Below are positions 1 through 64,000 of a DNA stretch of 64,000 bases, one piece after another. This DNA is from Thermodesulfobacteriota bacterium. Its GTDB lineage: Bacteria > Desulfobacterota_D > UBA1144 > Nemesobacterales > JAJCZQ01. The stretch is from assembly GCA_965215275.1 (NCBI GenBank), contig OZ244044.1, positions 1,120,001 to 1,184,000 of the forward strand. The letters run 5' to 3'. Numbering within the stretch: position 1 is the first letter of the stretch; each line of letters starts with the position of its first letter. The notes under the pieces were generated by a model. It did no database searches, was not told the origin of the DNA, and saw nothing but the letters and a program-made list of their open reading frames with translations. The position numbers and the translations under genes are program-made.

Positions 1-2569
1 AGCAGAAGATGGAGAAGAAGTGGGGACCTTACACTCATGGAGCATTAAGGTATACGGGAATTTTTATCAGGGACATGGCAGTGAGATCACTACTAAAGCT
101 ATAAGTCTGCCTTTTATTGCTAATAAGGAATACACACAAAATACTTCAGTAGAAGACACGTATCCTGAAGCAACGGGAGATAATCCGCCTTATACTTATA
201 GATTTGTTCGCGGTACATTACCAGATGGACTAAGCTTTGATCCTGACACCCGGGTGCTGAGCGGAACACCAACTACTGTAGGTAGGAAAACTGCTCAATA
301 TTTAGCAGAAGACGCAAGTGGAGATATAGCAAGGAGGACCTTCTTTATAACTATAACAGCAGGACCGCCAACCTTTTCAGGAGCAACGGTCCCTGAACAG
401 ATATGGACGGAAGGGGTAAGGATACCAACATTACGTTTTCCTAATGCAACGGGAGGTAACGGAACTTTAACATACTTTTTAAGTCCTGCGCAGCCAGTTG
501 GTATCAGCAGACAGGACAACAGGTTATTCGGAACACCTACGGAACCTCAAAGAAGATCTCTTTATACATGGACAGTCAGAGACAAAGATAATGATGAGGA
601 TATTATTGAGTTCTATATTACTGTAAGAGAGAACGTCCCTACCTTCGGAGGTCAGACCATACCTCAGCAGAATTATATAGTAGGCAGAACAATACAAAGA
701 TTAGTATTTCCTCGTGCAACGGGAGAGGAACCGTTAACTTACAATTTAGAAGGAGGTCCGACTAATTTACCAGGTGGATTGAACTTAGTAAGTAATCCAA
801 CAAGTATAATAGGAACACCAACTACAACGGCGGACATTAATTACAGATGGACAGTTACGGACAAAGATGGAGATAAGACAGAACTTCCGTTCAGGATGAA
901 GATAAGGTCTGCATCTGAAGTACCGGACTTCGGCAGTGAGACGGTAGAAGATCAGGTGTGGGGTAACGGCAGAGCAGTAACGTTAACTCTGCCTCAGGCA
1001 ACTGGAGGGAATGGAACTTTAAATTACAGTTTAAGCGGTGTTATACCAAATGGACTTACTTTTAACCAAAACACCAGAACGTTAAGTGGAACGCTCAACA
1101 TTGTTGATACAAGTATATTACCTGTAACTGGAACTTATACCTGGAAGGTAACTGACTCTGACTCAGATGATGACGGTGATTCTGACAGTATTACCTTCTC
1201 TATTACTATAGAAACTGATTCAGAGCCGAGCTTCGGAGGTCAGACCATCCCAAATCAGACATATATTGAAAGGACAACCTTCGGTCTTCCAGTAACGCTG
1301 CCTGAAGCAGTTACAAATACAGGGAATGGGACTTTAATTTACAGTTTAAACCGTAGTTTACCTAGTGGTTTGAGCTTTGATCCTGCTACCAGAGTGATAA
1401 GTGGAACTCCAACTCATAGGCAACCTATTTTTTCAACTTATACATATAGGGTAAGAGATAATGATGGAGATACGGCTAATCTGAGTTTCCGCCTGCAAAT
1501 AATCGGTAACACCCGGCCAAGCTTTCATAATACGATAACAGATAAGGTGTATTATACGTTTACAGCAGTAACGGAAACGTTACCTGAGGCAGCACAAAAT
1601 AATAATCCACCTTCAACTTACAGTTTAACTCCTGCATTACCTGATGGACTGATCTTTACCCCTGCTACCAGAGAGATAACAGGAACACCAACTGCTGCAA
1701 TGTCTGAGACTGATTACACGTATACGGTTGCTGATCTAAATGGAGATACGGACGAGTTAACATTCAGTATCACTGTATTGGCAGTAGCAGACACGGAACC
1801 GACCTTCGGCAGTGAAACTATAGATAACAAGGTATATATAAACTACGGAGAAGCAGTAACGGAAACACTGCCTGAAGCAACGTCAGGGAATGCACCATTA
1901 ACTTACAGTTTAAAGAGGGACCATTTTGGTAGTTTCACTACTGCTTTATTTAAGGGATTGACATTTACTGCAAACACCAGAGAGTTAAGCGGAACACCCA
2001 ATCTTGATATTCATCCAAGTCTATTTCCTGTAACTGCTACTCATACATATAAAGTAAGAGACAATGATGGAGATACAGCAGAGATAATGTTCAGTATAAC
2101 AATAGAAGAAGACAGCGAACCGGACTTCAGCGGTGTGACAATACCAGATCGTGTGTACACGGGGAGAACAATAGAGCTGCCAGAGGCAGCGGGAGGGAAT
2201 TTACCAGTTACTTACAGTATAACACCTGATCTGCCAGCTGGATTGAGATTTAACGAAGTAACGCGGGAAATAAGTGGGACACCCAGGAGTGCATCAACAA
2301 GAACTTACACGTATACGGTAACGGACAGCAATGGAGATACGGATGATGCGACTTTCATGCTCAGTGTAGAGGTTACTTCTACTCCAGGACCAACACCACC
2401 ACGAGGACCAAGAACGTCAGGTACTGATTCAGGCGGAGGTGGAGGAGGATGTGCTGTATCAGAGCAGAGCAGCGTTGATGAAGATATTCTCGGAGTAATG
2501 ACATGTCTGATACTTATACCTGTGTCAGTAACGATAAGAAGAAAGAGAAGAGCTCAGGTAAAGACTTAG
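1..2569 (+). CDS. 5'-truncated surface protein: end of a proprotein-convertase P domain, 8 He_PIG/cadherin-like Ig repeats, Pro/Thr linker, Gly6-Cys-TM-basic C-terminal sorting signal
   Basis: Frame is open from base 2 (AEDGEEVGTLHSWSIKVYG), matching AGTLHSWNIKVYG at the P-domain end of the 36.6-39 kb paralog. Repeats of PxF..T(I/V)..TLPEA.GN..LTYSL..LPxGLxF..SGTP..YTYxVxDxDGD; C-terminus GGGGGGCAVS...LILIPVSVTIRRKRR. Confidence 0.85.
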   Translation, partial: AEDGEEVGTLHSWSIKVYGNFYQGHGSEITTKAISLPFIANKEYTQNTSVEDTYPEATGDNPPYTYRFVRGTLPDGLSFDPDTRVLSGTPTTVGRKTAQYLAEDASGDIARRTFFITITAGPPTFSGATVPEQIWTEGVRIPTLRFPNATGGNGTLTYFLSPAQPVGISRQDNRLFGTPTEPQRRSLYTWTVRDKDNDEDIIEFYITVRENVPTFGGQTIPQQNYIVGRTIQRLVFPRATGEEPLTYNLEGGPTNLPGGLNLVSNPTSIIGTPTTTADINYRWTVTDKDGDKTELPFRMKIRSASEVPDFGSETVEDQVWGNGRAVTLTLPQATGGNGTLNYSLSGVIPNGLTFNQNTRTLSGTLNIVDTSILPVTGTYTWKVTDSDSDDDGDSDSITFSITIETDSEPSFGGQTIPNQTYIERTTFGLPVTLPEAVTNTGNGTLIYSLNRSLPSGLSFDPATRVISGTPTHRQPIFSTYTYRVRDNDGDTANLSFRLQIIGNTRPSFHNTITDKVYYTFTAVTETLPEAAQNNNPPSTYSLTPALPDGLIFTPATREITGTPTAAMSETDYTYTVADLNGDTDELTFSITVLAVADTEPTFGSETIDNKVYINYGEAVTETLPEATSGNAPLTYSLKRDHFGSFTTALFKGLTFTANTRELSGTPNLDIHPSLFPVTATHTYKVRDNDGDTAEIMFSITIEEDSEPDFSGVTIPDRVYTGRTIELPEAAGGNLPVTYSITPDLPAGLRFNEVTREISGTPRSASTRTYTYTVTDSNGDTDDATFMLSVEVTSTPGPTPPRGPRTSGTDSGGGGGGCAVSEQSSVDEDILGVMTCLILIPVSVTIRRKRRAQVKT

Positions 2570-2684
2570 CAATGCACTTCTTTCAAAGGTATTTCTGAGA
2601 GAATTGGAGTCTGGTTTTCTTTTATAAGTTCGTTGAGGAGAACGGGTGTATTACCGTGTATTGAGCTATAGTATGTAATTCCCT

Positions 2685-2707
2685 TTATATAACTGTCAGT
2701 TATATAA
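2685..2707. repeat. Perfect AT-rich palindrome TTATATAACTG-T-CAGTTATATAA between convergent genes
   Basis: 11-bp arms are exact reverse complements around a 1-nt centre. Confidence 0.7.
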
Positions 2708-2797
2708 GTTATTTAATTTTTCTTATGTCTGGTTATCAAGATAATTCCGAAGCTATCTATACAGATTTGCAGGACAGAAAAACTTATTACTTGGCTG

Positions 2798-3757
2798 CTA
2801 AACTGGTGAGATCTCAAGCATTCTGTTAATGGACCTTCTGGCTTTTGCAGCAATTTCGCTTGGAACGTCAACTTCGTAAATTTCTTCCCTGAGCGATATC
2901 AGGACCTTTTCAAGCGTTATCATCTTCATGTACTCACAGACGGCGGATTCATTTGCGGCAAAGAAAGTTTTTTCCGGATTCTCCTTCCTCATTCTATGCA
3001 GAATGCCAGTTTCCGTTGCAACAATAAACTCATTTGCATCAGAAGAACAGGCGTGCTTTACCATACCGCCGGTAGATAGGAATTTTATATCATCAGGTAG
3101 TTCCTTTCCTTCCTTCACGCTTTGATAAAGGTAAGTTGTAGTGCAGCCACATTCGGGATGAACTATCATATCCGCCTCGGGATGTTCTTTTTTCATGGTC
3201 TTAATGTCCTTAACCTTTATTCCGGCGTGCACGTGGCACTCGCCGGGCCAGATATGGATGTTATCCCTTCCAGTTACTTTTGCCACGTAAGCTCCAAGAA
3301 ACATATCGGGCAGAAACAGTATCTCCCGATCACTTGGAATTGCCTTTACCACCTGCACGGCATTTGACGAAGTTACACAGTAATCAGTCTCAGATTTAAC
3401 TTCCGCAGAAGTATTAACATAAGAAACCACTACCGCCTCCGGGTGTTCACTTTTCCATTCTTTGAGTTTTTTCATATCTATGGTCTCAGCAAGGGAGCAT
3501 CCTGCATCCAGATCGGGAATTAAAACTTTTTTATCAGGAGATATTATAGATGCCGTTTCAGCCATAAAATGAACTCCGCAGAAAACTATCATCTCAGAAT
3601 CAGTAACGGACGCCTTTTGTGACAGTCCAAGCGAATCCCCAACGTAATCTGCAACGTCCTGCACTTCGGGAAGTTGATAATTGTGTGCAAGAATAATGGC
3701 TTTTTTCTTAATTCTCAGCTCATTGATCTCTTCCACTATGCCGCTTATATCTTTCAT
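2798..3757 (-). CDS. nadA: Quinolinate synthase
   Basis: AHNYQ, FCGVHFMAETA, AGCSLA, YVNTSA, HPEC, CEYMK motifs. Confidence 0.97.
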   Translation of the reverse strand: MKDISGIVEEINELRIKKKAIILAHNYQLPEVQDVADYVGDSLGLSQKASVTDSEMIVFCGVHFMAETASIISPDKKVLIPDLDAGCSLAETIDMKKLKEWKSEHPEAVVVSYVNTSAEVKSETDYCVTSSNAVQVVKAIPSDREILFLPDMFLGAYVAKVTGRDNIHIWPGECHVHAGIKVKDIKTMKKEHPEADMIVHPECGCTTTYLYQSVKEGKELPDDIKFLSTGGMVKHACSSDANEFIVATETGILHRMRKENPEKTFFAANESAVCEYMKMITLEKVLISLREEIYEVDVPSEIAAKARRSINRMLEISPV

Positions 3758-3816
3758 TTTTGTTCAACCACCGCTTCTTGCAGAATAACAAGAAAAGTGG
3801 ATCATTGTAAGGATTA

Positions 3817-4680
3817 TTATATCATATCAAGGCTTATATCTAAAGCCTGAGCCGAATGAGTTAAAGCACCCACAGAAATAAGGTTCACCCCCAACTCCGC
3901 CACCTGCCTTACTCTTTCTAAAGTAATTCCACCGGAAGCTTCTATAAGCGCTTTTTCTCCTATAATGCAAACCGCTTCCTTCATTAAGTTATCCGGCATG
4001 TTATCGAGCATTATAATATCCGCTCCTGCCTCCAGGGATTGCTCCACCTGATCCAATCTTGAAGTTTCAACCTCTATCTTATGGTCAGAACATAAGTTTC
4101 GCTTGATCTTTTCAACTGCCTGCTTAATACCACCTGCAAGTTTAATGTGATTGTCTTTTATAAGTATCCCATCCGAAAGTCCTATCCTGTGATTATGTCC
4201 CCCTCCCACTCTTACCGCGTATTTGCTAAGTATTCGCATGCCTGGAACGGTTTTTCTCGTATCAATTATCTTAACGTTGTATCCTTCCACCGCTTTTACG
4301 TACTTGGATGTGGCAGTTGCTATACCACTAAGCCTCTGAAGTATATTAAGTGCCAGCCTTTCTCCTGTAAGAATGTATTTTTGTGAACCCCTTATTTTCA
4401 CTATCAAGTCACCAGCGTTCATCTTATCCCCGTCGCTTTTAGAACTTAAAAACTCGACAGAACTATCAAGTTTTCTGAATACTTCGCTTGCAACAGGAAG
4501 GCCTGCCAAGATTCCACCCTCCTTGCACCTGATCTCAGCGTTACACTCAATAGTTTTTGGAAAAAGCAACTCAGTGGTAATGTCACCTTTACCCACATCC
4601 TCTTCCAGTGCCAGATCTATGATCTTTTCAACCTTTGCCCAATCAAGACCGTAACTGCTCATAATAACAGTATTATACAA
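3817..4680 (-). CDS. nadC: Nicotinate-nucleotide pyrophosphorylase (start may be ATG 4662)
   Basis: DTRKT, NHRIGLSDGILIKDNHI, IMLDNM, EASGGI. Confidence 0.97.
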   Translation of the reverse strand: MYNTVIMSSYGLDWAKVEKIIDLALEEDVGKGDITTELLFPKTIECNAEIRCKEGGILAGLPVASEVFRKLDSSVEFLSSKSDGDKMNAGDLIVKIRGSQKYILTGERLALNILQRLSGIATATSKYVKAVEGYNVKIIDTRKTVPGMRILSKYAVRVGGGHNHRIGLSDGILIKDNHIKLAGGIKQAVEKIKRNLCSDHKIEVETSRLDQVEQSLEAGADIIMLDNMPDNLMKEAVCIIGEKALIEASGGITLERVRQVAELGVNLISVGALTHSAQALDISLDMI

Positions 4681-4774
4681 CCCTGACGCTTTTATTGTAA
4701 ATTAAATAACTATGCGAGGTTCCAGAAGACATAACTGTATATTCTCTTAAGAAGGCAAAAAAAGACGCGTCAGA

Positions 4775-6391
4775 CTAAAGGGATATCTTATAAGGAACGG
4801 AACCTTTTTTAACGGCAAAATGGAGATTTAGCTTTTTATCTTCCATTGGAAAATCAGCTCTGATATGAGAACCCCGGGATTCTTCCCTTATGTACGCCGA
4901 CCTTGCGATCAGCATACTCACGTTCACCATGCTGGAGATCTTGTATTTTATCCACCCGGACAGCTCTTCAACTTCCTTTGTAATATCCTCAAGTTCTTCC
5001 AGGTGTGAACTTATCCCGTTCCCGTCTCTCACGATCCCGAGTTTTTTATTGTTCTGGTCTAATATCCTGTCTCTCAACATACTGTATTTTTCCCCGTCAC
5101 CTTCCGATATGGAAAAAATGAGGGTAGGGATGTCCGGCCGAAAAGACCTGCTCACTTCAGTTTTATTTCTTACGAACATATCAACTGCTCTTTTTGCAAA
5201 TACCATACATTCCAAAAGAGAATTACTTGCAAGTCTGTTTGCTCCGTGAACTCCCGTACATGCAGCCTCTCCACAGGCAAAAAAACCGCTGAGACTGGTT
5301 TCTCCGTTAAGTCCGGTCCTGACCCCTCCGATCGTGTAATGTGCTGCGGGAGCAACCGGGATCAAGTCCTGCGTCAGATCAAAACCGTTCTGAAGGCACA
5401 GGCTGTATATATTGGTAAATCTTTTCTTTACAAATTCCGGGTCAAGATGTTCCAGGGTAAGGTAGACGCAGTCGTGTCCTGAACGCCTGATCTCGTTATA
5501 TATAACTTTTGAAACCACGTCCCTGGGTGCAAGTTCTCCAAGGTCATGATGATCCTTCATGAACCTTTTCCCATCTATATTCACAAGGTGTGCACCTTCA
5601 CCTCTGACCGCCTCGGTTATTAAAAACGTTTTTCCTTTTTTTGTGTAAAATGCCGTCGGGTGAAACTGAATAAATTCCATGTCCATAAGTTCTGCACCAG
5701 CTCTGTAGGCAAGATCAATTCCCTCGCCGGTCGATCCTTCAGAATTGGTGGTGGGTTTGAAAAGTGCCGAAGCTCCCCCGGCTGCCAGTATTGTGGAACT
5801 TGAGCGTATAAGTACGTATTTTAACCTCTTCTGATCGTACGCCCAGGCACCGAAACAGCTTTTTTCATCGGACACGAGGTCCGTGACCGTTGTAAGTTCA
5901 AGCAGTCTGATATTTGAATTATTAACCACGGACGAAATTAGAAAGTTTACCGTTCTTTCCCCGGTTGAATTACCTCCCGCGTGTAAGACCCTTCTTCTTG
6001 AATGACCTCCTTCCAGACCAAGAGCAAGACCTTCCTCGTCGTAGTCAAACTTCATACCAAGGTCGATCAGGTCCAGTACCCTTTCCGCTCCATCTTTAAC
6101 GAGTATGTTAACCGCTGCAATGTTACAAAGACCGCCGCCGGCGTTTACAGTGTCCATTTTATGAAAAGCAGTTGAGTCTTCAGAATCGATCGCAGCTGCT
6201 ATTCCTCCCTGTGCCCAGTAAGAGTTGCTTTCGATAAGGGTTGACTTTGTAACGACCACCACGCTTCCGAAGCTTGAAGCGTAGCTGGCAGCGTAAAGTC
6301 CGGCTATGCCGCTGCCGATGATCAGAAAATCGGTGTTTAATTCTAAAAAGTCCAAATTTTCCAGTTTATCCGCCATAAATGTCCGATACAA
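4775..6391 (-). CDS. nadB: L-aspartate oxidase (start may be ATG 6376)
   Basis: GSGIAG FAD motif, SYWAQGGIAA, EGGHSRRRVLH, QFHPT, GVHGANRLASNSLLE; next to nadC/nadA. Confidence 0.96.
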   Translation of the reverse strand: MYRTFMADKLENLDFLELNTDFLIIGSGIAGLYAASYASSFGSVVVVTKSTLIESNSYWAQGGIAAAIDSEDSTAFHKMDTVNAGGGLCNIAAVNILVKDGAERVLDLIDLGMKFDYDEEGLALGLEGGHSRRRVLHAGGNSTGERTVNFLISSVVNNSNIRLLELTTVTDLVSDEKSCFGAWAYDQKRLKYVLIRSSSTILAAGGASALFKPTTNSEGSTGEGIDLAYRAGAELMDMEFIQFHPTAFYTKKGKTFLITEAVRGEGAHLVNIDGKRFMKDHHDLGELAPRDVVSKVIYNEIRRSGHDCVYLTLEHLDPEFVKKRFTNIYSLCLQNGFDLTQDLIPVAPAAHYTIGGVRTGLNGETSLSGFFACGEAACTGVHGANRLASNSLLECMVFAKRAVDMFVRNKTEVSRSFRPDIPTLIFSISEGDGEKYSMLRDRILDQNNKKLGIVRDGNGISSHLEELEDITKEVEELSGWIKYKISSMVNVSMLIARSAYIREESRGSHIRADFPMEDKKLNLHFAVKKGSVPYKISL

Positions 6392-6394
6392 ACA

Positions 6395-9028
6395 TCATCC
6401 CGCCAGAACTTCCATGAGCATATTCTTTATTCTCTCAAGCTTCCTGGCATCAAAGACTTTTTTGTTCCTGCCGTCAGATACATAAAATACATCAACGGCC
6501 TGATCGACCTTTGTTGAGATCTTTGCATAGTTTATATTAAGTCCGAGCTTGGTCAGCGTTTTTGTAATGTCATAAAGCAGACCCGTGCGGTCATGAGCAT
6601 AGATATCGATTACGGTGGAATGATCTGATGAATCGTTATCAAACTCAATCCTGGCAGGATATTCAGGGATGCTTTTCTGATACAGGGACTGACTGGACAT
6701 TCGTTTTCTGACCAGGTCTTCCACGCTGATCCTGTTCTCCAGTACGTCTTTGATGTTTGAATCTATTTTATTCCACATCGTCTCGTTCCGGTCTGAGGTC
6801 AGTCTGCTCAGATAATCAATGTAAAACACGTCCAGCACTCTGCCGTCTTTGGTAGTGGACAGTCTTGCACCCAGTATGTTTATGTCGCTTGCGCTTAACA
6901 CCCCGCATATCTTATATATAAGGCCTTTTTGATCACTTCCCCAGAAGACAAACTCGTCATGATCGTCCTTGGGATGAGGGATCAGATCGGTAACGGTCTT
7001 TGAACCGGCCCTGGTCGCGATCTGAATATGATGAGCGATGGACTTGGGAACATGAACGTATAAGTATGAGAAAGGAAGCCTTTCAAGAAATTTTCTGACG
7101 TCTTCCTTTTCCATTTTACCTTTCAGGAACTTCATCGTCCTGTTCATCGTGTACCTGATACGTTTCTCGATTGATTCGGTCGTATAGTCCCCTACTTCAA
7201 AATATTTTGAAGTCCTCAGGTACAGTTCTCTCAGCAGCATGCCTTTCCAGTTGGTCCAGACGTCAGGACCGACGGACCTTATATCGGCAAACGTCAGCAG
7301 ATAAAGCAGGTTCAGTGTTTCCATACTCCTTAACATGTGCGTTAATCTCTCTATAAGGCTTATATCGTGCAGGTCCCTTCTTTGTGAAAAGTGGGACATA
7401 ACAAGATGGTTCTTAACCAGGAACTCAAGCTGCTCTGCATCCTGCTTCTGCAAGCCCATTCTTTTGGCGATCTTTGATGCCATTACAGCTCCTGTCTCAG
7501 CATGATTTCTACCCGAACCCTTACCGGCATCATGGATCAGGCACGCAAGGTACAGAACATCCCGCTTTACCACGGATTCGGCGATCTTGGTCAAAAGAGG
7601 GAACTCCTCTTCATACTTATAGCTTATGAGGTCTTCTACTTCACGAACCATCATTATAGAATGCACGTCGGTCGTATAAACGTGATAGGCGTCATGCTGT
7701 ACCATACACACTATCTTGCCGAATTCCGGCATGTAGTGCCCGAGAACTCTGAGTTCGTTCATTAAAAACAGGGTCTTTGCAACGTTGTTCCCGGTTCTCA
7801 AGATCCTGAGAAAAGCACTGTTAAAACGGCCGTTCCTTCTGGTCTTATCGTCTATACGAGCTGAATTTTCCCATATAAGCCACGTAAGATGTGTGCTCAT
7901 TTCAACTTTATACTTATCCGCGTATTCGAACGCACGGATAAAATTAACTGGGTCTTCTCTGAATATATCTTTATCTTTCACCGACAGCTGGCCTCTTCTG
8001 ATCACAAAACCATTATCTACGTGTCTGCTTCTTCTGAAAAAATGCCACCTGTTGGTAGCCAGACATTCATCGACTATTTTTTTAGAGTGCATGTGGCTTA
8101 ATCTGGCCCTTAAATAATAAACCCGCATGAACTTCTCAACTGCCTTGATCTTGGAATCCTTGTAATTAAAGAACTTTGAAACTTTCTCCTGAAGTTCAAA
8201 GCTGAGCCTGTCATCCCTTCTGCCGGACTGATAGTGCATCTCGGACCTTACTGCAAGAAGGAAGTTATAGCACCTTTCAATTATCTGATACTCCTTTGAA
8301 CTGATAACGCTTTTATTTAAAAGAGACAGCAGGTCCCGGCTCTTGTACTTTGCCTTGGCGATCCAAAGAGCTGACTGTATATCCCTTAATCCCCCCTCTC
8401 CTTCTTTGACGTTAGGCTCCAGCAGATATAAGGAACCGCCGAACTTTTTAACCCGATTTACAGTTTCATTGAACTTGCGCTTTATGAACTTTCCGGAAAT
8501 TTTCGGCAGGACCTGACCGTATATCGTTGTATCAAGTTTGTCAGAGAGGAGCTTATCACCGTAAATGTGATGACAGTCCATCAGAGAGGTCAGGATGGTG
8601 GTATCTTCATCGTAGGACAGGTCTCTGCATTCCTCTATGGTCCTTACCGAGTGCCCGACGTCAAGATTTAAGTCCCATAAGAAATACACCAGTGATTCAA
8701 CCATATTTTTAACAAGGGACCTGTTTTTCTTGGTATGAAGAAAGAGCAGGTCTATATCAGAATAAGGACAGAGTTCTCTGCGGCCGTACCCTCCAATGGC
8801 CACAACGGAAACCCCTTTGAGATCTTCAAAGCCAAACCCCTCTAAAACACGTATGATAAGCTGGTCATAGACCTTTGATCTTTCCTTGCAGAGTTCGATC
8901 CCAAAGCTGGACTTGTATTTCCTGTTCCTTTTATGCTTTGCATGCAGGCTGGACTTTGCCTGGTCAAAGTAAGTTTTTATATCTGCTGTAAAGTCTTCTT
9001 TTTCTTTTACGGACAGTGGGTTCTTTAT
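6395..9028 (-). CDS. glnD: [Protein-PII] uridylyltransferase; N-terminus extends about 75 codons beyond the ORF-track GTG (8803), probable ATA start at 9028
   Basis: GGYGRRELCPYSDIDL, LEPNVKEGEGGLRDI, YHVYTTDVH, LIHDAGKG HD domain, two C-terminal ACT domains; upstream frame open to the TGA at 9035-9037. Confidence 0.93.
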   Translation of the reverse strand: MKNPLSVKEKEDFTADIKTYFDQAKSSLHAKHKRNRKYKSSFGIELCKERSKVYDQLIIRVLEGFGFEDLKGVSVVAIGGYGRRELCPYSDIDLLFLHTKKNRSLVKNMVESLVYFLWDLNLDVGHSVRTIEECRDLSYDEDTTILTSLMDCHHIYGDKLLSDKLDTTIYGQVLPKISGKFIKRKFNETVNRVKKFGGSLYLLEPNVKEGEGGLRDIQSALWIAKAKYKSRDLLSLLNKSVISSKEYQIIERCYNFLLAVRSEMHYQSGRRDDRLSFELQEKVSKFFNYKDSKIKAVEKFMRVYYLRARLSHMHSKKIVDECLATNRWHFFRRSRHVDNGFVIRRGQLSVKDKDIFREDPVNFIRAFEYADKYKVEMSTHLTWLIWENSARIDDKTRRNGRFNSAFLRILRTGNNVAKTLFLMNELRVLGHYMPEFGKIVCMVQHDAYHVYTTDVHSIMMVREVEDLISYKYEEEFPLLTKIAESVVKRDVLYLACLIHDAGKGSGRNHAETGAVMASKIAKRMGLQKQDAEQLEFLVKNHLVMSHFSQRRDLHDISLIERLTHMLRSMETLNLLYLLTFADIRSVGPDVWTNWKGMLLRELYLRTSKYFEVGDYTTESIEKRIRYTMNRTMKFLKGKMEKEDVRKFLERLPFSYLYVHVPKSIAHHIQIATRAGSKTVTDLIPHPKDDHDEFVFWGSDQKGLIYKICGVLSASDINILGARLSTTKDGRVLDVFYIDYLSRLTSDRNETMWNKIDSNIKDVLENRISVEDLVRKRMSSQSLYQKSIPEYPARIEFDNDSSDHSTVIDIYAHDRTGLLYDITKTLTKLGLNINYAKISTKVDQAVDVFYVSDGRNKKVFDARKLERIKNMLMEVLAG

Positions 9029-9034
9029 CTTATC

Positions 9035-9661
9035 TCACCTCTTGTAGCTTATGGATATACCATCCCTGATCGTTACGAAATCAGTTATAAACCTGCGGTC
9101 ACTGCATATCAGTTCATTAAAGGTCTTAACTCCCCTTGTGCCGGGTGAATCATCTTCCTGCAGTACCTTCCCGCTCCAGATCACGTTATCGGTTATAAGC
9201 AGACCGCCTTCGTTCAGTTTATCATAGGACAGGTCGATAACGTCCGGATAAAACTCCTTGTCAACGTCATTGAATATAATATCGAACCTGTCATCCGTTT
9301 CTCTCAGTATATTCAGTGAATCTCCCGTATGAAATTCCATCAGATCTTCGATGTCGGCCTTTTTAAAGAAATAAAGTGCTTTTTCCCTGTTCTTCTCCGA
9401 GTAATCGGTACAGAGCAGTCTGCCATCAGTTCCCAGTGCTTTTGCAAACCAGTAGGACGAATAACCAAAGCCCGAACCGAGTTCGAATATCTTTCTCGCA
9501 CGGCTCATCAGAGCGACCATGGAAAGAAAATGTCCGGCAAGTGGACCTACTATCGGAACCTCGTTCTCTGAGGCATAATCGTGCATTTCATCCAGTATCT
9601 CGGAAGCATCGATCGTCCTTTCCATGATGTATTTTTCTATCTTTGCGTCGATCAGGTTCAT
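9035..9661 (-). CDS. SAM-dependent O-methyltransferase (caffeoyl-CoA OMT/TrmR-like family)
   Basis: FELGSGFGYS, FDIIFNDVDK, GGLLITDNV. Confidence 0.88.
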   Translation of the reverse strand: MNLIDAKIEKYIMERTIDASEILDEMHDYASENEVPIVGPLAGHFLSMVALMSRARKIFELGSGFGYSSYWFAKALGTDGRLLCTDYSEKNREKALYFFKKADIEDLMEFHTGDSLNILRETDDRFDIIFNDVDKEFYPDVIDLSYDKLNEGGLLITDNVIWSGKVLQEDDSPGTRGVKTFNELICSDRRFITDFVTIRDGISISYKR

Positions 9662-10239
9662 TTCAGTTCCTCCGGTCCCTTACCAAAATCAACTAATGTC
9701 TCATCGCAGCTGGCCCTTTTGTTCTCTATTCTTGCCATCATAAAAAGCAGGTCGGAAAGTCTGTTTAAATATTTTATTCCCATAGAGTTTACCGGGTGCT
9801 TCTCGGAAAGTTCCACAAGGTTTCTCTCCGCACGTCTGCAGACCGTTCTTGCATGATGTATATAGGGAGTTCCATAAATCCCGGATGGAAGGATGAACTC
9901 CTTCAGATCCCCCACCTCCGCGTGAAATTCATCTATATGTTCCTCAAGCTGTCCGATCATCCGCTCTGAGACCCTCGGGACCTTGCCCGCAAAGTCATCA
10001 GGGGTAGCCAGGTCACTGCCGAGTATAAAAAGATCGTTCTGCAACTGCGTTAAAATACTTTTCAAACAGGTGTTCCTTACGCGGCTTACAGCAATGCCAA
10101 TCACCGAGTTCAGTTCATCCACGTCGCCATATGCTTTAACTCTGGGCGAGAACTTATCAACCCTGCTGCCATCAGCAAGAGACGTTCTTCCCTTATCTCC
10201 CGTTTTTGTATAGACCTTTGTAATTCTTTTTTTAGCCAT
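9658..10239 (-). CDS. PduO-type cob(I)alamin adenosyltransferase
   Basis: VYTKTGDKGRT, YGDVDELNS, RTVCRRAER, YLNRLSDLLF. Confidence 0.95.
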   Translation of the reverse strand: MAKKRITKVYTKTGDKGRTSLADGSRVDKFSPRVKAYGDVDELNSVIGIAVSRVRNTCLKSILTQLQNDLFILGSDLATPDDFAGKVPRVSERMIGQLEEHIDEFHAEVGDLKEFILPSGIYGTPYIHHARTVCRRAERNLVELSEKHPVNSMGIKYLNRLSDLLFMMARIENKRASCDETLVDFGKGPEELK

Positions 10240-10467
10240 CTGTAAGATCAGAACAAGCTTTTTATTAAACCATGAGTTTTATATAAGATATAAAATTTCT
10301 GAGCAGTTCCTGCAGTTGTTACACTGCCACAAACCGCTGTGATACAAGGTTCATATCTTTTATCATTCCAGGCAAAACTTCCGAACAAAATAAGATTACT
10401 GATATTGAAGATAAAATTAAAGTATGTAGATTAGTAATCCAGTTTATATCTTGGTTAATAACATTAT

Positions 10468-10950
10468 ATGCCTTTTCCAGAGGATTTGACAGAAAAGATA
10501 AATGAAGTGGTCAGTGGTCATGAAACCAGGCGGTCATCCCTGATACCAGTACTGCGAGAAGTCCAGGATCATTATGGCTGGATATCCAGCGGGTCAATGG
10601 AAAAAGTAGCGGATATCCTGGATATCTCACCTTCCGATGTTCAGGCCGTTGCCACTTTTTACACGATGTTTTTCACAAAGCCAAAGGGAAAACACGTCAT
10701 ATGGGTATGCAGAACCCTGTCGTGTGCCCTCAAAGGGGCGGAACACGTTGAGCATTATCTGTGCGATAAACTGAACCTCAAGACGGGAGAGACAAGTAAA
10801 GACGGCAAAATAACTTTAATGGAAGCCGAATGCCTCGCGTCGTGCGGCACTGCACCGGCCATGCTGGTTGACGACACCCTTCACGAAAACTTGACAAAAG
10901 AAAAAGTTGACAGAGTTATTGATAACCTGATCAAAAACCAGCCTGTTTAA
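10468..10950 (+). CDS. nuoE: NADH-quinone oxidoreductase subunit E (2Fe-2S)
   Basis: VATFYTMF, CRTLSC, ECLASCGTAP. Confidence 0.92.
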   Translation: MPFPEDLTEKINEVVSGHETRRSSLIPVLREVQDHYGWISSGSMEKVADILDISPSDVQAVATFYTMFFTKPKGKHVIWVCRTLSCALKGAEHVEHYLCDKLNLKTGETSKDGKITLMEAECLASCGTAPAMLVDDTLHENLTKEKVDRVIDNLIKNQPV

Positions 10951-10965
10951 AATGAACTTACTACC

Positions 10966-12003
<1,038 letters not shown>

Positions 12004-12041
12004 TCCTGAACAGACGATATTATACTTCTTTGCTCCCACCA

Positions 12042-12395
12042 CTAAAGGAAGTTGTAGATCAAATTAAAAACGTACTTCAGGTTGGGAGAGTTCTTTTGTA
12101 ATTCAAGCTTGGGAGATAAAGTGCTGATGCTCGGGAACAGAAGTTCGTTGTATATCTCGGCTATTTTCTGAAACTCCTCGAACTCTATTCGCAATGAGTC
12201 ATAGATCTTCAGAGGCCTTACGTTTTTTTCAGCACTGGATATCCTGATCCCTTCACCTTCCACCTTTGCCAGGAACCACCTCTCACAATCAGGGTCAGGA
12301 AGTTCAACTCCCTGACCGACCTTTTTCATTAGAATTTCCCATTCATCTTTTTTTGATTCGCTGAAGTCCAGCTTTCTGTCTGTTAATATCGGCAT
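12042..12395 (-). CDS. Hypothetical protein, 117 aa
   Basis: ATG with GAGGAG RBS; fills the gap downstream of mqnE; no motif recognised. Confidence 0.7.
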   Translation of the reverse strand: MPILTDRKLDFSESKKDEWEILMKKVGQGVELPDPDCERWFLAKVEGEGIRISSAEKNVRPLKIYDSLRIEFEEFQKIAEIYNELLFPSISTLSPKLELQKNSPNLKYVFNLIYNFL

Positions 12396-12466
12396 CTTTT
12401 ACTCCTCAAACCATTTTAAAACTAAGCATCAATTATACACCAATAATTTCTGAATTTATACACAAG

Positions 12467-13573
12467 CTAGTTATAAACCCGTATCTCATTGTAAAGAGCA
12501 TCTCTTTCCACGGGTGTGTAGCCGGAGTTCCTGATCATATTAACCATAAAATCCCTGCTGTGTCCGACCTCCGAGGGAGCACCTGCATCATGGATGATCT
12601 TTTCTCTCATGATCGTCCCATCAGCGTCACTTGCCCCGTAGTGAAGTGCCACCTGGGCCGCTTTTTCGCCCAGAGTGATCCAGTACGCCTTTATATGGGG
12701 AAAGTTATCAAGATAAAGCCTTGCAAGTGCGTGGATCTTCATATCATAAGAAGCGGGGAATGGTCTGACATTTTTCAGTCCGGTGTTCTCAGGCTGAAAC
12801 AACACGGGTATGAATGCAAAAAAGCCCGGCGATTCGTCTTCAACGTTCCTGAGCCTCTCCAGATGATCCACAACGTGAAACGGTTCCTCCACGTGACCAT
12901 AGAGAATGGTCGCATTGGAAGGTATTCCCAGGGCATGAGCGATTCTGTGTATCTCTTCCCAGCGAGTGGCAACGGTCTTAGGAGCACATATCTTCCTTCT
13001 GACGTCGGGATGAAGTATCTCAGCCCCTCCACCGGTCAAAGCGTCTATACCGGCTTTCTTCAGACTCAAAAGCACGTCCTCTATGGAAGTACCGCTGATC
13101 TCGGTAAACCAGTCGATCTCGACCGCAGTAAAGGCCTTTACGTGAGTCTGGGGATATTTGTCTTTTATAGTGCTTACGATGTCAAGGTATCGTTCAAATT
13201 CCCAGTCGGGATGAAGTCCACCAACGATGTGAACCTCGCGTATCTCATCGTTCAGCATTGAAAGTATCTGTTCATGTGAAAGTTCATAGGCGTTTGCGGA
13301 TTTTTTTGTAGTGCCAAACGCACAGAAACGACATGATATGGCACAGATGTTCGAAGGATTAATGTGTCTGTTAACCACAAAATAGACCTTGTCATCAGTT
13401 CTCTTTCTTTTAACGTAATCTGCCATCATGCCAATTGCGGCAAGGTCGCTTGAGTTCATTATCTTTATGCCGTCGTCAAAGCTGATACGTTCATCGCACC
13501 TTATTTTTTCCACGATGGGCATAAGGGATACATCAGTACAAAACAGCTCTATATTTTCCAATAACCGCTCCAC
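12467..13573 (-). CDS. mqnE: Aminofutalosine synthase (radical SAM, CofH/MqnC/MqnE family)
   Basis: NRHINPSNICAISCRFCAF, EVHIVGGLHP, HVKAFTAVEI, GGGAEI, HIKAYW. Confidence 0.9.
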   Translation of the reverse strand: MERLLENIELFCTDVSLMPIVEKIRCDERISFDDGIKIMNSSDLAAIGMMADYVKRKRTDDKVYFVVNRHINPSNICAISCRFCAFGTTKKSANAYELSHEQILSMLNDEIREVHIVGGLHPDWEFERYLDIVSTIKDKYPQTHVKAFTAVEIDWFTEISGTSIEDVLLSLKKAGIDALTGGGAEILHPDVRRKICAPKTVATRWEEIHRIAHALGIPSNATILYGHVEEPFHVVDHLERLRNVEDESPGFFAFIPVLFQPENTGLKNVRPFPASYDMKIHALARLYLDNFPHIKAYWITLGEKAAQVALHYGASDADGTIMREKIIHDAGAPSEVGHSRDFMVNMIRNSGYTPVERDALYNEIRVYN

Positions 13574-15324
13574 TTTTCAGTTACCTTGTCCTTTATATCA
13601 TCAGACATTCTTATTACTTCAGGATACCATTTTTTCATCGTTGCATCTATTCCCATTCGCCCGTTGTAAACTACCGCCGAACCCTTCAGTTCAGTATGTT
13701 CGAATATAACGTCAAGATACGGGTCAAAACGGGTAAATATACCCCATATTAAATCCGTGTCATCACTTATATCAACATCCTGACTGACCACCGCTATAAT
13801 CCTGACGTTCTTAAATCCCGGTGTTTCGAACATCTTTCCGATCAGCTCTTTTGGTTTATCCCTGGCCTGCAGTACTAAAAACCCTCCGTTCAGTAACCTG
13901 TAATTCAGGATCTCCGGGTGTTTTTCTCTCGGGTCAGGAACTCTTCTGGCATATTTTTTCTTCCCCGCTTCGGGCTTCCTGATCGCATTAATCCCCATCT
14001 TGCTTCCCACATTGAGCTTTCCACTTGTAAAATCCAGGGTATCAAGCGGTGCCCAGGGAATGAGAAGAAAATCCTCGACGGGGTCAAAGTTCTCCCCGAT
14101 CTCGTTCAGCACCGCACTGAAATCTCTGGGGTCAATGTCGCTTGACACGGTGATCATACATTTTGTGAGAAGCAGCTGCCCTATGCCCCACAGTGCAAGC
14201 ATGGCTTTTTTCCCGTTTTTTGGAAAACGTTCATCAACTGATACCGCAAGCAGATTATGAAAACCTGCCTCCGGATATGCCCACATGTCTTTTACTTCCG
14301 GCTGTATAATCTTAATAAGTGGAGAGAACATCTCCCCAGCTGCAATTCCAAGGAATATGTCTTCCTTAGGAGGCTTGCCAACTACCGTGGCGGGATAAAC
14401 GGCATCGTTCTTATGGGTAATCGTATTTACTCTGAACACCGGAAAATCCGACTCCATTGAATAATGACCAAAATGATCACCAAAAGGACCTTCCTCCCTT
14501 AAAACGTTCTGCGGAACGACGCCTTCAATCACTATATCCGCATTTGCAGGAACGAACTGAGATATCGTTTTTCCCTTGACCATGGGGATCGGCTTTCCTC
14601 TGAGAAAACTTGCAAATGCAAGCTCGTCCATACCTTCGGGAAGAGGTGCAATGGCACTGAATATCATTTTAGGGTCTCCACCCAGTACCACTGCGGCTTC
14701 AAGGTCCTGATCAAGCTTTTGTGCCTCGTGGTAGTGTGCAGCACCACCCTTGTGAGGATGCCAGTGCATTCCCGTAGTTTCCTTATCGTATATCTGCAGC
14801 CTGTAAATACCCAGATTTCTCCTTCTGGATACCGGGTCCTGTGTCAGCACCAGTCCCAAAGTAATGAACTTTCCTCCATCCAGTGGCCAGCATTTGATGA
14901 CCGGCAGTCTTGACAGGTCCGGAGTAAACTCATTGTCCTGTACGGGACCCGACCTTGTGTTCTTAGTCCGCATGTTTATCAGTTTGTAAGCTTTTGGAAG
15001 TATGGAAAAAAAATTCTTTATCGAAGGCGGGTTCAGCCTGTGAAATATATCCACCAGTTCATTACCTACGTCTGACGGCTTTCTGCCCAGAGCCAACTCC
15101 ACCCTTTCCTCCGTGCCGAACAGGTTCATTGCCAAAGGAAAATCCGCCCCTTTTACATTTTCAAATATCAAAGCAGAACCTTTTTCTTTTATAACCCTGT
15201 CCGCTATCTCGGTAACCTCAAGCACCGGATCAACTTCAGTTTTGATCCTGGTGACATCACCTATTTTTTCCAAGTGGTCAATATATCCCTTTAGATCATA
15301 GAAACTCTGTCTGGACTTACACAT
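13549..15324 (-). CDS. ubiD: UbiD-family decarboxylase, menaquinone (futalosine) pathway, MqnL-like
   Basis: NLGIYRLQ, MHWHPHKGG, EGPFGDHFGHY, TVVGKPPKED. Confidence 0.92.
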   Translation of the reverse strand: MCKSRQSFYDLKGYIDHLEKIGDVTRIKTEVDPVLEVTEIADRVIKEKGSALIFENVKGADFPLAMNLFGTEERVELALGRKPSDVGNELVDIFHRLNPPSIKNFFSILPKAYKLINMRTKNTRSGPVQDNEFTPDLSRLPVIKCWPLDGGKFITLGLVLTQDPVSRRRNLGIYRLQIYDKETTGMHWHPHKGGAAHYHEAQKLDQDLEAAVVLGGDPKMIFSAIAPLPEGMDELAFASFLRGKPIPMVKGKTISQFVPANADIVIEGVVPQNVLREEGPFGDHFGHYSMESDFPVFRVNTITHKNDAVYPATVVGKPPKEDIFLGIAAGEMFSPLIKIIQPEVKDMWAYPEAGFHNLLAVSVDERFPKNGKKAMLALWGIGQLLLTKCMITVSSDIDPRDFSAVLNEIGENFDPVEDFLLIPWAPLDTLDFTSGKLNVGSKMGINAIRKPEAGKKKYARRVPDPREKHPEILNYRLLNGGFLVLQARDKPKELIGKMFETPGFKNVRIIAVVSQDVDISDDTDLIWGIFTRFDPYLDVIFEHTELKGSAVVYNGRMGIDATMKKWYPEVIRMSDDIKDKVTEKWSGYWKI

Positions 15325-15394
15325 GATATGCTTTCAGTTCAGGCGGTCACCTTCACGGCAACGATAAACTGTCCCCCTTATCGCTTAACTTGCA

Positions 15395-15667
15395 CTAAAC
15401 GATGATATGAGGCTTATGACTTAAATCAATAACTGTATCGGCAACTTGCTGAACCGAGAAGCAACCTTCTCCATAGTCCCTCATGCCGATCTTAATAGCG
15501 TCATTTTCACTTTCGAAGAACTCTATAATTTTTTCCTTATGAAGCAGTGCAAATTCATTTAGATGCATTTTCTTCAGTTCGGGAAGATGGGATTGAAAAT
15601 ATTTAAAATTAGCACTTACTTCGGCCATCGCTTCACTCAACACTTCTTCCATAGTTTTGTCAGTCAT
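15395..15667 (-). CDS. Small hypothetical protein (DUF5678-like)
   Basis: 90 aa with GAGGAGAGGG RBS; NFKYFQSHLPEL...EFALL...DAIKIG...FSVQQV resembles DUF5678 proteins (recognised from memory). Confidence 0.65.
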   Translation of the reverse strand: MTDKTMEEVLSEAMAEVSANFKYFQSHLPELKKMHLNEFALLHKEKIIEFFESENDAIKIGMRDYGEGCFSVQQVADTVIDLSHKPHIIV

Positions 15668-15772
15668 CTGCCCTCTCCTCGCTTTTCAGACCTGTTCAAA
15701 TTATATAACTCCTCTTGTCAAATCAAGGAGTAAAAACTTTTCTGCTGACGTAAAAGTTGCTATCTGGATTCA

Positions 15773-16324
15773 TCAATCCAGTTCTTCGCTCTTCCACCCA
15801 CCACCGTTCTGCACGCCTACGGCACCAAGGAGCTTATCAACATAGGCTTTCACAAGATCATCCACGTTGTCGGATTTTAAATAATGGGGAGGACTTATCG
15901 GAGCGATCACAACTCCTTCTCGCGAAAGTTTCAATGCGTTTTCAAGTGCTATGGAACTCAAAGGGGTTTCCCTTATTGCTATTACAAGCCGTCTTTTCTC
16001 TTTGAGTGCAACCTGGGCGATTCTTGTGATAAGAGAGTCCGCGACGCCGTTGGCGATCTTGGCAAGTGTCGATATCGTGCAGGGAACTATGACCATGGCG
16101 TCAAAATGGTTACTGCCGGACGAAAAAGGAGAAGCGAGGTCGGAGTCGCTGTATATCTCGTTGACCCAGGTTTTCATTTCATCAGCCTTTAGCCCAAGCT
16201 CCTCATTAAGAACGTGCTTGCCCCATTTGCTGACAATAAGGTATTTGTCATCCGGGCATCTTCTTGTAAAGTCCACTCCGTAAACAACGCCTGAAGCACC
16301 TGTAATTCCAACTATCGTTCGCAT
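15773..16324 (-). CDS. ubiX: Flavin prenyltransferase
   Basis: GITGASG, SSGS, VPCTISTLAKIANG, RETPLS. Confidence 0.95.
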   Translation of the reverse strand: MRTIVGITGASGVVYGVDFTRRCPDDKYLIVSKWGKHVLNEELGLKADEMKTWVNEIYSDSDLASPFSSGSNHFDAMVIVPCTISTLAKIANGVADSLITRIAQVALKEKRRLVIAIRETPLSSIALENALKLSREGVVIAPISPPHYLKSDNVDDLVKAYVDKLLGAVGVQNGGGWKSEELD

Positions 16325-16327
16325 AGG

Positions 16328-17167
16328 TCACAAGTATATACCACTTACAATAAAAAGGAACACGGCTATTCCAACAAGTATATTGATCTTGAAAAATGCA
16401 AGATCGACGTCCGATGACATTCTGTGCTCAAAGAACAGAAGCAGACCAGTGGCAAGCAATGCTGCACCGGGCATTATCCCGGTAAAATATCTGTAATAAA
16501 GTATAGCAAGGAATGCAAAAGCAAAGGCATGGCAAACGGCTGAAACCCTCATCGCTTTTTTTCTGCCGTAAACTGAAACCATTGAACGGATATTGTTTTT
16601 CAGGTCGAACTCCTCGTCCAGCGTGGCATATATAATATCAAAACCTGACACCCAGAACATTGTAAACAGTACCAGGAGCAGTGGTTTTTCCAGTCCGTTC
16701 AGCGAACAGGTTACGGCAACCCATCCGCCAAGAGGAGCTAAGGCAAGGGCAAGACCGACCCCAAAATGACAAAAAGGCGTCCAGCGTTTCATATACGGAT
16801 AAGCTATAAAAACGGCCAGCGGTACCGGAGAAAGGTAAAAAACCAGGTCACATATAAAAAAGCAGCTTACAAAGTAAAAAGCCAGACCAAGACCCATGAC
16901 AGTGTAACTTTCGTTCAGGGATATTTTTCCAGCTGGCAGTTCCCTGTCCCTTGTTCGTGGGTTCAGAAAATCGATCTTTCTGTCAATTATCCTGTTCAGC
17001 CCCATTGCTGCGGTCCTTGCACCAGACGCAGCTGCCAGTATAAGCATAAGCAGATAGAAAGGTGGAACACCTTCAGCAGCAAGAAAGGAACCTGCAAGCA
17101 CTACTGAAAAGGAAAACAGGGTATGCTCAACTTTGATGAACTTTCCGTAGCTGCTGATCTTATTCAT
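16328..17167 (-). CDS. UbiA-family polyprenyltransferase (MqnP-like)
   Basis: EHTLFS, NRIIDRKIDFLNPRTRDRELPAG, YPYMKR, GFDIIYA. Confidence 0.92.
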   Translation of the reverse strand: MNKISSYGKFIKVEHTLFSFSVVLAGSFLAAEGVPPFYLLMLILAAASGARTAAMGLNRIIDRKIDFLNPRTRDRELPAGKISLNESYTVMGLGLAFYFVSCFFICDLVFYLSPVPLAVFIAYPYMKRWTPFCHFGVGLALALAPLGGWVAVTCSLNGLEKPLLLVLFTMFWVSGFDIIYATLDEEFDLKNNIRSMVSVYGRKKAMRVSAVCHAFAFAFLAILYYRYFTGIMPGAALLATGLLLFFEHRMSSDVDLAFFKINILVGIAVFLFIVSGIYL

Positions 17168-17262
17168 AAAGATAGATAATGACTTCCTTATACTGAACTG
17201 AAACAGAGAAATGATCTGCCGGACAGGGTTGATAAAAAGTATAAAAAACGAAACTGTTTTTC

Positions 17263-18060
17263 CTAATTACCGAATAACATATCACCAGCTACGATCTTCT
17301 GCAGTTCGCCCCCGGACTCTTCTATGTATATATATCCATAACTATCCACTTTTCTAACGACCCCGCTCACTGCCTTCCCTGACACGTTTATTGAAACAAA
17401 CTCATTGAGCTTTCCCCACTTGTTTGTCCAGTCAGCCACGATAAAATGTGTCCCCAGCCTCATGAATTTTAAATAGTATTCATCAAGAACGCTTATAAGT
17501 CTTGAGGCAACCTGTTCTCTGTCAAACTTTTTTCCGCTCTCCAGAAAAAGCGATGTTACTTTATTAACTTCGCCGGAAAGATTTAGCTTTATAAGTTCCT
17601 CCGTGACATTTACATTTAATCCAATTCCAACAATTATATAATCTAACTTATCTTCTTTTGACCGCATCTCGGTCAGAACGCCCGATACTTTCTTACCGTT
17701 TATCAATATGTCGTTTGGCCATTTAATTTCCGGAGCAAAATTAAGACCTTTCAGTGTTTTGACAAGAGCCAGGGAAGCAATGAAGGTAAACACGGGTGAA
17801 TAAGAGGGATGTATATCAGGTCTGAACAACACGGACATATAGATATTAGAACCACCCGGAGAAAACCAGTTCTTTTCTCCTCTTCCCCTGCCACCCGTCT
17901 GCTCATCCGCGATCAGCACAATCCCTTCACCGGGATCAGAAAGCGCTATTTCCGACAACACGGTGTTCGTTGAAGAGACACTGTCAAAAACCCTTACGTC
18001 TCTTCCAATTATCAGACTTCTTATGAGTTTACTTATCTTCTGTTTATCTATTTTACCCAT
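17263..18060 (-). CDS. birA: Biotin-[acetyl-CoA-carboxylase] ligase without N-terminal HTH
   Basis: SSTN, QTGGRGRG, KWPND, KKVSGVL. Confidence 0.93.
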   Translation of the reverse strand: MGKIDKQKISKLIRSLIIGRDVRVFDSVSSTNTVLSEIALSDPGEGIVLIADEQTGGRGRGEKNWFSPGGSNIYMSVLFRPDIHPSYSPVFTFIASLALVKTLKGLNFAPEIKWPNDILINGKKVSGVLTEMRSKEDKLDYIIVGIGLNVNVTEELIKLNLSGEVNKVTSLFLESGKKFDREQVASRLISVLDEYYLKFMRLGTHFIVADWTNKWGKLNEFVSINVSGKAVSGVVRKVDSYGYIYIEESGGELQKIVAGDMLFGN

Positions 18061-18190
18061 CAATAAAAACGTTTAGAGGGTCAGGTCTTGCGTTCTCTTG
18101 TAAAACAACCAGATCCCAACCTAAAATTATTGTTTCATAAATTGACAAAGTTTTCTTTTTAAATATTTTATTCCGTTTACAACATAAAGG

Positions 18191-18264
18191 GGGCCCATAG
18201 CTCAGTTGGTCAGAGCAGCGGACTCATAATCCGTTGGTCCCAGGTTCGAGTCCTGGTGGGCCCA
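18191..18264 (+). tRNA. tRNA-Ile2 (CAT anticodon, lysidine type); CCA not encoded
   Basis: GGGCCCA/TGGGCCC acceptor stem, AGCTCAGTTGGTCAGAGC D arm, GCGGA-CTCATAA-TCCGT anticodon arm, GGTTCGAGTCC T arm; paired G1-C72 and no GGG/CCC anticodon stem exclude initiator; resembles ileX-type tRNAs. Confidence 0.9.
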
Positions 18265-18381
18265 GATAACACGGCAGTGAACATTTTAACGGTTAACACG
18301 ATCATTAACGCTATAGCATCCTTAATACTGATCAGCATCATGAATTTAGATTATATTACAAACTAATAAAAGGAGAACAAT

Positions 18382-19098
18382 ATGCAAGACCAAATACTTG
18401 GTCTCCAGCAACTTCAGAGCGTTGACGCAGAATTAAAAGAAATAGAGGTCAATTTGGAAGAGTACCCAAAGAAAATTTCGAGCATTAAGGATGAGATTAA
18501 AAATGCAACTGATTCTATAGAGGAGAAAAAAAATAATCTGGCGGAGCTTGAAAAAACAAAATCTGAAATTGAGACCAGAATACAGAATAATCTCGATTCA
18601 ATAAAAAAAGCCGAAGAAAAACTGTTTGAGATAAAAACACACAAGGAATACGAAGCACTTCAGAAAGAAATAGCCGAAGTTAAAAGATCTAACTCCGAAC
18701 TCGAAGAACAGGTCATTGAAAAAATGGAGGACACTGAAAATCTCACCAGCGAGATAGACAAAGAAGAAAAGGACTTTACAGATAACCAGATCAGTTACAA
18801 AGAAAAAATAGATGAATATGAATCACTGATCAAAGATCTTAATTCCAGGCTGGAACCCGTAATAACGAAAAAAGAAGAAATACTAAAAAAGATAAATTCC
18901 GACGTTTTACCTATTTATAAACAGGTCATAAACAGAAATGGCACGGCCCTGGCACTCGTGGAAAATGAAGTGTGCACTGGATGCAACATGAACATACCCC
19001 CTCAGCTGTACATTCAGGTACTGGCACAGAAAAAAATATATCAATGCCCGAACTGTAAAAAGATCCTCTACTCTAATTCATATAAAGAAGGGCAGTAA
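18382..19098 (+). CDS. Coiled-coil protein with C4 zinc ribbon (DUF164/CT398 family)
   Basis: Long heptad region, KEYEALQKEI, CTGCNMNIPPQ...CPNCKKILY; AAGGAG RBS. Confidence 0.92.
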   Translation: MQDQILGLQQLQSVDAELKEIEVNLEEYPKKISSIKDEIKNATDSIEEKKNNLAELEKTKSEIETRIQNNLDSIKKAEEKLFEIKTHKEYEALQKEIAEVKRSNSELEEQVIEKMEDTENLTSEIDKEEKDFTDNQISYKEKIDEYESLIKDLNSRLEPVITKKEEILKKINSDVLPIYKQVINRNGTALALVENEVCTGCNMNIPPQLYIQVLAQKKIYQCPNCKKILYSNSYKEGQ

Positions 19099-19099
19099 A

Positions 19100-19525
19100 A
19101 TCAAAGTTCTAGCCGGTTTATCACAACCTATTGACGCCTACACAGATGGAGCTTCCAGAGGTAATCCTGGTGATTCAGGAATAGGGATATTATTCAGAGA
19201 CAACAATAACGTTCACAGAGAATATAAACGCTACATAGGTACCGGTACAAACAATAACGCCGAATATACCGCCCTGATCACCGCACTTGAGATCGCAAGC
19301 AAAGAAAAAGTAGAAAAGATAAACGTTTACACTGACTCTCAACTTGTAGCCAATCAGATCAACAGTCTTTGGAAGGTTAAGGACCCGAGCGTAAGGGTTT
19401 TATTTAATAAAGTCAAGAAGCTGGTCAAAAAATTCCGCCACTTTACAATCACTCACGTCAAAAGAGAAAACAATTCCGAAGCCGACAGACTTGCAAACGA
19501 GGCCATTAACGAATATTTTAGTTAA
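19100..19525 (+). CDS. rnhA: Ribonuclease HI (missing from ORF track; no ATG/GTG/TTG, probable ATC start)
   Basis: Hand translation: YTDGASRGNPGDSGIG...TNNNAEYTAL...YTDSQLV...HVKRENNSEADRLAN, stop TAA 19523-19525. Confidence 0.92.
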   Translation: MKVLAGLSQPIDAYTDGASRGNPGDSGIGILFRDNNNVHREYKRYIGTGTNNNAEYTALITALEIASKEKVEKINVYTDSQLVANQINSLWKVKDPSVRVLFNKVKKLVKKFRHFTITHVKRENNSEADRLANEAINEYFS

Positions 19526-19527
19526 CG

Positions 19528-19891
19528 GCGAGTTAGCTAAGCGGTCGCTTGCTCAGGCAAGAGGAAAGTCCGAACTTCAAAGGGTAGTGTGCTGGTTAAT
19601 GGCCAGGTACCGTGAGGTAACGGAAAGTGCCTCAGAAAAGATACCGCCTATGCATAATATATGCAGGTAAGGGTGAAATGGCAGTGTAAGAGACTACCGC
19701 TCTGATCGGTGACGATCATTGGCAAGGCAAACCCCGCACGAAGAAAGGCAAAATAGAGAAGCACCTGAAACTTTCGTTTCAGACTGGGCGACCCGTCCAA
19801 TGCTTCCGGGTGTGCCGCTAAAGATATTCAGTAATGAATATTTTAGATGAATGACCGCTCACGACAGAATTCGGCTTACAGGTTAACTCGC
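19528..19891 (+). ncRNA. rnpB: RNase P RNA, class A
   Basis: GAGGAAAGTCCG, AGGGTGAAATGGC-GTGTAAGAG, GGCAAACCCC, ACAGAATTCGGCTTA; terminal P1 pairing CGAGTTAG/TTAACTCG. Confidence 0.97.
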
Positions 19892-19929
19892 TGCTAAATT
19901 TCTCTAATACGTTTCAGGAGAACAACAGA

Positions 19930-21132
19930 CTATTTAATAACAGCCTTTACAAACTCCCTCTTTCCGATCTTGATCTCCAGTTCAGACCCGTCAGGAAGCG
20001 AACTTTGCAAATCCGAGAACTTTTGTCCGTTTATCGTAAGGCCTCCCTGGGCGATCAACCGCCTCATTTCCGCTTTAGACCTGAGCACCTCGGAAACTGC
20101 AGAGACAAGGTCCAACAGGGTCATAATTTCGCCTCCATCAATACTTACGACCCTTGCGTCATCGGGAAAGGACCTTCGTGAAAATTTCGTTTCAAAATCC
20201 GATCTGGCCTTATCCGCCTCAACGTGGCTGTAAAGCCAGCTGGTTATTTCGTAGGCAAGCATTTTTTTGGACTCCATGGGATGTGACCTTTTCAAAGACC
20301 CTATTTCTTCATCGGTCTTTGAGGTCAGCAGGTAGAAATACCTCCACATAAGTTCATCAGATACTGACATTACCTTTCCATAAACGTCCATTGGGTCTTC
20401 CTCAATACCAATATAGTTCCCAAGGGACTTTGACATCTTCTTCACTCCATCAGTACCTTCAAGTATGGGTAAAAATACTGCAACCTGGGGTTCCAGTCCA
20501 AAATATCTCTGAAAGTCCCTGCCTAACAGTATGTTAAAGGTCTGGTCCGTACCGCCCATCTCCACGTCCGCACGCGTCTGGACAGAATCATAAGCCTGGA
20601 TCAGCGGATACATAAACTCCTTTAAAGATATGGACGAACCGCTCTTGTACCTTTTACTGAAATCGTCCCTCTCCAGCAGTCTTGCAACGTTAACCTGAGA
20701 AGTGAGATTAAGGAGCTGATCAAAGCTCAGCTTGCCCAGCCAGGCCGAGTTGAAGATTATATCCGTCTTTTTCCTGTCAAGGATCTTAAAGACCTGCTTC
20801 TCGTACGTCTCTGCATTTTTAACTATCTCATCGGACATAAGCGCCGGACGGGTTTCCGTCTTACCGGTAGGATCACCTATCATAGCGGTAAAGTCGCCAA
20901 TTAAAAACAGCACTTTATGCCCGAGGTCCTGAAAATCCCTCAGCTTTTTCAGCAACAGGCAGTGTCCAAGATGGAGGTCCGGAGCAGTAGGGTCAAAACC
21001 CGCTTTGATCCTGAGTGGAACGTTCCTGGCCTTCGAACTTTTAAGTTTTTCCAGAAGTTCCTCTTTGGATATGATCCCTTCCGTGCCTCTCTCTATTACT
21101 TTCAACTGCTCCCTGGGATCTATAAATTTCAT
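19930..21132 (-). CDS. tyrS: Tyrosine-tRNA ligase
   Basis: [24 protein letters not shown]-terminal S4-like domain. Confidence 0.98.
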
Positions 21133-21160
21133 TGTTTCTGAATGAAATCAAAGTTTGTTT

Positions 21161-22645
21161 TCAAGGAAGTGTGGAAGAACCCATAAGGTAACGGTCGCAC
21201 TCTCTTGCGGCCTCTCTTCCTTCGTTTATCGCCCATACCACTAGGCTTTGTCCCCTTCTTGCATCACCTGCGGCAAAAACTCCTTCCACGTTAGTGGCAT
21301 ATTTGCCATATTCGGCCTTTGCATTGGTCCTTTCATCCGTCGTAAGGTTCATCTGCTGTAAAAGTCCCTGCTCCGGACCAAGAAAACCAAGTGCCAGAAG
21401 TACAAGCTGTGCGGGCCATATTTTTTCCGTGCCGGGCACTTCATTAAACGACATCTTCCCGTTTTCTGCCTTTTGCCACTCGATCTGTACCGTATGGAGT
21501 TCCTTAACGTTGTTTGAATCGTCACCAACGAATTTTTTTGTCATTATCTGATATTTTCTGGGGTCCCCTCCAAAAACTGCAGCCGCTTCTTCCTGTCCGT
21601 AGCCCAGGGAATAGATCTTCGGCCACTGGGGCCATGGATTATCTGCGGACCTTTCCAAAGGAGGCTGCGAAAGTATCTCAAACTGAACCAGGCTCTTACA
21701 TTCATGTCTTACGCAGGTGGCAACACAATCCGTTCCCGTGTCTCCACCGCCAAGCACTATTACATCTTTACCCTTTGCGGAGATATAATTTCCATCTTCC
21801 AGGTTGCTGTCCAGCAGGCTCTTTGTATTGCTCCTTAAAAACTGCATCGCAAAGTATATTCCGTTCAGTTCCCTGCCTTCAATTGGCAGGTCCCTGGGTA
21901 CCGTGGCTCCCGTGCATATTACAACCGCATCGTTTTGACCAATAACGTCATCGGCTTTCATATCCCTGCCCACTTCAACTCCCGTTACAAAATCAATTCC
22001 TTCCTTTCTGAGAATATCCACTCTTCTCTGAACGATGTCCTTATCCAGATGCGGGTTGGGGATCCCGTACATAAGAAGCCCTCCGATCCTGTCATCCCTT
22101 TCATAAACGGTCACGCTGTGTCCCGCCTTATTAAGCTGTGCGGCACATGAAAGTCCTGCGGGACCTGACCCGATGACCGCTACTTTCTTGCCCGTTCTGA
22201 TCTCAGGAGGTTCAGGTACTATCCAGCCGGATTCAAAGCCCTTGTCCACGATCGCACACTCTATTGATTTGATCGTCACGGCTGGTTCGTTTATTCCAAG
22301 CACACACGAACCTTCACACGGTGCAGGACAAACACGTCCCGTAAACTCCGGGAAATTGTTGGTCTTATGTAATCTGTCAAGGGCATCTTTCCATAATCCC
22401 TTATATACAAGGTCGTTCCATTCGGGAATAAGATTGTTTACAGGACAGCCGACGGCCATACCGGCAAGCATCTCGCCAGTCTGACAGAACGGTACGCCGC
22501 AATCCATGCATCTGCTGCCCTGCTCTTTCAGTTCACTTTCGGGAAGATGCTGATGAAATTCGTTCCAATCACCGGTCCGCTCTTCAGGGTCTCTATCAGG
22601 ACCAAGTACGCGAGTATAGTTCATAAAACCTGTCGGATTACCCAT
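21161..22645 (-). CDS. gltD: Glutamate synthase small subunit
   Basis: [46 protein letters not shown]. Confidence 0.98.
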
Positions 22646-22668
22646 TCAGTTTTCTCCAAAGAACACGG

Positions 22669-25600
22669 TTAATTTCCACTCACCCGGGCAAGGTCGCTTT
22701 TATTCGCTTCAAAGGCGGCCATCATTGCTTCATCTCCACTAAGCCCGCTTTTTTCCACTCGTTTAATATTCTCGAGCATGCGTTTATAATCGTTCGGCAT
22801 GACCTTCTTAAACTTCCTGACGCTCTCAGCCCAGTTATCAAGGAGCGTTCTTGCCACCTGGCTGCTCGTATAATCAAAATGTTTTCTTACCATGACGCTC
22901 AGGAAATTCTGGTCCTCGTCATCAACGGATCCGATGGAAACCATTCCCATGTTGCATTTTTCATCAAAATCTCCTTCTTCATCATACACGTAAGCAACCC
23001 CACCAGACATTCCCGCTCCGAAGTTCCTTCCCGTGGGTCCGAGCACCACGACTTTCCCGCCCGTCATATATTCACAGCCATGGTCCCCAACTGATTCTAT
23101 CACGGCATGAACACCACTGTTCCTCACGCAGAACCTTTCACCTGCTTTTCCTCTTATATATGCCTCTCCACCGGTCGCTCCGTAAAAGGCAACGTTACCA
23201 ACTATAATATTTTCCTCAGGTCTGAACGTGGACTTCCTGGGCGGATACACTATCAGCTTTCCTCCCGATAACCCTTTTCCAACGTAATCATTTGCATCAC
23301 CTTCAAGAAATAAGGTCATGCTCTTGGGAACAAAAGCTCCGAAACTCTGCCCGGCGGAACCACTGAAACGGATATTGACGGTGTTTTCCGCAAGACCATT
23401 AAGACCATATTTTCTCGTCAGTTCGCTGCCAACTATGGTACCGACGGCCCTGTTGATATTCTTTATAGGTAAAGGCTCTTTTACATCAACCGGTTTACCG
23501 TCCGTGATCGCAGGTGCACATATATCCATCAAAACCGTTTCATCAAGCGACTTATCTATTCCATGATCCTGATCTATCTGACGGTAAGTTCCCCAGCTGC
23601 CCGGTACGTCCGGCTTTGTAAACACACCTGAAAGATCAAGCCCCCTGGCTTTCCAGTGATCGATCGCTTTTTTTGTCGTTAACCTGTCCGTCCGTCCTAT
23701 CATCTCGTTGACACTTCTAAAGCCCAGACCAGCCATGATCTCCCTGAGTTCCTGTGCAACAAACCTGAGATAGGTCACCACGTCGGCGGGATCGCCAGTG
23801 AACTTTTTACGAAGTTCGGGATTTTGGGTCGCAACACCCACAGGACAGGTGTCTAAATGACAGACCCTCATCATTATACATCCAAGAACGATCAGCGGAG
23901 CGGTTGAAAATCCATATTCCTCCGCACCAAGCAGAGCAGCAATCGCAACGTCCTTACCGGTCTTTAACTGCCCATCAGTCTCAAGAACGACCCTACTTCT
24001 CAGATTGTTCAACAATAAAGTCTGATGGGTCTCAGCTATTCCCAGCTCCCAGGGGAGACCGGCATGCTGAATGCTACTCTGCGGGGATGCTCCCGTACCA
24101 CCGGAGGTACCGCTTATAAGGATCACGTCAGCGTGACCTTTGGCTACTCCGGCAGCAATTGTCCCTACCCCAACCTCAGACACTAGCTTTACATTAATTC
24201 TCGCATATTTGTTTGCATTTTTTAAATCATATATCAGTTCCGCCAGGTCCTCTATGGAATATATATCATGGTGAGGCGGGGGAGAGATCAGACCCACGCC
24301 CGGGGTGGACAAACGAACTTTTGCTATCCATGGATACACCTTTCTGCCCGGCAGCTGACCTCCCTCACCCGGCTTGGCCCCCTGGGCTATCTTGATCTGG
24401 ATCTCGTCAGAATTCACCAGGTATTCACTGGTAACCCCGAACCTGCCAGATGCAACCTGTTTAATTGCACTTCTTCTTAAATCACCATTTGCGTCCGCTG
24501 TATATCTGTCAGTGTCTTCACCTCCTTCCCCTGTATTGCTCTTACCTCCGATCCGGTTCATTGCTATGGCCAGGCTTTCATGGGACTCTTTACTGATGGC
24601 ACCGTACGACATCGCACCGGTTTTGAACCTTCTGCATATGGATTCAACCGATTCTACCTCTTCAATGGGTATGGGAGCACCACTGTAGTTAAAATCCATC
24701 AGCCCCCGGAGCGTAAAATGCTCCCTGTCCTCATTGTTTGAAAGTTCTGAGAACTCTTTATAGGACTTGTAGCTTTCTGACCTGGCAGCATACTGCAGCT
24801 TATGTACGGTCTGGGGATTCCACATATGCCTCTCACCGCCCGGACGCCACTGGTATATACCTCCTTCCTCCAGCGTGTCTTCATCAACGTCACGGTCCGG
24901 ATAGGCCTGTTCAGATCTTCGCAGTGCTTCCTCTGCGATCACCTCTATTCCAGCACCTTGAATCCTTGAAGGCGTCCACGTGAAGTACTTATCTATGAAT
25001 TCATGATCAAGTCCTAATGCTTCAAAGATCTGTGCGCCGTGATAGCTCTGCACCGTGGAAATACCCATCTTCGACATTATTTTGACAATTCCCTTCACAA
25101 TACTGGCAATGTAGTTCGAGATCGCTTTATCCGGCAGAATATCGGGCAGCATACCGTCAAGGATCATATTTTTTATCGTTTCATACGCGAGATAGGGGTT
25201 GATGGCACTTGCACCGTAACCGATCAGCAATGCAAAATGGTGCACTTCCCTTGGTTCTCCCGACTCCAGAACAAGACTTACCTTCATCCTGTTGCCATTT
25301 CTGACCAGATGATGATGAAGTCCCGATACCGCAAGCAGGGCGGGTATTGGGATCTTTTTATCACTAAACCCCCTGTCAGAAAGGATTACGATACTGATCC
25401 CTTCTGATATTGCTTTATCAACGTCCTTAAAAAGCTGATCAAGGGCTTTGATCAATCCTTCACTGCCGCCTCCGGGGTTAAAGTGAATTGGAAAGGTCCC
25501 TGATCTAAGGTTTTTCATATCAAGGGCTTTCAGTTTATTAAGGTCGCCGTTTGTCAGGACCGGATAGTCCATCTCTATCTTTTCACAATGTTCAGGCATC

Positions 25601-27264
25601 GGGGATAGAATATTCCTGACAGGTCCCAACGTTACCTTCGTATCTGTTATAAGTTCCTCCCTGATCGAATCGATCGCAGGATTTGTCACCTGAGCAAAAA
25701 GCTGCTTGAAATAGCTGTACAGAAGTTTAGGTTTATCAGACAAAACGGCTATCGGTGTATCCACGCCCATTGCCCCAACGGGCTCGACCGCGTTCTTTGC
25801 CATTTGACCGATCAGCAGCCTTAGTTCCTCAAAGGTATAACCGAACAACCTCTGAGCGGTCAGAAATGACCTGTCATCCGTTATTTCATCTTCTTCTCCG
25901 CAAGGCTTAAGGCTGTTAATGTGGACCAGGTTGTCCTTGATCCATTTGAAGTACGGCTTTTCATTCGAGAGGCTGTTCTTCAGTTCCTCGTCACCAACTA
26001 TCCTTCCCTTTTTTGTATCGATCAAAAGCATCCTTCCAGGTTCAAGGCGGCCTTTGTAAGCTATGTTCTCAGGAGGGATCTCCAGCACTCCCACCTCGGA
26101 CGCAAGAACCAGCAGATCATCTTTTGTAACGTAGTACCTGGACGGTCTGAGACCCTGTCTGTCTAAAACCGCGCCCACTTTCTCGCCATCGGTAAATCCA
26201 ATTGACGCCGGACCATCCCATGGCTCCATTAAACAGCTGTGATAATTATAGAATGCTTTCTTGTTCTCAGGCATGCTTTCGTGCTTGGACCAGGGTTCAG
26301 GTATCATCATCATTACCGCGTGCTCTATCGAATAGCCTGATAGTGATAAAAATTCCAGTGCGTTATCAAAAGCGGCAGAGTCGCTCCCCTCGGGTGCTAT
26401 GATCGGAAATAATTTTTCCAGATCGTCTCCATAAAGGTCGGATTTCAGCAGAGATTGCCTTGAGTGCATCCAGTTCATATTTCCTCTTAATGTATTGATC
26501 TCCCCATTGTGAATAACGTAGCGGTAGGGATGGGACCTGTCCCAGCTTGGAAACGTATTGGTGCTGAACCTGGAATGCACCAGTGCAATAGCGGTCTCCA
26601 TACGTCCGTCACTAAGGTCAGGATAGTACGGCTCAAGCTGCCACGTGGTTAACATCCCCTTATACACGATCGTCTTGTAGGAAAGACTGCAGATATAGAA
26701 ATTACTGTCCAGCGGCCTATCTGAAAATCTGATCTTGTTACCCGACCTTTTACAGATGATATAAAGCTTTCTCTCAAAGTCCATTCCCGGCTGAGTATCT
26801 TTCCCCCTCTTGATAAAGACCTGCTTCACGGCCGGTTCACACGACAGTGCCGTCTCGCCCAGTGACGTGTTATCAGTGGGAACGTCCCTCCATTTCAGGA
26901 CTTCCTGTCCTTCTTCCTGTACCGTTCTTTCAAATATCTCCATAACCGAGGATGCTACTTTTTCATCAGGAGAGATAAAGAGCATTCCAACCCCGTAATC
27001 ATCATGATCAGGCAGGTCCGCTCCTGTAACTTTTGCAAAAAAGTCATGTGGTTTCTGCATAAGTATCCCGGCACCGTCACCGGTGTTTTTCTCACACCCG
27101 CATGCCCCCCTGTGCTCCAGGTTGTTCAGGATCTCAATAGCCTGGGCAACTATTCCGTTCGACCTTATGCCATTGATGTTAACAACAAATCCAATACCGC
27201 AGGAATCATGTTCAAAATCAGGGTCGTACAGTCCCTGCCTATACGGCAATTCAAAATTTTTCAT
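22669..27264 (-). CDS. gltB: Glutamate synthase large subunit
   Basis: [48 protein letters not shown]. Confidence 0.98.
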
Positions 27265-27454
27265 AAGAGCAACCTCACAACGTGAACGTTAATTATAACA
27301 TACTAAACGCCTTTTAAAAAAATGAGCATATTTATAACCCGTTTTCCAACGACCGGACTGCCTAAATACCGTACAGTTAGTCTTTGCAGGGAATTATTGC
27401 TGTCTTTTCATTTAGTGTTTTGCAAATTAGTGTTATAATACAGCAATTAATCTT

Positions 27455-27898
27455 GTGTTTCAGGAGGGTCGTATGGTTCAGATAATGTGCTGGTTGGATT
27501 CTGAAGATTACTGGTACCTAAACAGCATGCATGAAGGTGATCAGGCCATAGATTATTATGCGTACAGGTTCAACGTTGATGACAGTTCGGAAGCTCCCGA
27601 CCCGACCCCGGTAAGTCTTATCGTGGTAGAGATGGTGAACGCAAAGCTCGCAATAGGGTTTGCCATGTCCCCGCATATTAAGATCGAGAAGGAATTCAAA
27701 GTCGGTTTTATATGTCAGGAAAGACCCGACAAGGATATCCCGCTCGTGTGTAAGCTCTCAGATGAGGTGAAACAGACCAAGTATGCCGGAACCGATATTC
27801 ACAGACTTGAATACATAGGTTTTTCATTAGAAAAATTTTATGAGAACAAAGGTGCCAAATTCTACCTTCATGACCTGAGACCTAAAAAGCGGATGTAA
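27455..27898 (+). CDS. Hypothetical protein (likely start ATG 27473 after CAGGAGG)
   Basis: ORF upstream of argG with RBS and TGnTATAAT; no motif recognised. Confidence 0.7.
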   Translation: MFQEGRMVQIMCWLDSEDYWYLNSMHEGDQAIDYYAYRFNVDDSSEAPDPTPVSLIVVEMVNAKLAIGFAMSPHIKIEKEFKVGFICQERPDKDIPLVCKLSDEVKQTKYAGTDIHRLEYIGFSLEKFYENKGAKFYLHDLRPKKRM

Positions 27899-27937
27899 AA
27901 AACAACCGTCCGCAAGTCATTATCAAGATACATCTCA

Positions 27938-29140
27938 ATGGTTAAGAAAAAAAACAAGATCGTCCTGGCCTATTCCGGTGGACTTGACACGTCCATTATA
28001 TTAAAATGGCTCATAAAGGAACACAGGGCCGAAGTTATAGCCTATGTAGCCGACCTGGGACAGAACGAAAACATCGAGAAAATAAGGGAAAAGGCTTTTA
28101 AAACAGGTGCCAGCAAGGTATTCGTCGAAGATCTGAAAGAGGCATTCGTTAAGGATTTCGTCTATCCGGCCATTAAGTCAAGTGCTATATATGAAGGGTG
28201 TTATCTGCTCGGCACGTCACTGGCAAGGCCCCTTATTGCAAAAAGACAGATAGAGATAGCCGAGCAGGAAGGAGCTTCCTTCGTCTCTCACGGAGCAACG
28301 GGTAAGGGCAATGACCAGGTAAGGTTCGAACTGACGTTCTATTCATTATCTCCCGGTATTAAAGTGATCGCACCCTGGAGAGAGTGGAAGTTCAGATCAA
28401 GGAACGATCTTATAAAGTTCGCACGGAACAACGGGATCGAAGTACCCGTTACAAAAGAAAAGCCCTATAGTTGTGACAGGAACTTAATGCACGTCAGCTA
28501 TGAAGGAGGGGTTCTTGAAGATCCCTGGACGGAACCACCGGAATCGATGTTTGAAATGACGGTGTCCCCGGAAAACGCTCCGAACGAGCCGACTTTCATA
28601 GAAATTGAATTTAAAAAAGGGGAACCGGTAAAAGTTAACGGCAAGAAGCTGTCTCCCGCTAAACTACTGTCTGAATTAAATGACGTTGCAGGCAGGAACG
28701 GAATAGGCAGGGTTGACATAGTTGAAAACCGTTTTGTTGGTATGAAATCAAGAGGCGTTTATGAAACTCCAGGCGGAACGCTTCTGCACGTAGCACACAG
28801 AGCGGTGGAATCACTGACCATGGACAGAGAGGTCATGCATCTAAGGGATTCCCTTGTACCAAAGATCGCCCAGCTTATATATAACGGACTGTGGTACAGT
28901 CCGGAAATGGATATGCTGATGGATGCAGTGACAAATTCGCAGAAAAACGTCGATGGAGTAGCCAGATTAAAACTGTACAAAGGTAACACGACAGTTGTAG
29001 GACGTAAATCGCCCAGGTCCCTTTATCTGGAAGACCTTGCAACTTTTGAAGAAGACGAGATATACGATCAGTCGGATGCAACTGGTTTCATAAAGTTAAA
29101 CGCACTCAGACTTAAAACAAAAAATGTATTCAGTAGATGA
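27938..29140 (+). CDS. argG: Argininosuccinate synthase
   Basis: [32 protein letters not shown]. Confidence 0.98.
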
Positions 29141-30129
29141 AAACAGGCGATTTTGACTATCATCTTCCACAGGAACTCATTGCTGAATACCCGCTTAAAA
29201 AAAGGGACGGATCCAGACTGCTCGTCTTGAACAAGAGTAACGGCAGCATAACTCACGAAAGGTTCTTCAATATCGCTGACCATCTCAAAGAGGGAGATCT
29301 GCTTATTCTCAACGACACCAAGGTACTTCCAGTAAAACTTGTCGGACGAACAGCGGACAAGGAGGTCGAAGTACTTCTCACCCACAGGATCTCTGAAAAG
29401 CACTGGAAACTTCTGGTGAGAAATCCAAAAAACAACAGCGTGATACAGTTCAATGAAGGAATAAAAGGAACGCTGTCAAAAAGCCCTTCAGATGAGTGGG
29501 TGATAAATTTCAACAGACCGGTCGAGAAATATATACACGACTTTGGAAAAATACCTCTTCCGCCATATATACACAGACCACCGGAAGAAAGGGACAGGGA
29601 AACGTATCAAACGGTCTTTGCAAGGAAGAAGGGAGCAATAGCAGCCCCTACGGCAGGACTTCATTTTACGGACAAGCTGCTTGAAAGGATCAGAGAAACA
29701 GGCGTGGAGATAAGGTTCATAACGCTCCATGTGGGAATTGGAACGTTCAGACCTGTCAAGTCAGAGAACGTTTCAGACCATGTAATGCACAGGGAGTTCG
29801 TGGAAATTCCCGAGAGGACGTTCAGTTCCGTATTAAAGGCAAAAAGGGACTTAAGAAGAATAGTGGCGGTCGGTACAACGGTTGTCCGTGCGATCGAATC
29901 AGTTGTTAAATTCGATTCCTTAACTTTCGATACCGGTCTGTTCATCTATCCTCCTTATGATTTTCAATTCATTGATGCAATGATCACCAATTTTCACATG
30001 CCAAGATCAAGTCTGCTGATGCTCGTATCAGCATTCTGCTCGAAAGATATGCTGTTTTCAGCATACAGAGAAGCTGTAAACAAAAAGTACAGATTTCTGA
30101 GCTATGGTGATGCAATGTTTATTTCTTGA
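29137..30129 (+). CDS. queA: SAM:tRNA ribosyltransferase-isomerase
   Basis: [37 protein letters not shown]. Confidence 0.97.
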
Positions 30130-30177
30130 CAAAATCAAGATAGAATTATACGACCTAAACGTCTAACGGAGGTATAC

Positions 30178-31164
30178 ATGTCGTCACTAATTACAGGAGC
30201 TACCGGGTTCATTGGTTCTCATGTTGCACGAAAACTGATGGAAAGAGGAGAGAGGGTAAAGGTACTTCTAAGAAAAACGAGCAGAACAGATAACATTGAC
30301 AACCTGAACGTTGACAAGGTTTATGGCGATATACTTGACAAAAGATCGATTATAAACGCCTTACAAGGTTGCAATACCTTGTATCACGCGGCAGGATTTG
30401 TCTCCTTCAAAAAAAAGGATTACGGCAAGATGGAGGAAATAAACGTTCAGGGTTCAAAGACGGTACTTTCTGCCGCCGTTGAAGCGGGGGTCAAAAGGGT
30501 CGTCTTCACAAGCAGCGTTGCCGCACTTGGACCCGGACCGGAAAACGGCTGCGTGACCGAGGACACAGTAACGGATTTCAGTTCCGCGGGTATAGGGTAC
30601 ATGAACGTAAAGAGAGACGCTGAAAACGCAGCTTTGGATTTCTGCTCACAGGGACTTGACGTCGTTATTACAAATCCTTCGGTCGTTCTTGGAGCAGGGG
30701 ACATTTATATGTCCAGCGCCGGGTCTGTCCTGTGGTATTGTAAAAGACGGTTTCCCGGATATCTGGACGGAACGCTGAACGTCACAGACGTTGAAGACGT
30801 GGCAGAGGGACATATACTTGCAGCTGAAAAAGGAAGGTCCGGCGAAAGGTATATACTGGGTAATACCAATCTTATAGTAAAGGAATACTTCAATCTGCTT
30901 GAAAAGGTAACCGGTATCCCTTCCCCGAAACTGAAAATACCTTACGCTGCTGCTTACGCGACCGCTTATCTGACCGAGCGGATTTTAGGATTTGATTTTC
31001 CCAACATGTCAACCATGGACGTGGACTCTGTCAAGCTGACCAGATACAACTGGCACGCGGACAGTTCAAAGGCCGAACGCGAACTCGGATATACTAAAAC
31101 GCCCATAGAAAAAACAGTAAAAAAAACCGTAGACTGGTTTAAAGCAAACGGTTACCTGAGCTAG
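30178..31164 (+). CDS. NAD-dependent epimerase/dehydratase (HpnA/dihydroflavonol reductase-like SDR)
   Basis: TGATGFIG, YHAAG, FTSS, YMNVK, GERYILG. Confidence 0.85.
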   Translation: MSSLITGATGFIGSHVARKLMERGERVKVLLRKTSRTDNIDNLNVDKVYGDILDKRSIINALQGCNTLYHAAGFVSFKKKDYGKMEEINVQGSKTVLSAAVEAGVKRVVFTSSVAALGPGPENGCVTEDTVTDFSSAGIGYMNVKRDAENAALDFCSQGLDVVITNPSVVLGAGDIYMSSAGSVLWYCKRRFPGYLDGTLNVTDVEDVAEGHILAAEKGRSGERYILGNTNLIVKEYFNLLEKVTGIPSPKLKIPYAAAYATAYLTERILGFDFPNMSTMDVDSVKLTRYNWHADSSKAERELGYTKTPIEKTVKKTVDWFKANGYLS

Positions 31165-31285
31165 GTCGACATCATGATCATAAGTTCAACTGACCGTAAG
31201 GGGCTGAAAATTTGGCGATAATGTAAAACTGACGATTTACAGAAAGAAGCAGACCTATAAATTACAGAGGAGTTATATTTATCTA

Positions 31286-32356
31286 ATGCCCGGCAACACA
31301 TTCGGAAGACTGTTCAGAATAACAACCTGGGGAGAGTCTCATGGAAAAGCCGTGGGGGTGGTACTTGATGGATGCCCCGCCGGACTCGGTATATCGGAAG
31401 AAGAGATACAAGCAGAACTTGACAGAAGAAGACCAGGTCAGAGCAGTATAACCACTCAGAGAAAAGAACCGGACAAAGTCGAAATACTGTCCGGCGTTTT
31501 TGACGGCAAGACAACCGGGACCCCGATTTCCATGATAGTCAAGAACGTGGACGCTATATCCAGGTCCTATGAAGATATAAAAGACACATACAGACCGGGA
31601 CACGCTGATTTTACCTACGATCAGAAATACGGACTCAGGGATCACAGGGGAGGTGGCAGGTCCTCAAATCGCGAGACAGTAGGAAGGGTCGCCGCGGCAG
31701 CAATAGCAAAAAAAATACTGAACATAGAGGGTATAAGGACAATTGGTCACGTAAAGCAGGTAGGAGATATAAAAGCTGAAAAATTCGACACCAGACAGAT
31801 CGAGAAAAATCCCGTCAGATGTGCGGACAAAAAAAAGGCACTTGAAATGACGGCGTTGATCGAGCAAGTCAGAAAAGAAGGTGATTCCATAGGGGGAATA
31901 GTTGAGATAATATCCACTGGTATGCCAAAGGGACTTGGCAGCCCCGTTTTTAATAAACTGGATGCCGACCTTGCAGCAGCATTAATGAGCCTTGGAGGTA
32001 TCAGAGGTTTTGAAGCAGGTATGGGATTTACCGTAGCAGAAAAAAGAGGCTCCGAGGCAAATGACCTGATGTATAAAAAGAAAGACGGTAAGCTGGGCTT
32101 TAAGACAAATAACGCCGGTGGCATGCTCGGTGGTATATCAAATGGCGAGGACCTCGTTGTCAGAATAGCGGTCAAGCCAACATCCTCAATATCAAAAGAA
32201 CAAAGAACAGTGGATAAAAAAGGTCGTGCCAGAAAGCTGACAGTAAAGGGCAGACATGATCCCTGCCTTTGCCCGAGGGCAGTACCAATTGCAGAAGCTA
32301 TGGTTAACCTGGTCCTGATCGACCATCTGCTTGCATCCAGAATTACAAGGGTTTAG
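31286..32356 (+). CDS. aroC: Chorismate synthase
   Basis: GESHG, RRRPGQS, YRPGHAD, GGGRSS, GRHDPC. Confidence 0.98.
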   Translation: MPGNTFGRLFRITTWGESHGKAVGVVLDGCPAGLGISEEEIQAELDRRRPGQSSITTQRKEPDKVEILSGVFDGKTTGTPISMIVKNVDAISRSYEDIKDTYRPGHADFTYDQKYGLRDHRGGGRSSNRETVGRVAAAAIAKKILNIEGIRTIGHVKQVGDIKAEKFDTRQIEKNPVRCADKKKALEMTALIEQVRKEGDSIGGIVEIISTGMPKGLGSPVFNKLDADLAAALMSLGGIRGFEAGMGFTVAEKRGSEANDLMYKKKDGKLGFKTNNAGGMLGGISNGEDLVVRIAVKPTSSISKEQRTVDKKGRARKLTVKGRHDPCLCPRAVPIAEAMVNLVLIDHLLASRITRV

Positions 32357-32370
32357 CCTTTACAGCTACA

Positions 32371-32715
32371 GTGGATATTAATTTTAAGATCTTTGTGGAC
32401 AATGAAATCATCTACTATGGAAATTTCAGTGAGCTTCCACAAGAACACAGAGAAAAAATCGTTGAGGCGCTGGATGAATGGGGTGAACTGCTTGGAAAAA
32501 GCGGCCTGAACGAGACAATATTTTCATTACTTGCATTGTGCGATCAAAGACAATACGAGTGCCCTAAGTGTGGAAAAACCGGCAACGAAGATACCACCTG
32601 TCCTGACTGTGGAGACAAGACGGCTCAAAAAGACACATATCCGCATAACGAAAAAATATTGACGCTGCTCAACTGTATTGGAATGATAACTCACCTGGAG
32701 ATTGAACGACCGTAA
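32371..32715 (+). CDS. Hypothetical protein with CxxC...CxxC zinc ribbon
   Basis: CPKC...CPDC; 14 bp after aroC. Confidence 0.65.
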   Translation: MDINFKIFVDNEIIYYGNFSELPQEHREKIVEALDEWGELLGKSGLNETIFSLLALCDQRQYECPKCGKTGNEDTTCPDCGDKTAQKDTYPHNEKILTLLNCIGMITHLEIERP

Positions 32716-33002
32716 TGAAAATTACCGTGGAAGGACAGATATTTCCGAAAGTATGGGACATTGCAAGCAACGTAAAGAAGATCGGAAATCGCCGTAAAGG
32801 CTGGAATCTCGGCAGTGGAACAATGAGTTATCCGGTTTATGAAGTTACTCTTCCGGAAGACACTAAAAAAGAGGGGATATACTTCATCACTCCTCAGGGC
32901 GTAAAACTCTACTTCAGCCAAGGCAGCCAATATGAGATCGGTTATCTGATCTCAGACCTGGACAGCGGTTCACTTGCCTGTAAATATTTTCAGGAGAATT
33001 AA
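32715..33002 (+). CDS. Hypothetical protein, 95 aa
   Basis: TAATG stop/start coupling with the upstream ORF. Confidence 0.6.
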   Translation: MKITVEGQIFPKVWDIASNVKKIGNRRKGWNLGSGTMSYPVYEVTLPEDTKKEGIYFITPQGVKLYFSQGSQYEIGYLISDLDSGSLACKYFQEN

Positions 33003-33018
33003 TATACTCGGATTTTGC

Positions 33019-34161
33019 TTATAACGAGTCGTTTAAAATCTCAGTTGCTTTTGTAACACCCGCCCCAAAGTTAAAACTGTGACCTAGATTTTTAAGAGTG
33101 GATTCCAGCGCAGATATAACTGCTATCGTATCGGTTGCTTCTATATCTCCAATGTGAGAAAATCTGAATATCTTACCCTTTGCATGATCCTGTCCACCCG
33201 CGATCGTCATACCGAACCTGTCTTTTAGTTCCTTGATTATCTTCGCCGCGCCGATCCGCTCTGGTGCAATTCCCACCGTTAACGCAGTGCTTGGAGAACC
33301 TTTGGCAAATAACCCTATGTTCATGGCGGTCAAGGCTCCCCTGGATGCTCTGGACAGACTGTCATGTCTTTTGTACATATTTGCAAGGCCTTCACTTGAA
33401 AATCTTTTCAGAACCTCCGCAAGACCTATAATAAGGGTGACCGCCGGGGTGTATGGAGTGGTATTCTTAGCAGCACTCGTTCGGTAATTTTTCAGGTCGA
33501 AGTAGAACCTGGGAAGGTCGGAAGTCTCGCTGAATTTCCATGCTTTTTCACTAAGAGCGATGAACGCCAGTCCCGGAGGCATCATAAATGCCTTTTGTGA
33601 ACCTCCCACCAGAACGTCAATACCAACTTCATCAAAACCTAAAGAAAATACGCCAACGGCAGTTATTCCATCCACGATCAATAATACATCTTCCCTTTCA
33701 TTGGTTATTTCAGCTATTTTCTCCGTCGGGTGTCTAACACCAGTTGACGTTTCGCTTGCCTGTAACAGAACTGCCTTTATGGATGGATCATTATCAAGTG
33801 CCTCTTTAATTAAGGAAGGATCAACGGCAGTACCCCATTCCACTACGATCTCCTGTACTTTAAGCCCGTATGATCTTGATATCTTTGCCCACCTTTCTCC
33901 AAATTTGCCGCCGTTCACCACCAACACCTTATCGCCACTGGACATGGTGTTGGAAATAGCAGCGTCCATTGCTCCCGTGCCTGATGAAGCCAGTATTAAA
34001 ACCTCCTGCTCCGTCTGATACACATGTTTCAGCCCCTTTCTTACCTCTTCAAAAATAGCTTCAAACTCTTCCGTTCTATGATGAATAATGGGGTTTGCCA
34101 TCTTGATCAGAATCTCGCTGGGCACTGGAACGGGACCGGGGGTAAATACGTATTTTTTCAC
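33019..34161 (-). CDS. Class V PLP aminotransferase (serine/alanine-glyoxylate type)
   Basis: TPGPVP, SSGTGAM, ETSTGV, GSQKAFMMPPG, AGGQ. Confidence 0.93.
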   Translation of the reverse strand: MKKYVFTPGPVPVPSEILIKMANPIIHHRTEEFEAIFEEVRKGLKHVYQTEQEVLILASSGTGAMDAAISNTMSSGDKVLVVNGGKFGERWAKISRSYGLKVQEIVVEWGTAVDPSLIKEALDNDPSIKAVLLQASETSTGVRHPTEKIAEITNEREDVLLIVDGITAVGVFSLGFDEVGIDVLVGGSQKAFMMPPGLAFIALSEKAWKFSETSDLPRFYFDLKNYRTSAAKNTTPYTPAVTLIIGLAEVLKRFSSEGLANMYKRHDSLSRASRGALTAMNIGLFAKGSPSTALTVGIAPERIGAAKIIKELKDRFGMTIAGGQDHAKGKIFRFSHIGDIEATDTIAVISALESTLKNLGHSFNFGAGVTKATEILNDSL

Positions 34162-34325
34162 TTCTTAATTCTCCTTAAATTATGAATATTGGATGAACCG
34201 GAAAGAGGCAATTTACCTGAAAGCAAATTAAAATCAAAATTGACATAGACAGAACAATGAGTTAAACAACATAGAACTTGAAAGAACACTTTATATCAGC
34301 AACGACTTTTTATAAGGTATATACA

Positions 34326-35436
34326 ATGAGCGAAGATAACAGACTGGATGTAAACCAGCTTCAGAGCAGAATCAAATCTATCTGGGACTCTCTTTGACAT
34401 CGCAGATAAAAATTCACGGTTGAACGAGATAGAATCTCTGATAAACGCCCACGATTTCTGGAACGATAAGACCGAAGCACAGTCAATTTTAAAAGAGCAA
34501 GCACGTATCAGGAACTCACTAAATACGTGGGAATTGCTGCGTTCTGAGCTTGAAGACCTGGAAGTTCTGATAGAACTTTGTGATGAATCCAACGACGAAG
34601 AACTGCAGAGTGAAATTGATATAAAGCACGGTAATCTGGTCTCCAAGATCGAGGAACTTGAGTTTAAAAAGGTCCTCAGTGCCACCGACGACGAAAGAAA
34701 TGCAATAATGTCAATAAATTCCGGTGCCGGAGGCACGGAAGCACAGGACTGGGCGGACATGTTGTTCAGAATGTACTTAAGATATGCTGAAAGCAAAGAC
34801 TATAAGACGAACATATTAGATCTGCAGGACGGAGATGAAGCAGGAATTAAAAATGTAACCTTTTTAATAGAGGGAAGTTATGCATTTGGCTATTTAAAAG
34901 GTGAAAGCGGTGTCCACAGACTTGTAAGAATTTCGCCATTTGACTCTAATAAGCGTCGACACACCTCTTTTGCCTCGGTTTTCGTATCTCCCGAAGTGGA
35001 CGATCTGATTGAAGTGGAAATTGAGGATAAAGATTTAAGGGTCGACACTTTCAGGGCAAGTGGTAAAGGTGGTCAGCATGTTAACAAAACAGACTCCGCC
35101 ATAAGGATCACACATATGCCAACAGGTATGGTTGTCAGCTGTCAGAACGAAAGATCCCAACATCAAAACAGGATTAACGCTATGAAGATACTGAAGGCAA
35201 GGATCTATGAAATGGAAAGAGAGAAGAAACAAAAGTTAATTGAGGAGATGAACTCAAGTAAGATGGAGATAGGCTGGGGCAGTCAGATACGTTCTTATGT
35301 AATGCATCCATACAGAATGGTCAAAGACCACAGAACGAACTTTGAAGAAAGCAACATAGATGCGGTAATGGATGGAGATATTGACAATCTGATCAAAAAA
35401 TATCTACTGTATCAAGCTGACAATAGAGTAAACTAA
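34326..35436 (+). CDS. prfB: Peptide chain release factor 2 with programmed +1 frameshift at 34392-34398
   Basis: ATG 34326 gives 23 codons ending CTT-TGA-C; the +1 frame continues into the ORF with SPF and GGQ motifs. Confidence 0.97.
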
Positions 35437-35454
35437 ACAATCCGGAGGCAATCA

Positions 35455-36327
35455 TTGAAAATTGGCATCATAGGTAAAAGAGATACAAAAGAAGTTTATT
35501 CCGTTGTAAGTGATCTCATTAAATGGTTTGAAAAAAAGGAAATTGAGTTCTGGGTGGATGAAGAACTTGCACAGAACATCAAGGTTAAAAGATTTTTCAA
35601 GCAGAATGACCTGCCTAAAGAGATTGAACTCGTTGTCGTCTTCGGTGGAGATGGTACTTTCCTCAGTGCCTCTCAACAGGTAAACAAAAACAATATCCCG
35701 ATACTCGGATTCAATCTGGGAGGGCTTGGTTTTCTTACCGAATTTACCGTAAATGAGATCTTTCCTATAATGGAGAAGGTCATTGAAGGTGATTATGAGA
35801 TTGAGGAACGGGAGATGGTGTTGGCGTCTGTGGTCAAATCGGGAAGAAAGCCAGAGGAGTATCATATCCTGAACGAATTAGTTATTAACAATGGCGCAGT
35901 TTCAAGAATTATTGATCTTGCAATATTCATAGATGGTAATAAGATCACGACTTTCAAGGCAGATGGAGTTATTTTTGCTACTCCTACCGGTTCAACCGCT
36001 TATTCTCTATCCGCTGGAGGTCCTATCGCATATCCGACCTTACCTGTAATCTTAATTACACCAATTTGCCCACATATTCTGACAAACAGACCTTTGGTGG
36101 TATCAAACAATATGGAGATCAAGGTTAAAGTACTAACTGAAGATCAGAATGCATACGTAACGCTAGACGGACAGAAAACATTAACACTAGGTATGAACGA
36201 TGAAGTGATACTAAAAAAATCCAGATCCAAAGTCAAGTTAATTAAGTCGCCCTTTAGAGACTATTTCTCTATACTTAAAACAAAGCTTATGTGGGGTGAG
36301 AGATATGGAACAATCAATGAAAAATAG
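35455..36327 (+). CDS. nadK: NAD kinase
   Basis: GGDGT, LGFL, NE, DG..TPTGSTAYSLSAGGP; GGAGG RBS before TTG. Confidence 0.96.
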   Translation: MKIGIIGKRDTKEVYSVVSDLIKWFEKKEIEFWVDEELAQNIKVKRFFKQNDLPKEIELVVVFGGDGTFLSASQQVNKNNIPILGFNLGGLGFLTEFTVNEIFPIMEKVIEGDYEIEEREMVLASVVKSGRKPEEYHILNELVINNGAVSRIIDLAIFIDGNKITTFKADGVIFATPTGSTAYSLSAGGPIAYPTLPVILITPICPHILTNRPLVVSNNMEIKVKVLTEDQNAYVTLDGQKTLTLGMNDEVILKKSRSKVKLIKSPFRDYFSILKTKLMWGERYGTINEK

Positions 36328-36471
36328 ACTTTTCCACCGTTGTAGTGCCAAGACAAGGAATCGTGGTAGTTTGATTTATGGAGATTATCTGCTTAATTAC
36401 CAAAAAACTTACATCGCTTCCCTGCACTGACTTTAAAGGTTTGAACAGATTGTTTAGCATAAAAATTATTC

Positions 36472-36501
36472 TTGACATTCATTAATAATACAAAGTAAAA
36501 T
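36472..36501 (+). promoter_or_regulatory. Sigma70-like promoter of the subtilase-like gene
   Basis: TTGACA (36472-36477), 18 bp, TAAAAT (36496-36501), 10 bp before ATG 36512. Confidence 0.55.
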
Positions 36502-36511
36502 AGAAAAAGTC

Positions 36512-39009
36512 ATGAACATCCTGTTTAGAGTAACACCCCCCCCCATAAGTTATTAATTCCCTTTTTCTTTCTTCTGTGCTTTGTAAACGTTGGTGCATAT
36601 GGTCAGACCAGCGTTGATAACTGCGACTCCAGTGCAACGACAGAAGCTACATTGACAGTAGCCGGAAGTACACGTAGTGGAAGTTTAGCTGCCGGTGCTG
36701 ATCCGCATTACTTTCAGATAGACGTGAATGAAAGATTGATCGTGGCTATAATAGTAACCTTCCCCTTCTCCAATGATCAGGGATACAGTTTACAGGTATG
36801 TGACAGCAATAATTATCTGATAGCAAGTGCTGCTGGAGTTCGTATTGAGGATGAGGGTATAGTGAAGGTCACTATAGAAACCCGCCTCAGACCTGGAACG
36901 TACTATATAGTAGTGGGAAGCCGTGTTGCCACGTCCTACAATGTTGCAGTTGTGGTATCTGATCTTAATACTGTATTTGATGATGACTGCCCGGAAAGTA
37001 GTACTACAAATTATCCAAACGACACCTTATACGGTTGTCAGTGGTATCTGAAACGTCAGGCGGGTGAGTTTATATTAGGTGAAAAGACAATACCCGATAC
37101 GGAATATGCAGACATAAACATAGAAGAGGTCTGGGATGATAACGTATTTGGAGCTGAGATTAACGTAGCGGTGGTAGATCATGGCATGGACACAGATCAT
37201 GAGGACCTTGCTGATAACGTGGATACTACACTTTCTCATGATTACTCAGGAAGCGGTGATCTGTACAGTCCTTTCAGTGGTCGCGGCACACGTGTGGCAG
37301 GCATTATAGCAGCAGTGGGTGATAACAGCCTTGGAGTAAGAGGTGTAGCACCTCAGGCAAGCATCTACAGTTATAATTTAGCTGATAACTTCAGTGATAC
37401 TAATGCAAAGGACGCCATGGTCCGTAATAAGGATATAACGGCTGTATCTGTCAACAACTGGGGACCGAAGGACCTGCCGGTTCTTACAGAGGCTTCATCA
37501 GAGTGGGAAGAAGGAGTGGAAACTGGTATAAGAGAAGGATTTGGTGGTAAAGGAGTATTTTACGTATGGGCGGCAGGGGACGGACATGAAGGATCAGACC
37601 AGGCTAATTTTAATGAGTATTCCAACTACTACGCTGTAACTACCGTATGTTCATCAGAGATCGATAGTCATGATAGCTTGATCACTAAGGGTTCGAGTAC
37701 TTTTTCAGAAGAAGGGTTCAATCTATGGGTATGTGCACCGGGTTCTTATATTGTAACTACGGACAATAACGACATTTATACTTTTGAGTTCCCTGGAACG
37801 TCAAATTCAGCTGCTGTTGTTTCAGGAGTAGCGGCACTGATACGGGAGGTAAACAGTGATCTTAGCTGGCGGGATCTGAAACTGATCCTGGCAGATTCAG
37901 CCAGCCAGGGAGACACCCAGTTAATTCCTGTTAGTGATAATTGGAAACCAGGAGCATTTAAATACAGTTCTGATTCAGAACGTTATCGTTACAGTCCGAA
38001 GTTCGGTTTTGGCACGGTAGACGCTGCTGCGGCAGTAGAACTTGCAGGAAGCTGGACCAACGTTCCACCGCCAATGAGACCCGTGACGGTTTCCTCGGGT
38101 AATATCAATACAGTTATCCCGGACTTCACAACGGGAAACTCAGAAGAAGATGTTTCCGTCGTTTTCACACTGACAGTACCTGATATAGATATACCAGACA
38201 CTGAGGGCTTTACGGAATTTATAGAGATCGGTATTAATTTCACTCACCCTTTCTTTCCTTTTTTAAGTATAGAAATAACTTCCCCTGACGGTAGAGTGTC
38301 AAAACTCACTGAGGCATATCCAGCAGAAGCTTTATCACTTTTATTATCTGGCAGATCTCTTACTGTAGACGACTTTGACTATACAGGCAGAGAGCATCGT
38401 TTTGGTTTAGCTAATCACTTGGGAACGGACCCTGCCGGAGAGTGGACCTTGAAGATAACCAACGCTTCAGTCGCAGGTGCGGGGACCTTACACTCATGGA
38501 ACATTAAGGTCTATGGTCATATGTCTGGTGAGACACCTACGTTCGGCGGCTGGACGATACCAGATAAGAATTACGTGCCGGGAACCGCAGTAAAGGAAAC
38601 ACTGCCTGAGGCAACAGCAGGGAATGGAGAACTGACCTACAGCCTTTCCCCTCTTTCTTTACCTGCTGGACTTACTTTCAGTGAAACTGACCGAGTGATT
38701 AGCGGAACACCAACTGCTGTATCTTCCGGCAGTTATACATATACGGTAACGGATGAAGATGGAGATAAGGATGAGCTGAGATTTACTATCAGGGTAACAA
38801 CTACGCCGCCAGAACCAACAGACCCACCAACAACAAGACCACCGACACGAAGACCGACATCATCAGGTACAGGCGGAGGTGGAGGAGGATGTGCGGTCTC
38901 CGATCAGAGCAAAACTGTTCCTGATCTGCTCGCAGCAGTAGCATCTCTGATGCTTATACCTGTATCCGTAGTTATCAGAAGGAAGATAAGGTCTCGGATA
39001 AAGACTTAG
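36512..39009 (+). CDS. Secreted S8 subtilase/kexin-like protein: PPC-like N-domain, S8 domain, P domain, one Ig repeat, Gly6-Cys CTERM; frameshifted in a C9 tract (36536-36544)
   Basis: VAVVDHG, GTRVAGIIAA, GVAPQA, WAAGDG, GTS, WRDLK, FGFGTVDAAAAV, P domain ending WNIKVYG; signal peptide HKLLIPFFFLLCFVNVGAYG lies in frame upstream of the ORF-track start 36652. Confidence 0.85.
36536..36544 (+). repeat. Homopolymeric C9 tract at codons 9-11 of the subtilase-like gene
   Basis: taaca-ccccccccc-ataag. Confidence 0.9.
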
Positions 39010-39192
39010 CAACACAGTCCCTTTCAAGGCATTTAACTAACTGATATCTTTACGTCAGAATATCTGCTGGCTGTTTACGGGGAGAAGAATAGTAAATAGA
39101 AAACCAAAGATAATTTTACCAATAGATTGGTGTTTTTATTATATTGATGCTTGTTTTTTAATCTTGGGTAATACAGTATATAATGCTCTTAT

Positions 39193-40026
39193 TTATTCAG
39201 TTTCACCATTTTGATTTAAGTCAGGTTTTATCCTGGCCTCTACGATCTGTCTGTAGGTCTTTTTGCAAAGTTCTTTCCTGGATACTCTGGGATCATATGC
39301 AATTTTATCTAAAAACCTTATCTCAAGTACAATCGATAGCTGCCTCATCATATTGAACAAATGGGGAAAGAATTTTGCATTACCGTAGTAAAAAACATTA
39401 TCCCTGTTTGCCCGGTCAACAGGAACACCATTAAGCTTGGTATATTCTATACACACTGGGACAACGTCCGCTCGTGCATTTATTGCTGATGCAAAGAGCG
39501 AACTCCTGAAAGGCAGCACATTTTCTCCATTGGAAGTTGTTGTCTCGGGAAACAGCACTACATTATATCCTAAATCTAAAACATTTTCTATGGATCCCAC
39601 ATCCTGCTTTATTCTCAACTTGCTTTTCCTCTCTACAAAAATGCCTCCACCCAGCTTTGCGGCAGTTCCCATGAGAAAACTGCGTTCAATTCCATCCACA
39701 CTTGCAACAAAGATGGAATTCATAACAGATGCAATGGCAAAAATATCAAGATAGGAAACATGATTAGATACCATAAGAAAACCCTTGTTTTCCTTTATTG
39801 ATCCTGTCTCATCAACAACCTTCACACTTACATTAAAAACCATAAGAGAAAGTTTGAGAAAAAAAGTCGTTATCTTGGTTGTATAAAAAAATCTGGAAGC
39901 AGAGTTTTTGAATAATAAAGATATTATAAAGTTCAGGAGCAGAAAAAGGATGAAAAATATCAAAAACAGAAAGGATTTATATAAAACCCTTATCAAGCTG
40001 ATCGTTCTATTCAAATTTCCTACCAC
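39193..40026 (-). CDS. Lysophospholipid acyltransferase (PlsC/OlsA-like LPLAT)
   Basis: NHVSYLD (HxxxxD), IFVER, FPETTTSNG..LPFRSSLF; N-terminal TM segment. Confidence 0.88.
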   Translation of the reverse strand: MVGNLNRTISLIRVLYKSFLFLIFFILFLLLNFIISLLFKNSASRFFYTTKITTFFLKLSLMVFNVSVKVVDETGSIKENKGFLMVSNHVSYLDIFAIASVMNSIFVASVDGIERSFLMGTAAKLGGGIFVERKSKLRIKQDVGSIENVLDLGYNVVLFPETTTSNGENVLPFRSSLFASAINARADVVPVCIEYTKLNGVPVDRANRDNVFYYGNAKFFPHLFNMMRQLSIVLEIRFLDKIAYDPRVSRKELCKKTYRQIVEARIKPDLNQNGETE

Positions 40027-40033
40027 ATTTGCC

Positions 40034-40066
40034 GTTAATGATCCTTTAACGAAACATTAACGAAAA
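40034..40066 (+). promoter_or_regulatory. Candidate Pho-type box: three TTAA cores at 11-bp period
   Basis: GTTAATGATCC-TTTAACGAAAC-ATTAACGAAAA; TTAA at 40035, 40046, 40057. Confidence 0.45.
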
Positions 40067-40228
40067 TACAATACTGAATACTGAAACTTTACTCATAATA
40101 CAGCAATGACTTTACTGAAAATGGGCATATAATAAAGAAAGACGGTTGAAAGCATAACGGCAAGAAAACACCTTGCAATATTTAAAGTGATTGTATAACA
40201 ATGTATAAGTTATGCTGGGGTATATAAG

Positions 40229-41305
40229 ATGAAAATACTTTATGCTATACAAGGTACCGGAAACGGACATATAAAAAGGTCAAAAGAGATCTTAAAGCAT
40301 CTGACCAAAAAGGCCGAAGTAGATATTCTCATCAGTGAAACACAGCATGAAGTAAGTTTAGGGTTTAAAATAAAATATCAACTCTCCGGGCTTGGTTTTA
40401 TATTTGGTAACAAAGGCGGAATTGATTACTACAATAGTATAAAAAAAGCCAGACCTTATAAACTGTTGACCGACATATACGAACTTCCAGTTGAAAACTA
40501 CGACATTATAATAAGTGACTTTGAACCTGTTGCATCATGGGCATGTAAAAGAAAAAAGAAAAACTATATATCCCTTTCTCATCAGACCGCTTTTATGTCC
40601 GATAAAATACCAAGACCCAAAAGGAAAAATCATCTGGCAGAATTCATAATCAAATGGTACGCCCCGATATCTGTTCCAATAGGGCTTCATTATAAAAAAT
40701 ACGACAGTTTTATAGAAACACCTATAATAAGAGAGGAAATAAGGAACGCTGATGTAAAAAATGACGGGCATTACACGGTATATCTGCCTTCATTTAACGA
40801 AAAGTACCTTGTAAAAAGACTGAATAACGTAGACGTTAAATGGGAATTCTTTTCAAAATCATACAGAGGAGTTCCCTATATTGATGGAAATGTAAAGATC
40901 TATCCAATTGATAATGAAGGGTTTGTGAAAAGTCTATCCACCTGTGAAGGCATACTCTGTAACTCCGGTTTTGAGACCCCTTCCGAAGCGATATTCTTTG
41001 GTAAAAAAATGCTGACGATCCCCATGAAAGGACAGTACGAGCAGGAATGCAATGCAGAAGCACTTAGGCAGTTTGGCGTCAAGATACTGTATTCAATAGG
41101 AAAAGACTTTGAGGTCCAGCTTGAAAACTGGATAAACTCTGACTTAAAATACGAGGTGAACTACGAAAATAATATACCCCATATTATTGATTTGATCGTG
41201 GAAAGTGGCTCACAACGTAACTATACTGACAACTCATTTATAGTCGAACAATTTTCGGATGTGCAATCGAAAGGACAAAACGACCCATCTTGGGTCCAAC
41301 AATAA
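40229..41305 (+). CDS. GT-B glycosyltransferase (MJ1255/VC2487-like, GT28-related)
   Basis: MKILYAIQGTGNGH, ISDFEP, NSGFETPSEA, PMKGQYEQECNA. Confidence 0.88.
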   Translation: MKILYAIQGTGNGHIKRSKEILKHLTKKAEVDILISETQHEVSLGFKIKYQLSGLGFIFGNKGGIDYYNSIKKARPYKLLTDIYELPVENYDIIISDFEPVASWACKRKKKNYISLSHQTAFMSDKIPRPKRKNHLAEFIIKWYAPISVPIGLHYKKYDSFIETPIIREEIRNADVKNDGHYTVYLPSFNEKYLVKRLNNVDVKWEFFSKSYRGVPYIDGNVKIYPIDNEGFVKSLSTCEGILCNSGFETPSEAIFFGKKMLTIPMKGQYEQECNAEALRQFGVKILYSIGKDFEVQLENWINSDLKYEVNYENNIPHIIDLIVESGSQRNYTDNSFIVEQFSDVQSKGQNDPSWVQQ

Positions 41306-41317
41306 TACGGTCTTAAA

Positions 41318-41956
41318 TTAGAGCAATCCACTAAAGTAAAACGGAACGCCAAAGGTAAGAATTCCTAAAAACGCTCCAGCAATAGTCTGCAACACTGTAT
41401 GGTGGGAGAGCTGAACCCGGGACCAGGCAACTATCGGTATCAGCATTGCAAATGGGACGGTCAGGTCGCTTATCTGGGACATTATAACAATACATAACCC
41501 ACTTATGGCAACACTGTGTACGCTGATCTTCCAGAACAGGGTTATGATAAAGATTATTAATATGGATAAGAAAGATGAAATACTTATGAGTATATGAATA
41601 GGAGGTGCTCCTATAATATGAAAAATATATATTCCAAGCAAGGTGTTCAGCGTTATTACAACAAGGGGTTTAATTCTTTCTTTTCTGTTGATCATATGAA
41701 AATCACTAATTACCCCTTTCTTTAAAAGCTTGTAAACAAATAAAGCAGGGGGAGCAATAAACAGCAGCATAAACATCACAGACCACAACAAAGGTAAAGG
41801 AACGTTCAGAGAAGGTGCAGATAATGCCACAGCATATACAACAACAAGAGGGGGTGAAAATATAGCGGATATATAATAAGCAATATAACCCCAGAAAGTA
41901 TGGGATAACTCATCCGAATAATTAGCTTTTGAAGTCAGGTCTTTGTTAATTGACAT
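41318..41956 (-). CDS. PAP2-superfamily integral membrane phosphatase-like protein
   Basis: Multiple TM segments, WKISVH, WSRVQLSHHTVLQ; ATG 41956 preferred to GTG 42016. Confidence 0.75.
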   Translation of the reverse strand: MSINKDLTSKANYSDELSHTFWGYIAYYISAIFSPPLVVVYAVALSAPSLNVPLPLLWSVMFMLLFIAPPALFVYKLLKKGVISDFHMINRKERIKPLVVITLNTLLGIYIFHIIGAPPIHILISISSFLSILIIFIITLFWKISVHSVAISGLCIVIMSQISDLTVPFAMLIPIVAWSRVQLSHHTVLQTIAGAFLGILTFGVPFYFSGLL

Positions 41957-42007
41957 ATATTCACCGAGCGTAAATACATTTTTACAGTACAGCAACCTAC
42001 ATAAGGT

Positions 42008-42062
42008 ACCATACACCCAGGTTATTAATTCTGTTTTAACTTAATGTTAAATTTATGTTCAA
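42008..42062 (-). promoter_or_regulatory. Candidate Pho-box promoter of the PAP2 gene
   Basis: Minus strand TGAACA-N5-TTAACA-N5-TTAAAA-N5-TTAATA, then 9 nt and TATGGT (-10-like). Confidence 0.5.
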
Positions 42063-42377
42063 AACCATTTTAAAACAATAAGAACAGAAATGACGGTGGA
42101 AATAGCTCTGATCAACTCCTTAAAAATCCAGTCTTTCGAAAAGAAAGAGATATTTCGGAACAGATATCCACTCTCTGAAAAAATATCACTGAAGATAGTT
42201 TACCTGTAAAACTGTCAATTCTAAACAATAAACATACTTTTTTAAGGAACACTACAAACACTGATAAAAGAAAAGGATTGTTTAAAAAAATCCACAATAT
42301 ATTATAATTATGCTAAGCAGAATGGATTATTAGCAGTAAAGGAAATTTGCTAAACTGATACATTAAGGCATGGCAAT

Positions 42378-43196
42378 TTGTATATAACTTTCAAAAAAAA
42401 CCTCTTTATAACCAAACTTCTTGCACTTGCAGGTTCTTTACTGTCCTTGTACCTTTCCATCACAACGTTGGGCGGCTGGGATATTAATCACTGCCTTACT
42501 GGCAGCGAATGTGATATTGTCAACAGCAGCGCTTATTCAAAGATATTCTGGATTCCTGTATCAGTAGTAGGTTTTTTAGGTTATGCATCAATTCTGATCG
42601 TATCATTTCTGTCAATTTCAGAACAAAACAAGTGGAAAGTCCTGTTTATTCTTACCACGGTCGGAGTGACTTTTTCCCTGTACCTCACCTACATGGAAAT
42701 TTTTCAAATAAATGCAATATGTTCACTCTGTATAGTTTCACTGATAATAATGCTGTCACTTTTTACAATCATATTGTCAGACAAGGGCAGGATGGCACCA
42801 AAGGCATCTTCTTTGAACTTTTTGACATTGGCAATCGTACTATCAGCTACCGTTGTATTCGGTGCAGGCACAATACAATCATCAACCGGTTCACAGGCAA
42901 ACAATCTGCACGTCGGTCTTGCCAGACACCTCGGTAAGGTTAATGCGGTAATGTACGGGGCTTACAACTGCTCTCACTGCAAGGATCAAAAAAACGCATT
43001 TGGAAAGCAGGCATTCAAACATATAAACTATGTGGAATGCAGTATTCAGGGTAAGAATGCCAAACCCTCCCTGTGCTTTGCAAAAGGCATAAAGGCATAT
43101 CCCACTTGGGAGATAGGTGGAAAGTTCTATCAAGGACGACAAAGCCTGCAGAGGCTGTCCGAACTATCAAACTTTAAATATCAGAAAAAATTCTAA
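42378..43196 (+). CDS. VKOR fused to thioredoxin-like domain (disulfide-bond formation)
   Basis: CLTGSECDIVNSS, CSLC in TM; C-terminal MYGAYNCSHC...YVEC...C...YPTW. Confidence 0.9.
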   Translation: MYITFKKNLFITKLLALAGSLLSLYLSITTLGGWDINHCLTGSECDIVNSSAYSKIFWIPVSVVGFLGYASILIVSFLSISEQNKWKVLFILTTVGVTFSLYLTYMEIFQINAICSLCIVSLIIMLSLFTIILSDKGRMAPKASSLNFLTLAIVLSATVVFGAGTIQSSTGSQANNLHVGLARHLGKVNAVMYGAYNCSHCKDQKNAFGKQAFKHINYVECSIQGKNAKPSLCFAKGIKAYPTWEIGGKFYQGRQSLQRLSELSNFKYQKKF

Positions 43197-43798
43197 AGAC
43201 GTTCTCTGATGTCCCGCACCAGAGATTTCACACTGGAACTATGGGAGTATCTGGAAATCAATTTACTGTCTCTGCTGATTAAATATATGGACGTTGGATG
43301 ATTCATAAGATAGTCGTCAGTGGGATTGTTGCCATCTTCTTCTTTGAAATACGCAGCACTGAACGTTTTAGCAACCTTGCTCAGTTCCTCGTCCGTGCCA
43401 GTCAGACCGATAAACTCATGGTGAAAACCAGAAAGATGGCCTTTCAGTTTTTGTATACTGTCTCTGCCAGGGTCGATAGAGATAAATAAAAACCGCAGGT
43501 CAGCACGATCACTGCCAAGTTCACTATAGACCTTTTTAAGTTTACCTAACGTTGCCGGACAGATATCCGGACAGTTTGTGTAGCCGAAGAACAAAAGTAC
43601 CAGTTTTCCCCTGAACTGCGACAATGCCACTCTGTCCCCATCATAGTCCGTGAGAACAAAATCCTCGATCTCTTTCTCATTACTGATACCGGCGACCTTT
43701 GTATCCTTGTTATCAAGAACAAGGATATATACGCAAACTAACAAAGCACTGGCAAAAAATATTAAAAAGGCAAATAACGGTTTAGGTTTTAAAAGCAT
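43193..43798 (-). CDS. SCO family copper chaperone
   Basis: FFGYTNCPDICP, SIDPGRD, YLMNH; N-terminal TM anchor. Confidence 0.93.
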   Translation of the reverse strand: MLLKPKPLFAFLIFFASALLVCVYILVLDNKDTKVAGISNEKEIEDFVLTDYDGDRVALSQFRGKLVLLFFGYTNCPDICPATLGKLKKVYSELGSDRADLRFLFISIDPGRDSIQKLKGHLSGFHHEFIGLTGTDEELSKVAKTFSAAYFKEEDGNNPTDDYLMNHPTSIYLISRDSKLISRYSHSSSVKSLVRDIRERL

Positions 43799-43830
43799 AA
43801 CGAAATATCAGAAAGTAATTCAGGGTCCAT

Positions 43831-43867
43831 AAAAATAAAAGAGCAGGCTTATTGTGAGCCTGCTCTT
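43831..43867 (-). terminator. Rho-independent terminator of groESL
   Basis: GAGCAGGCT-CACAATA-AGCCTGCTC followed by TTTTATTTTT on the minus strand. Confidence 0.85.
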
Positions 43868-43909
43868 ACCGTTTGTGAGTTTTTTCAGATTCACAGAAGG
43901 ACTACATTA

Positions 43910-45577
<1,668 letters not shown>

Positions 45578-45613
45578 CTAACTTGCATGTTTTGCTTATA
45601 ATTTTACCGCTTA

Positions 45614-45901
45614 CTATTCTATAATGCCCAGTATATCCTCTTCTCTGAGAATAAGATAATCTACCCCATCAAGAGTAATCTCGGTGCCGCCATATTTGCT
45701 GAACAACACCTTGTCTTTAGGTTTGACATGTAACGGCTGTACACTGCCGTCATCCAGTATTCTCCCATCACCAACTGCAACCACTTCACCTTCCTGGGGC
45801 TTTTCTTTTGCCGTATCAGGGATTATTATTCCCCCTTTGGTCATTTCGTCCACATCCAGTCTCTTGATTAGCACTCTATCACTAAGAGGTCTAATTTTCA
45901 T
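45614..45901 (-). CDS. groS: Co-chaperonin GroES (ATG 45901 after AAAGGAGG)
   Basis: [29 protein letters not shown]. Confidence 0.98.
45868..45894. promoter_or_regulatory. CIRCE-like inverted repeat inside groES (16/18 match)
   Basis: TTAGCACTC-TATCACTAA-GAGGTCTAA vs consensus TTAGCACTC-N9-GAGTGCTAA. Confidence 0.5.
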
Positions 45902-45982
45902 TATTGTTTCCTCCTTTGTCACACAACAAATTTAATGTAAAACCAGCACCTGCGATTTCAAAATGCCGACTAAACACGAAAC

Positions 45983-46010
45983 AAGATAATCACATGACAT
46001 GTTTTGTCAA
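45983..46010 (-). promoter_or_regulatory. Sigma70-like promoter of groESL
   Basis: Minus strand TTGACA-16 nt-TATCTT. Confidence 0.5.
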
Positions 46011-46333
46011 GATAAAAAATTCAATCGTTATCCCTATAAGTATATCAAAGCTGTTTGACAGAGCAAAGGAAATCAGATGATTTTATTTTTTTATGGACTT
46101 TATGTGATCACACAGATTGAAAAACTTAACAGATAGGATATTTTAACCCGTGTGCCATATACTTAAGTAAAAACGGAATGACGTATGGCATAAACCACGT
46201 CAGTAAGATGATCATCCCTGAACTGTAACGGTCCGATAACTGATGATATTTAAACTGATCGGAGTTTTTCCATTGACAAACAAAGTGTTTTACTTTACTT
46301 TTGTATATAAAATTAAGTAAACTGCTTATTAAT

Positions 46334-47221
46334 ATGGTCTCATTAAAACACATCTGGGTTCTTAATGTTATTTTGATAATTGCCGTTGCTTACGTGTTTG
46401 CCCGTATAGTAAATGACAGATTATCTAAAGGTATCTATCACCCAACCGCGATCACGAAGGCTGATAACTTAAATAAGTTCAAAGGTTTCGTGCATGCAAA
46501 GACCAAAGAACATGACAGGACATATTATGACATTATATTAAAGAACAATATATTTGTTCCTAACAAAAACGTTTCCCGAAGCAGATTTAAAAACGTCTCT
46601 TTACCTAATGAACCTCAAGTAACTGACCTGAAGGTAGAACTGCTCGGGACGTATTTAAAGAACAACGGTGGAAGATCAATTGCAATAATCAAAAACACCA
46701 ACAGTAACAAGATAGACGGCTATACTACAGGTAACGTGATTTCGGTCATAAGGACGGAAAGGGTTAAATTACTTAAAATTGAGAACTGCAAGGTAACTAT
46801 AAACAGAGGGACCCGTGGAAATGAAGTGATCTCATGTGACAGCACGAACAGGGTAACCAAAAAGATCAGAACTGGTCATACGGCCACTAATAAAACAGGA
46901 ATTAAAAAAATAGAGAAAAACAGATGGCTGATCGAAAAGAAAATGCTTGATGAACTGCTTGAAGATCCCTCAAAACTATTTACGCAGGCCAGGGCAATTC
47001 CCAAAAAAGACGGCTTGAGGTTCGTCAGCGTGCAGCCGAGCAGCGTATTTTTCAAAATAGGTCTTAGAAATGGTGACACCCTGCATACGATCAACGAAGT
47101 TGAACTGAACGATATGAAAAACGTATGGAGCGTATTTGAGCAGTTGAAGGATGAGACGAAATTCATTATTAATTTTACAAGAAAAGGTAATAAACACTCC
47201 TACTCTTACAACGTCAATTAA
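46334..47221 (+). CDS. gspC: T2SS protein C (TM, HR and PDZ domains)
   Basis: N-terminal TM, ELLGT..AII, QARAIP, GLRNGD..INEVEL; heads the gsp cluster. Confidence 0.85.
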   Translation: MVSLKHIWVLNVILIIAVAYVFARIVNDRLSKGIYHPTAITKADNLNKFKGFVHAKTKEHDRTYYDIILKNNIFVPNKNVSRSRFKNVSLPNEPQVTDLKVELLGTYLKNNGGRSIAIIKNTNSNKIDGYTTGNVISVIRTERVKLLKIENCKVTINRGTRGNEVISCDSTNRVTKKIRTGHTATNKTGIKKIEKNRWLIEKKMLDELLEDPSKLFTQARAIPKKDGLRFVSVQPSSVFFKIGLRNGDTLHTINEVELNDMKNVWSVFEQLKDETKFIINFTRKGNKHSYSYNVN

Positions 47222-47239
47222 CAGATCTACAAATTACAG

Positions 47240-49372
47240 ATGAAAATGGCAAAGCATATCAAGAAAATCACCCTGTTATTAGTTTTAAGCTTCGTGATCA
47301 CAACCTCCGGGTACTCACAGCAAATACCCCCTGATAACCACGTAATAAACCTGCAGTCCGAAATGACGATCAAGGACCTGATAAAGGTCATGAGCGAATT
47401 TTCAGGTGAAACTTTCATTCTGGACAAATCGGTAAAGGGGAAAAAAGTAACGATCATTTCACCTGAAGGCGGGTTCAAAAGAGAAAATGCCGAAAAGCTG
47501 TTTGAGATCATCCTGGACTTAAACGGCTTTTCTATAATCAATAAAGACGGTGTAAACAAGATCATAAAAAAGAGAAATATCAAAAGGGAAAGTATTCCAA
47601 CGGAGGTAGGACCAGCGCCTGAGGTCTCTTCCGACAGGTTCATTACAAAGATAGTCCAGCTGCAAAATATCAATGTAAATGACGTTTCAAAGGTACTGAA
47701 GCAACTCACTTCAAAAGAGGGGGATATGCTGTTCTATCCTTCTTCCAATAAGCTGATAATAATTGATAAGGTCGATAATATAAACAGGATCCTCGACATA
47801 ATCGCCAGCCTTGACATAGAAAAAAAGATAGAGTTTATAAAAATACACAACGCCGATGCAAGCGATGTTGCAGCAAAGCTGCTGCAAATATTCAGTTCTG
47901 ATTCTAAAGCTGGCTTAACCTCACAAAAAAGTTCCCGTTCATCAGGCAAGTCCAAGAGTTCAAATAAAACAAGCCAGAACGTGATCTCCGGGCGGGCGGA
48001 TATATTCGGATTTAAAGTAATTACCGAGGAGAGAACTAACTCACTTATACTGATCGCCTACCCGCATAATATGGAAAGGATCAAAGAGACCATAGCTCTT
48101 CTTGATGTTGAAACAGAGAATATAGATCAAGGCATCTACGTTATCAGGATAAAGAACGCCGACGCAGAGCAGATCGTCAGCGTTCTGCTGGGCATAATTA
48201 ACCCAGGCAGGAGCGGTAACACCTCCTACCGCACACAGACTGACCGATCAGGAACGAACAGAATAAATACAGGTTCCACGCTTTCAACCTCTGGAGGAAC
48301 CAGCAGATCAGGCATAAGACAAAGTTCAAGAGAAAATCCAAGACAGACCGGACCCAGCGGCCTGGCTGCAATTTCAGCTGAAGCGGAAGGTCTCAGGATC
48401 ACTGCTGACCCGGCTACAAATTCCGTTATTGTCGTAGGTTCAAGGGATGACTATAAAGCAATTAAAAAAGTCATAGAACAGCTTGATATAAGAAGAAGGC
48501 AGGTATTCGTGGAAGCCGCTATACTGGAAGTCGGTTTAAATGATCTGACCGCATTTGGTCTTAATTTTAATCTTGGTGCATCGGTAAACAACAATAACCT
48601 TATATTTGGAGGACAACAACTTCCAGGTGTATCCAGTTTGCTGGGTGCTGCGATAAGCAGTGAACAGGCCATCAGCACTCTTGGAACCCTTTCCGGTCTG
48701 TTCTTAGGGGTTCTTGGAAAAGAGGTGGATATTGACGGGTCGGGACCCATACCACCAATACCTTCGTTCTCAGCCTTATTTCAGGCACTGTCATCCGTAA
48801 CTGACGTGAACGTGCTCTCAACTCCAAGCATTCTCACTACTGACAACGAACAGGCTGAAATAACGGTGGCCGACGTCATACCATTTCCCACGGGAAGTAC
48901 AGTGGGAACATCAGGAGTTACGGTCAGTACGATCGATCGTCTCCCCGTCGGCATAAGGCTCGCCATTACTCCTCAGATAAGTGAGGGCAATTTTATGAGC
49001 CTTAATATTATAACTGAGGTCTCCAATATCACCGAAGCCCCACAGGGACTGAACACGCAGGTTTTTGGTATTGCCACACAAACCAGAACCGCCGACTCTT
49101 CCATCATAGTAAAGGACGGTCAGACCATTGTGATCGGTGGACTTGTGTCAGACAGGGAACGCACTGCCGAGAACAAAACACCCTTACTCGGAGATATTCC
49201 CATACTCGGCAATCTGTTTAAACAGAAACAAAAGCTGAACCAGAAACTGAACCTGATCATCCTTCTCACGCCTCGCATAGTTGAAACGGACGAAGACGTA
49301 CAAGATATTTTAGAAGAAGAGCAAAGAAGAAGGATGCTGCTTCAGGAAAGAGGGCTCGACATCCTAAAATAA
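47240..49372 (+). CDS. gspD: T2SS secretin
   Basis: N domains, ADPATNSVIV, LDIRRRQVFVEAAILE, PLLGDIPILGNLF. Confidence 0.95.
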   Translation: MKMAKHIKKITLLLVLSFVITTSGYSQQIPPDNHVINLQSEMTIKDLIKVMSEFSGETFILDKSVKGKKVTIISPEGGFKRENAEKLFEIILDLNGFSIINKDGVNKIIKKRNIKRESIPTEVGPAPEVSSDRFITKIVQLQNINVNDVSKVLKQLTSKEGDMLFYPSSNKLIIIDKVDNINRILDIIASLDIEKKIEFIKIHNADASDVAAKLLQIFSSDSKAGLTSQKSSRSSGKSKSSNKTSQNVISGRADIFGFKVITEERTNSLILIAYPHNMERIKETIALLDVETENIDQGIYVIRIKNADAEQIVSVLLGIINPGRSGNTSYRTQTDRSGTNRINTGSTLSTSGGTSRSGIRQSSRENPRQTGPSGLAAISAEAEGLRITADPATNSVIVVGSRDDYKAIKKVIEQLDIRRRQVFVEAAILEVGLNDLTAFGLNFNLGASVNNNNLIFGGQQLPGVSSLLGAAISSEQAISTLGTLSGLFLGVLGKEVDIDGSGPIPPIPSFSALFQALSSVTDVNVLSTPSILTTDNEQAEITVADVIPFPTGSTVGTSGVTVSTIDRLPVGIRLAITPQISEGNFMSLNIITEVSNITEAPQGLNTQVFGIATQTRTADSSIIVKDGQTIVIGGLVSDRERTAENKTPLLGDIPILGNLFKQKQKLNQKLNLIILLTPRIVETDEDVQDILEEEQRRRMLLQERGLDILK

Positions 49373-49390
49373 GAATGACGATCATCCAAG

Positions 49391-51073
49391 ATGAAAGACA
49401 TTAATCATATACTGCAAGAAAAAAATCCTGAGATAGTTGAAAGCTTTCTGCAGATAAAATCTAAAAGCTCAGAGAGTGCCGAAGAGGTACTTATAAAGTC
49501 CAACCTGCTGGACGATGAAAAATTACTGAGCGTCTTATCAGAATACTATGGCGTTCCAGTGCTGCGCGAGATCAGGAACGAAGATATAGATTTTGAACTG
49601 GTCAGAAAACTTCCTATAAAGTTTAGCCGAAAGCACAGACTAATACCTATTTCACAAACCAACGGAACAATGAAGGTGGCACTGGCACCACCGGTCGACC
49701 TGTATGCACTTGATGAGGTCAGATCCCTTTTCAACTGCCCTGTTGAAACTCTCTTGACCTTCAAACACACGCTGTATGAAAATATAAACCGTGCTTATGA
49801 ACAGAATCAGGAAATATCCAGTGATATAGAGCAGGAACAGACAGAGAACGTAGAACTGGACATACATGAGCCAAAGGACCTGCTGGAAGCATACGATGAA
49901 GCTCCGATAATAAAGTTCGTTAACTCGCTTTTGTTCCGGTCAGTTAAAGAAAAAGCAAGCGATATACACATAGAATGCTTTGAAAAGAACATGACGGTGC
50001 GGTTCAGAAAAGACGGAATGCTTCAGAACATAACCTCCGTGGGTAAAAAAGTACAGTCCGCCATAATCTCTCGTGTAAAGATCATGGCAGAACTTGATAT
50101 AGCGGAAAAAAGAAAACCACAGGATGGCAGGATAAGGGTAAAGGTCGCAGGTCGGGACGTTGATATAAGGATCTCCACCGTGCCAACGACATGGGGTGAG
50201 AGCGTTGTTATGAGGCTTCTTGACAGGTCTTCGGTTCTTCTCAGCCTTGAAGATCTGGGACTTGAAGGTGAAAAACTTGCAAAATTCGACTTTCTGATAA
50301 GAAAACCTCATGGAATCATCTTGGTAACAGGACCCACGGGAAGTGGTAAGACCACAAGTCTGTACGCCGCACTGGAAAGAATAAATTCCCCCGATAAAAA
50401 AATTATTACAATCGAAGACCCGGTAGAGTATCAGATAAAAGGGATAAATCAGATCCAGGTCAATAACAAGGTCGATCTGACGTTTGCCAATGGACTCAGG
50501 TCCGTGCTCAGGCAAGACCCTGACGTGATACTCGTAGGTGAAATAAGGGACAGAGAGACGGCAGATATATCTATACACGCATCTTTAACCGGACACCTGG
50601 TGTTCTCCACTCTTCATACCAACGACTCCGCCAGTGCGATCACAAGGATGATCGATATGAACATTGAACCCTTTCTTGTTTCTTCATCGCTGCTCGCTGT
50701 GGTTGCACAGAGACTCGTAAGGGTGCTTTGTTATCACTGCAAGCAAAAGTATATTCCCACCGATGAGGACCTGAGCAGGATCGGTATCAACCGCAACGAC
50801 ATAAAAGATGGAACGGTTTTTAAGAGCAAAGGATGCAAAAAATGTACGGATTCCGGATTTAATGGCCGCGTGGCAATTTTTGAAATTCTGATAATGGACG
50901 ATGATATAAGAAACCTGACCTTGGGTATAACCGACTCCTCAACGATAAAACGTAAAGCCATGGAAAAAGGTCTCACCACTCTCAAGATGGATGGAGCAAA
51001 CAAAGTAATAAGCGGCGTTACCTCGATCGACGAAGTGCTGCGGGTTACCGAGGAAGAGCACAGCAGTTTCTAA
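49391..51073 (+). CDS. gspE: T2SS ATPase
   Basis: ASDIHIE, GPTGSGKTT, TIEDPVEY, LRQDPD, TGHLVFSTLHTN, CxxC pairs. Confidence 0.96.
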   Translation: MKDINHILQEKNPEIVESFLQIKSKSSESAEEVLIKSNLLDDEKLLSVLSEYYGVPVLREIRNEDIDFELVRKLPIKFSRKHRLIPISQTNGTMKVALAPPVDLYALDEVRSLFNCPVETLLTFKHTLYENINRAYEQNQEISSDIEQEQTENVELDIHEPKDLLEAYDEAPIIKFVNSLLFRSVKEKASDIHIECFEKNMTVRFRKDGMLQNITSVGKKVQSAIISRVKIMAELDIAEKRKPQDGRIRVKVAGRDVDIRISTVPTTWGESVVMRLLDRSSVLLSLEDLGLEGEKLAKFDFLIRKPHGIILVTGPTGSGKTTSLYAALERINSPDKKIITIEDPVEYQIKGINQIQVNNKVDLTFANGLRSVLRQDPDVILVGEIRDRETADISIHASLTGHLVFSTLHTNDSASAITRMIDMNIEPFLVSSSLLAVVAQRLVRVLCYHCKQKYIPTDEDLSRIGINRNDIKDGTVFKSKGCKKCTDSGFNGRVAIFEILIMDDDIRNLTLGITDSSTIKRKAMEKGLTTLKMDGANKVISGVTSIDEVLRVTEEEHSSF

Positions 51074-51099
51074 ATCCAAGCATTGATACTTATCAGCTA

Positions 51100-52302
51100 A
51101 TGCCAGTTTATAAATATAAAGCGATCAACTCAGATGGTTCCAATAAGGAAGGAATAGTAGACGCAGAATCGGTCAAGGCGGCCTCAGAGAAATTAAAGCA
51201 GCAAGGTCTGTATCTCTCCTCGATTTCCGAAGCTTCAAAAAGCGGAAAAAGAAGTTATATTCCCTTCAGAAGGGTCAGCAGTTCAGAACTGGCCGTTACG
51301 ACAAGGCAGTTTGCATCCCTTATATCCGCGGGGCTTCCACTGGAAGCATCTCTTGTTGCACTTTCTGAGCAGACCGAGGATCAGAAGATAAAAGAGACCT
51401 TCACACAAGTGAGAAACAGGGTAAACGAGGGAAGCTCCCTTGCAAACGCGCTTTCTGAACATAGTGACGTATTTTCCAAAATCTATATCAATATTATCAA
51501 TGCCGGTGAGGTCAGTGGGAATCTGGACATCGTGCTTAACAGACTGGCGGATTTTATGGAAAAATCCACCGCTTTGAGATCAAAGATAAAAAGCGCTTTC
51601 GTTTATCCCGCATTTATGTTCATAGTCGGATCGGGCATCATGTTCTTTATGATGGTATATGTAATACCGAAGATCAGCAAGATATTCGAAGCGAGTGAAA
51701 AGGCACTTCCCTTATCAACGCTCATCCTGATGAACATCAGCAGTTTTCTTATAAATAATTTAATTGTCATTCTCTTGCTCACTTTCGTAACAGGGTTTAT
51801 TTTGATAAAGTTCATAAGGTCCGAAAAGGGAAAAAGATTTACTGATATCCTTGTCTTAAAACTTCCCATATTTGGCAAGCTGATCTCCAAAATCGCAATA
51901 TCAAGGTTCGCAAGGACGACCGGAACGCTCGTGGGGAGCGGTATTCCTCTCCTTAACGCACTGGAGATCGGTGAAGCGGTAATGGGGAACTCCGTGTTCA
52001 CGGACTCGCTGCAAGAGGTGAGGGTCAGTGTCAGAGAAGGTTCCGACCTTGCCTCTCCTCTCCAGGACAGCAAAGTGTTCCCTCCACTTGTCACAAGGAT
52101 GATCAGCGTGGGTGAACAGACAGGTGAAATAGAGGATATGTTCAACAAAATAGCAGACATTTACGACCTGCAGGTCGAGAATACCCTTTCGGCTTTAACT
52201 TCCCTGCTGGAACCCGTAATGATATTGGCAATAGGAGCAGTAATGGCATTTATAGTTTTTGCCATACTGCTTCCCATTTTTGATCTAACTTCAGTAATAT
52301 AA
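51100..52302 (+). CDS. gspF: T2SS inner-membrane platform protein
   Basis: TRQFASLISAGLPL, AGEVSGNL, VGEQTG, LLEP. Confidence 0.95.
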   Translation: MPVYKYKAINSDGSNKEGIVDAESVKAASEKLKQQGLYLSSISEASKSGKRSYIPFRRVSSSELAVTTRQFASLISAGLPLEASLVALSEQTEDQKIKETFTQVRNRVNEGSSLANALSEHSDVFSKIYINIINAGEVSGNLDIVLNRLADFMEKSTALRSKIKSAFVYPAFMFIVGSGIMFFMMVYVIPKISKIFEASEKALPLSTLILMNISSFLINNLIVILLLTFVTGFILIKFIRSEKGKRFTDILVLKLPIFGKLISKIAISRFARTTGTLVGSGIPLLNALEIGEAVMGNSVFTDSLQEVRVSVREGSDLASPLQDSKVFPPLVTRMISVGEQTGEIEDMFNKIADIYDLQVENTLSALTSLLEPVMILAIGAVMAFIVFAILLPIFDLTSVI

Positions 52303-52318
52303 AAACAGGAGGTTTATT

Positions 52319-52747
52319 ATGATTAAATCACAGAAAGGTTTCACCTTCATTGAGATCATGGTGGTGGTGATAATCATAGCCAGTCTCGCGGCGATCATCA
52401 CACCAAATATAATGAAACGGCTGGACGAGGCAAACGTCAAAATAACAAAAACAAATATGGCAAATTTAGAAAGTGCCATTAAGCTTTTTAAGTTAGACAA
52501 TGGCTTTTATCCCGATAGTCAGCAGGGACTTTCCGCACTGGTCTCACCTCCCACTATCGGCAGAGAGGCAAGGAGCTGGAATGGACCTTATCTGGGAAAA
52601 AGTCAAGTCCCGCTCGATGCCTGGTCAAATGATTTTGTTTACCTTGGTCCCGAGCATTCCAATAATGGAACATATACACTCAGGTCACTGGGTGAGGATG
52701 GGGTGCCAAATACAGGGGACGATATCTTAAGCACCAGTATTGAATGA
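52319..52747 (+). CDS. gspG: T2SS major pseudopilin
   Basis: KG/FTFIEIMVV, FKLDNGFYP..QGLSAL, DAWSNDFVY. Confidence 0.95.
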   Translation: MIKSQKGFTFIEIMVVVIIIASLAAIITPNIMKRLDEANVKITKTNMANLESAIKLFKLDNGFYPDSQQGLSALVSPPTIGREARSWNGPYLGKSQVPLDAWSNDFVYLGPEHSNNGTYTLRSLGEDGVPNTGDDILSTSIE

Positions 52748-53295
52748 CCAAAAATGCAGGCTTTACATTAATTGAACTTCTCCTGGTGATGTTCATTCTG
52801 GGAAGTTTATTGCTTATAGCCTTACCGAGGTTTAACAGCGTCACTGATACAAGTATAAAAAGCGCATCAAGAAACCTGAGCGGCATAATAAAGTATCTTT
52901 ACAACGATTCCATATTTAAAAAAAACATATACAGGTTGAGACTTGACATAGACAATGATCAATACTGGGTCGAACATATCGAAGGTAAGGAATTTACCGT
53001 TTCCACCGATCCGAATTTAAAAAAAAGGAAACTTCCCGATGGCATTTTCTTTGAGGACGTGTTCACGCAAAGGTCACAGAAAAAAATTAAAAAAGGGGAT
53101 GAAGTCTTTATTCTCTTCTTACCCAGCGGTTTTGTTGATTATGCCGTCATACACCTTGGCAGCGTTGATAATAAAAGTTATACGATAGAAACCAAACCCT
53201 ACACTGGTGGGACAAAAATATATGATCAGTATTACGATCTCAGAGAAAAAAGTGACCTGCAACGAATTAACAAGTTACGGAAGGTCAGAGAATAA
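52744..53295 (+). CDS. gspH: T2SS minor pseudopilin H
   Basis: AG/FTLIELLLV prepilin motif; position after gspG. Confidence 0.8.
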   Translation: MTKNAGFTLIELLLVMFILGSLLLIALPRFNSVTDTSIKSASRNLSGIIKYLYNDSIFKKNIYRLRLDIDNDQYWVEHIEGKEFTVSTDPNLKKRKLPDGIFFEDVFTQRSQKKIKKGDEVFILFLPSGFVDYAVIHLGSVDNKSYTIETKPYTGGTKIYDQYYDLREKSDLQRINKLRKVRE

Positions 53296-53644
53296 GGGAT
53301 TTACACTTCTTGAAGTCGTTATAGCCATCACGCTGATCGGAACAGCAATGGTCATATTGCTCGGGTCCGTCAGTAATAACATAAATTTTGCTTCCAAATC
53401 CAAAAATAATCAGACCGCAACTCTCCTGGCAGAGCAGATGATGGCTGAGATCGAACTTGAGGAAATACTTTATGAAAGGGAAGAAAGTGGTACTTTTCCA
53501 AATCACGGAGAATTTAAATGGTTCGTATCCGTATATCCCTACGAGCTACCTTTTTTAAATATCAAGATCATGATGGTAAGACTTTTAATAACATGGGACA
53601 ATGACAATTCATCATTTGAAATATTCACGGCAATGCCGAACTGA
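53252..53644 (+). CDS. gspI: T2SS minor pseudopilin I (start uncertain; GTG 53252 chosen)
   Basis: KG/FTLLEVVIA prepilin motif. Confidence 0.8.
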   Translation: MTCNELTSYGRSENKGFTLLEVVIAITLIGTAMVILLGSVSNNINFASKSKNNQTATLLAEQMMAEIELEEILYEREESGTFPNHGEFKWFVSVYPYELPFLNIKIMMVRLLITWDNDNSSFEIFTAMPN

Positions 53645-54356
53645 AAAAGGGTTTACCCTGATCGAGATACTGGTGGTGATGTTCATTACGGCCATTATAG
53701 CGACAATGCTGTACGGTTCACTTTTTCAGATCATAGACACAAAGGAAAAGATCGAGAACGAGCTGGAGGTCCTTCATGAAGCCAGAATGGTCTTTTCAAA
53801 AATAAGCAAGGACCTGAGGAACGCATACCCAAGGGGCAGGGTTTCAAGTATAAAATCCAGCAGCTATCCTTATTTTTACTTCAAAGGTGAAAAAGACCCT
53901 GTAAACGAAAAAAACAGCAGACTGCATCTGTCATCATATGCGTCAAGCACGGCTTATTTCAGCCAAAACCCTGATCTGACCCTGAACCGCCAATCAGACC
54001 AGTCGGAAGTCACATACTTTTTAGAGGAACTGGACGAGCAGGACCAACCACACACGGATCAAAGCCAGCTGTACGCACTGGTACGACGTGAAAACCCATG
54101 GTTTGGTAATGAACAGGGCGGTATTCAATATGCCTTATCTGAAAGGGTTTCAAGTTTCAGGATCACTTATCTTAACGACAAGAAAATAAAAAATCCAGAC
54201 CTGACACTTAATACGGAAGGTATTACAAAATGGAACGCAGGCAATCCTGCAGACACAGGCTACCCAAAAGCCGTTGAAGTAAAGCTCGTACTAATAGATA
54301 ACCTCGGAAAAGACCAGTCGTTCAGTACAACTATCTTTTTACCCATTACAAAATAG
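53601..54356 (+). CDS. gspJ: T2SS minor pseudopilin J
   Basis: KG/FTLIEILVV, KDLRNAY, PKAVEVKL. Confidence 0.8.
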   Translation: MTIHHLKYSRQCRTEKGFTLIEILVVMFITAIIATMLYGSLFQIIDTKEKIENELEVLHEARMVFSKISKDLRNAYPRGRVSSIKSSSYPYFYFKGEKDPVNEKNSRLHLSSYASSTAYFSQNPDLTLNRQSDQSEVTYFLEELDEQDQPHTDQSQLYALVRRENPWFGNEQGGIQYALSERVSSFRITYLNDKKIKNPDLTLNTEGITKWNAGNPADTGYPKAVEVKLVLIDNLGKDQSFSTTIFLPITK

Positions 54357-54361
54357 AAACG

Positions 54362-55444
54362 GTGAACATGCTTATCAAAAGAAAGAAAGAAAAAGGAACA
54401 GTGCTTGTAATGGTGCTGATCGTCATTGCAATACTGACCATTATAGTCGCCGAGTTCACTTTCAGCACATATATTGACCTCGCAATTTCCAAAAACACCC
54501 AGAACGATATAAAAGCACGATACATAGCCAAATCCGGAATAAGTCTGGTCTCAAGCATAATGAAGACCAAGAACCCCGAAACGATGGATAGAGTGGCAAA
54601 GTTCATACCATCGATGTACTTAGGGAACAACGAAAAAGGGATGTGGACACTGACAGTGTCATCTTTTCCTTTGGGCGACGGTGCAGTCTCTTTAACGATG
54701 GAAGACGAAAGAGCAAAAATAAATTTAAATTCTCTGGTTAATCCAAAAAGCAATAAAGTTGACTTTCAGGTACTGACGGCACTTACACAACTCTTCAAGT
54801 TTTTAAAAGTTGACCAGGAAAAATCCAACCTGTTCATATCCAGCCTGGTCAACTGGTTAGATAGAGAACTGAAAGGGTCACCGAACGATCAGGAATCTTA
54901 TGGAGTTAATGAAAAATTTTATGAACAACTTGATACTCCATATCAAATTAAAGACGGACAGATAGACAGCATAGAGGAAATCCGAATGATCGAGGGAATG
55001 GATACAGAATTCTATAATAAGATAAAAAATTATATAACGGTTTATCCTTCGAATAAATTAGTTAATTTCAGCACCGCCCCCAGACCGGTCATGATGGCGG
55101 TAATAGCAGCTTCTCATGTATCTTCAATTAAGAAAAAAGACCCCGCTGAGATAAACCATTCCACAGTTGAATCCATTGTCAGCGAGATATTGGAAAAAAG
55201 AGAAGACGATAACGTGATTTCAAGAAAGGAAGTCAAAAATATTGTAAATAAAATAGGTACAGAACATAACATCTCCGCTGGTCTGAGCGGGCTTGTTTTG
55301 AAGTACGGAAAAAGCGATATATTTTCAGTCAGATCAACAGGCGTTGCCGGAAGCGGAGATATTACAATAAAAAATATTGAGGCAGTTGTTAAAAAACCAA
55401 GCCGTAGCAACGCCCAGCAAATTGTTTCATGGAAAGAGGAATAG
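54362..55444 (+). CDS. gspK: T2SS minor pseudopilin K
   Basis: KG/TVLVMVL, DERAKINLNSL, SIEEIRMIEG, VNFSTAP. Confidence 0.88.
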   Translation: MNMLIKRKKEKGTVLVMVLIVIAILTIIVAEFTFSTYIDLAISKNTQNDIKARYIAKSGISLVSSIMKTKNPETMDRVAKFIPSMYLGNNEKGMWTLTVSSFPLGDGAVSLTMEDERAKINLNSLVNPKSNKVDFQVLTALTQLFKFLKVDQEKSNLFISSLVNWLDRELKGSPNDQESYGVNEKFYEQLDTPYQIKDGQIDSIEEIRMIEGMDTEFYNKIKNYITVYPSNKLVNFSTAPRPVMMAVIAASHVSSIKKKDPAEINHSTVESIVSEILEKREDDNVISRKEVKNIVNKIGTEHNISAGLSGLVLKYGKSDIFSVRSTGVAGSGDITIKNIEAVVKKPSRSNAQQIVSWKEE

Positions 55445-55462
55445 ACGTTCCCCTATGAAACC

Positions 55463-55909
55463 TCACTTCATGGGTATCTCTCTTATGAACTCGTCCCAGT
55501 GATCTTTAGTGATCAGACCTATTTGTTTTCTTGGTCCGCTGTACCCACCTTCTCCTGGGAATATTTTGTTGTAAACTTCGTCCTTTATTTCAAGCCATTT
55601 ATCTATCGCTGCATAGTTTTTGAATTTTACAATGGTTTTATATGTCCAGAGAGGCTTGATGGTGTGAATTCTCTGAGAATACATTCTGTATTGATCAACA
55701 ATTAAACCCATCTCTTCCATTTTCTGCCAGAACGGAAAGAGCCTTGATCTGTATATATCCAGAAATTTTTCCTTATTTTCCTCATCTACAAGATAATAGC
55801 TTTCTTCAATTACCGTTTTGTAATCACTTTTCTTTCCATATACGTCACCGTTCATAATAATTAAAAAACATAATGTTAACAGAGTAAACGACGTTAAAGA
55901 CCGTGTCAT
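55463..55909 (-). CDS. Exported hypothetical protein (possible NIPSNAP/dimeric alpha-beta barrel fold)
   Basis: ATG 55909 after AGGGGGTG; signal-like MTRSLTSFTLLTLCFLIIMNGDVYG. Confidence 0.65.
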   Translation of the reverse strand: MTRSLTSFTLLTLCFLIIMNGDVYGKKSDYKTVIEESYYLVDEENKEKFLDIYRSRLFPFWQKMEEMGLIVDQYRMYSQRIHTIKPLWTYKTIVKFKNYAAIDKWLEIKDEVYNKIFPGEGGYSGPRKQIGLITKDHWDEFIREIPMK

Positions 55910-56090
55910 AGTACACCCCCTAAATTGAACTTTACAGTTATTTATAACAACGATACGTGATAAATCAATCAGTTTGTCCCTGCAGTCAAATCTAATACAC
56001 ATTTGCTTTTGAAATAATTCATCTGTAAAATTTCCACTATCTATCCATAGTTATAATTTTCCGAGCTTAGCGAAATCTCCATATACCACA

Positions 56091-56846
56091 ATGAACGAAA
56101 CACTTTTTGAAACACTGTTAGGAGCAACTTCTGGCACTGGAGTAGTAAGTCTGATATTGGCTGCTGGCCCAGTGGTAAAGTTTGTTCTTTTGATCCTGGT
56201 GATAATGTCAGTTGTTTCATGGTCCATTATTTTTTCAAAGTGGTTTACGTTAAGGTCGGCAATCCAGAAGTCAGAGGAATTTCTGAAACTTTACAGAAAA
56301 AGCACTAATTTCTGGCAACTTCATTCGGCAACGAAACAATTCGACGGACCCACAGCAGAATTATTTAAATCCGGCTTCTCAGAAATAATAAAATTTAAAA
56401 AGGCCAGAAGAGCCGAAAGTAACGAAAAACAAAGCAAAAACAGTCAGGAAGATAACGACATGCTGCCGGAAATGGGTGTGATAGACCTGGTGGAACGAGA
56501 GCTGAAAAGATCAATGTCCGCTGAGATTACCAAGTTAGAAGGGTCCCTTATATTTCTTGCAACTACAGGAAGCACCGCACCATTTATAGGGCTCTTCGGA
56601 ACCGTCTGGGGAATAATGACATCTTTTATCAGCCTTGCAGGTGGTGGTGGAGTTCCTTCGCTACAACTCGTGGCACCTGGCATAGCCGAGGCACTGATCG
56701 CAACGGCTATAGGTCTTGCTGCAGCAATTCCTGCTTCCGCCGCCTATAATCACTTTCTAAGTAAAATCAGAAAAATCGATATAGAGATGGAAAACTTTGC
56801 CTCTGAGTTTTTAAATATTACAGAAAGATATATGAAGCAGTCTTAA
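56091..56846 (+). CDS. tolQ: TolQ (MotA/TolQ/ExbB family)
   Basis: FLATTGSTAPFIGLFGTVWGIM, VAPGIAEALIATAIGL. Confidence 0.93.
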   Translation: MNETLFETLLGATSGTGVVSLILAAGPVVKFVLLILVIMSVVSWSIIFSKWFTLRSAIQKSEEFLKLYRKSTNFWQLHSATKQFDGPTAELFKSGFSEIIKFKKARRAESNEKQSKNSQEDNDMLPEMGVIDLVERELKRSMSAEITKLEGSLIFLATTGSTAPFIGLFGTVWGIMTSFISLAGGGGVPSLQLVAPGIAEALIATAIGLAAAIPASAAYNHFLSKIRKIDIEMENFASEFLNITERYMKQS

Positions 56847-56854
56847 GCTTAACA

Positions 56855-57316
56855 ATGGGAATCGGAAGTCAAAACAGCAGAGGCCGTACAGTTTTGTCTG
56901 AAATTAACGTCACGCCGTTCGTGGACGTAATGCTCGTCTTGCTCGTTATATTTATGGTAACTGCACCGATCCTGCATCAAGGTATAGACGTTAAGCTTCC
57001 TAAAGCATCATCTCAGCAAATATCGTCCTCACAAACCGATAAAAATATCATTATAACAATAAACAGGGATGGAGAACTCTTTATAGAAAATAAGCGCTAT
57101 GATCTTTCAGAGATAAAACTAAAGATCAGAAACAGCATATTGGGCAAAGGTAAACGATCAGACAAAGGTCAGATATTCATAAGAGCAGATAGTTCAGTGT
57201 TTTACGGTAAAGTAGTTGAAGTAATGAACGAGATCAAAAAATCAGGTGTTCAAAACCTGGGATTGATCACTGAACCAAGACGAACAGATAGAATCCACAA
57301 TGTCAGGGGACAATAA
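56855..57316 (+). CDS. tolR: TolR (ExbD/TolR family)
   Basis: SEINVTPFVDVMLVLLVIFMVTAP, IRAD. Confidence 0.93.
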   Translation: MGIGSQNSRGRTVLSEINVTPFVDVMLVLLVIFMVTAPILHQGIDVKLPKASSQQISSSQTDKNIIITINRDGELFIENKRYDLSEIKLKIRNSILGKGKRSDKGQIFIRADSSVFYGKVVEVMNEIKKSGVQNLGLITEPRRTDRIHNVRGQ

Positions 57317-58232
57317 AAAAAACAAGAGTTCTCTCTTGGGAATCTCTCTATCCGTGTTACTCCATATAGTCGTTGTACTTCTCATAGTGTTTTGGGGAGT
57401 AAGCAATATAGATATTTTTACTCAAAATAAACCCATAAATATATCACTGTCGGGTTCAGTTCAAGAGAATACCGCAGAGAAAGATCCGAATAGCAAGAAA
57501 GAACCTAAACAGTTATCTCAAACTCAAGAGGATTCAAAAGAAGCCAAGATAAAAGCTGAAGAAAAAAGAAAAGCTGAAGAAAAAAGAAAGGCTGAAGAAA
57601 AAAGAAAGGCTGAAGAAAGAAGAAAAGCCGAAGAAAAAAGAAAGGCTGAAGAAAAAAGAAAAGCCGAAGAAAAAAGAAAAGCCGAAGAAAAAAGAAAAGC
57701 CGAAGAAAAAAGAAAGGCTGAAGAAAAAAGAAAAGCTGAAGAAAAAAGAAAGGCTGAAGAAAGAAGAAAAGCTGAAGAAAAAAGAAAGGCCGAAGAAAAA
57801 AGAAAGGCTGAAGAAAGAAGAAAAGCTGAAGAAAAAAGAAAGACACTAAAAGATATGAGAAAGCGAAGTGCACTGAAAGATCTAAGAAAAAAGAAGACTG
57901 ATATGGAAGCTGCCGATGAAAAGGCCATCAGCGCAAGGCGAACGAAGTTAAATCTGTACTTTGATAATATCTCCAACAAGATTCAGAACAAATTCAACAT
58001 ACCACTTAATATTTTACGGGACGGGTCACTTAAAACATTGATTTCTTTTAATATAGACGAAGATGGACATCTTCTGAATGTAAAAGTTGAACGATCTTCC
58101 GGTAATTCAGTTTTTGACAATTCTTGCACAAAAGCCGTTAGATATTCATCTCCATCCACACCTCCACCTAAAAAGATCGCAAAGCAGGTAACTGAGGAAA
58201 AATTTTTAATTTGGCTTGATAATAATCCGTAA
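57300..58232 (+). CDS. tolA: TolA
   Basis: SVLLH TM motif, KAEEKR repeat stalk, C-terminal SSGNSVFD. Confidence 0.88.
   Translation: MSGDNKKNKSSLLGISLSVLLHIVVVLLIVFWGVSNIDIFTQNKPINISLSGSVQENTAEKDPNSKKEPKQLSQTQEDSKEAKIKAEEKRKAEEKRKAEEKRKAEERRKAEEKRKAEEKRKAEEKRKAEEKRKAEEKRKAEEKRKAEEKRKAEERRKAEEKRKAEEKRKAEERRKAEEKRKTLKDMRKRSALKDLRKKKTDMEAADEKAISARRTKLNLYFDNISNKIQNKFNIPLNILRDGSLKTLISFNIDEDGHLLNVKVERSSGNSVFDNSCTKAVRYSSPSTPPPKKIAKQVTEEKFLIWLDNNP
57552..57839 (+). repeat. 16 x 18-bp tandem repeat encoding KAEE(K/R)R
   Basis: aa(a/g)gc(t/c)gaagaaa(a/g)aaga, 288 bp. Confidence 0.95.
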
Positions 58233-58253
58233 AATACAACACTACTGAATTTC

Positions 58254-58856
58254 ATGAAGTTAATACTTGTAAGACATGGTGAAACCGATTGGAATAAATT
58301 TGGGAAATGCCAAGGTATAAGCGATATTCCGCTCAATTCAACTGGAGAAAAGCAAGCCAGGGACCTTGGTTATTCATTAAGGAACGAAAAGATATCCGCG
58401 ATCTTCTCAAGCGATTTACAAAGGGCCATTAATACCGCTAAGCATATTTCTGAATACCACAACCTTGAAGTGCAAACGGACAGAAGGTTCAGGGAAATGG
58501 ACCAAGGAGACTTTGAAGGAGTTGATTTTATATATTTAAGAAAAAATTATTCTCACGTACTTAAAAAGTGGCGAGAAGAACCAGAAACAACTAGGATCCC
58601 AGGTGGTGAATCTTTGGCTGAGGTACAGAGTAGGGCATTGAGAGCATTTGATAGTTTACTGAACAAATACAGAGGGAAGAACGTTATTCTTGTGACACAT
58701 AATCTGACAATAGTTACCCTGCTGTGTAAGTTCTCAGGCAAATCGCTTAAATCGTTCATCGAGTTTGAGATTCACGAGACCTCCAAGACTGTAATCAACT
58801 GTAGTAACGATAAATTTAAAATAGAACTGCTAAGTGATACTTCGCACATAGTTTAA
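58254..58856 (+). CDS. Histidine phosphatase (PGM/CobC/PspA family)
   Basis: LVRHGET, SSDLQRA, REMDQG, PGGES, VTH. Confidence 0.92.
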   Translation: MKLILVRHGETDWNKFGKCQGISDIPLNSTGEKQARDLGYSLRNEKISAIFSSDLQRAINTAKHISEYHNLEVQTDRRFREMDQGDFEGVDFIYLRKNYSHVLKKWREEPETTRIPGGESLAEVQSRALRAFDSLLNKYRGKNVILVTHNLTIVTLLCKFSGKSLKSFIEFEIHETSKTVINCSNDKFKIELLSDTSHIV

Positions 58857-58864
58857 AATCTCAA

Positions 58865-60538
58865 ATGATCAAAGATCAGATAAAAAACATAATTACAAAG
58901 TCAGTTGAAAAATATCTGCTTAACAATGATATAGAGATGCTGGCTATCAGTTTCGATGTTGAGATCCCAAAAAACGAACAGTTTGGAGATTATTCATCAA
59001 ATGTTTCACTGATACTGTCAAAAAAAATCCAGAAACTACCCAGGGACATTGCTTTTGATCTGGTGAAAGTTATAAAGGTTGAAAACCAGGGGTTCTTTAA
59101 AAAAATTGAAGTTGCTGGCCCGGGATTTATTAATTTTAAAGTTACTGAATCCGTATTTTTAAGCAGTCTGAGAGAAATTTATACTGCTGGAGACCACTGG
59201 GGCAAATCGGACATTGGTAAAGATAAAAAGGTACTTGTTGAATTCGTAAGTGCTAATCCCACTGGATACCTGCATTTTGGCCACGCAAGAAATGCAGCCG
59301 TTGGAGAATCTATTTCACGAATACTGAATTTCTGCGGATACGAGGTAACCAAAGAATTTTATATAAATGACGCCGGCAGACAGATGCAGTTGTTGGGCGA
59401 ATCGGTGCTGGCACGGTATAAGTTACTGCTTAAAATTGAAGCCGAATTTCCAGAAGAGGGCTATAAAGGTGAATACATTGGATCAATAGCTGAAAAATTA
59501 ATAGAGAAAGTGGGAAATGGTTTAGTCAGAATAGACGGTAAAGAAGCAGAAAAAAAATGTACCGAATTTGCCTACAACATACTACTGGACGAAACAAAAG
59601 AGGACCTTAAAAATGCAGGGATTGAGTTTGACAACTGGTACAGTGAAAAAAGTGAGATACACGACAGACCGAAAGGATTGAACAAACTGGAAGAAGTTCA
59701 ACGATTACTGGAAAGAAAAGAATGTTTATATGAAAAAGAAGATGCCACCTGGTTTAAATCAACGGATCATGGAGACAGCCAGGATTGGGTCTTAATTAAA
59801 AAGAATGGAGAACCAACTTACTTTTACTCTGATATAGCCTACCACTACGATAAGATCAGAAGGGGTTATGACAGATTAATTAACATCTGGGGGGCAGATC
59901 ACCACAGCCACGTATCAAGACTTAAATCTGCAATAAAAGCCATGGGTAACAATGAATCAATACTGACCTGCGTCTTGATTCAATTTGTAAGGCTTGTAAA
60001 AGAAAACAAAGAAGTACCTATGTCGAAGAGGGAGGGAAGCTATGTAACCCTGCGTGAGGTTATCAGCGAAGTTGGAGCAGACGTAACGCGTTTTTTTCTT
60101 TTAATGAGAAGTACTGACAGGCATCTGGACTTTGATCTTGATCTGGCTAAAAAAGAATCAAGTGAAAATCCAGTATATTATGTACAGTACGCACATGCCA
60201 GAATAGAAAGCCTTTTGGCAAAGGCAGAAGAACAAAAAAAATCATCTCTGAACGAGCATTTGGAGTTACTTACCTTAAACGAGGAGATGGATCTGGTAAA
60301 GAAATTATTGAACTTTCAGGACATAGTTCTGGAAAGTGCAAGATCGCTCTCTCCGCACAAAGTAGCCTTTTATCTACTGGACCTGGCTTCCGATTTCCAT
60401 TCCTACTATAACAGAAATAAAATAATAACTGAGGATGAACACTTAACTTCTGCCAGATTATATTTTATAATCTGTATACAGATAGTTATGAAAAATGGAC
60501 TTCATCTATTGGGAATAAAAGCCCCTAGGAGGATGTGA
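58865..60538 (+). CDS. argS: Arginine-tRNA ligase
   Basis: FGDYSSN, GPGFIN, VSANPTGYLHFGH, WGADH, MSKR, YVQYAHARI. Confidence 0.98.
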   Translation: MIKDQIKNIITKSVEKYLLNNDIEMLAISFDVEIPKNEQFGDYSSNVSLILSKKIQKLPRDIAFDLVKVIKVENQGFFKKIEVAGPGFINFKVTESVFLSSLREIYTAGDHWGKSDIGKDKKVLVEFVSANPTGYLHFGHARNAAVGESISRILNFCGYEVTKEFYINDAGRQMQLLGESVLARYKLLLKIEAEFPEEGYKGEYIGSIAEKLIEKVGNGLVRIDGKEAEKKCTEFAYNILLDETKEDLKNAGIEFDNWYSEKSEIHDRPKGLNKLEEVQRLLERKECLYEKEDATWFKSTDHGDSQDWVLIKKNGEPTYFYSDIAYHYDKIRRGYDRLINIWGADHHSHVSRLKSAIKAMGNNESILTCVLIQFVRLVKENKEVPMSKREGSYVTLREVISEVGADVTRFFLLMRSTDRHLDFDLDLAKKESSENPVYYVQYAHARIESLLAKAEEQKKSSLNEHLELLTLNEEMDLVKKLLNFQDIVLESARSLSPHKVAFYLLDLASDFHSYYNRNKIITEDEHLTSARLYFIICIQIVMKNGLHLLGIKAPRRM

Positions 60539-60539
60539 C

Positions 60540-61019
60540 ATGAAAAAAGAAGGCAATATCAACATATATCTGTTATTACTTTTCTTGCTGATCTTTATAC
60601 TGGGTGCAATGATTGGCAGGATGCTGATTTCCAAAAAAACTCACGTGCCTCAGCAGCCAAAAGTTGAAAAACTGGAAATTAAACCCAGACCAACTATCAA
60701 GGAAAAGAAACCAGAGGTTGTTTCTGTAAAGGTTCCCGTAAGCACAGAGGAGGTTGAAGAAAAACTTCCTGAAACAGACCCAGAGGGTAAATACACGGTT
60801 CAAATCGCCTCTTTTAAGAAGATGGATAATGCACAAAAATTCACAGAGCAGTTAAAAAGCAAAGGCTACCCGGCATTTATAACGAAAGCGCTGATCAGTA
60901 AAGGAACTTGGTACAGAGTTAGAGTAGGTACTTTCGCTGATAAGAAGAAGGCCCGTAAATACTCAGAGATGATAAAAAGTAAAGAAAAGTTAAAAACAGC
61001 CTATATCGACTTCAAATAA
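60540..61019 (+). CDS. SPOR-domain membrane protein (FtsN-like)
   Basis: N-terminal TM; YTVQIASF...WYRVRVG; follows argS. Confidence 0.88.
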   Translation: MKKEGNINIYLLLLFLLIFILGAMIGRMLISKKTHVPQQPKVEKLEIKPRPTIKEKKPEVVSVKVPVSTEEVEEKLPETDPEGKYTVQIASFKKMDNAQKFTEQLKSKGYPAFITKALISKGTWYRVRVGTFADKKKARKYSEMIKSKEKLKTAYIDFK

Positions 61020-61098
61020 ATAAAGGATAGTTCCACTACAGATAAAGCAGGTTTTTTAGTACTTAAGGAACATTCAGGTCCGGCTTTGTTGTTTTCAG

Positions 61099-61590
61099 CT
61101 ATTCCGCAGAAAGTACAACAACAATGGCGTTTGCATCAACGGTGTCGCCTTCTTTAACCTTAATTGACTTGATCTTACCGGCTTGAAGTGCTTTAAGTTC
61201 GGTTTCCATCTTCATGGCTTCAACTATTACCACGCCTTCGTTCTGGGATACGTCTTCCCCTTCCTGCTTCAATATCTTTACAACGCGGCTTGGCATTGGA
61301 GAAATTATTTCCAGTCCATCTCTTGCGATACCGGCTTTAGACAAATCCCTTCCCGAAACTGATTCAAGTTCGTAAAGATTGCCGTCGTAAAATACCTGCA
61401 GTTTCTTACCCTCTCTGAAAACCCCAATGGTTAAAGACCGGTTATCAAGAATTATGGAAAAAAGATTTGCATCAAGCTGAGCATATTCGATCCGGTGCTT
61501 ACATCCGTTAATTTCCACCACGCTACCGTTCTCGTCTTGCTCAACAACGGTTTTGTAGATCTGATTGTTCAGTTTAAAGTTGTAACTCAT
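61099..61590 (-). CDS. Biotin carboxyl carrier subunit
   Basis: SPMP, EAMKME. Confidence 0.92.
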   Translation of the reverse strand: MSYNFKLNNQIYKTVVEQDENGSVVEINGCKHRIEYAQLDANLFSIILDNRSLTIGVFREGKKLQVFYDGNLYELESVSGRDLSKAGIARDGLEIISPMPSRVVKILKQEGEDVSQNEGVVIVEAMKMETELKALQAGKIKSIKVKEGDTVDANAIVVVLSAE

Positions 61591-63086
61591 AGTACAGGAT
61601 TTCCGGAAACACCCATTCGCCTTGAAAACATCTTCCAGCCTGAAGCTGTTTGAGGTTTTTCACTTTCACCTTCTTTAACGTCTACCTCTTCCATTGCAAT
61701 TCCCGCGGCTATCAGAACAGGTTCGATATCATCACCGCCTGCCTGCAAAAGTTCTGGATGGCGATCAATGTAGTTCGTATCTATAGAAGCTCTTCTGAAT
61801 TCTTCCTCTTTCATTACTCCAATTAAAAAACCCAGGTTGGTTTTTACGCCCAAAACAATATATTCTCTGAGAGCAGATGCCATCCTGTTGATCGCGTACT
61901 CCCGCGTTTCACCCCAGGTAACCAGCTTGGAAAGCATAGGGTCGTAATATGATGTCACCTCATAACCCGTATAAATTGACGAATCGTCTCTAACTCCAGG
62001 ACCTCCAGGAGTTTTAACATATTGAAGAAGTCCCGGAGAGGGTAGAAAATTGGTCTCCGGATCTTCGGCATAAACCCTGCATTCTACCGCGTGTCCGTTT
62101 ATTTTAATATCCGACTGTTTAAACGGTAAAGGTTCTCCGCAAGCGACCCTGATCATCCATTTAACAATATCAATTCCCGTTATCATTTCGGTAACAGGGT
62201 GTTCAACTTGAATTCTCGTGTTCATTTCAAGAAAGTAGAAATTCTGCTCCTGGTCCATTATGAATTCCACCGTACCAGCACCTTGATAATTAACGGCTTT
62301 GGCAATGTTTACAGCTGTCTCCCCCATTTTTTTTCTTGTTTTATTTGATATAAAACCTGATGGGGCTTCTTCTATGACTTTCTGATGACGCCTTTGAATT
62401 GAGCATTCCCTTTCAAACAAATGCAGGATTTTTCCATGTGAATCCGCAAGGATCTGTATTTCAATGTGTCTGGGTTTCTCAATAAATCTTTCCACAAATA
62501 CAGAATCGTCCCCAAACGCCGAAAAAGCCTCGCTTCTTGCCATTCTGAGCGAGTTTTCAAATTCTCCCTTGTCCCTTACAAGTCTCATCCCCTTACCTCC
62601 TCCCCCGGCAGAAGCTTTTATCATTACAGGATAGCCTATCTTTTCGGCAACTCTTGAGGCTTCCACGTCGCTCACGGCACCGTCCGAACCCGGCACAAGC
62701 GGAACTTTCGCATCACGTGCGATCTTCCTTGCCGTTATCTTATCTCCCATGAGCTTGATAGCTTCTGGAGTTGGACCTATGAAAGTAATACCTTCTTTTT
62801 CACAGAGTTCCGCAAAGGAATCGTTTTCAGCCAGAAATCCAAATCCGGGATGAACCGCCTGAACTCCTGATTTTTTTGCAGCATCTACTATATTTTCTTT
62901 TACCAGATAGCTCTCGGCCGGCTTAGGACCCCCAACGTTGTACGCTTCGTCGGCCAGTGCCACGTGTGCTGAATTTCTGTCGGCGTCAGAATACACGGCA
63001 ACCGTCTTGGCTCCCAGTTCTCTGCACGCTCTTATTATTCTAACGGCTATTTCGCCTCTGTTTGCAATAAGTATCTTATCGAACAC
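61587..63086 (-). CDS. Biotin carboxylase subunit of acyl-CoA carboxylase
   Basis: ANRGEIA, HPGFGFLAEN, GGGGKGM, CSIQRRHQK, EMNTRIQVEH. Confidence 0.96.
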   Translation of the reverse strand: MFDKILIANRGEIAVRIIRACRELGAKTVAVYSDADRNSAHVALADEAYNVGGPKPAESYLVKENIVDAAKKSGVQAVHPGFGFLAENDSFAELCEKEGITFIGPTPEAIKLMGDKITARKIARDAKVPLVPGSDGAVSDVEASRVAEKIGYPVMIKASAGGGGKGMRLVRDKGEFENSLRMARSEAFSAFGDDSVFVERFIEKPRHIEIQILADSHGKILHLFERECSIQRRHQKVIEEAPSGFISNKTRKKMGETAVNIAKAVNYQGAGTVEFIMDQEQNFYFLEMNTRIQVEHPVTEMITGIDIVKWMIRVACGEPLPFKQSDIKINGHAVECRVYAEDPETNFLPSPGLLQYVKTPGGPGVRDDSSIYTGYEVTSYYDPMLSKLVTWGETREYAINRMASALREYIVLGVKTNLGFLIGVMKEEEFRRASIDTNYIDRHPELLQAGGDDIEPVLIAAGIAMEEVDVKEGESEKPQTASGWKMFSRRMGVSGNPVL

Positions 63087-63102
63087 CTGAATTCCCTTTT
63101 AA

Positions 63103-64000
63103 TTAAAGTGGTATGTTCCCGTGTTTTTTAGGAGGATTTGTCGACCTCTTTCCGTCCAGCATGTCAAGTGCCAGTGCAACTCTATGCCTCGTATCCTCAG
63201 GCCTTATAACCTCGTCTATGTATCCCAGTTCGGCTGCTCTGTACGGATTGGCAAAGTTATTTTTATATTCCTCTATCAACGTTAATCTCTCAGAGTCCGG
63301 ATCATCTGCAGATGCAATTTGCCCTTTGAATACTATGTTCACGGCTCCATCGGGACCCATAACGGCAATCTCCGCGGTAGGATAAGCAAAATTTATATCA
63401 CCACCTATATGTTTTGAGGACATAACGTCATACGCACCACCGTAAGCCTTTCTGGTTATAATCGTTATCAACGGGACCGTTGCTTCACAGTACGCGTAAA
63501 GCAGTTTCGCTCCGTGCTTTATAATACCGTTCCATTCCTGATTTGTACCAGGTAGAAAACCAGGAGTGTCAACAAATGAGACTATGGGTATATTAAAACA
63601 GTCGCAGAACCTGATAAATCTTCCGGCTTTGATAGATGCATCTATGTCAAGACAGCCTGCCAGCACGGTCGGCTGATTTCCAACAATGCCAATGGACCTG
63701 CCATTTATTCTTGCAAATCCCACAACTATATTTTGGGCAAAGTGCTCATGGACCTCAAAAAAATACTCATCGTCCACGACCTTGTTTATTACTTGCTTAA
63801 TATCATAAGGCTTATTGGGATTTGTAGGAATAATGTCACGCAGACTCTCTTCCTTTCTGTCTATCGGATCGTCACATCTGACCCTGGGTGGGTCTTCCAT
63901 ATTATTAGACGGGATAAAGCTCAGCACTTCTTTAATGACAGATATAGTATCCTCATCATCTTCTGCGGCAAAATGTGCAACGCCACTTTTGGAGCTGTGT
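63103..64000 (-). CDS. pccB: Acyl-CoA (propionyl-CoA) carboxylase beta subunit, 5' part outside window
   Basis: Frame open to window end (HSSKSGVAHF); VDTPGFLPG, RKAYGGAY, KKHGNIPL. Confidence 0.93.
   Translation of the reverse strand, partial: HSSKSGVAHFAAEDDEDTISVIKEVLSFIPSNNMEDPPRVRCDDPIDRKEESLRDIIPTNPNKPYDIKQVINKVVDDEYFFEVHEHFAQNIVVGFARINGRSIGIVGNQPTVLAGCLDIDASIKAGRFIRFCDCFNIPIVSFVDTPGFLPGTNQEWNGIIKHGAKLLYAYCEATVPLITIITRKAYGGAYDVMSSKHIGGDINFAYPTAEIAVMGPDGAVNIVFKGQIASADDPDSERLTLIEEYKNNFANPYRAAELGYIDEVIRPEDTRHRVALALDMLDGKRSTNPPKKHGNIPL

Follow-up and report, generated by a model that had tools for sequence, protein, structure and literature searches.

The window, the whole stretch of 64,000 nucleotides that was analysed, lies in the 1.99-Mb genome of a member of Candidatus Dadabacteria (genome G000) and carries, all on the forward strand, two genes of a kexin-like family and a type II secretion (T2SS) cluster. 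Gene 1 enters the window with its 3' part, an open frame at 2..2569 that encodes the end of a P domain, eight Ig-like He_PIG repeats and a C-terminal tail. Upstream of the window this gene has a promoter, two poly-C runs, a signal peptide and an inactive S8 domain; about 40 bases ahead of the window it is interrupted by an in-frame TGA, which parts the subtilase half from the frame at 2-2569. Gene 2 has an open frame at 36529..39009 for the h-region of a signal peptide, a PPC-like N-terminal domain, an S8 domain, a P domain, one He_PIG repeat, a Pro/Thr/Arg linker and the tail. It had been called from a TTG at 36652; the real start is the ATG at 36512, whose frame is lost at a run of nine C residues (C9, 36536-36544; start and run together 36512..36544), so that in the assembly only 14 codons can be read from this ATG before a stop. 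A putative sigma-70-type promoter (TTGACA, 18 bases, TAAAAT) lies at 36472..36501, and such a match is found at 50 of the 59 family loci. As assembled, gene 2 is likely the OFF state of a phase-variable switch. The kexin/furin-like S8 domain of gene 2 (37153..37917) keeps the catalytic Asp and Ser but has Arg in place of the catalytic His and Asp in place of the oxyanion Asn, and is predicted to be a pseudo-protease. The triad positions read D, R and S in gene 2 and S, S and F in gene 1, so that neither has the Asp-His-Ser of an active kexin-type S8 enzyme. The earlier note's pair of paralogous Ig-stalk proteins stands as to the common family; one of the two has turned out to be the 3' piece of a stop-broken gene, and the start of the other had been misplaced.

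Both genes end in an ungapped 45-residue tail (2432..2569 and 38872..39009, stop codons included, with the invariant Cys codons at 2450-2452 and 38890-38892), and 28 of the 45 residues are identical, exactly as had been described. Each copy reads GGGGGGCAVS(E/D)QS and, after a spacer, continues with a hydrophobic segment (mean Kyte-Doolittle values of 2.48 and 2.65 over the best 17 residues), LIPVSV, IRRK.R and KT at the stop. When an HMM of the two tails was run against G000, it returned 60 full copies (E <= 4e-15) and one truncated relic, the next match reaching only E 0.35, which places the similarity far beyond chance. The Cys is kept in 60/60 copies, and every copy is C-terminal, ending at most 19 residues from the stop. 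Relative to the Cys there is a spacer of about 11 residues, an Asp at +11 in 55 of 60 copies, a Pro inside the helix (+23) in 59 of 60, and V, A or D at +9. The GGGGGG run, after which the earlier note named the tail, is not constant: in alignment A2 the Cys is the sole invariant column. Cys motif, hydrophobic helix and RRK cluster correspond to Haft's tripartite C-terminal sorting signal, and an h-region with a cleavage-like motif, as in an N-terminal signal peptide, is found at the 59 loci, as judged by a heuristic and by inspection.

No curated NCBIfam CTERM model scored any of the 60 tails above its cut-off. With the MYXO-CTERM model (TIGR03901, cut-off 20 bits) the window tails gave no match, and 3 of 27 members of A2 matched below the cut-off, the best, a tail from one relative, at 17.7 bits. 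Judged by sequence, the tail is an uncatalogued variant of the MYXO/JDVT-CTERM type in Candidatus Dadabacteria, which upholds the earlier proposal of a lineage-specific Cys-CTERM. The MYXO-CTERM system of the Myxococcota, with its proteases MrtX, MrtC and MrtP (NF040593, NF040594, NF040674; core NF040914), agrees in its motif, which is rich in Gly and closes on an invariant Cys, and in its helix and Arg cluster; it too combines numerous clients in each genome with a single housekeeping CPBP protease that bears EExxxR and FFP motifs, and with a T2SS. It differs from the system described here in that the tail is below its cut-off, with a spacer, an Asp and a helix Pro, and the protease, at 214 residues, is below all of its cut-offs. 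As defined in 10.1101/2023.06.07.544157, the MYXO-CTERM helix is free of charged and Pro residues and the motif is often GCGC; the helix rule is broken by nearly all of the 60 tails, and GCGC is absent from them. JDVT-CTERM (NF033191) with MrtJ (NF033192) likewise has a single Cys past a Gly run and a CPBP protease, and its client-protease adjacency recurs at loci in Nitrospirota and Planctomycetota, but the window tail scores 12.4 of the required 27 bits and the protease 33.5 of 75, there is no DP nine residues past the Cys, and there are 1-60 clients rather than one. Synerg-CTERM (TIGR04564) with MrtS (NF040589) shares a Ser/Gly cluster ending in one Cys, a conserved helix Pro and a T2SS; the scores are 12 of 22.5 and 58.7 of 130 bits, and in Synerg-CTERM the helix follows directly on the motif. 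Finally, GlyGly-CTERM with rhombosortase offers a Gly run, helix, basic tail, T2SS export and a protease client (VesB), and differs in that G000 lacks a rhomboid and the tail has an invariant Cys. Searches of the literature, judged by titles and the beginnings of abstracts, gave no paper on Dadabacteria with CTERM or with phase variation and none describing the tail; the main text of the Haft preprint mentions no Dadabacteria, Nitrospirota or Planctomycetota, and its supplements could bear on the point.

One objection to a sorting signal is that the tail only anchors a particular protein family in the inner membrane, having multiplied with its genes and being left unprocessed, and that the CPBP protease serves another job. 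Indeed, all 60 tail clients in G000 belong to one kexin-like paralogous family whose S8 domains are 53-100% identical, and the failure of every curated CTERM model fits as well. Restriction to one protein family thus holds inside G000, but it breaks down across the lineage: of 120 genomes sampled from the class, 89 carry the tail, and it sits on PPDK_N, LRR, collagen/DUF7151, DUF4394, fn3 and S8 proteins and on proteins without a Pfam match, clients that otherwise have nothing in common. Because these clients are unrelated, the tail is read as a sorting signal. The Cys as the only invariant position also speaks against a plain anchor, as does the distribution of tail and protease (below), and we regard the anchor reading as very improbable.

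The predicted sorting enzyme lies outside the window. G000 has exactly one PF02517 gene (G000:680806-681450; 65.9 bits against a cut-off of 22.4), encoding the 214-residue CPBP protease, directly upstream of a tail gene; given 60 dispersed copies, this adjacency may be due to chance. Its best five NCBIfam matches are all of the myxosortase type, each under its cut-off: MrtP (69.3/250 bits), Mrt_core (65.4/100), MrtS (58.7), MrtC (58.3/195) and MrtX (44.8/180). EExxxR, FxxxH and HxxxN are invariant in 19/19 orthologues, as in CPBP (Rce1-like) glutamic proteases. A quick, moderately supported tree built on 117 columns places the orthologues with sequences of Nitrospirota, Aquificota and Planctomycetota, apart from most Myxococcota. 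At 14 of 79 loci (seven each in Nitrospirota and Planctomycetota), a gene with a similar GGGGC tail is found no more than 3 kb from the protease. The earlier note had suggested looking for a co-occurring rhomboid or CPBP protease, and it is the latter, of the myxosortase type, that is present. As alternative sorting enzymes, a rhomboid and an exosortase were sought in G000 (99.87% complete) and neither was found, with 0 PF01694 matches against 14/14 in the control, and an exosortase search whose control gave a match in just one of 14 genomes.

In 112 of the 120 genomes, tail and protease are either both present (83) or both absent (29), a count to be read with the facts that the losses are a few independent events (G002, family f6 and family f9, of which two concern reduced genomes, 0.8-1.6 Mb in size) and that alignments A2 and A3 were built partly from genomes later counted. 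The six tail-only genomes are 59-92% complete, and the two protease-only genomes 83% and 92%. Clients number from 1 to 60 per genome. The absence in G002, from the same family as G000 (99% complete, 1.99 Mb read), is clean: neither tail nor CPBP protease was found, the T2SS is kept, and a glycine-zipper gene abuts nadE at the syntenic site, nadE being 3' of the protease in 11 of 12 relatives' loci examined (with intervening genes in two).

The T2SS cluster gspC-D-E-F-G-H-I-J-K was located at 46301..55444, as the earlier note had it (46.3-55.4 kb), the three N-methyl pseudopilins being assigned as H, I and J by position. Its place in the same window as two tails carries no weight as evidence, because an average 64-kb window of G000 already holds 1.98 tails, and 56% of windows at least two, so that proximity is chance. 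Clients of MYXO-CTERM and GlyGly-CTERM depend on the T2SS, according to 10.1101/2023.06.07.544157, and by this analogy the T2SS is likely the export route of the tail clients. One could suppose instead that the protease cuts the tail and the product is released or stays behind, either in the periplasm or within the inner membrane. Genomes without tails do retain the T2SS, GspE being kept in G001, G002, G006 and G014, where tail and protease are absent, and no GspL match over the Pfam threshold was found. Against this, GspE is present in 82 of the 89 tail-bearing genomes (seven without a match; 86 of 120 overall), and the clients, which can hold as many as 15 Ig repeats, have the look of stalked surface proteins; together with the dependence just cited, this leaves a route other than the T2SS unlikely. 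Two families lack tail, protease and GspE all together (0/6 and 0/19 genomes). A gspL/M candidate at G000:1255000-1257102 was picked out by a shape heuristic only.

Export, cleavage site and lipidation are all inferred from work on Myxococcus MrtX (PMC11980579), where MrtX cleaves MYXO-CTERM in a Cys-dependent manner. That paper describes the Cys-lipidating enzyme as unknown, and notes that MrtX also cuts its substrate in E. coli, a host in which myxobacterial partners are absent. A candidate for the lipidating enzyme is a second Lgt gene, lgt2 (G000:1811865-1812617), which sits in a recJ-lgt2-trkA order across the class, lgt1 adjoining lnt. At least two Lgt matches occur in 81 of 83 genomes with tail and protease, against one in 26 of 29 with neither (the three exceptions are 74-90% complete); recJ abuts trkA, with lgt2 gone, in both G002 and G009; and all seven single-Lgt genomes in the tree keep lgt1. 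Nevertheless, we find it somewhat more probable that the housekeeping Lgt (lgt1) suffices, or that no lipidation happens, and that lgt2 acts on other lipoproteins and disappeared in parallel as genomes were reduced. In G029, a single contig at 97% completeness, the protease and one tail are present and lgt2 is missing at the syntenic site; MrtX cleaves its substrate in E. coli; and one extra gene loss in G002 is not rare, because up to 18% (190/1044) of single-copy G000 genes lack a G002 orthologue. Among 101 Nitrospirota genomes, two of the three with the protease have a single Lgt, and 28 others have at least two Lgt matches and no protease. A general rule that the protease requires a second Lgt is thus unsupported in Nitrospirota, yet at least two Lgt genes were seen in four of five spot-checked genomes of other phyla. 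No lgt was found beside the protease gene at 100 loci. In all 16 Lgt2 rows a two-residue deletion precedes the site equivalent to H103, mostly occupied by F or L (mapping by eye); H103 of Lgt can be Y, W or F, according to PMC13251419.

The kexin-like family takes up about 59 loci and 8.7% of G000 DNA. Of the 60 tail frames, an S8 domain is present in 52. Another five correspond to the 3' halves of S8 genes that have been broken, two have just the N-terminal or Ig domains in common with the family, and the last is a fragment of 84 residues; Ig repeats number 0-15 per member. The family is homologous to kexin, furin and the Aeromonas serine protease in its S8 and P domains (PDB 2id4, 1p8j, 3hjr; E 1.8e-34 to kexin), and differs in having the triad intact in only 7 of 57 members and in the added Ig repeats and sorting tail. 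The family was also considered as mobile cargo with terminal repeats; its flanks, read by eye, have a common promoter and short 3' similarity, and no clear inverted ends.

Contingency loci with poly-G/C tracts are a feature of Campylobacter, Helicobacter and Neisseria. The family loci resemble these in having homopolymers of at least 8 in the 5' coding region that set the frame, in mixed frames, and in the genes concerned, surface-protein genes and, outside the family, largely methyltransferase, TPR and lipoprotein-like genes (by eye). They differ in that 52 loci belong to one family, 28 have tandem runs, mismatch-repair genes are intact, and no switching was seen. A poly-C run is present at 52 of 59 loci, with 11 in frame, 26 one C long, 13 one C short and 2 unresolved; at the 28 loci with two runs in series, an ATG stands ahead of each. 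These runs after the start codon are likely phase-variable gates. If they were instead assembly errors or fixed pseudogene decay, one would expect the picture at six unique tracts spanned by contigs, whose lengths equal the assembly with no variant, although contigs drop rare variants and sequencing runs X1 and X2 may be the source sample; six loci are also broken internally. Nonetheless, at three unique tracts in two OFF loci the contigs from X1 and X2 align without gaps (those from X5 at one tract), thereby supporting out-of-frame lengths and ruling out homopolymer error at these three. Furthermore, OFF loci deviate both ways, the frames past the tracts stay open at 53 of 59 loci, and C/G runs of 7 are absent in G000 where runs of at least 8 number 139 and 9-13 are common (27 and 7, respectively, in G002). 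We rate error or decay as unlikely. Mismatch-repair loss was discarded as the origin of the tracts, since MutS and MutL are intact. Length variants of +C and +CC at two tracts were set aside as unusable because their flanks are common to 11-22 paralogues.

As a whole, a sorting system of Cys tail and CPBP protease with surface-anchored clients, the kexin-like family serving as a phase-variable coat, is with good probability the best explanation. The protease would clip the tail so that clients can be lipid-anchored on the cell surface, and the T2SS would display the lipid-anchored product; in G000 one family would have expanded, most members losing catalytic residues and coming under poly-C gates. 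That family is most likely a phase-variable coat of surface pseudo-proteases, a pathogen-like design in an uncultured lineage, with about 9% of a 2-Mb genome devoted to one predicted-anchored, mostly inactive and mostly switched-off family. Sorting of the myxosortase type has been proven in Myxococcus xanthus alone; such a system would add another lineage, with a tail-protease pair that annotation has missed in about three quarters of the sampled genomes of the class; the co-lost lgt2 is a specific candidate for lipid transfer to the Cys. A complete three-enzyme pathway, in which lgt2 lipidates, the myxosortase-like protease cuts and the T2SS displays, anchoring some 50 inactive kexin-like antigens under single or tandem poly-C locks beside eight ungated genes with all seven intact triads, is more doubtful; if true, it would put a name to the lipid transferase still missing from Cys-CTERM sorting. 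These seven triads all fall in one clade of the eight ungated genes (quick tree, SH-aLRT 99, one truncated row omitted), and the association of intact triads with ungated genes therefore counts as one event rather than a statistical correlation.

The two window genes at 2-2569 and 36529-39009 end, as the earlier note described, in matching C-terminal tails (28 of 45 residues identical), and an HMM built from only these two tails recovers 60 full copies, all of them C-terminal, plus one relic in the source genome, a single contig of 1.99 Mb with a completeness of 99.87%, of which the window spans 1120001-1184000. The Cys tail is a genuine feature, and the frames that bear it make up 8.7% of the genome. 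Counted from the Cys, Gly at -1, Ser at +3, Gln at +5, Leu at +19 and +21 and Ser at +25 are invariant in all 60 copies, Asp stands at +11 in 55 and Pro at +23 in 59, and the basic cluster begins at +29. The proposal of a CTERM variant is borne out, in that the window tails pass none of the NCBIfam CTERM models (JDVT 12.4 against 27, Synerg 12 against 22.5, MYXO no match). By analogy with systems described in 10.1101/2023.06.07.544157, the Dadabacteria tail probably works like MYXO-, JDVT- and Synerg-CTERM, but it fails membership in each of the three. A literature search that took in the main text of that preprint turned up no work linking Dadabacteria to either CTERM or phase variation.

All 60 tail-bearing proteins (clients) of the source genome belong to one family, laid out from N to C terminus as signal peptide, optional PPC-like domain, kexin-like S8 domain, P domain, 0-15 Ig repeats, Pro/Thr linker and tail. 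Fifty-two of the frames contain S8, 5 each represent the 3' half of an interrupted S8 gene, 2 lack S8 and 1 is a fragment of 84 residues. The first window gene is one such 3' half, its interrupting TGA lying just upstream of the window; in the second, the S8 His is replaced by Arg, and Asp-His-Ser is retained in only 7 of 57 S8 domains. Many family members stand alone, each inserted between two genes that are direct neighbours in G002, a genome of the same taxonomic family (for example at source-genome positions 180920, 268496, 319720, 627284, 717760 and 753823), and the members therefore appear to have been dispersed one by one. In three sets, loci far apart carry identical S8 domains, which suggests gene conversion between them. 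Two family genes carry internal tracts, a G13 at 518332 that splits the gene just ahead of the catalytic Asp region and a C17 at 668426 that lies in frame inside the P domain. The genome also contains multi-copy ORFs of 400-500 residues, in at least two families, at 82078, 198124, 772211, 1041658, 1094989, 1270982, 1441523, 1616497-1619577 and 1695277, which by eye we take to resemble TnpB.

Because the clients within this genome are all of one family, the test of a sorting signal was moved to relatives. Confinement to one protein family, which the earlier note would have counted against such a signal, is what is seen within the source genome; it does not hold across the class, where the clients are mutually unrelated proteins (21 scanned over their last 244-558 residues, with a Pfam match in 10). 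A separate expansion was seen in G012, from another family of the class, with 23 tail-bearing genes, most of about 650-710 residues.

Of the candidate processing enzymes, exactly one CPBP protease (PF02517) is present in the source genome, which has no rhomboid and no exosortase; the suggested search for a rhomboid or CPBP partner thus yielded a single gene. The protein has 214 residues, and its gene lies upstream of a tail gene. Each of its best-scoring models is of the myxosortase type, with no score reaching the cut-off, and its catalytic motifs are the same in all 19 orthologues. Its closest relatives are in Candidatus Dadabacteria and Thermodesulfobacteriota MAGs. In an initial sample of 31 genomes, tails were found in 21 and the protease in 22, with one mismatch. 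Among 120 genomes of the class, 83 have both, 29 neither, 6 tails only and 2 the protease only, counts in which kin are not independent, some three loss events are represented and some genomes had contributed to the models; all 8 mismatches are genomes 59-92% complete. The most telling case for the pairing is G002 (99% complete, T2SS intact), which has no tail and no CPBP gene in 1.99 Mb: there nadE comes directly after the gene found ahead of the protease in the source genome, and in most relatives nadE follows the protease. Farther afield, related tails are encoded no more than 3 kb from related proteases at 14 of 79 loci (7 Nitrospirota and 7 Planctomycetota), and a myxosortase-like gene adjoins a GGGGC-S tail gene at loci L113, L116, L117, L119, L120, L122 and L123, and L130, L134, L138, L146, L149, L159 and L164 of these phyla. 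Eight such tails were scanned and missed every cut-off; the three Nitrospirota clients scanned are all S8 proteases.

According to PMC11980579, MrtX cuts MYXO-CTERM in a Cys-dependent manner; the authors propose that it does so after an as yet unidentified enzyme has added the lipid. By analogy with MrtX, a client would likely pass through Sec export, lipidation of the tail Cys, cleavage of the tail by the CPBP protease and, finally, display by the T2SS. The gspC-K cluster reported in the window is indeed there, but its nearness to tails is uninformative as evidence of a link, because 56% of windows of that size (64 kb) contain at least two tails. GspE is found in 86 of the 120 genomes, and 82 of these are among the 89 with tails; families f6 and f9 lack tail, protease and GspE alike, and four genomes keep GspE without a tail. 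Small ORFs flanking the cluster (window 45684-45935 and 55463-56002) gave no Pfam or NCBIfam match, and ORFs of 496 and 203 residues shaped like GspL and GspM lie 80 kb away, at 1255000-1257102 of the genome. No PilM passed the cut-off in the whole source genome, whereas it is present in 29 of 30 relatives; a type IV pilus assembly gene seems to have been lost and the T2SS kept.

The lipidation step draws attention to a second Lgt gene. The source genome encodes two, 46% identical: lgt1, upstream of lnt, and lgt2, which follows recJ at 1811865-1812617 (L168:3866-4618). A quick tree of 30 rows separates them into two clades (SH-aLRT 99), and all seven single-Lgt genomes in it retain lgt1. At least two Lgt matches occur in 81 of the 83 genomes with tail and protease, and one match in 26 of the 29 with neither; recJ directly adjoins trkA in G002 and G009, and across the class lgt2 is mostly lost together with tail and protease. 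A dedicated role for lgt2 in lipidating the tail Cys is a tentative candidate, and a rather doubtful one. Against it, the closed genome G029 carries the protease and a single tail but lacks lgt2; G022 (230 contigs) likewise has a single Lgt; as many as 18% of the single-copy genes of the source genome are without a G002 orthologue; and of the three protease carriers among 101 Nitrospirota genomes, two have just one Lgt.

Runs of C8-13 lie near the start of 52 of 59 family loci, with two runs in 28 of these, and a sigma-70-type promoter match of its own accompanies 50 of the 59. From the ATG before the last run, 11 of the 52 are in frame, 26 are one base long, 13 are one base short and 2 are ambiguous; the second window gene is OFF (its frame closed across the run) at C9. 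All seven intact triads fall in one clade, which is made up of the eight loci lacking a gating run. Unlike G002, the source genome has no C/G run of length 7 and 139 of length 8 or more. Judged from these tracts, the runs likely reflect phase variation. Public contigs agree with the assembly at six unique tracts, three at two OFF loci and three at ON loci, with no variants; the contigs come from data with no sequencing platform recorded, and two of the sequencing runs may be the source sample.

By eye, other C/G runs of the genome fall in methyltransferase, TPR and lipoprotein-like genes. DNA-methyltransferase-like genes with 5' or internal runs (828763, 834720, 842999, 843980, 1001504, 1048690, 1049819, 1306215 and 1814694) constitute a possible multi-locus phasevarion. 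The genes of a TPR-repeat family contain internal runs of C9-11, of which some keep the reading frame and others split the gene (19247-21557, 30557-31864, 1068163-1069299, 1899939-1916909 and 1964685-1965745). Three paralogous lipoprotein-like genes with an SCDDDD motif (94069, 1295437 and 1301357) have G9-10 just ahead of the ATG, the length of which could tune ribosome binding.

Follow-up and report, generated by a model that had tools for sequence, protein, structure and literature searches.

A C9 tract between the start codon and the signal peptide of a kexin-like gene

The window, by which we mean the whole stretch of 64,000 nucleotides analysed here, contains a gene for a kexin-like protein with an NAD kinase gene on one side and an acyltransferase gene on the other. 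An earlier note on this DNA had described it as a subtilase-like gene, apparently switched off by a poly-C tract. The features of the locus, and of a second paralog in the window, are as follows; the first four were read directly from the sequence.

36472..36477, + strand: -35 box TTGACA of a predicted sigma70-type promoter, with an 18-bp spacer to the -10 box
36496..36501, + strand: -10 box TAAAAT, with ATG 36512 ten nt downstream
36512..36556, + strand: OFF-state reading frame from ATG 36512, 14 codons, stop TAA 36554-56
36536..36544, + strand: C9 tract, predicted slipped-strand switch (C1:1156536-44 of G000, the genome analysed here)
36544..36603, + strand: hydrophobic core of the signal peptide and predicted cleavage site, out of frame with the ATG
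36604..36978, + strand: variable all-beta N-terminal domain (beta strands in the structure model, pLDDT 70-86)
37153..37917, + strand: kexin/furin-like S8 domain (Pfam PF00082, E 1.3e-31; Foldseek; kexin alignment)
38221..38508, + strand: proprotein convertase P domain (PF01483, E 1.1e-11)
38557..38799, + strand: He_PIG Ig-like domain (PF05345, E 1.2e-13)
38872..39009, + strand: Gly-rich linker, Cys, hydrophobic helix and basic tail, a predicted membrane anchor or sorting signal (hydropathy peak at 800-816)
20..2569, + strand: 3' portion of a second paralog, whose 5' portion precedes the window and carries C11 and C9, out of frame

The elements from which the switch had been proposed were all recovered, namely the TTGACA-18-TAAAAT promoter, ATG 36512 ten bases later, exactly nine C at 36536-44, and an ATG frame that ends at TAA 36554-56 after 14 codons. 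The long frame runs stop to stop from 36529 to 39009 (826 aa) and has at its N-terminus a hydrophobic HKLLIPFFFLLCFVNVGAYG stretch, with a hydropathy peak at residues 7-23. Its first ATG, GTG or TTG is TTG 36652, and before that only ATT and CTG occur, within the hydrophobic core; the claim that the signal peptide stands in the long frame with no start codon upstream is thus correct. Since the long frame is one base off the ATG frame, C10 or C7 would fuse the two, also as had been claimed. The ATG lies 10 nt behind the -10 box (in the paralogs this distance is nearly always 8-10 nt), a position from which a nearly leaderless transcript is predicted, with an inferred transcript start.

Three other readings of the 5' end were rejected. 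Use of ATT or CTG in the hydrophobic core as the normal start would drop the N-region of the signal peptide, and use of TTG 36652 would drop the signal peptide altogether. A polyproline leader-peptide attenuator was set aside on the grounds that the proline codons are all CCC, that tract length varies by single bases, and that in-frame copies exist. Elsewhere in the window, the RF2 gene (34354-35436; PCRF and RF-1 domains) also forms a long frame without a start at its 5' end, which presumably reflects the usual programmed frameshift in this gene.

Fifty paralogs carry 5' C tracts, 28 of them in duplicate

A search of the genome with the S8 domain as query returned 57 paralogous frames, which occupy 175 kb, or 8.8% of the genome. 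The earlier note had raised the question of whether paralogs carry a C tract as well. This is the case for 50 of the 57, of which 22 have one tract and 28 have two about 70 bp apart; the 5' end of the gene at base 1, which had been missing from view, likewise holds two, C11 and C9. Together the 50 genes account for 78 of the 139 long C/G runs of the genome. The lengths of these tracts range from 8 to 13, with a mode of 9 (39 of 78). A promoter-start-tract-signal cassette was found by a pattern search at 47 of the 50, with the same -35 box and a spacing of 17/18 bp.

The OFF paralogs are shifted out of frame in both directions, and 5-7 of the 50 are in frame, where a null of one third per tract would give about 10. 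This count comprises four copies read from the promoter-proximal start, one from an ATG without a match to the promoter pattern, and two from an ATG at +6. Use of the inner ATG, which has no clear ribosome-binding site, would turn ON another four of the double-tract copies. In some single-tract copies the first leader is fused straight to the signal peptide. It is plausible, judging from this arrangement, that two serial tracts act as an AND gate. Natural in-frame paralogs with the predicted kind of N-terminus are represented by P0122, P0002 and P0121, from G000 and two other assemblies. The five copies that share the cassette context of the locus are all C9 and all OFF, which is less spread than fast switching might give.

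We found no close ortholog of the C9 gene in 40 relatives. In the same-genus genome G001 the query matches nothing but Ig repeats, and the contig breaks off directly behind the NAD kinase gene; this assembly, which is 80% complete, contains no close match to the S8 family. The C9-gene query had no match in G002-G004, and metagenome scans with the cassette motif and with the protein returned no locus.

Some further tracts and frames related to the family were noted. Among the paralogs without a 5' tract there are internal runs (G000 C1:668426, 605571 and 518332), namely a C17 before the P domain and a C9 in the Ig stalk, both in frame, and a coding-strand G13 at the split in one gene. Short frames at G000 C1:384592, 496990, 734754, 899109 and 1401695 combine promoter-like sequence, an ATG and C9-C26 with no long frame, and are apparent remnants of switched genes. 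On the opposite strand at G000 C1:412591-412612, a second-tract cassette resembles the TTGACT-G9-TA promoter motif of the relatives, with a 14-bp spacer, a resemblance that may hint at a shared origin or at an antisense promoter.

The product is a predicted pseudoprotease with a predicted anchor

The only Pfam domains in the product are S8, P and He_PIG. The structure model (mean pLDDT 72) matched furin/Kex2 in Foldseek with an E-value of 3.5e-29 and a target TM of 0.81. In the kexin alignment Asp217 and Ser425 are kept, the catalytic His is replaced by Arg252, and the oxyanion Asn is replaced by Asp351. The S8-then-P architecture of active S8B kexin/furin-like enzymes is present and their Asp-His-Ser triad is absent, and the two replacements make the product a predicted pseudoprotease. 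The earlier label "subtilase-like" is right for the fold, but the catalytic His has been replaced by Arg.

Among the tract-bearing paralogs, 49 of the 50 lack Asp, His or Ser (one of these is a partial domain, judged by the position of its Ser), and six of the seven paralogs without a 5' tract keep Asp-His-Asn-Ser. In a quick tree, from which one partial row (1505453) was left out, 48 tract-bearing copies form a single branch (support 99) that excludes both the intact copies and the seven outside homologs. It therefore looks as if the switch was acquired and catalysis lost in one early event, with expansion coming afterwards. Because these copies are one clade, the link between tract and triad counts as one event and not 49, and for that reason the result of a Fisher test on the two features (p about 1e-6) was rejected as evidence.

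Pooled dN/dS over the 10 closest copies, nine of which are OFF, was 0.38 in the S8 domain, 0.26 in the P domain and 0.22 in the Ig domain, with values of 0.72 for the N-terminal domain and of about 0.7-1.05 for two windows within S8. In most windows of the N-terminal domain, 10 close paralogs are 58-68% identical, and the closest paralog changes along the gene in a mosaic-like manner. These patterns fit conserved scaffolds whose exposed parts vary, together with gene conversion, and the gene bodies look maintained. The dN/dS values reflect past selection and gene conversion, and a recent fixation is compatible with them.

At the C-terminus, a tail composed of a Gly-rich segment, a Cys, a helix and basic residues ends 52 of the 57 paralog frames and is predicted to serve as an anchor. 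The tail of the C9 gene had no match among the NCBIfam sorting models (Synerg-CTERM and kin), and that of the base-1 paralog reached 7.1 bits against a curated cut-off of 22.5 (Cys-type CTERM models).

Long C runs far exceed chance in a genome with open mismatch repair frames

The genome is a single contig of 1.99 Mb that is 99.87% complete. Among named loci, those closest to its NAD kinase belong to MAGs labelled for the most part Ca. Dadabacteria, Thermodesulfobacteriota or Deltaproteobacteria, and on this basis we treat the organism as Dadabacteria-like. It contains 139 C/G runs of eight or more, 68 of which have length 9, and none of length 7. C runs of lengths 5 to 10 number 373, 36, 0, 6, 57 and 21, and longer ones 14 (length 11), 5 (12), 5 (13) and 1 (26); G runs of lengths 5-12 number 414, 42, 0, 0, 11, 11, 4 and 1, with three longer. 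When the fall-off from C5 to C6 is extended, less than one run of eight or more C is expected (less than two with a generous ratio), against 109 seen. Long C runs of this class are not a product of chance. Among 41 genomes, G000 alone has no run of exactly C7 or G7. Runs of nine or more number 133 in G000 versus 21 in the same-genus G001, 0-3 in three family members from other genera, and 130 and 113 in two genomes from another family. The reading frames of MutS (868 aa) and MutL (617 aa) are open.

Long runs on the + strand number 109 for C and 30 for G; they lie to either side of the points where the GC skew turns, and this strand bias does not follow the GC-skew replichores. The tract-bearing paralogs lie mostly on the + strand, and six of the seven without a 5' tract lie on the - strand.

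Tract lengths differ between samples and between assemblies

We compared the assembly with four runs from three samples of one study, all consisting of contigs with no library type on record. Around the C9 tract (36505-36575) 31-mers are unique, with a locus-specific base at 36534. For 36536-44 itself, the unique contig reaches only to 36492 and pieces from paralogs accumulate; no indel occurs among the pieces listed there, so that switching at the C9 tract is inferred. Tract changes were instead scored in a 16-kb stretch of G000 that has four tracts with unique flanks. Run X2 differs from the assembly at two of these four, each at the full depth of its contig: C13 became C12 at G000 828763, and C9 became C10 at G000 834720. 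The seven X2 contigs listed (about 14.9 kb) contain no other differing letters and two gaps, both at tracts. Runs X1 and X3 equal the assembly over 12.8 kb and 863 bp, with no differing letters and no gaps, and their contigs cross all four tracts as C9, C9, C13 and C9; in run X5 (depth 2-8) no change was listed at the four tracts. Given library types without record, a platform-specific homopolymer error in X2 is possible. That one tract lost a base and the other gained one argues against a simple bias, and a control of 53 unchanged A/T runs is weak, as these are only 6-7 long.

The change from C13 to C12 at 828763 would bring a PF01555 DNA methyltransferase in frame, and in the orthologous methyltransferase of the same-genus G001 the 5' tract is a C9 instead of the C13 of G000. 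Comparison of predicted proteins gave further differences. P0127 reads through C17 in G000; P0061, a member of the same cluster that comes from a different assembly, stops three residues beyond the prolines, which implies C10 there. P0054 and P0135 start at an inner codon and P0134 of G000 is full length, which is at most suggestive of a difference in tract length.

Other tract loci and the repertoires of relatives

The genome has 24 matches to PF01555. C tracts lie at the 5' edge of DNA methyltransferase frames of this kind at G000 C1:828763, 834720, 1001504 and 1814694, and G tracts on the coding strand at G000 C1:1048690 and 1306215; the one at 828763 changes state in run X2. It is possible that these methyltransferase tracts represent phasevarions. 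C9-C11 tracts were also seen inside a family of repeat proteins that resemble TPRs, a label taken from the translation (G000 C1:19539, 20737, 31545, 1068992, 1899949, 1901573, 1914729 and 1964984); some of these are in frame and some are not.

In two relatives from the same order and another family, G011 (L048-L074) and G025, the pattern of a TTGAC box, a G run and TA was matched 58 and 56 times, with no match in a reversed control. The G025 runs are mostly G12-G15. In G011, the spacer is 15 bp in 15 of the 17 rows examined (two loci were counted twice), and 15 of these 17 rows lead into one family of collagen-like lipoproteins. This looks like a second, independent mass-switch repertoire at the promoter level. 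In G001 (L026, L027, L030 and L032), G9-G10 runs occupy promoter spacers of 16-17 bp before predicted lipoproteins with Ig-like repeats.

Discussion

The C9 tract probably works as a slipped-strand on/off switch that gates a predicted surface-anchored and predicted inactive kexin-like protein. A repeat of hypermutable length, belonging to a class that is far above chance, is present in the reading frame region, and a change of one unit shifts the frame of an otherwise intact gene. The proposal of a phase-variable contingency locus is thus supported by the tracts of the paralogs, by in-frame natural copies, and by the length differences at other tracts; what the present analysis adds to it is how widely such tracts occur in the genome, that some copies have two of them, and that the catalytic triad is lost. 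Replication slippage would add or remove one C, about one tract length in three would restore the frame, and in that state the full protein would be exported and held by its C-terminal helix. Slippage at the C9 tract would in this manner flip export on or off in single cells. Each cell would then display only a few of about 50 variants, and 28 copies would need both tracts in frame if the promoter-proximal ATG is the only start. As to purpose, we can only suppose that random display spreads the risk from recognition by phage, predator or host.

The strongest competitor, although we consider it unlikely, is that the locus is a fixed pseudogene or a silent donor cassette, in which the tract was inherited with a duplicated 5' cassette and the gene body feeds gene conversion. 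The lack of an indel among the pieces listed at 36536-44 in the four runs is in keeping with this explanation, as are the mosaic-like change of closest paralog and the hard breaks in a few paralogs, for example an in-frame TGA in the base-1 gene just before the window start. However, the C9 gene keeps a full promoter, a start codon, a signal peptide, an anchor and an open frame of 826 codons, and sample-to-sample changes do occur at other tracts of equal length.

CCC-C is a known +1 slippery site for tRNA-Pro, and recoding on the C run, by slippage of RNA polymerase or by ribosomal frameshifting, could in principle yield low constant expression from every C9 copy, a notion with which the modal length of 9 (39 of 78 paralog tracts) would agree. 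We regard this as less likely still, because OFF copies would need shifts in opposite directions and tract lengths run from 8 to 13, because length changes are seen between samples at the DNA level, and because in relatives G9 runs, just as long, stand between the -35 and -10 boxes, out of reach of any recoding. A homopolymer error of the assembly, with the genes really in frame, might be suspected in a single-contig genome that is probably based on long reads and in which most tract genes are out of frame, but it is very improbable, since X1 and X3 contigs (either of which may be from the source sample) match through C9, C9, C13 and C9 with no gaps, completeness is 99.87%, the gap at lengths 7-8 is sharp and unlike the smear of errors, out-of-frame copies would need opposite corrections, and gene calls for related copies from other assemblies (P0006, P0007, P0009 and P0123) likewise begin downstream of the signal peptide.

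The slipped-strand switch that we favour can be compared with known systems. Chlamydia pneumoniae has in Cpn1054/ppp a paralogous family of about ten small inclusion-type proteins with poly-C at or near the 5' end. Genes of this family are described as rich in indels (PMC4489044). The nalP gene of Neisseria meningitidis likewise has poly-C in a subtilisin-like gene; it is one gene that encodes an active autotransporter with a lipid anchor and a beta-domain, according to the available text of PMC5472700, whereas G000 has 50 tract-bearing paralogs of the kexin type with P and Ig domains and a C-terminal helix, nearly all without a triad. A NalP-type beta-barrel is absent, the C-terminus consisting of a hydrophobic helix and a basic tail. 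As far as its sequence goes, the G000 product is neither a NalP nor an active kexin.

The opa genes of Neisseria gonorrhoeae are, in the portions of PMC13183285 at hand, also dispersed surface paralogs with a repeat in the signal-sequence region and hypervariable segments, and a mean of 1.7 of 9-12 opa loci are in frame, versus 5-7 of 50 in G000. They differ in using a CTCTT pentamer at 9-12 loci in an unrelated protein, as opposed to mononucleotide C at 50 loci, and in having one repeat array per gene (PMC13183285), as opposed to the 28 two-tract copies found here. The Campylobacter phasome, to judge from the accessible parts of PMC8355987 and PMC6321876, shares G/C homopolymers that peak at 9-10 and lie mostly in coding regions, including restriction-modification genes, as in G000. 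It comprises 18-39 loci in C. jejuni, with 81 in an outlier strain, against 139 tracts in G000, where C rather than G is on the coding strand and over half of the tracts serve one family. C. jejuni is moreover without functional mismatch repair (PMC8355987, PMC6321876); with its open MutS and MutL frames, the slip rate in G000 may be lower.

CspA and CspC of Clostridioides difficile likewise have a subtilisin fold with a broken triad and are functional, ligand sensing having been proposed; they are soluble spore proteins, two per genome, and no repeat switch is described for them in the available text of PMC6636752. By analogy with CspC (PMC6636752), and given the loss of the triad, the proteins encoded in G000 most likely act by binding, as adhesin, decoy or inhibitor, and not by cutting. 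Our literature searches, confined to openly accessible articles without their supplements, returned nothing on phase variation in Dadabacteria, nothing fitting on two serial tracts or on repeat switching in marine symbiont MAGs, and no description of this kexin-like switched family.

Taken singly, the locus is a well-supported contingency switch of an ordinary kind, since a single poly-C switch is textbook matter; it is notable as a system, and its setting is of interest to specialists. For a slipped-strand contingency locus of the nalP/opa kind, the scale, the serial tracts and the inactive cargo are unusual. New here are the full family count, the length changes between samples, the pseudoprotease clade and the promoter-tract parallels in relatives. 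One genome carries 139 tracts, versus 18-39 phase-variable genes in C. jejuni, and fifty tract-bearing genes, 28 with serial tracts, belong to one predicted pseudoprotease family, versus 9-12 opa genes. The organism is uncultured and Dadabacteria-like, and its mutS and mutL frames are open. A warning for annotation also follows, in that gene callers place the start of these genes downstream of the signal peptide (P0001), so that neither the export nor the OFF state is apparent.

Existing deep metagenome reads could, through the G000 system, show how many surface variants a cell of a non-pathogen displays, and the same reads could show whether serial tracts tune the odds of switching. A wider reading, which we put forward as a possibility and find somewhat doubtful, is that of a combinatorial surface code, in which about 50 dead kexin-like decoys, adhesins or receptors are governed by C-tract switches and AND gates as part of a lineage-wide strategy. 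If it were true, two tracts in series would cut the chance of being ON from about 1/3 to 1/9, and the dead members would account for the greater part of the family's 9% of the genome, accompanied by a few active proteases that are not switched. Relatives within the order would have built equally large repertoires independently, using promoter G tracts and a different cargo (collagen-like or Ig lipoproteins), and mass contingency switching would extend beyond the classical pathogens, despite the presence of mismatch-repair genes.
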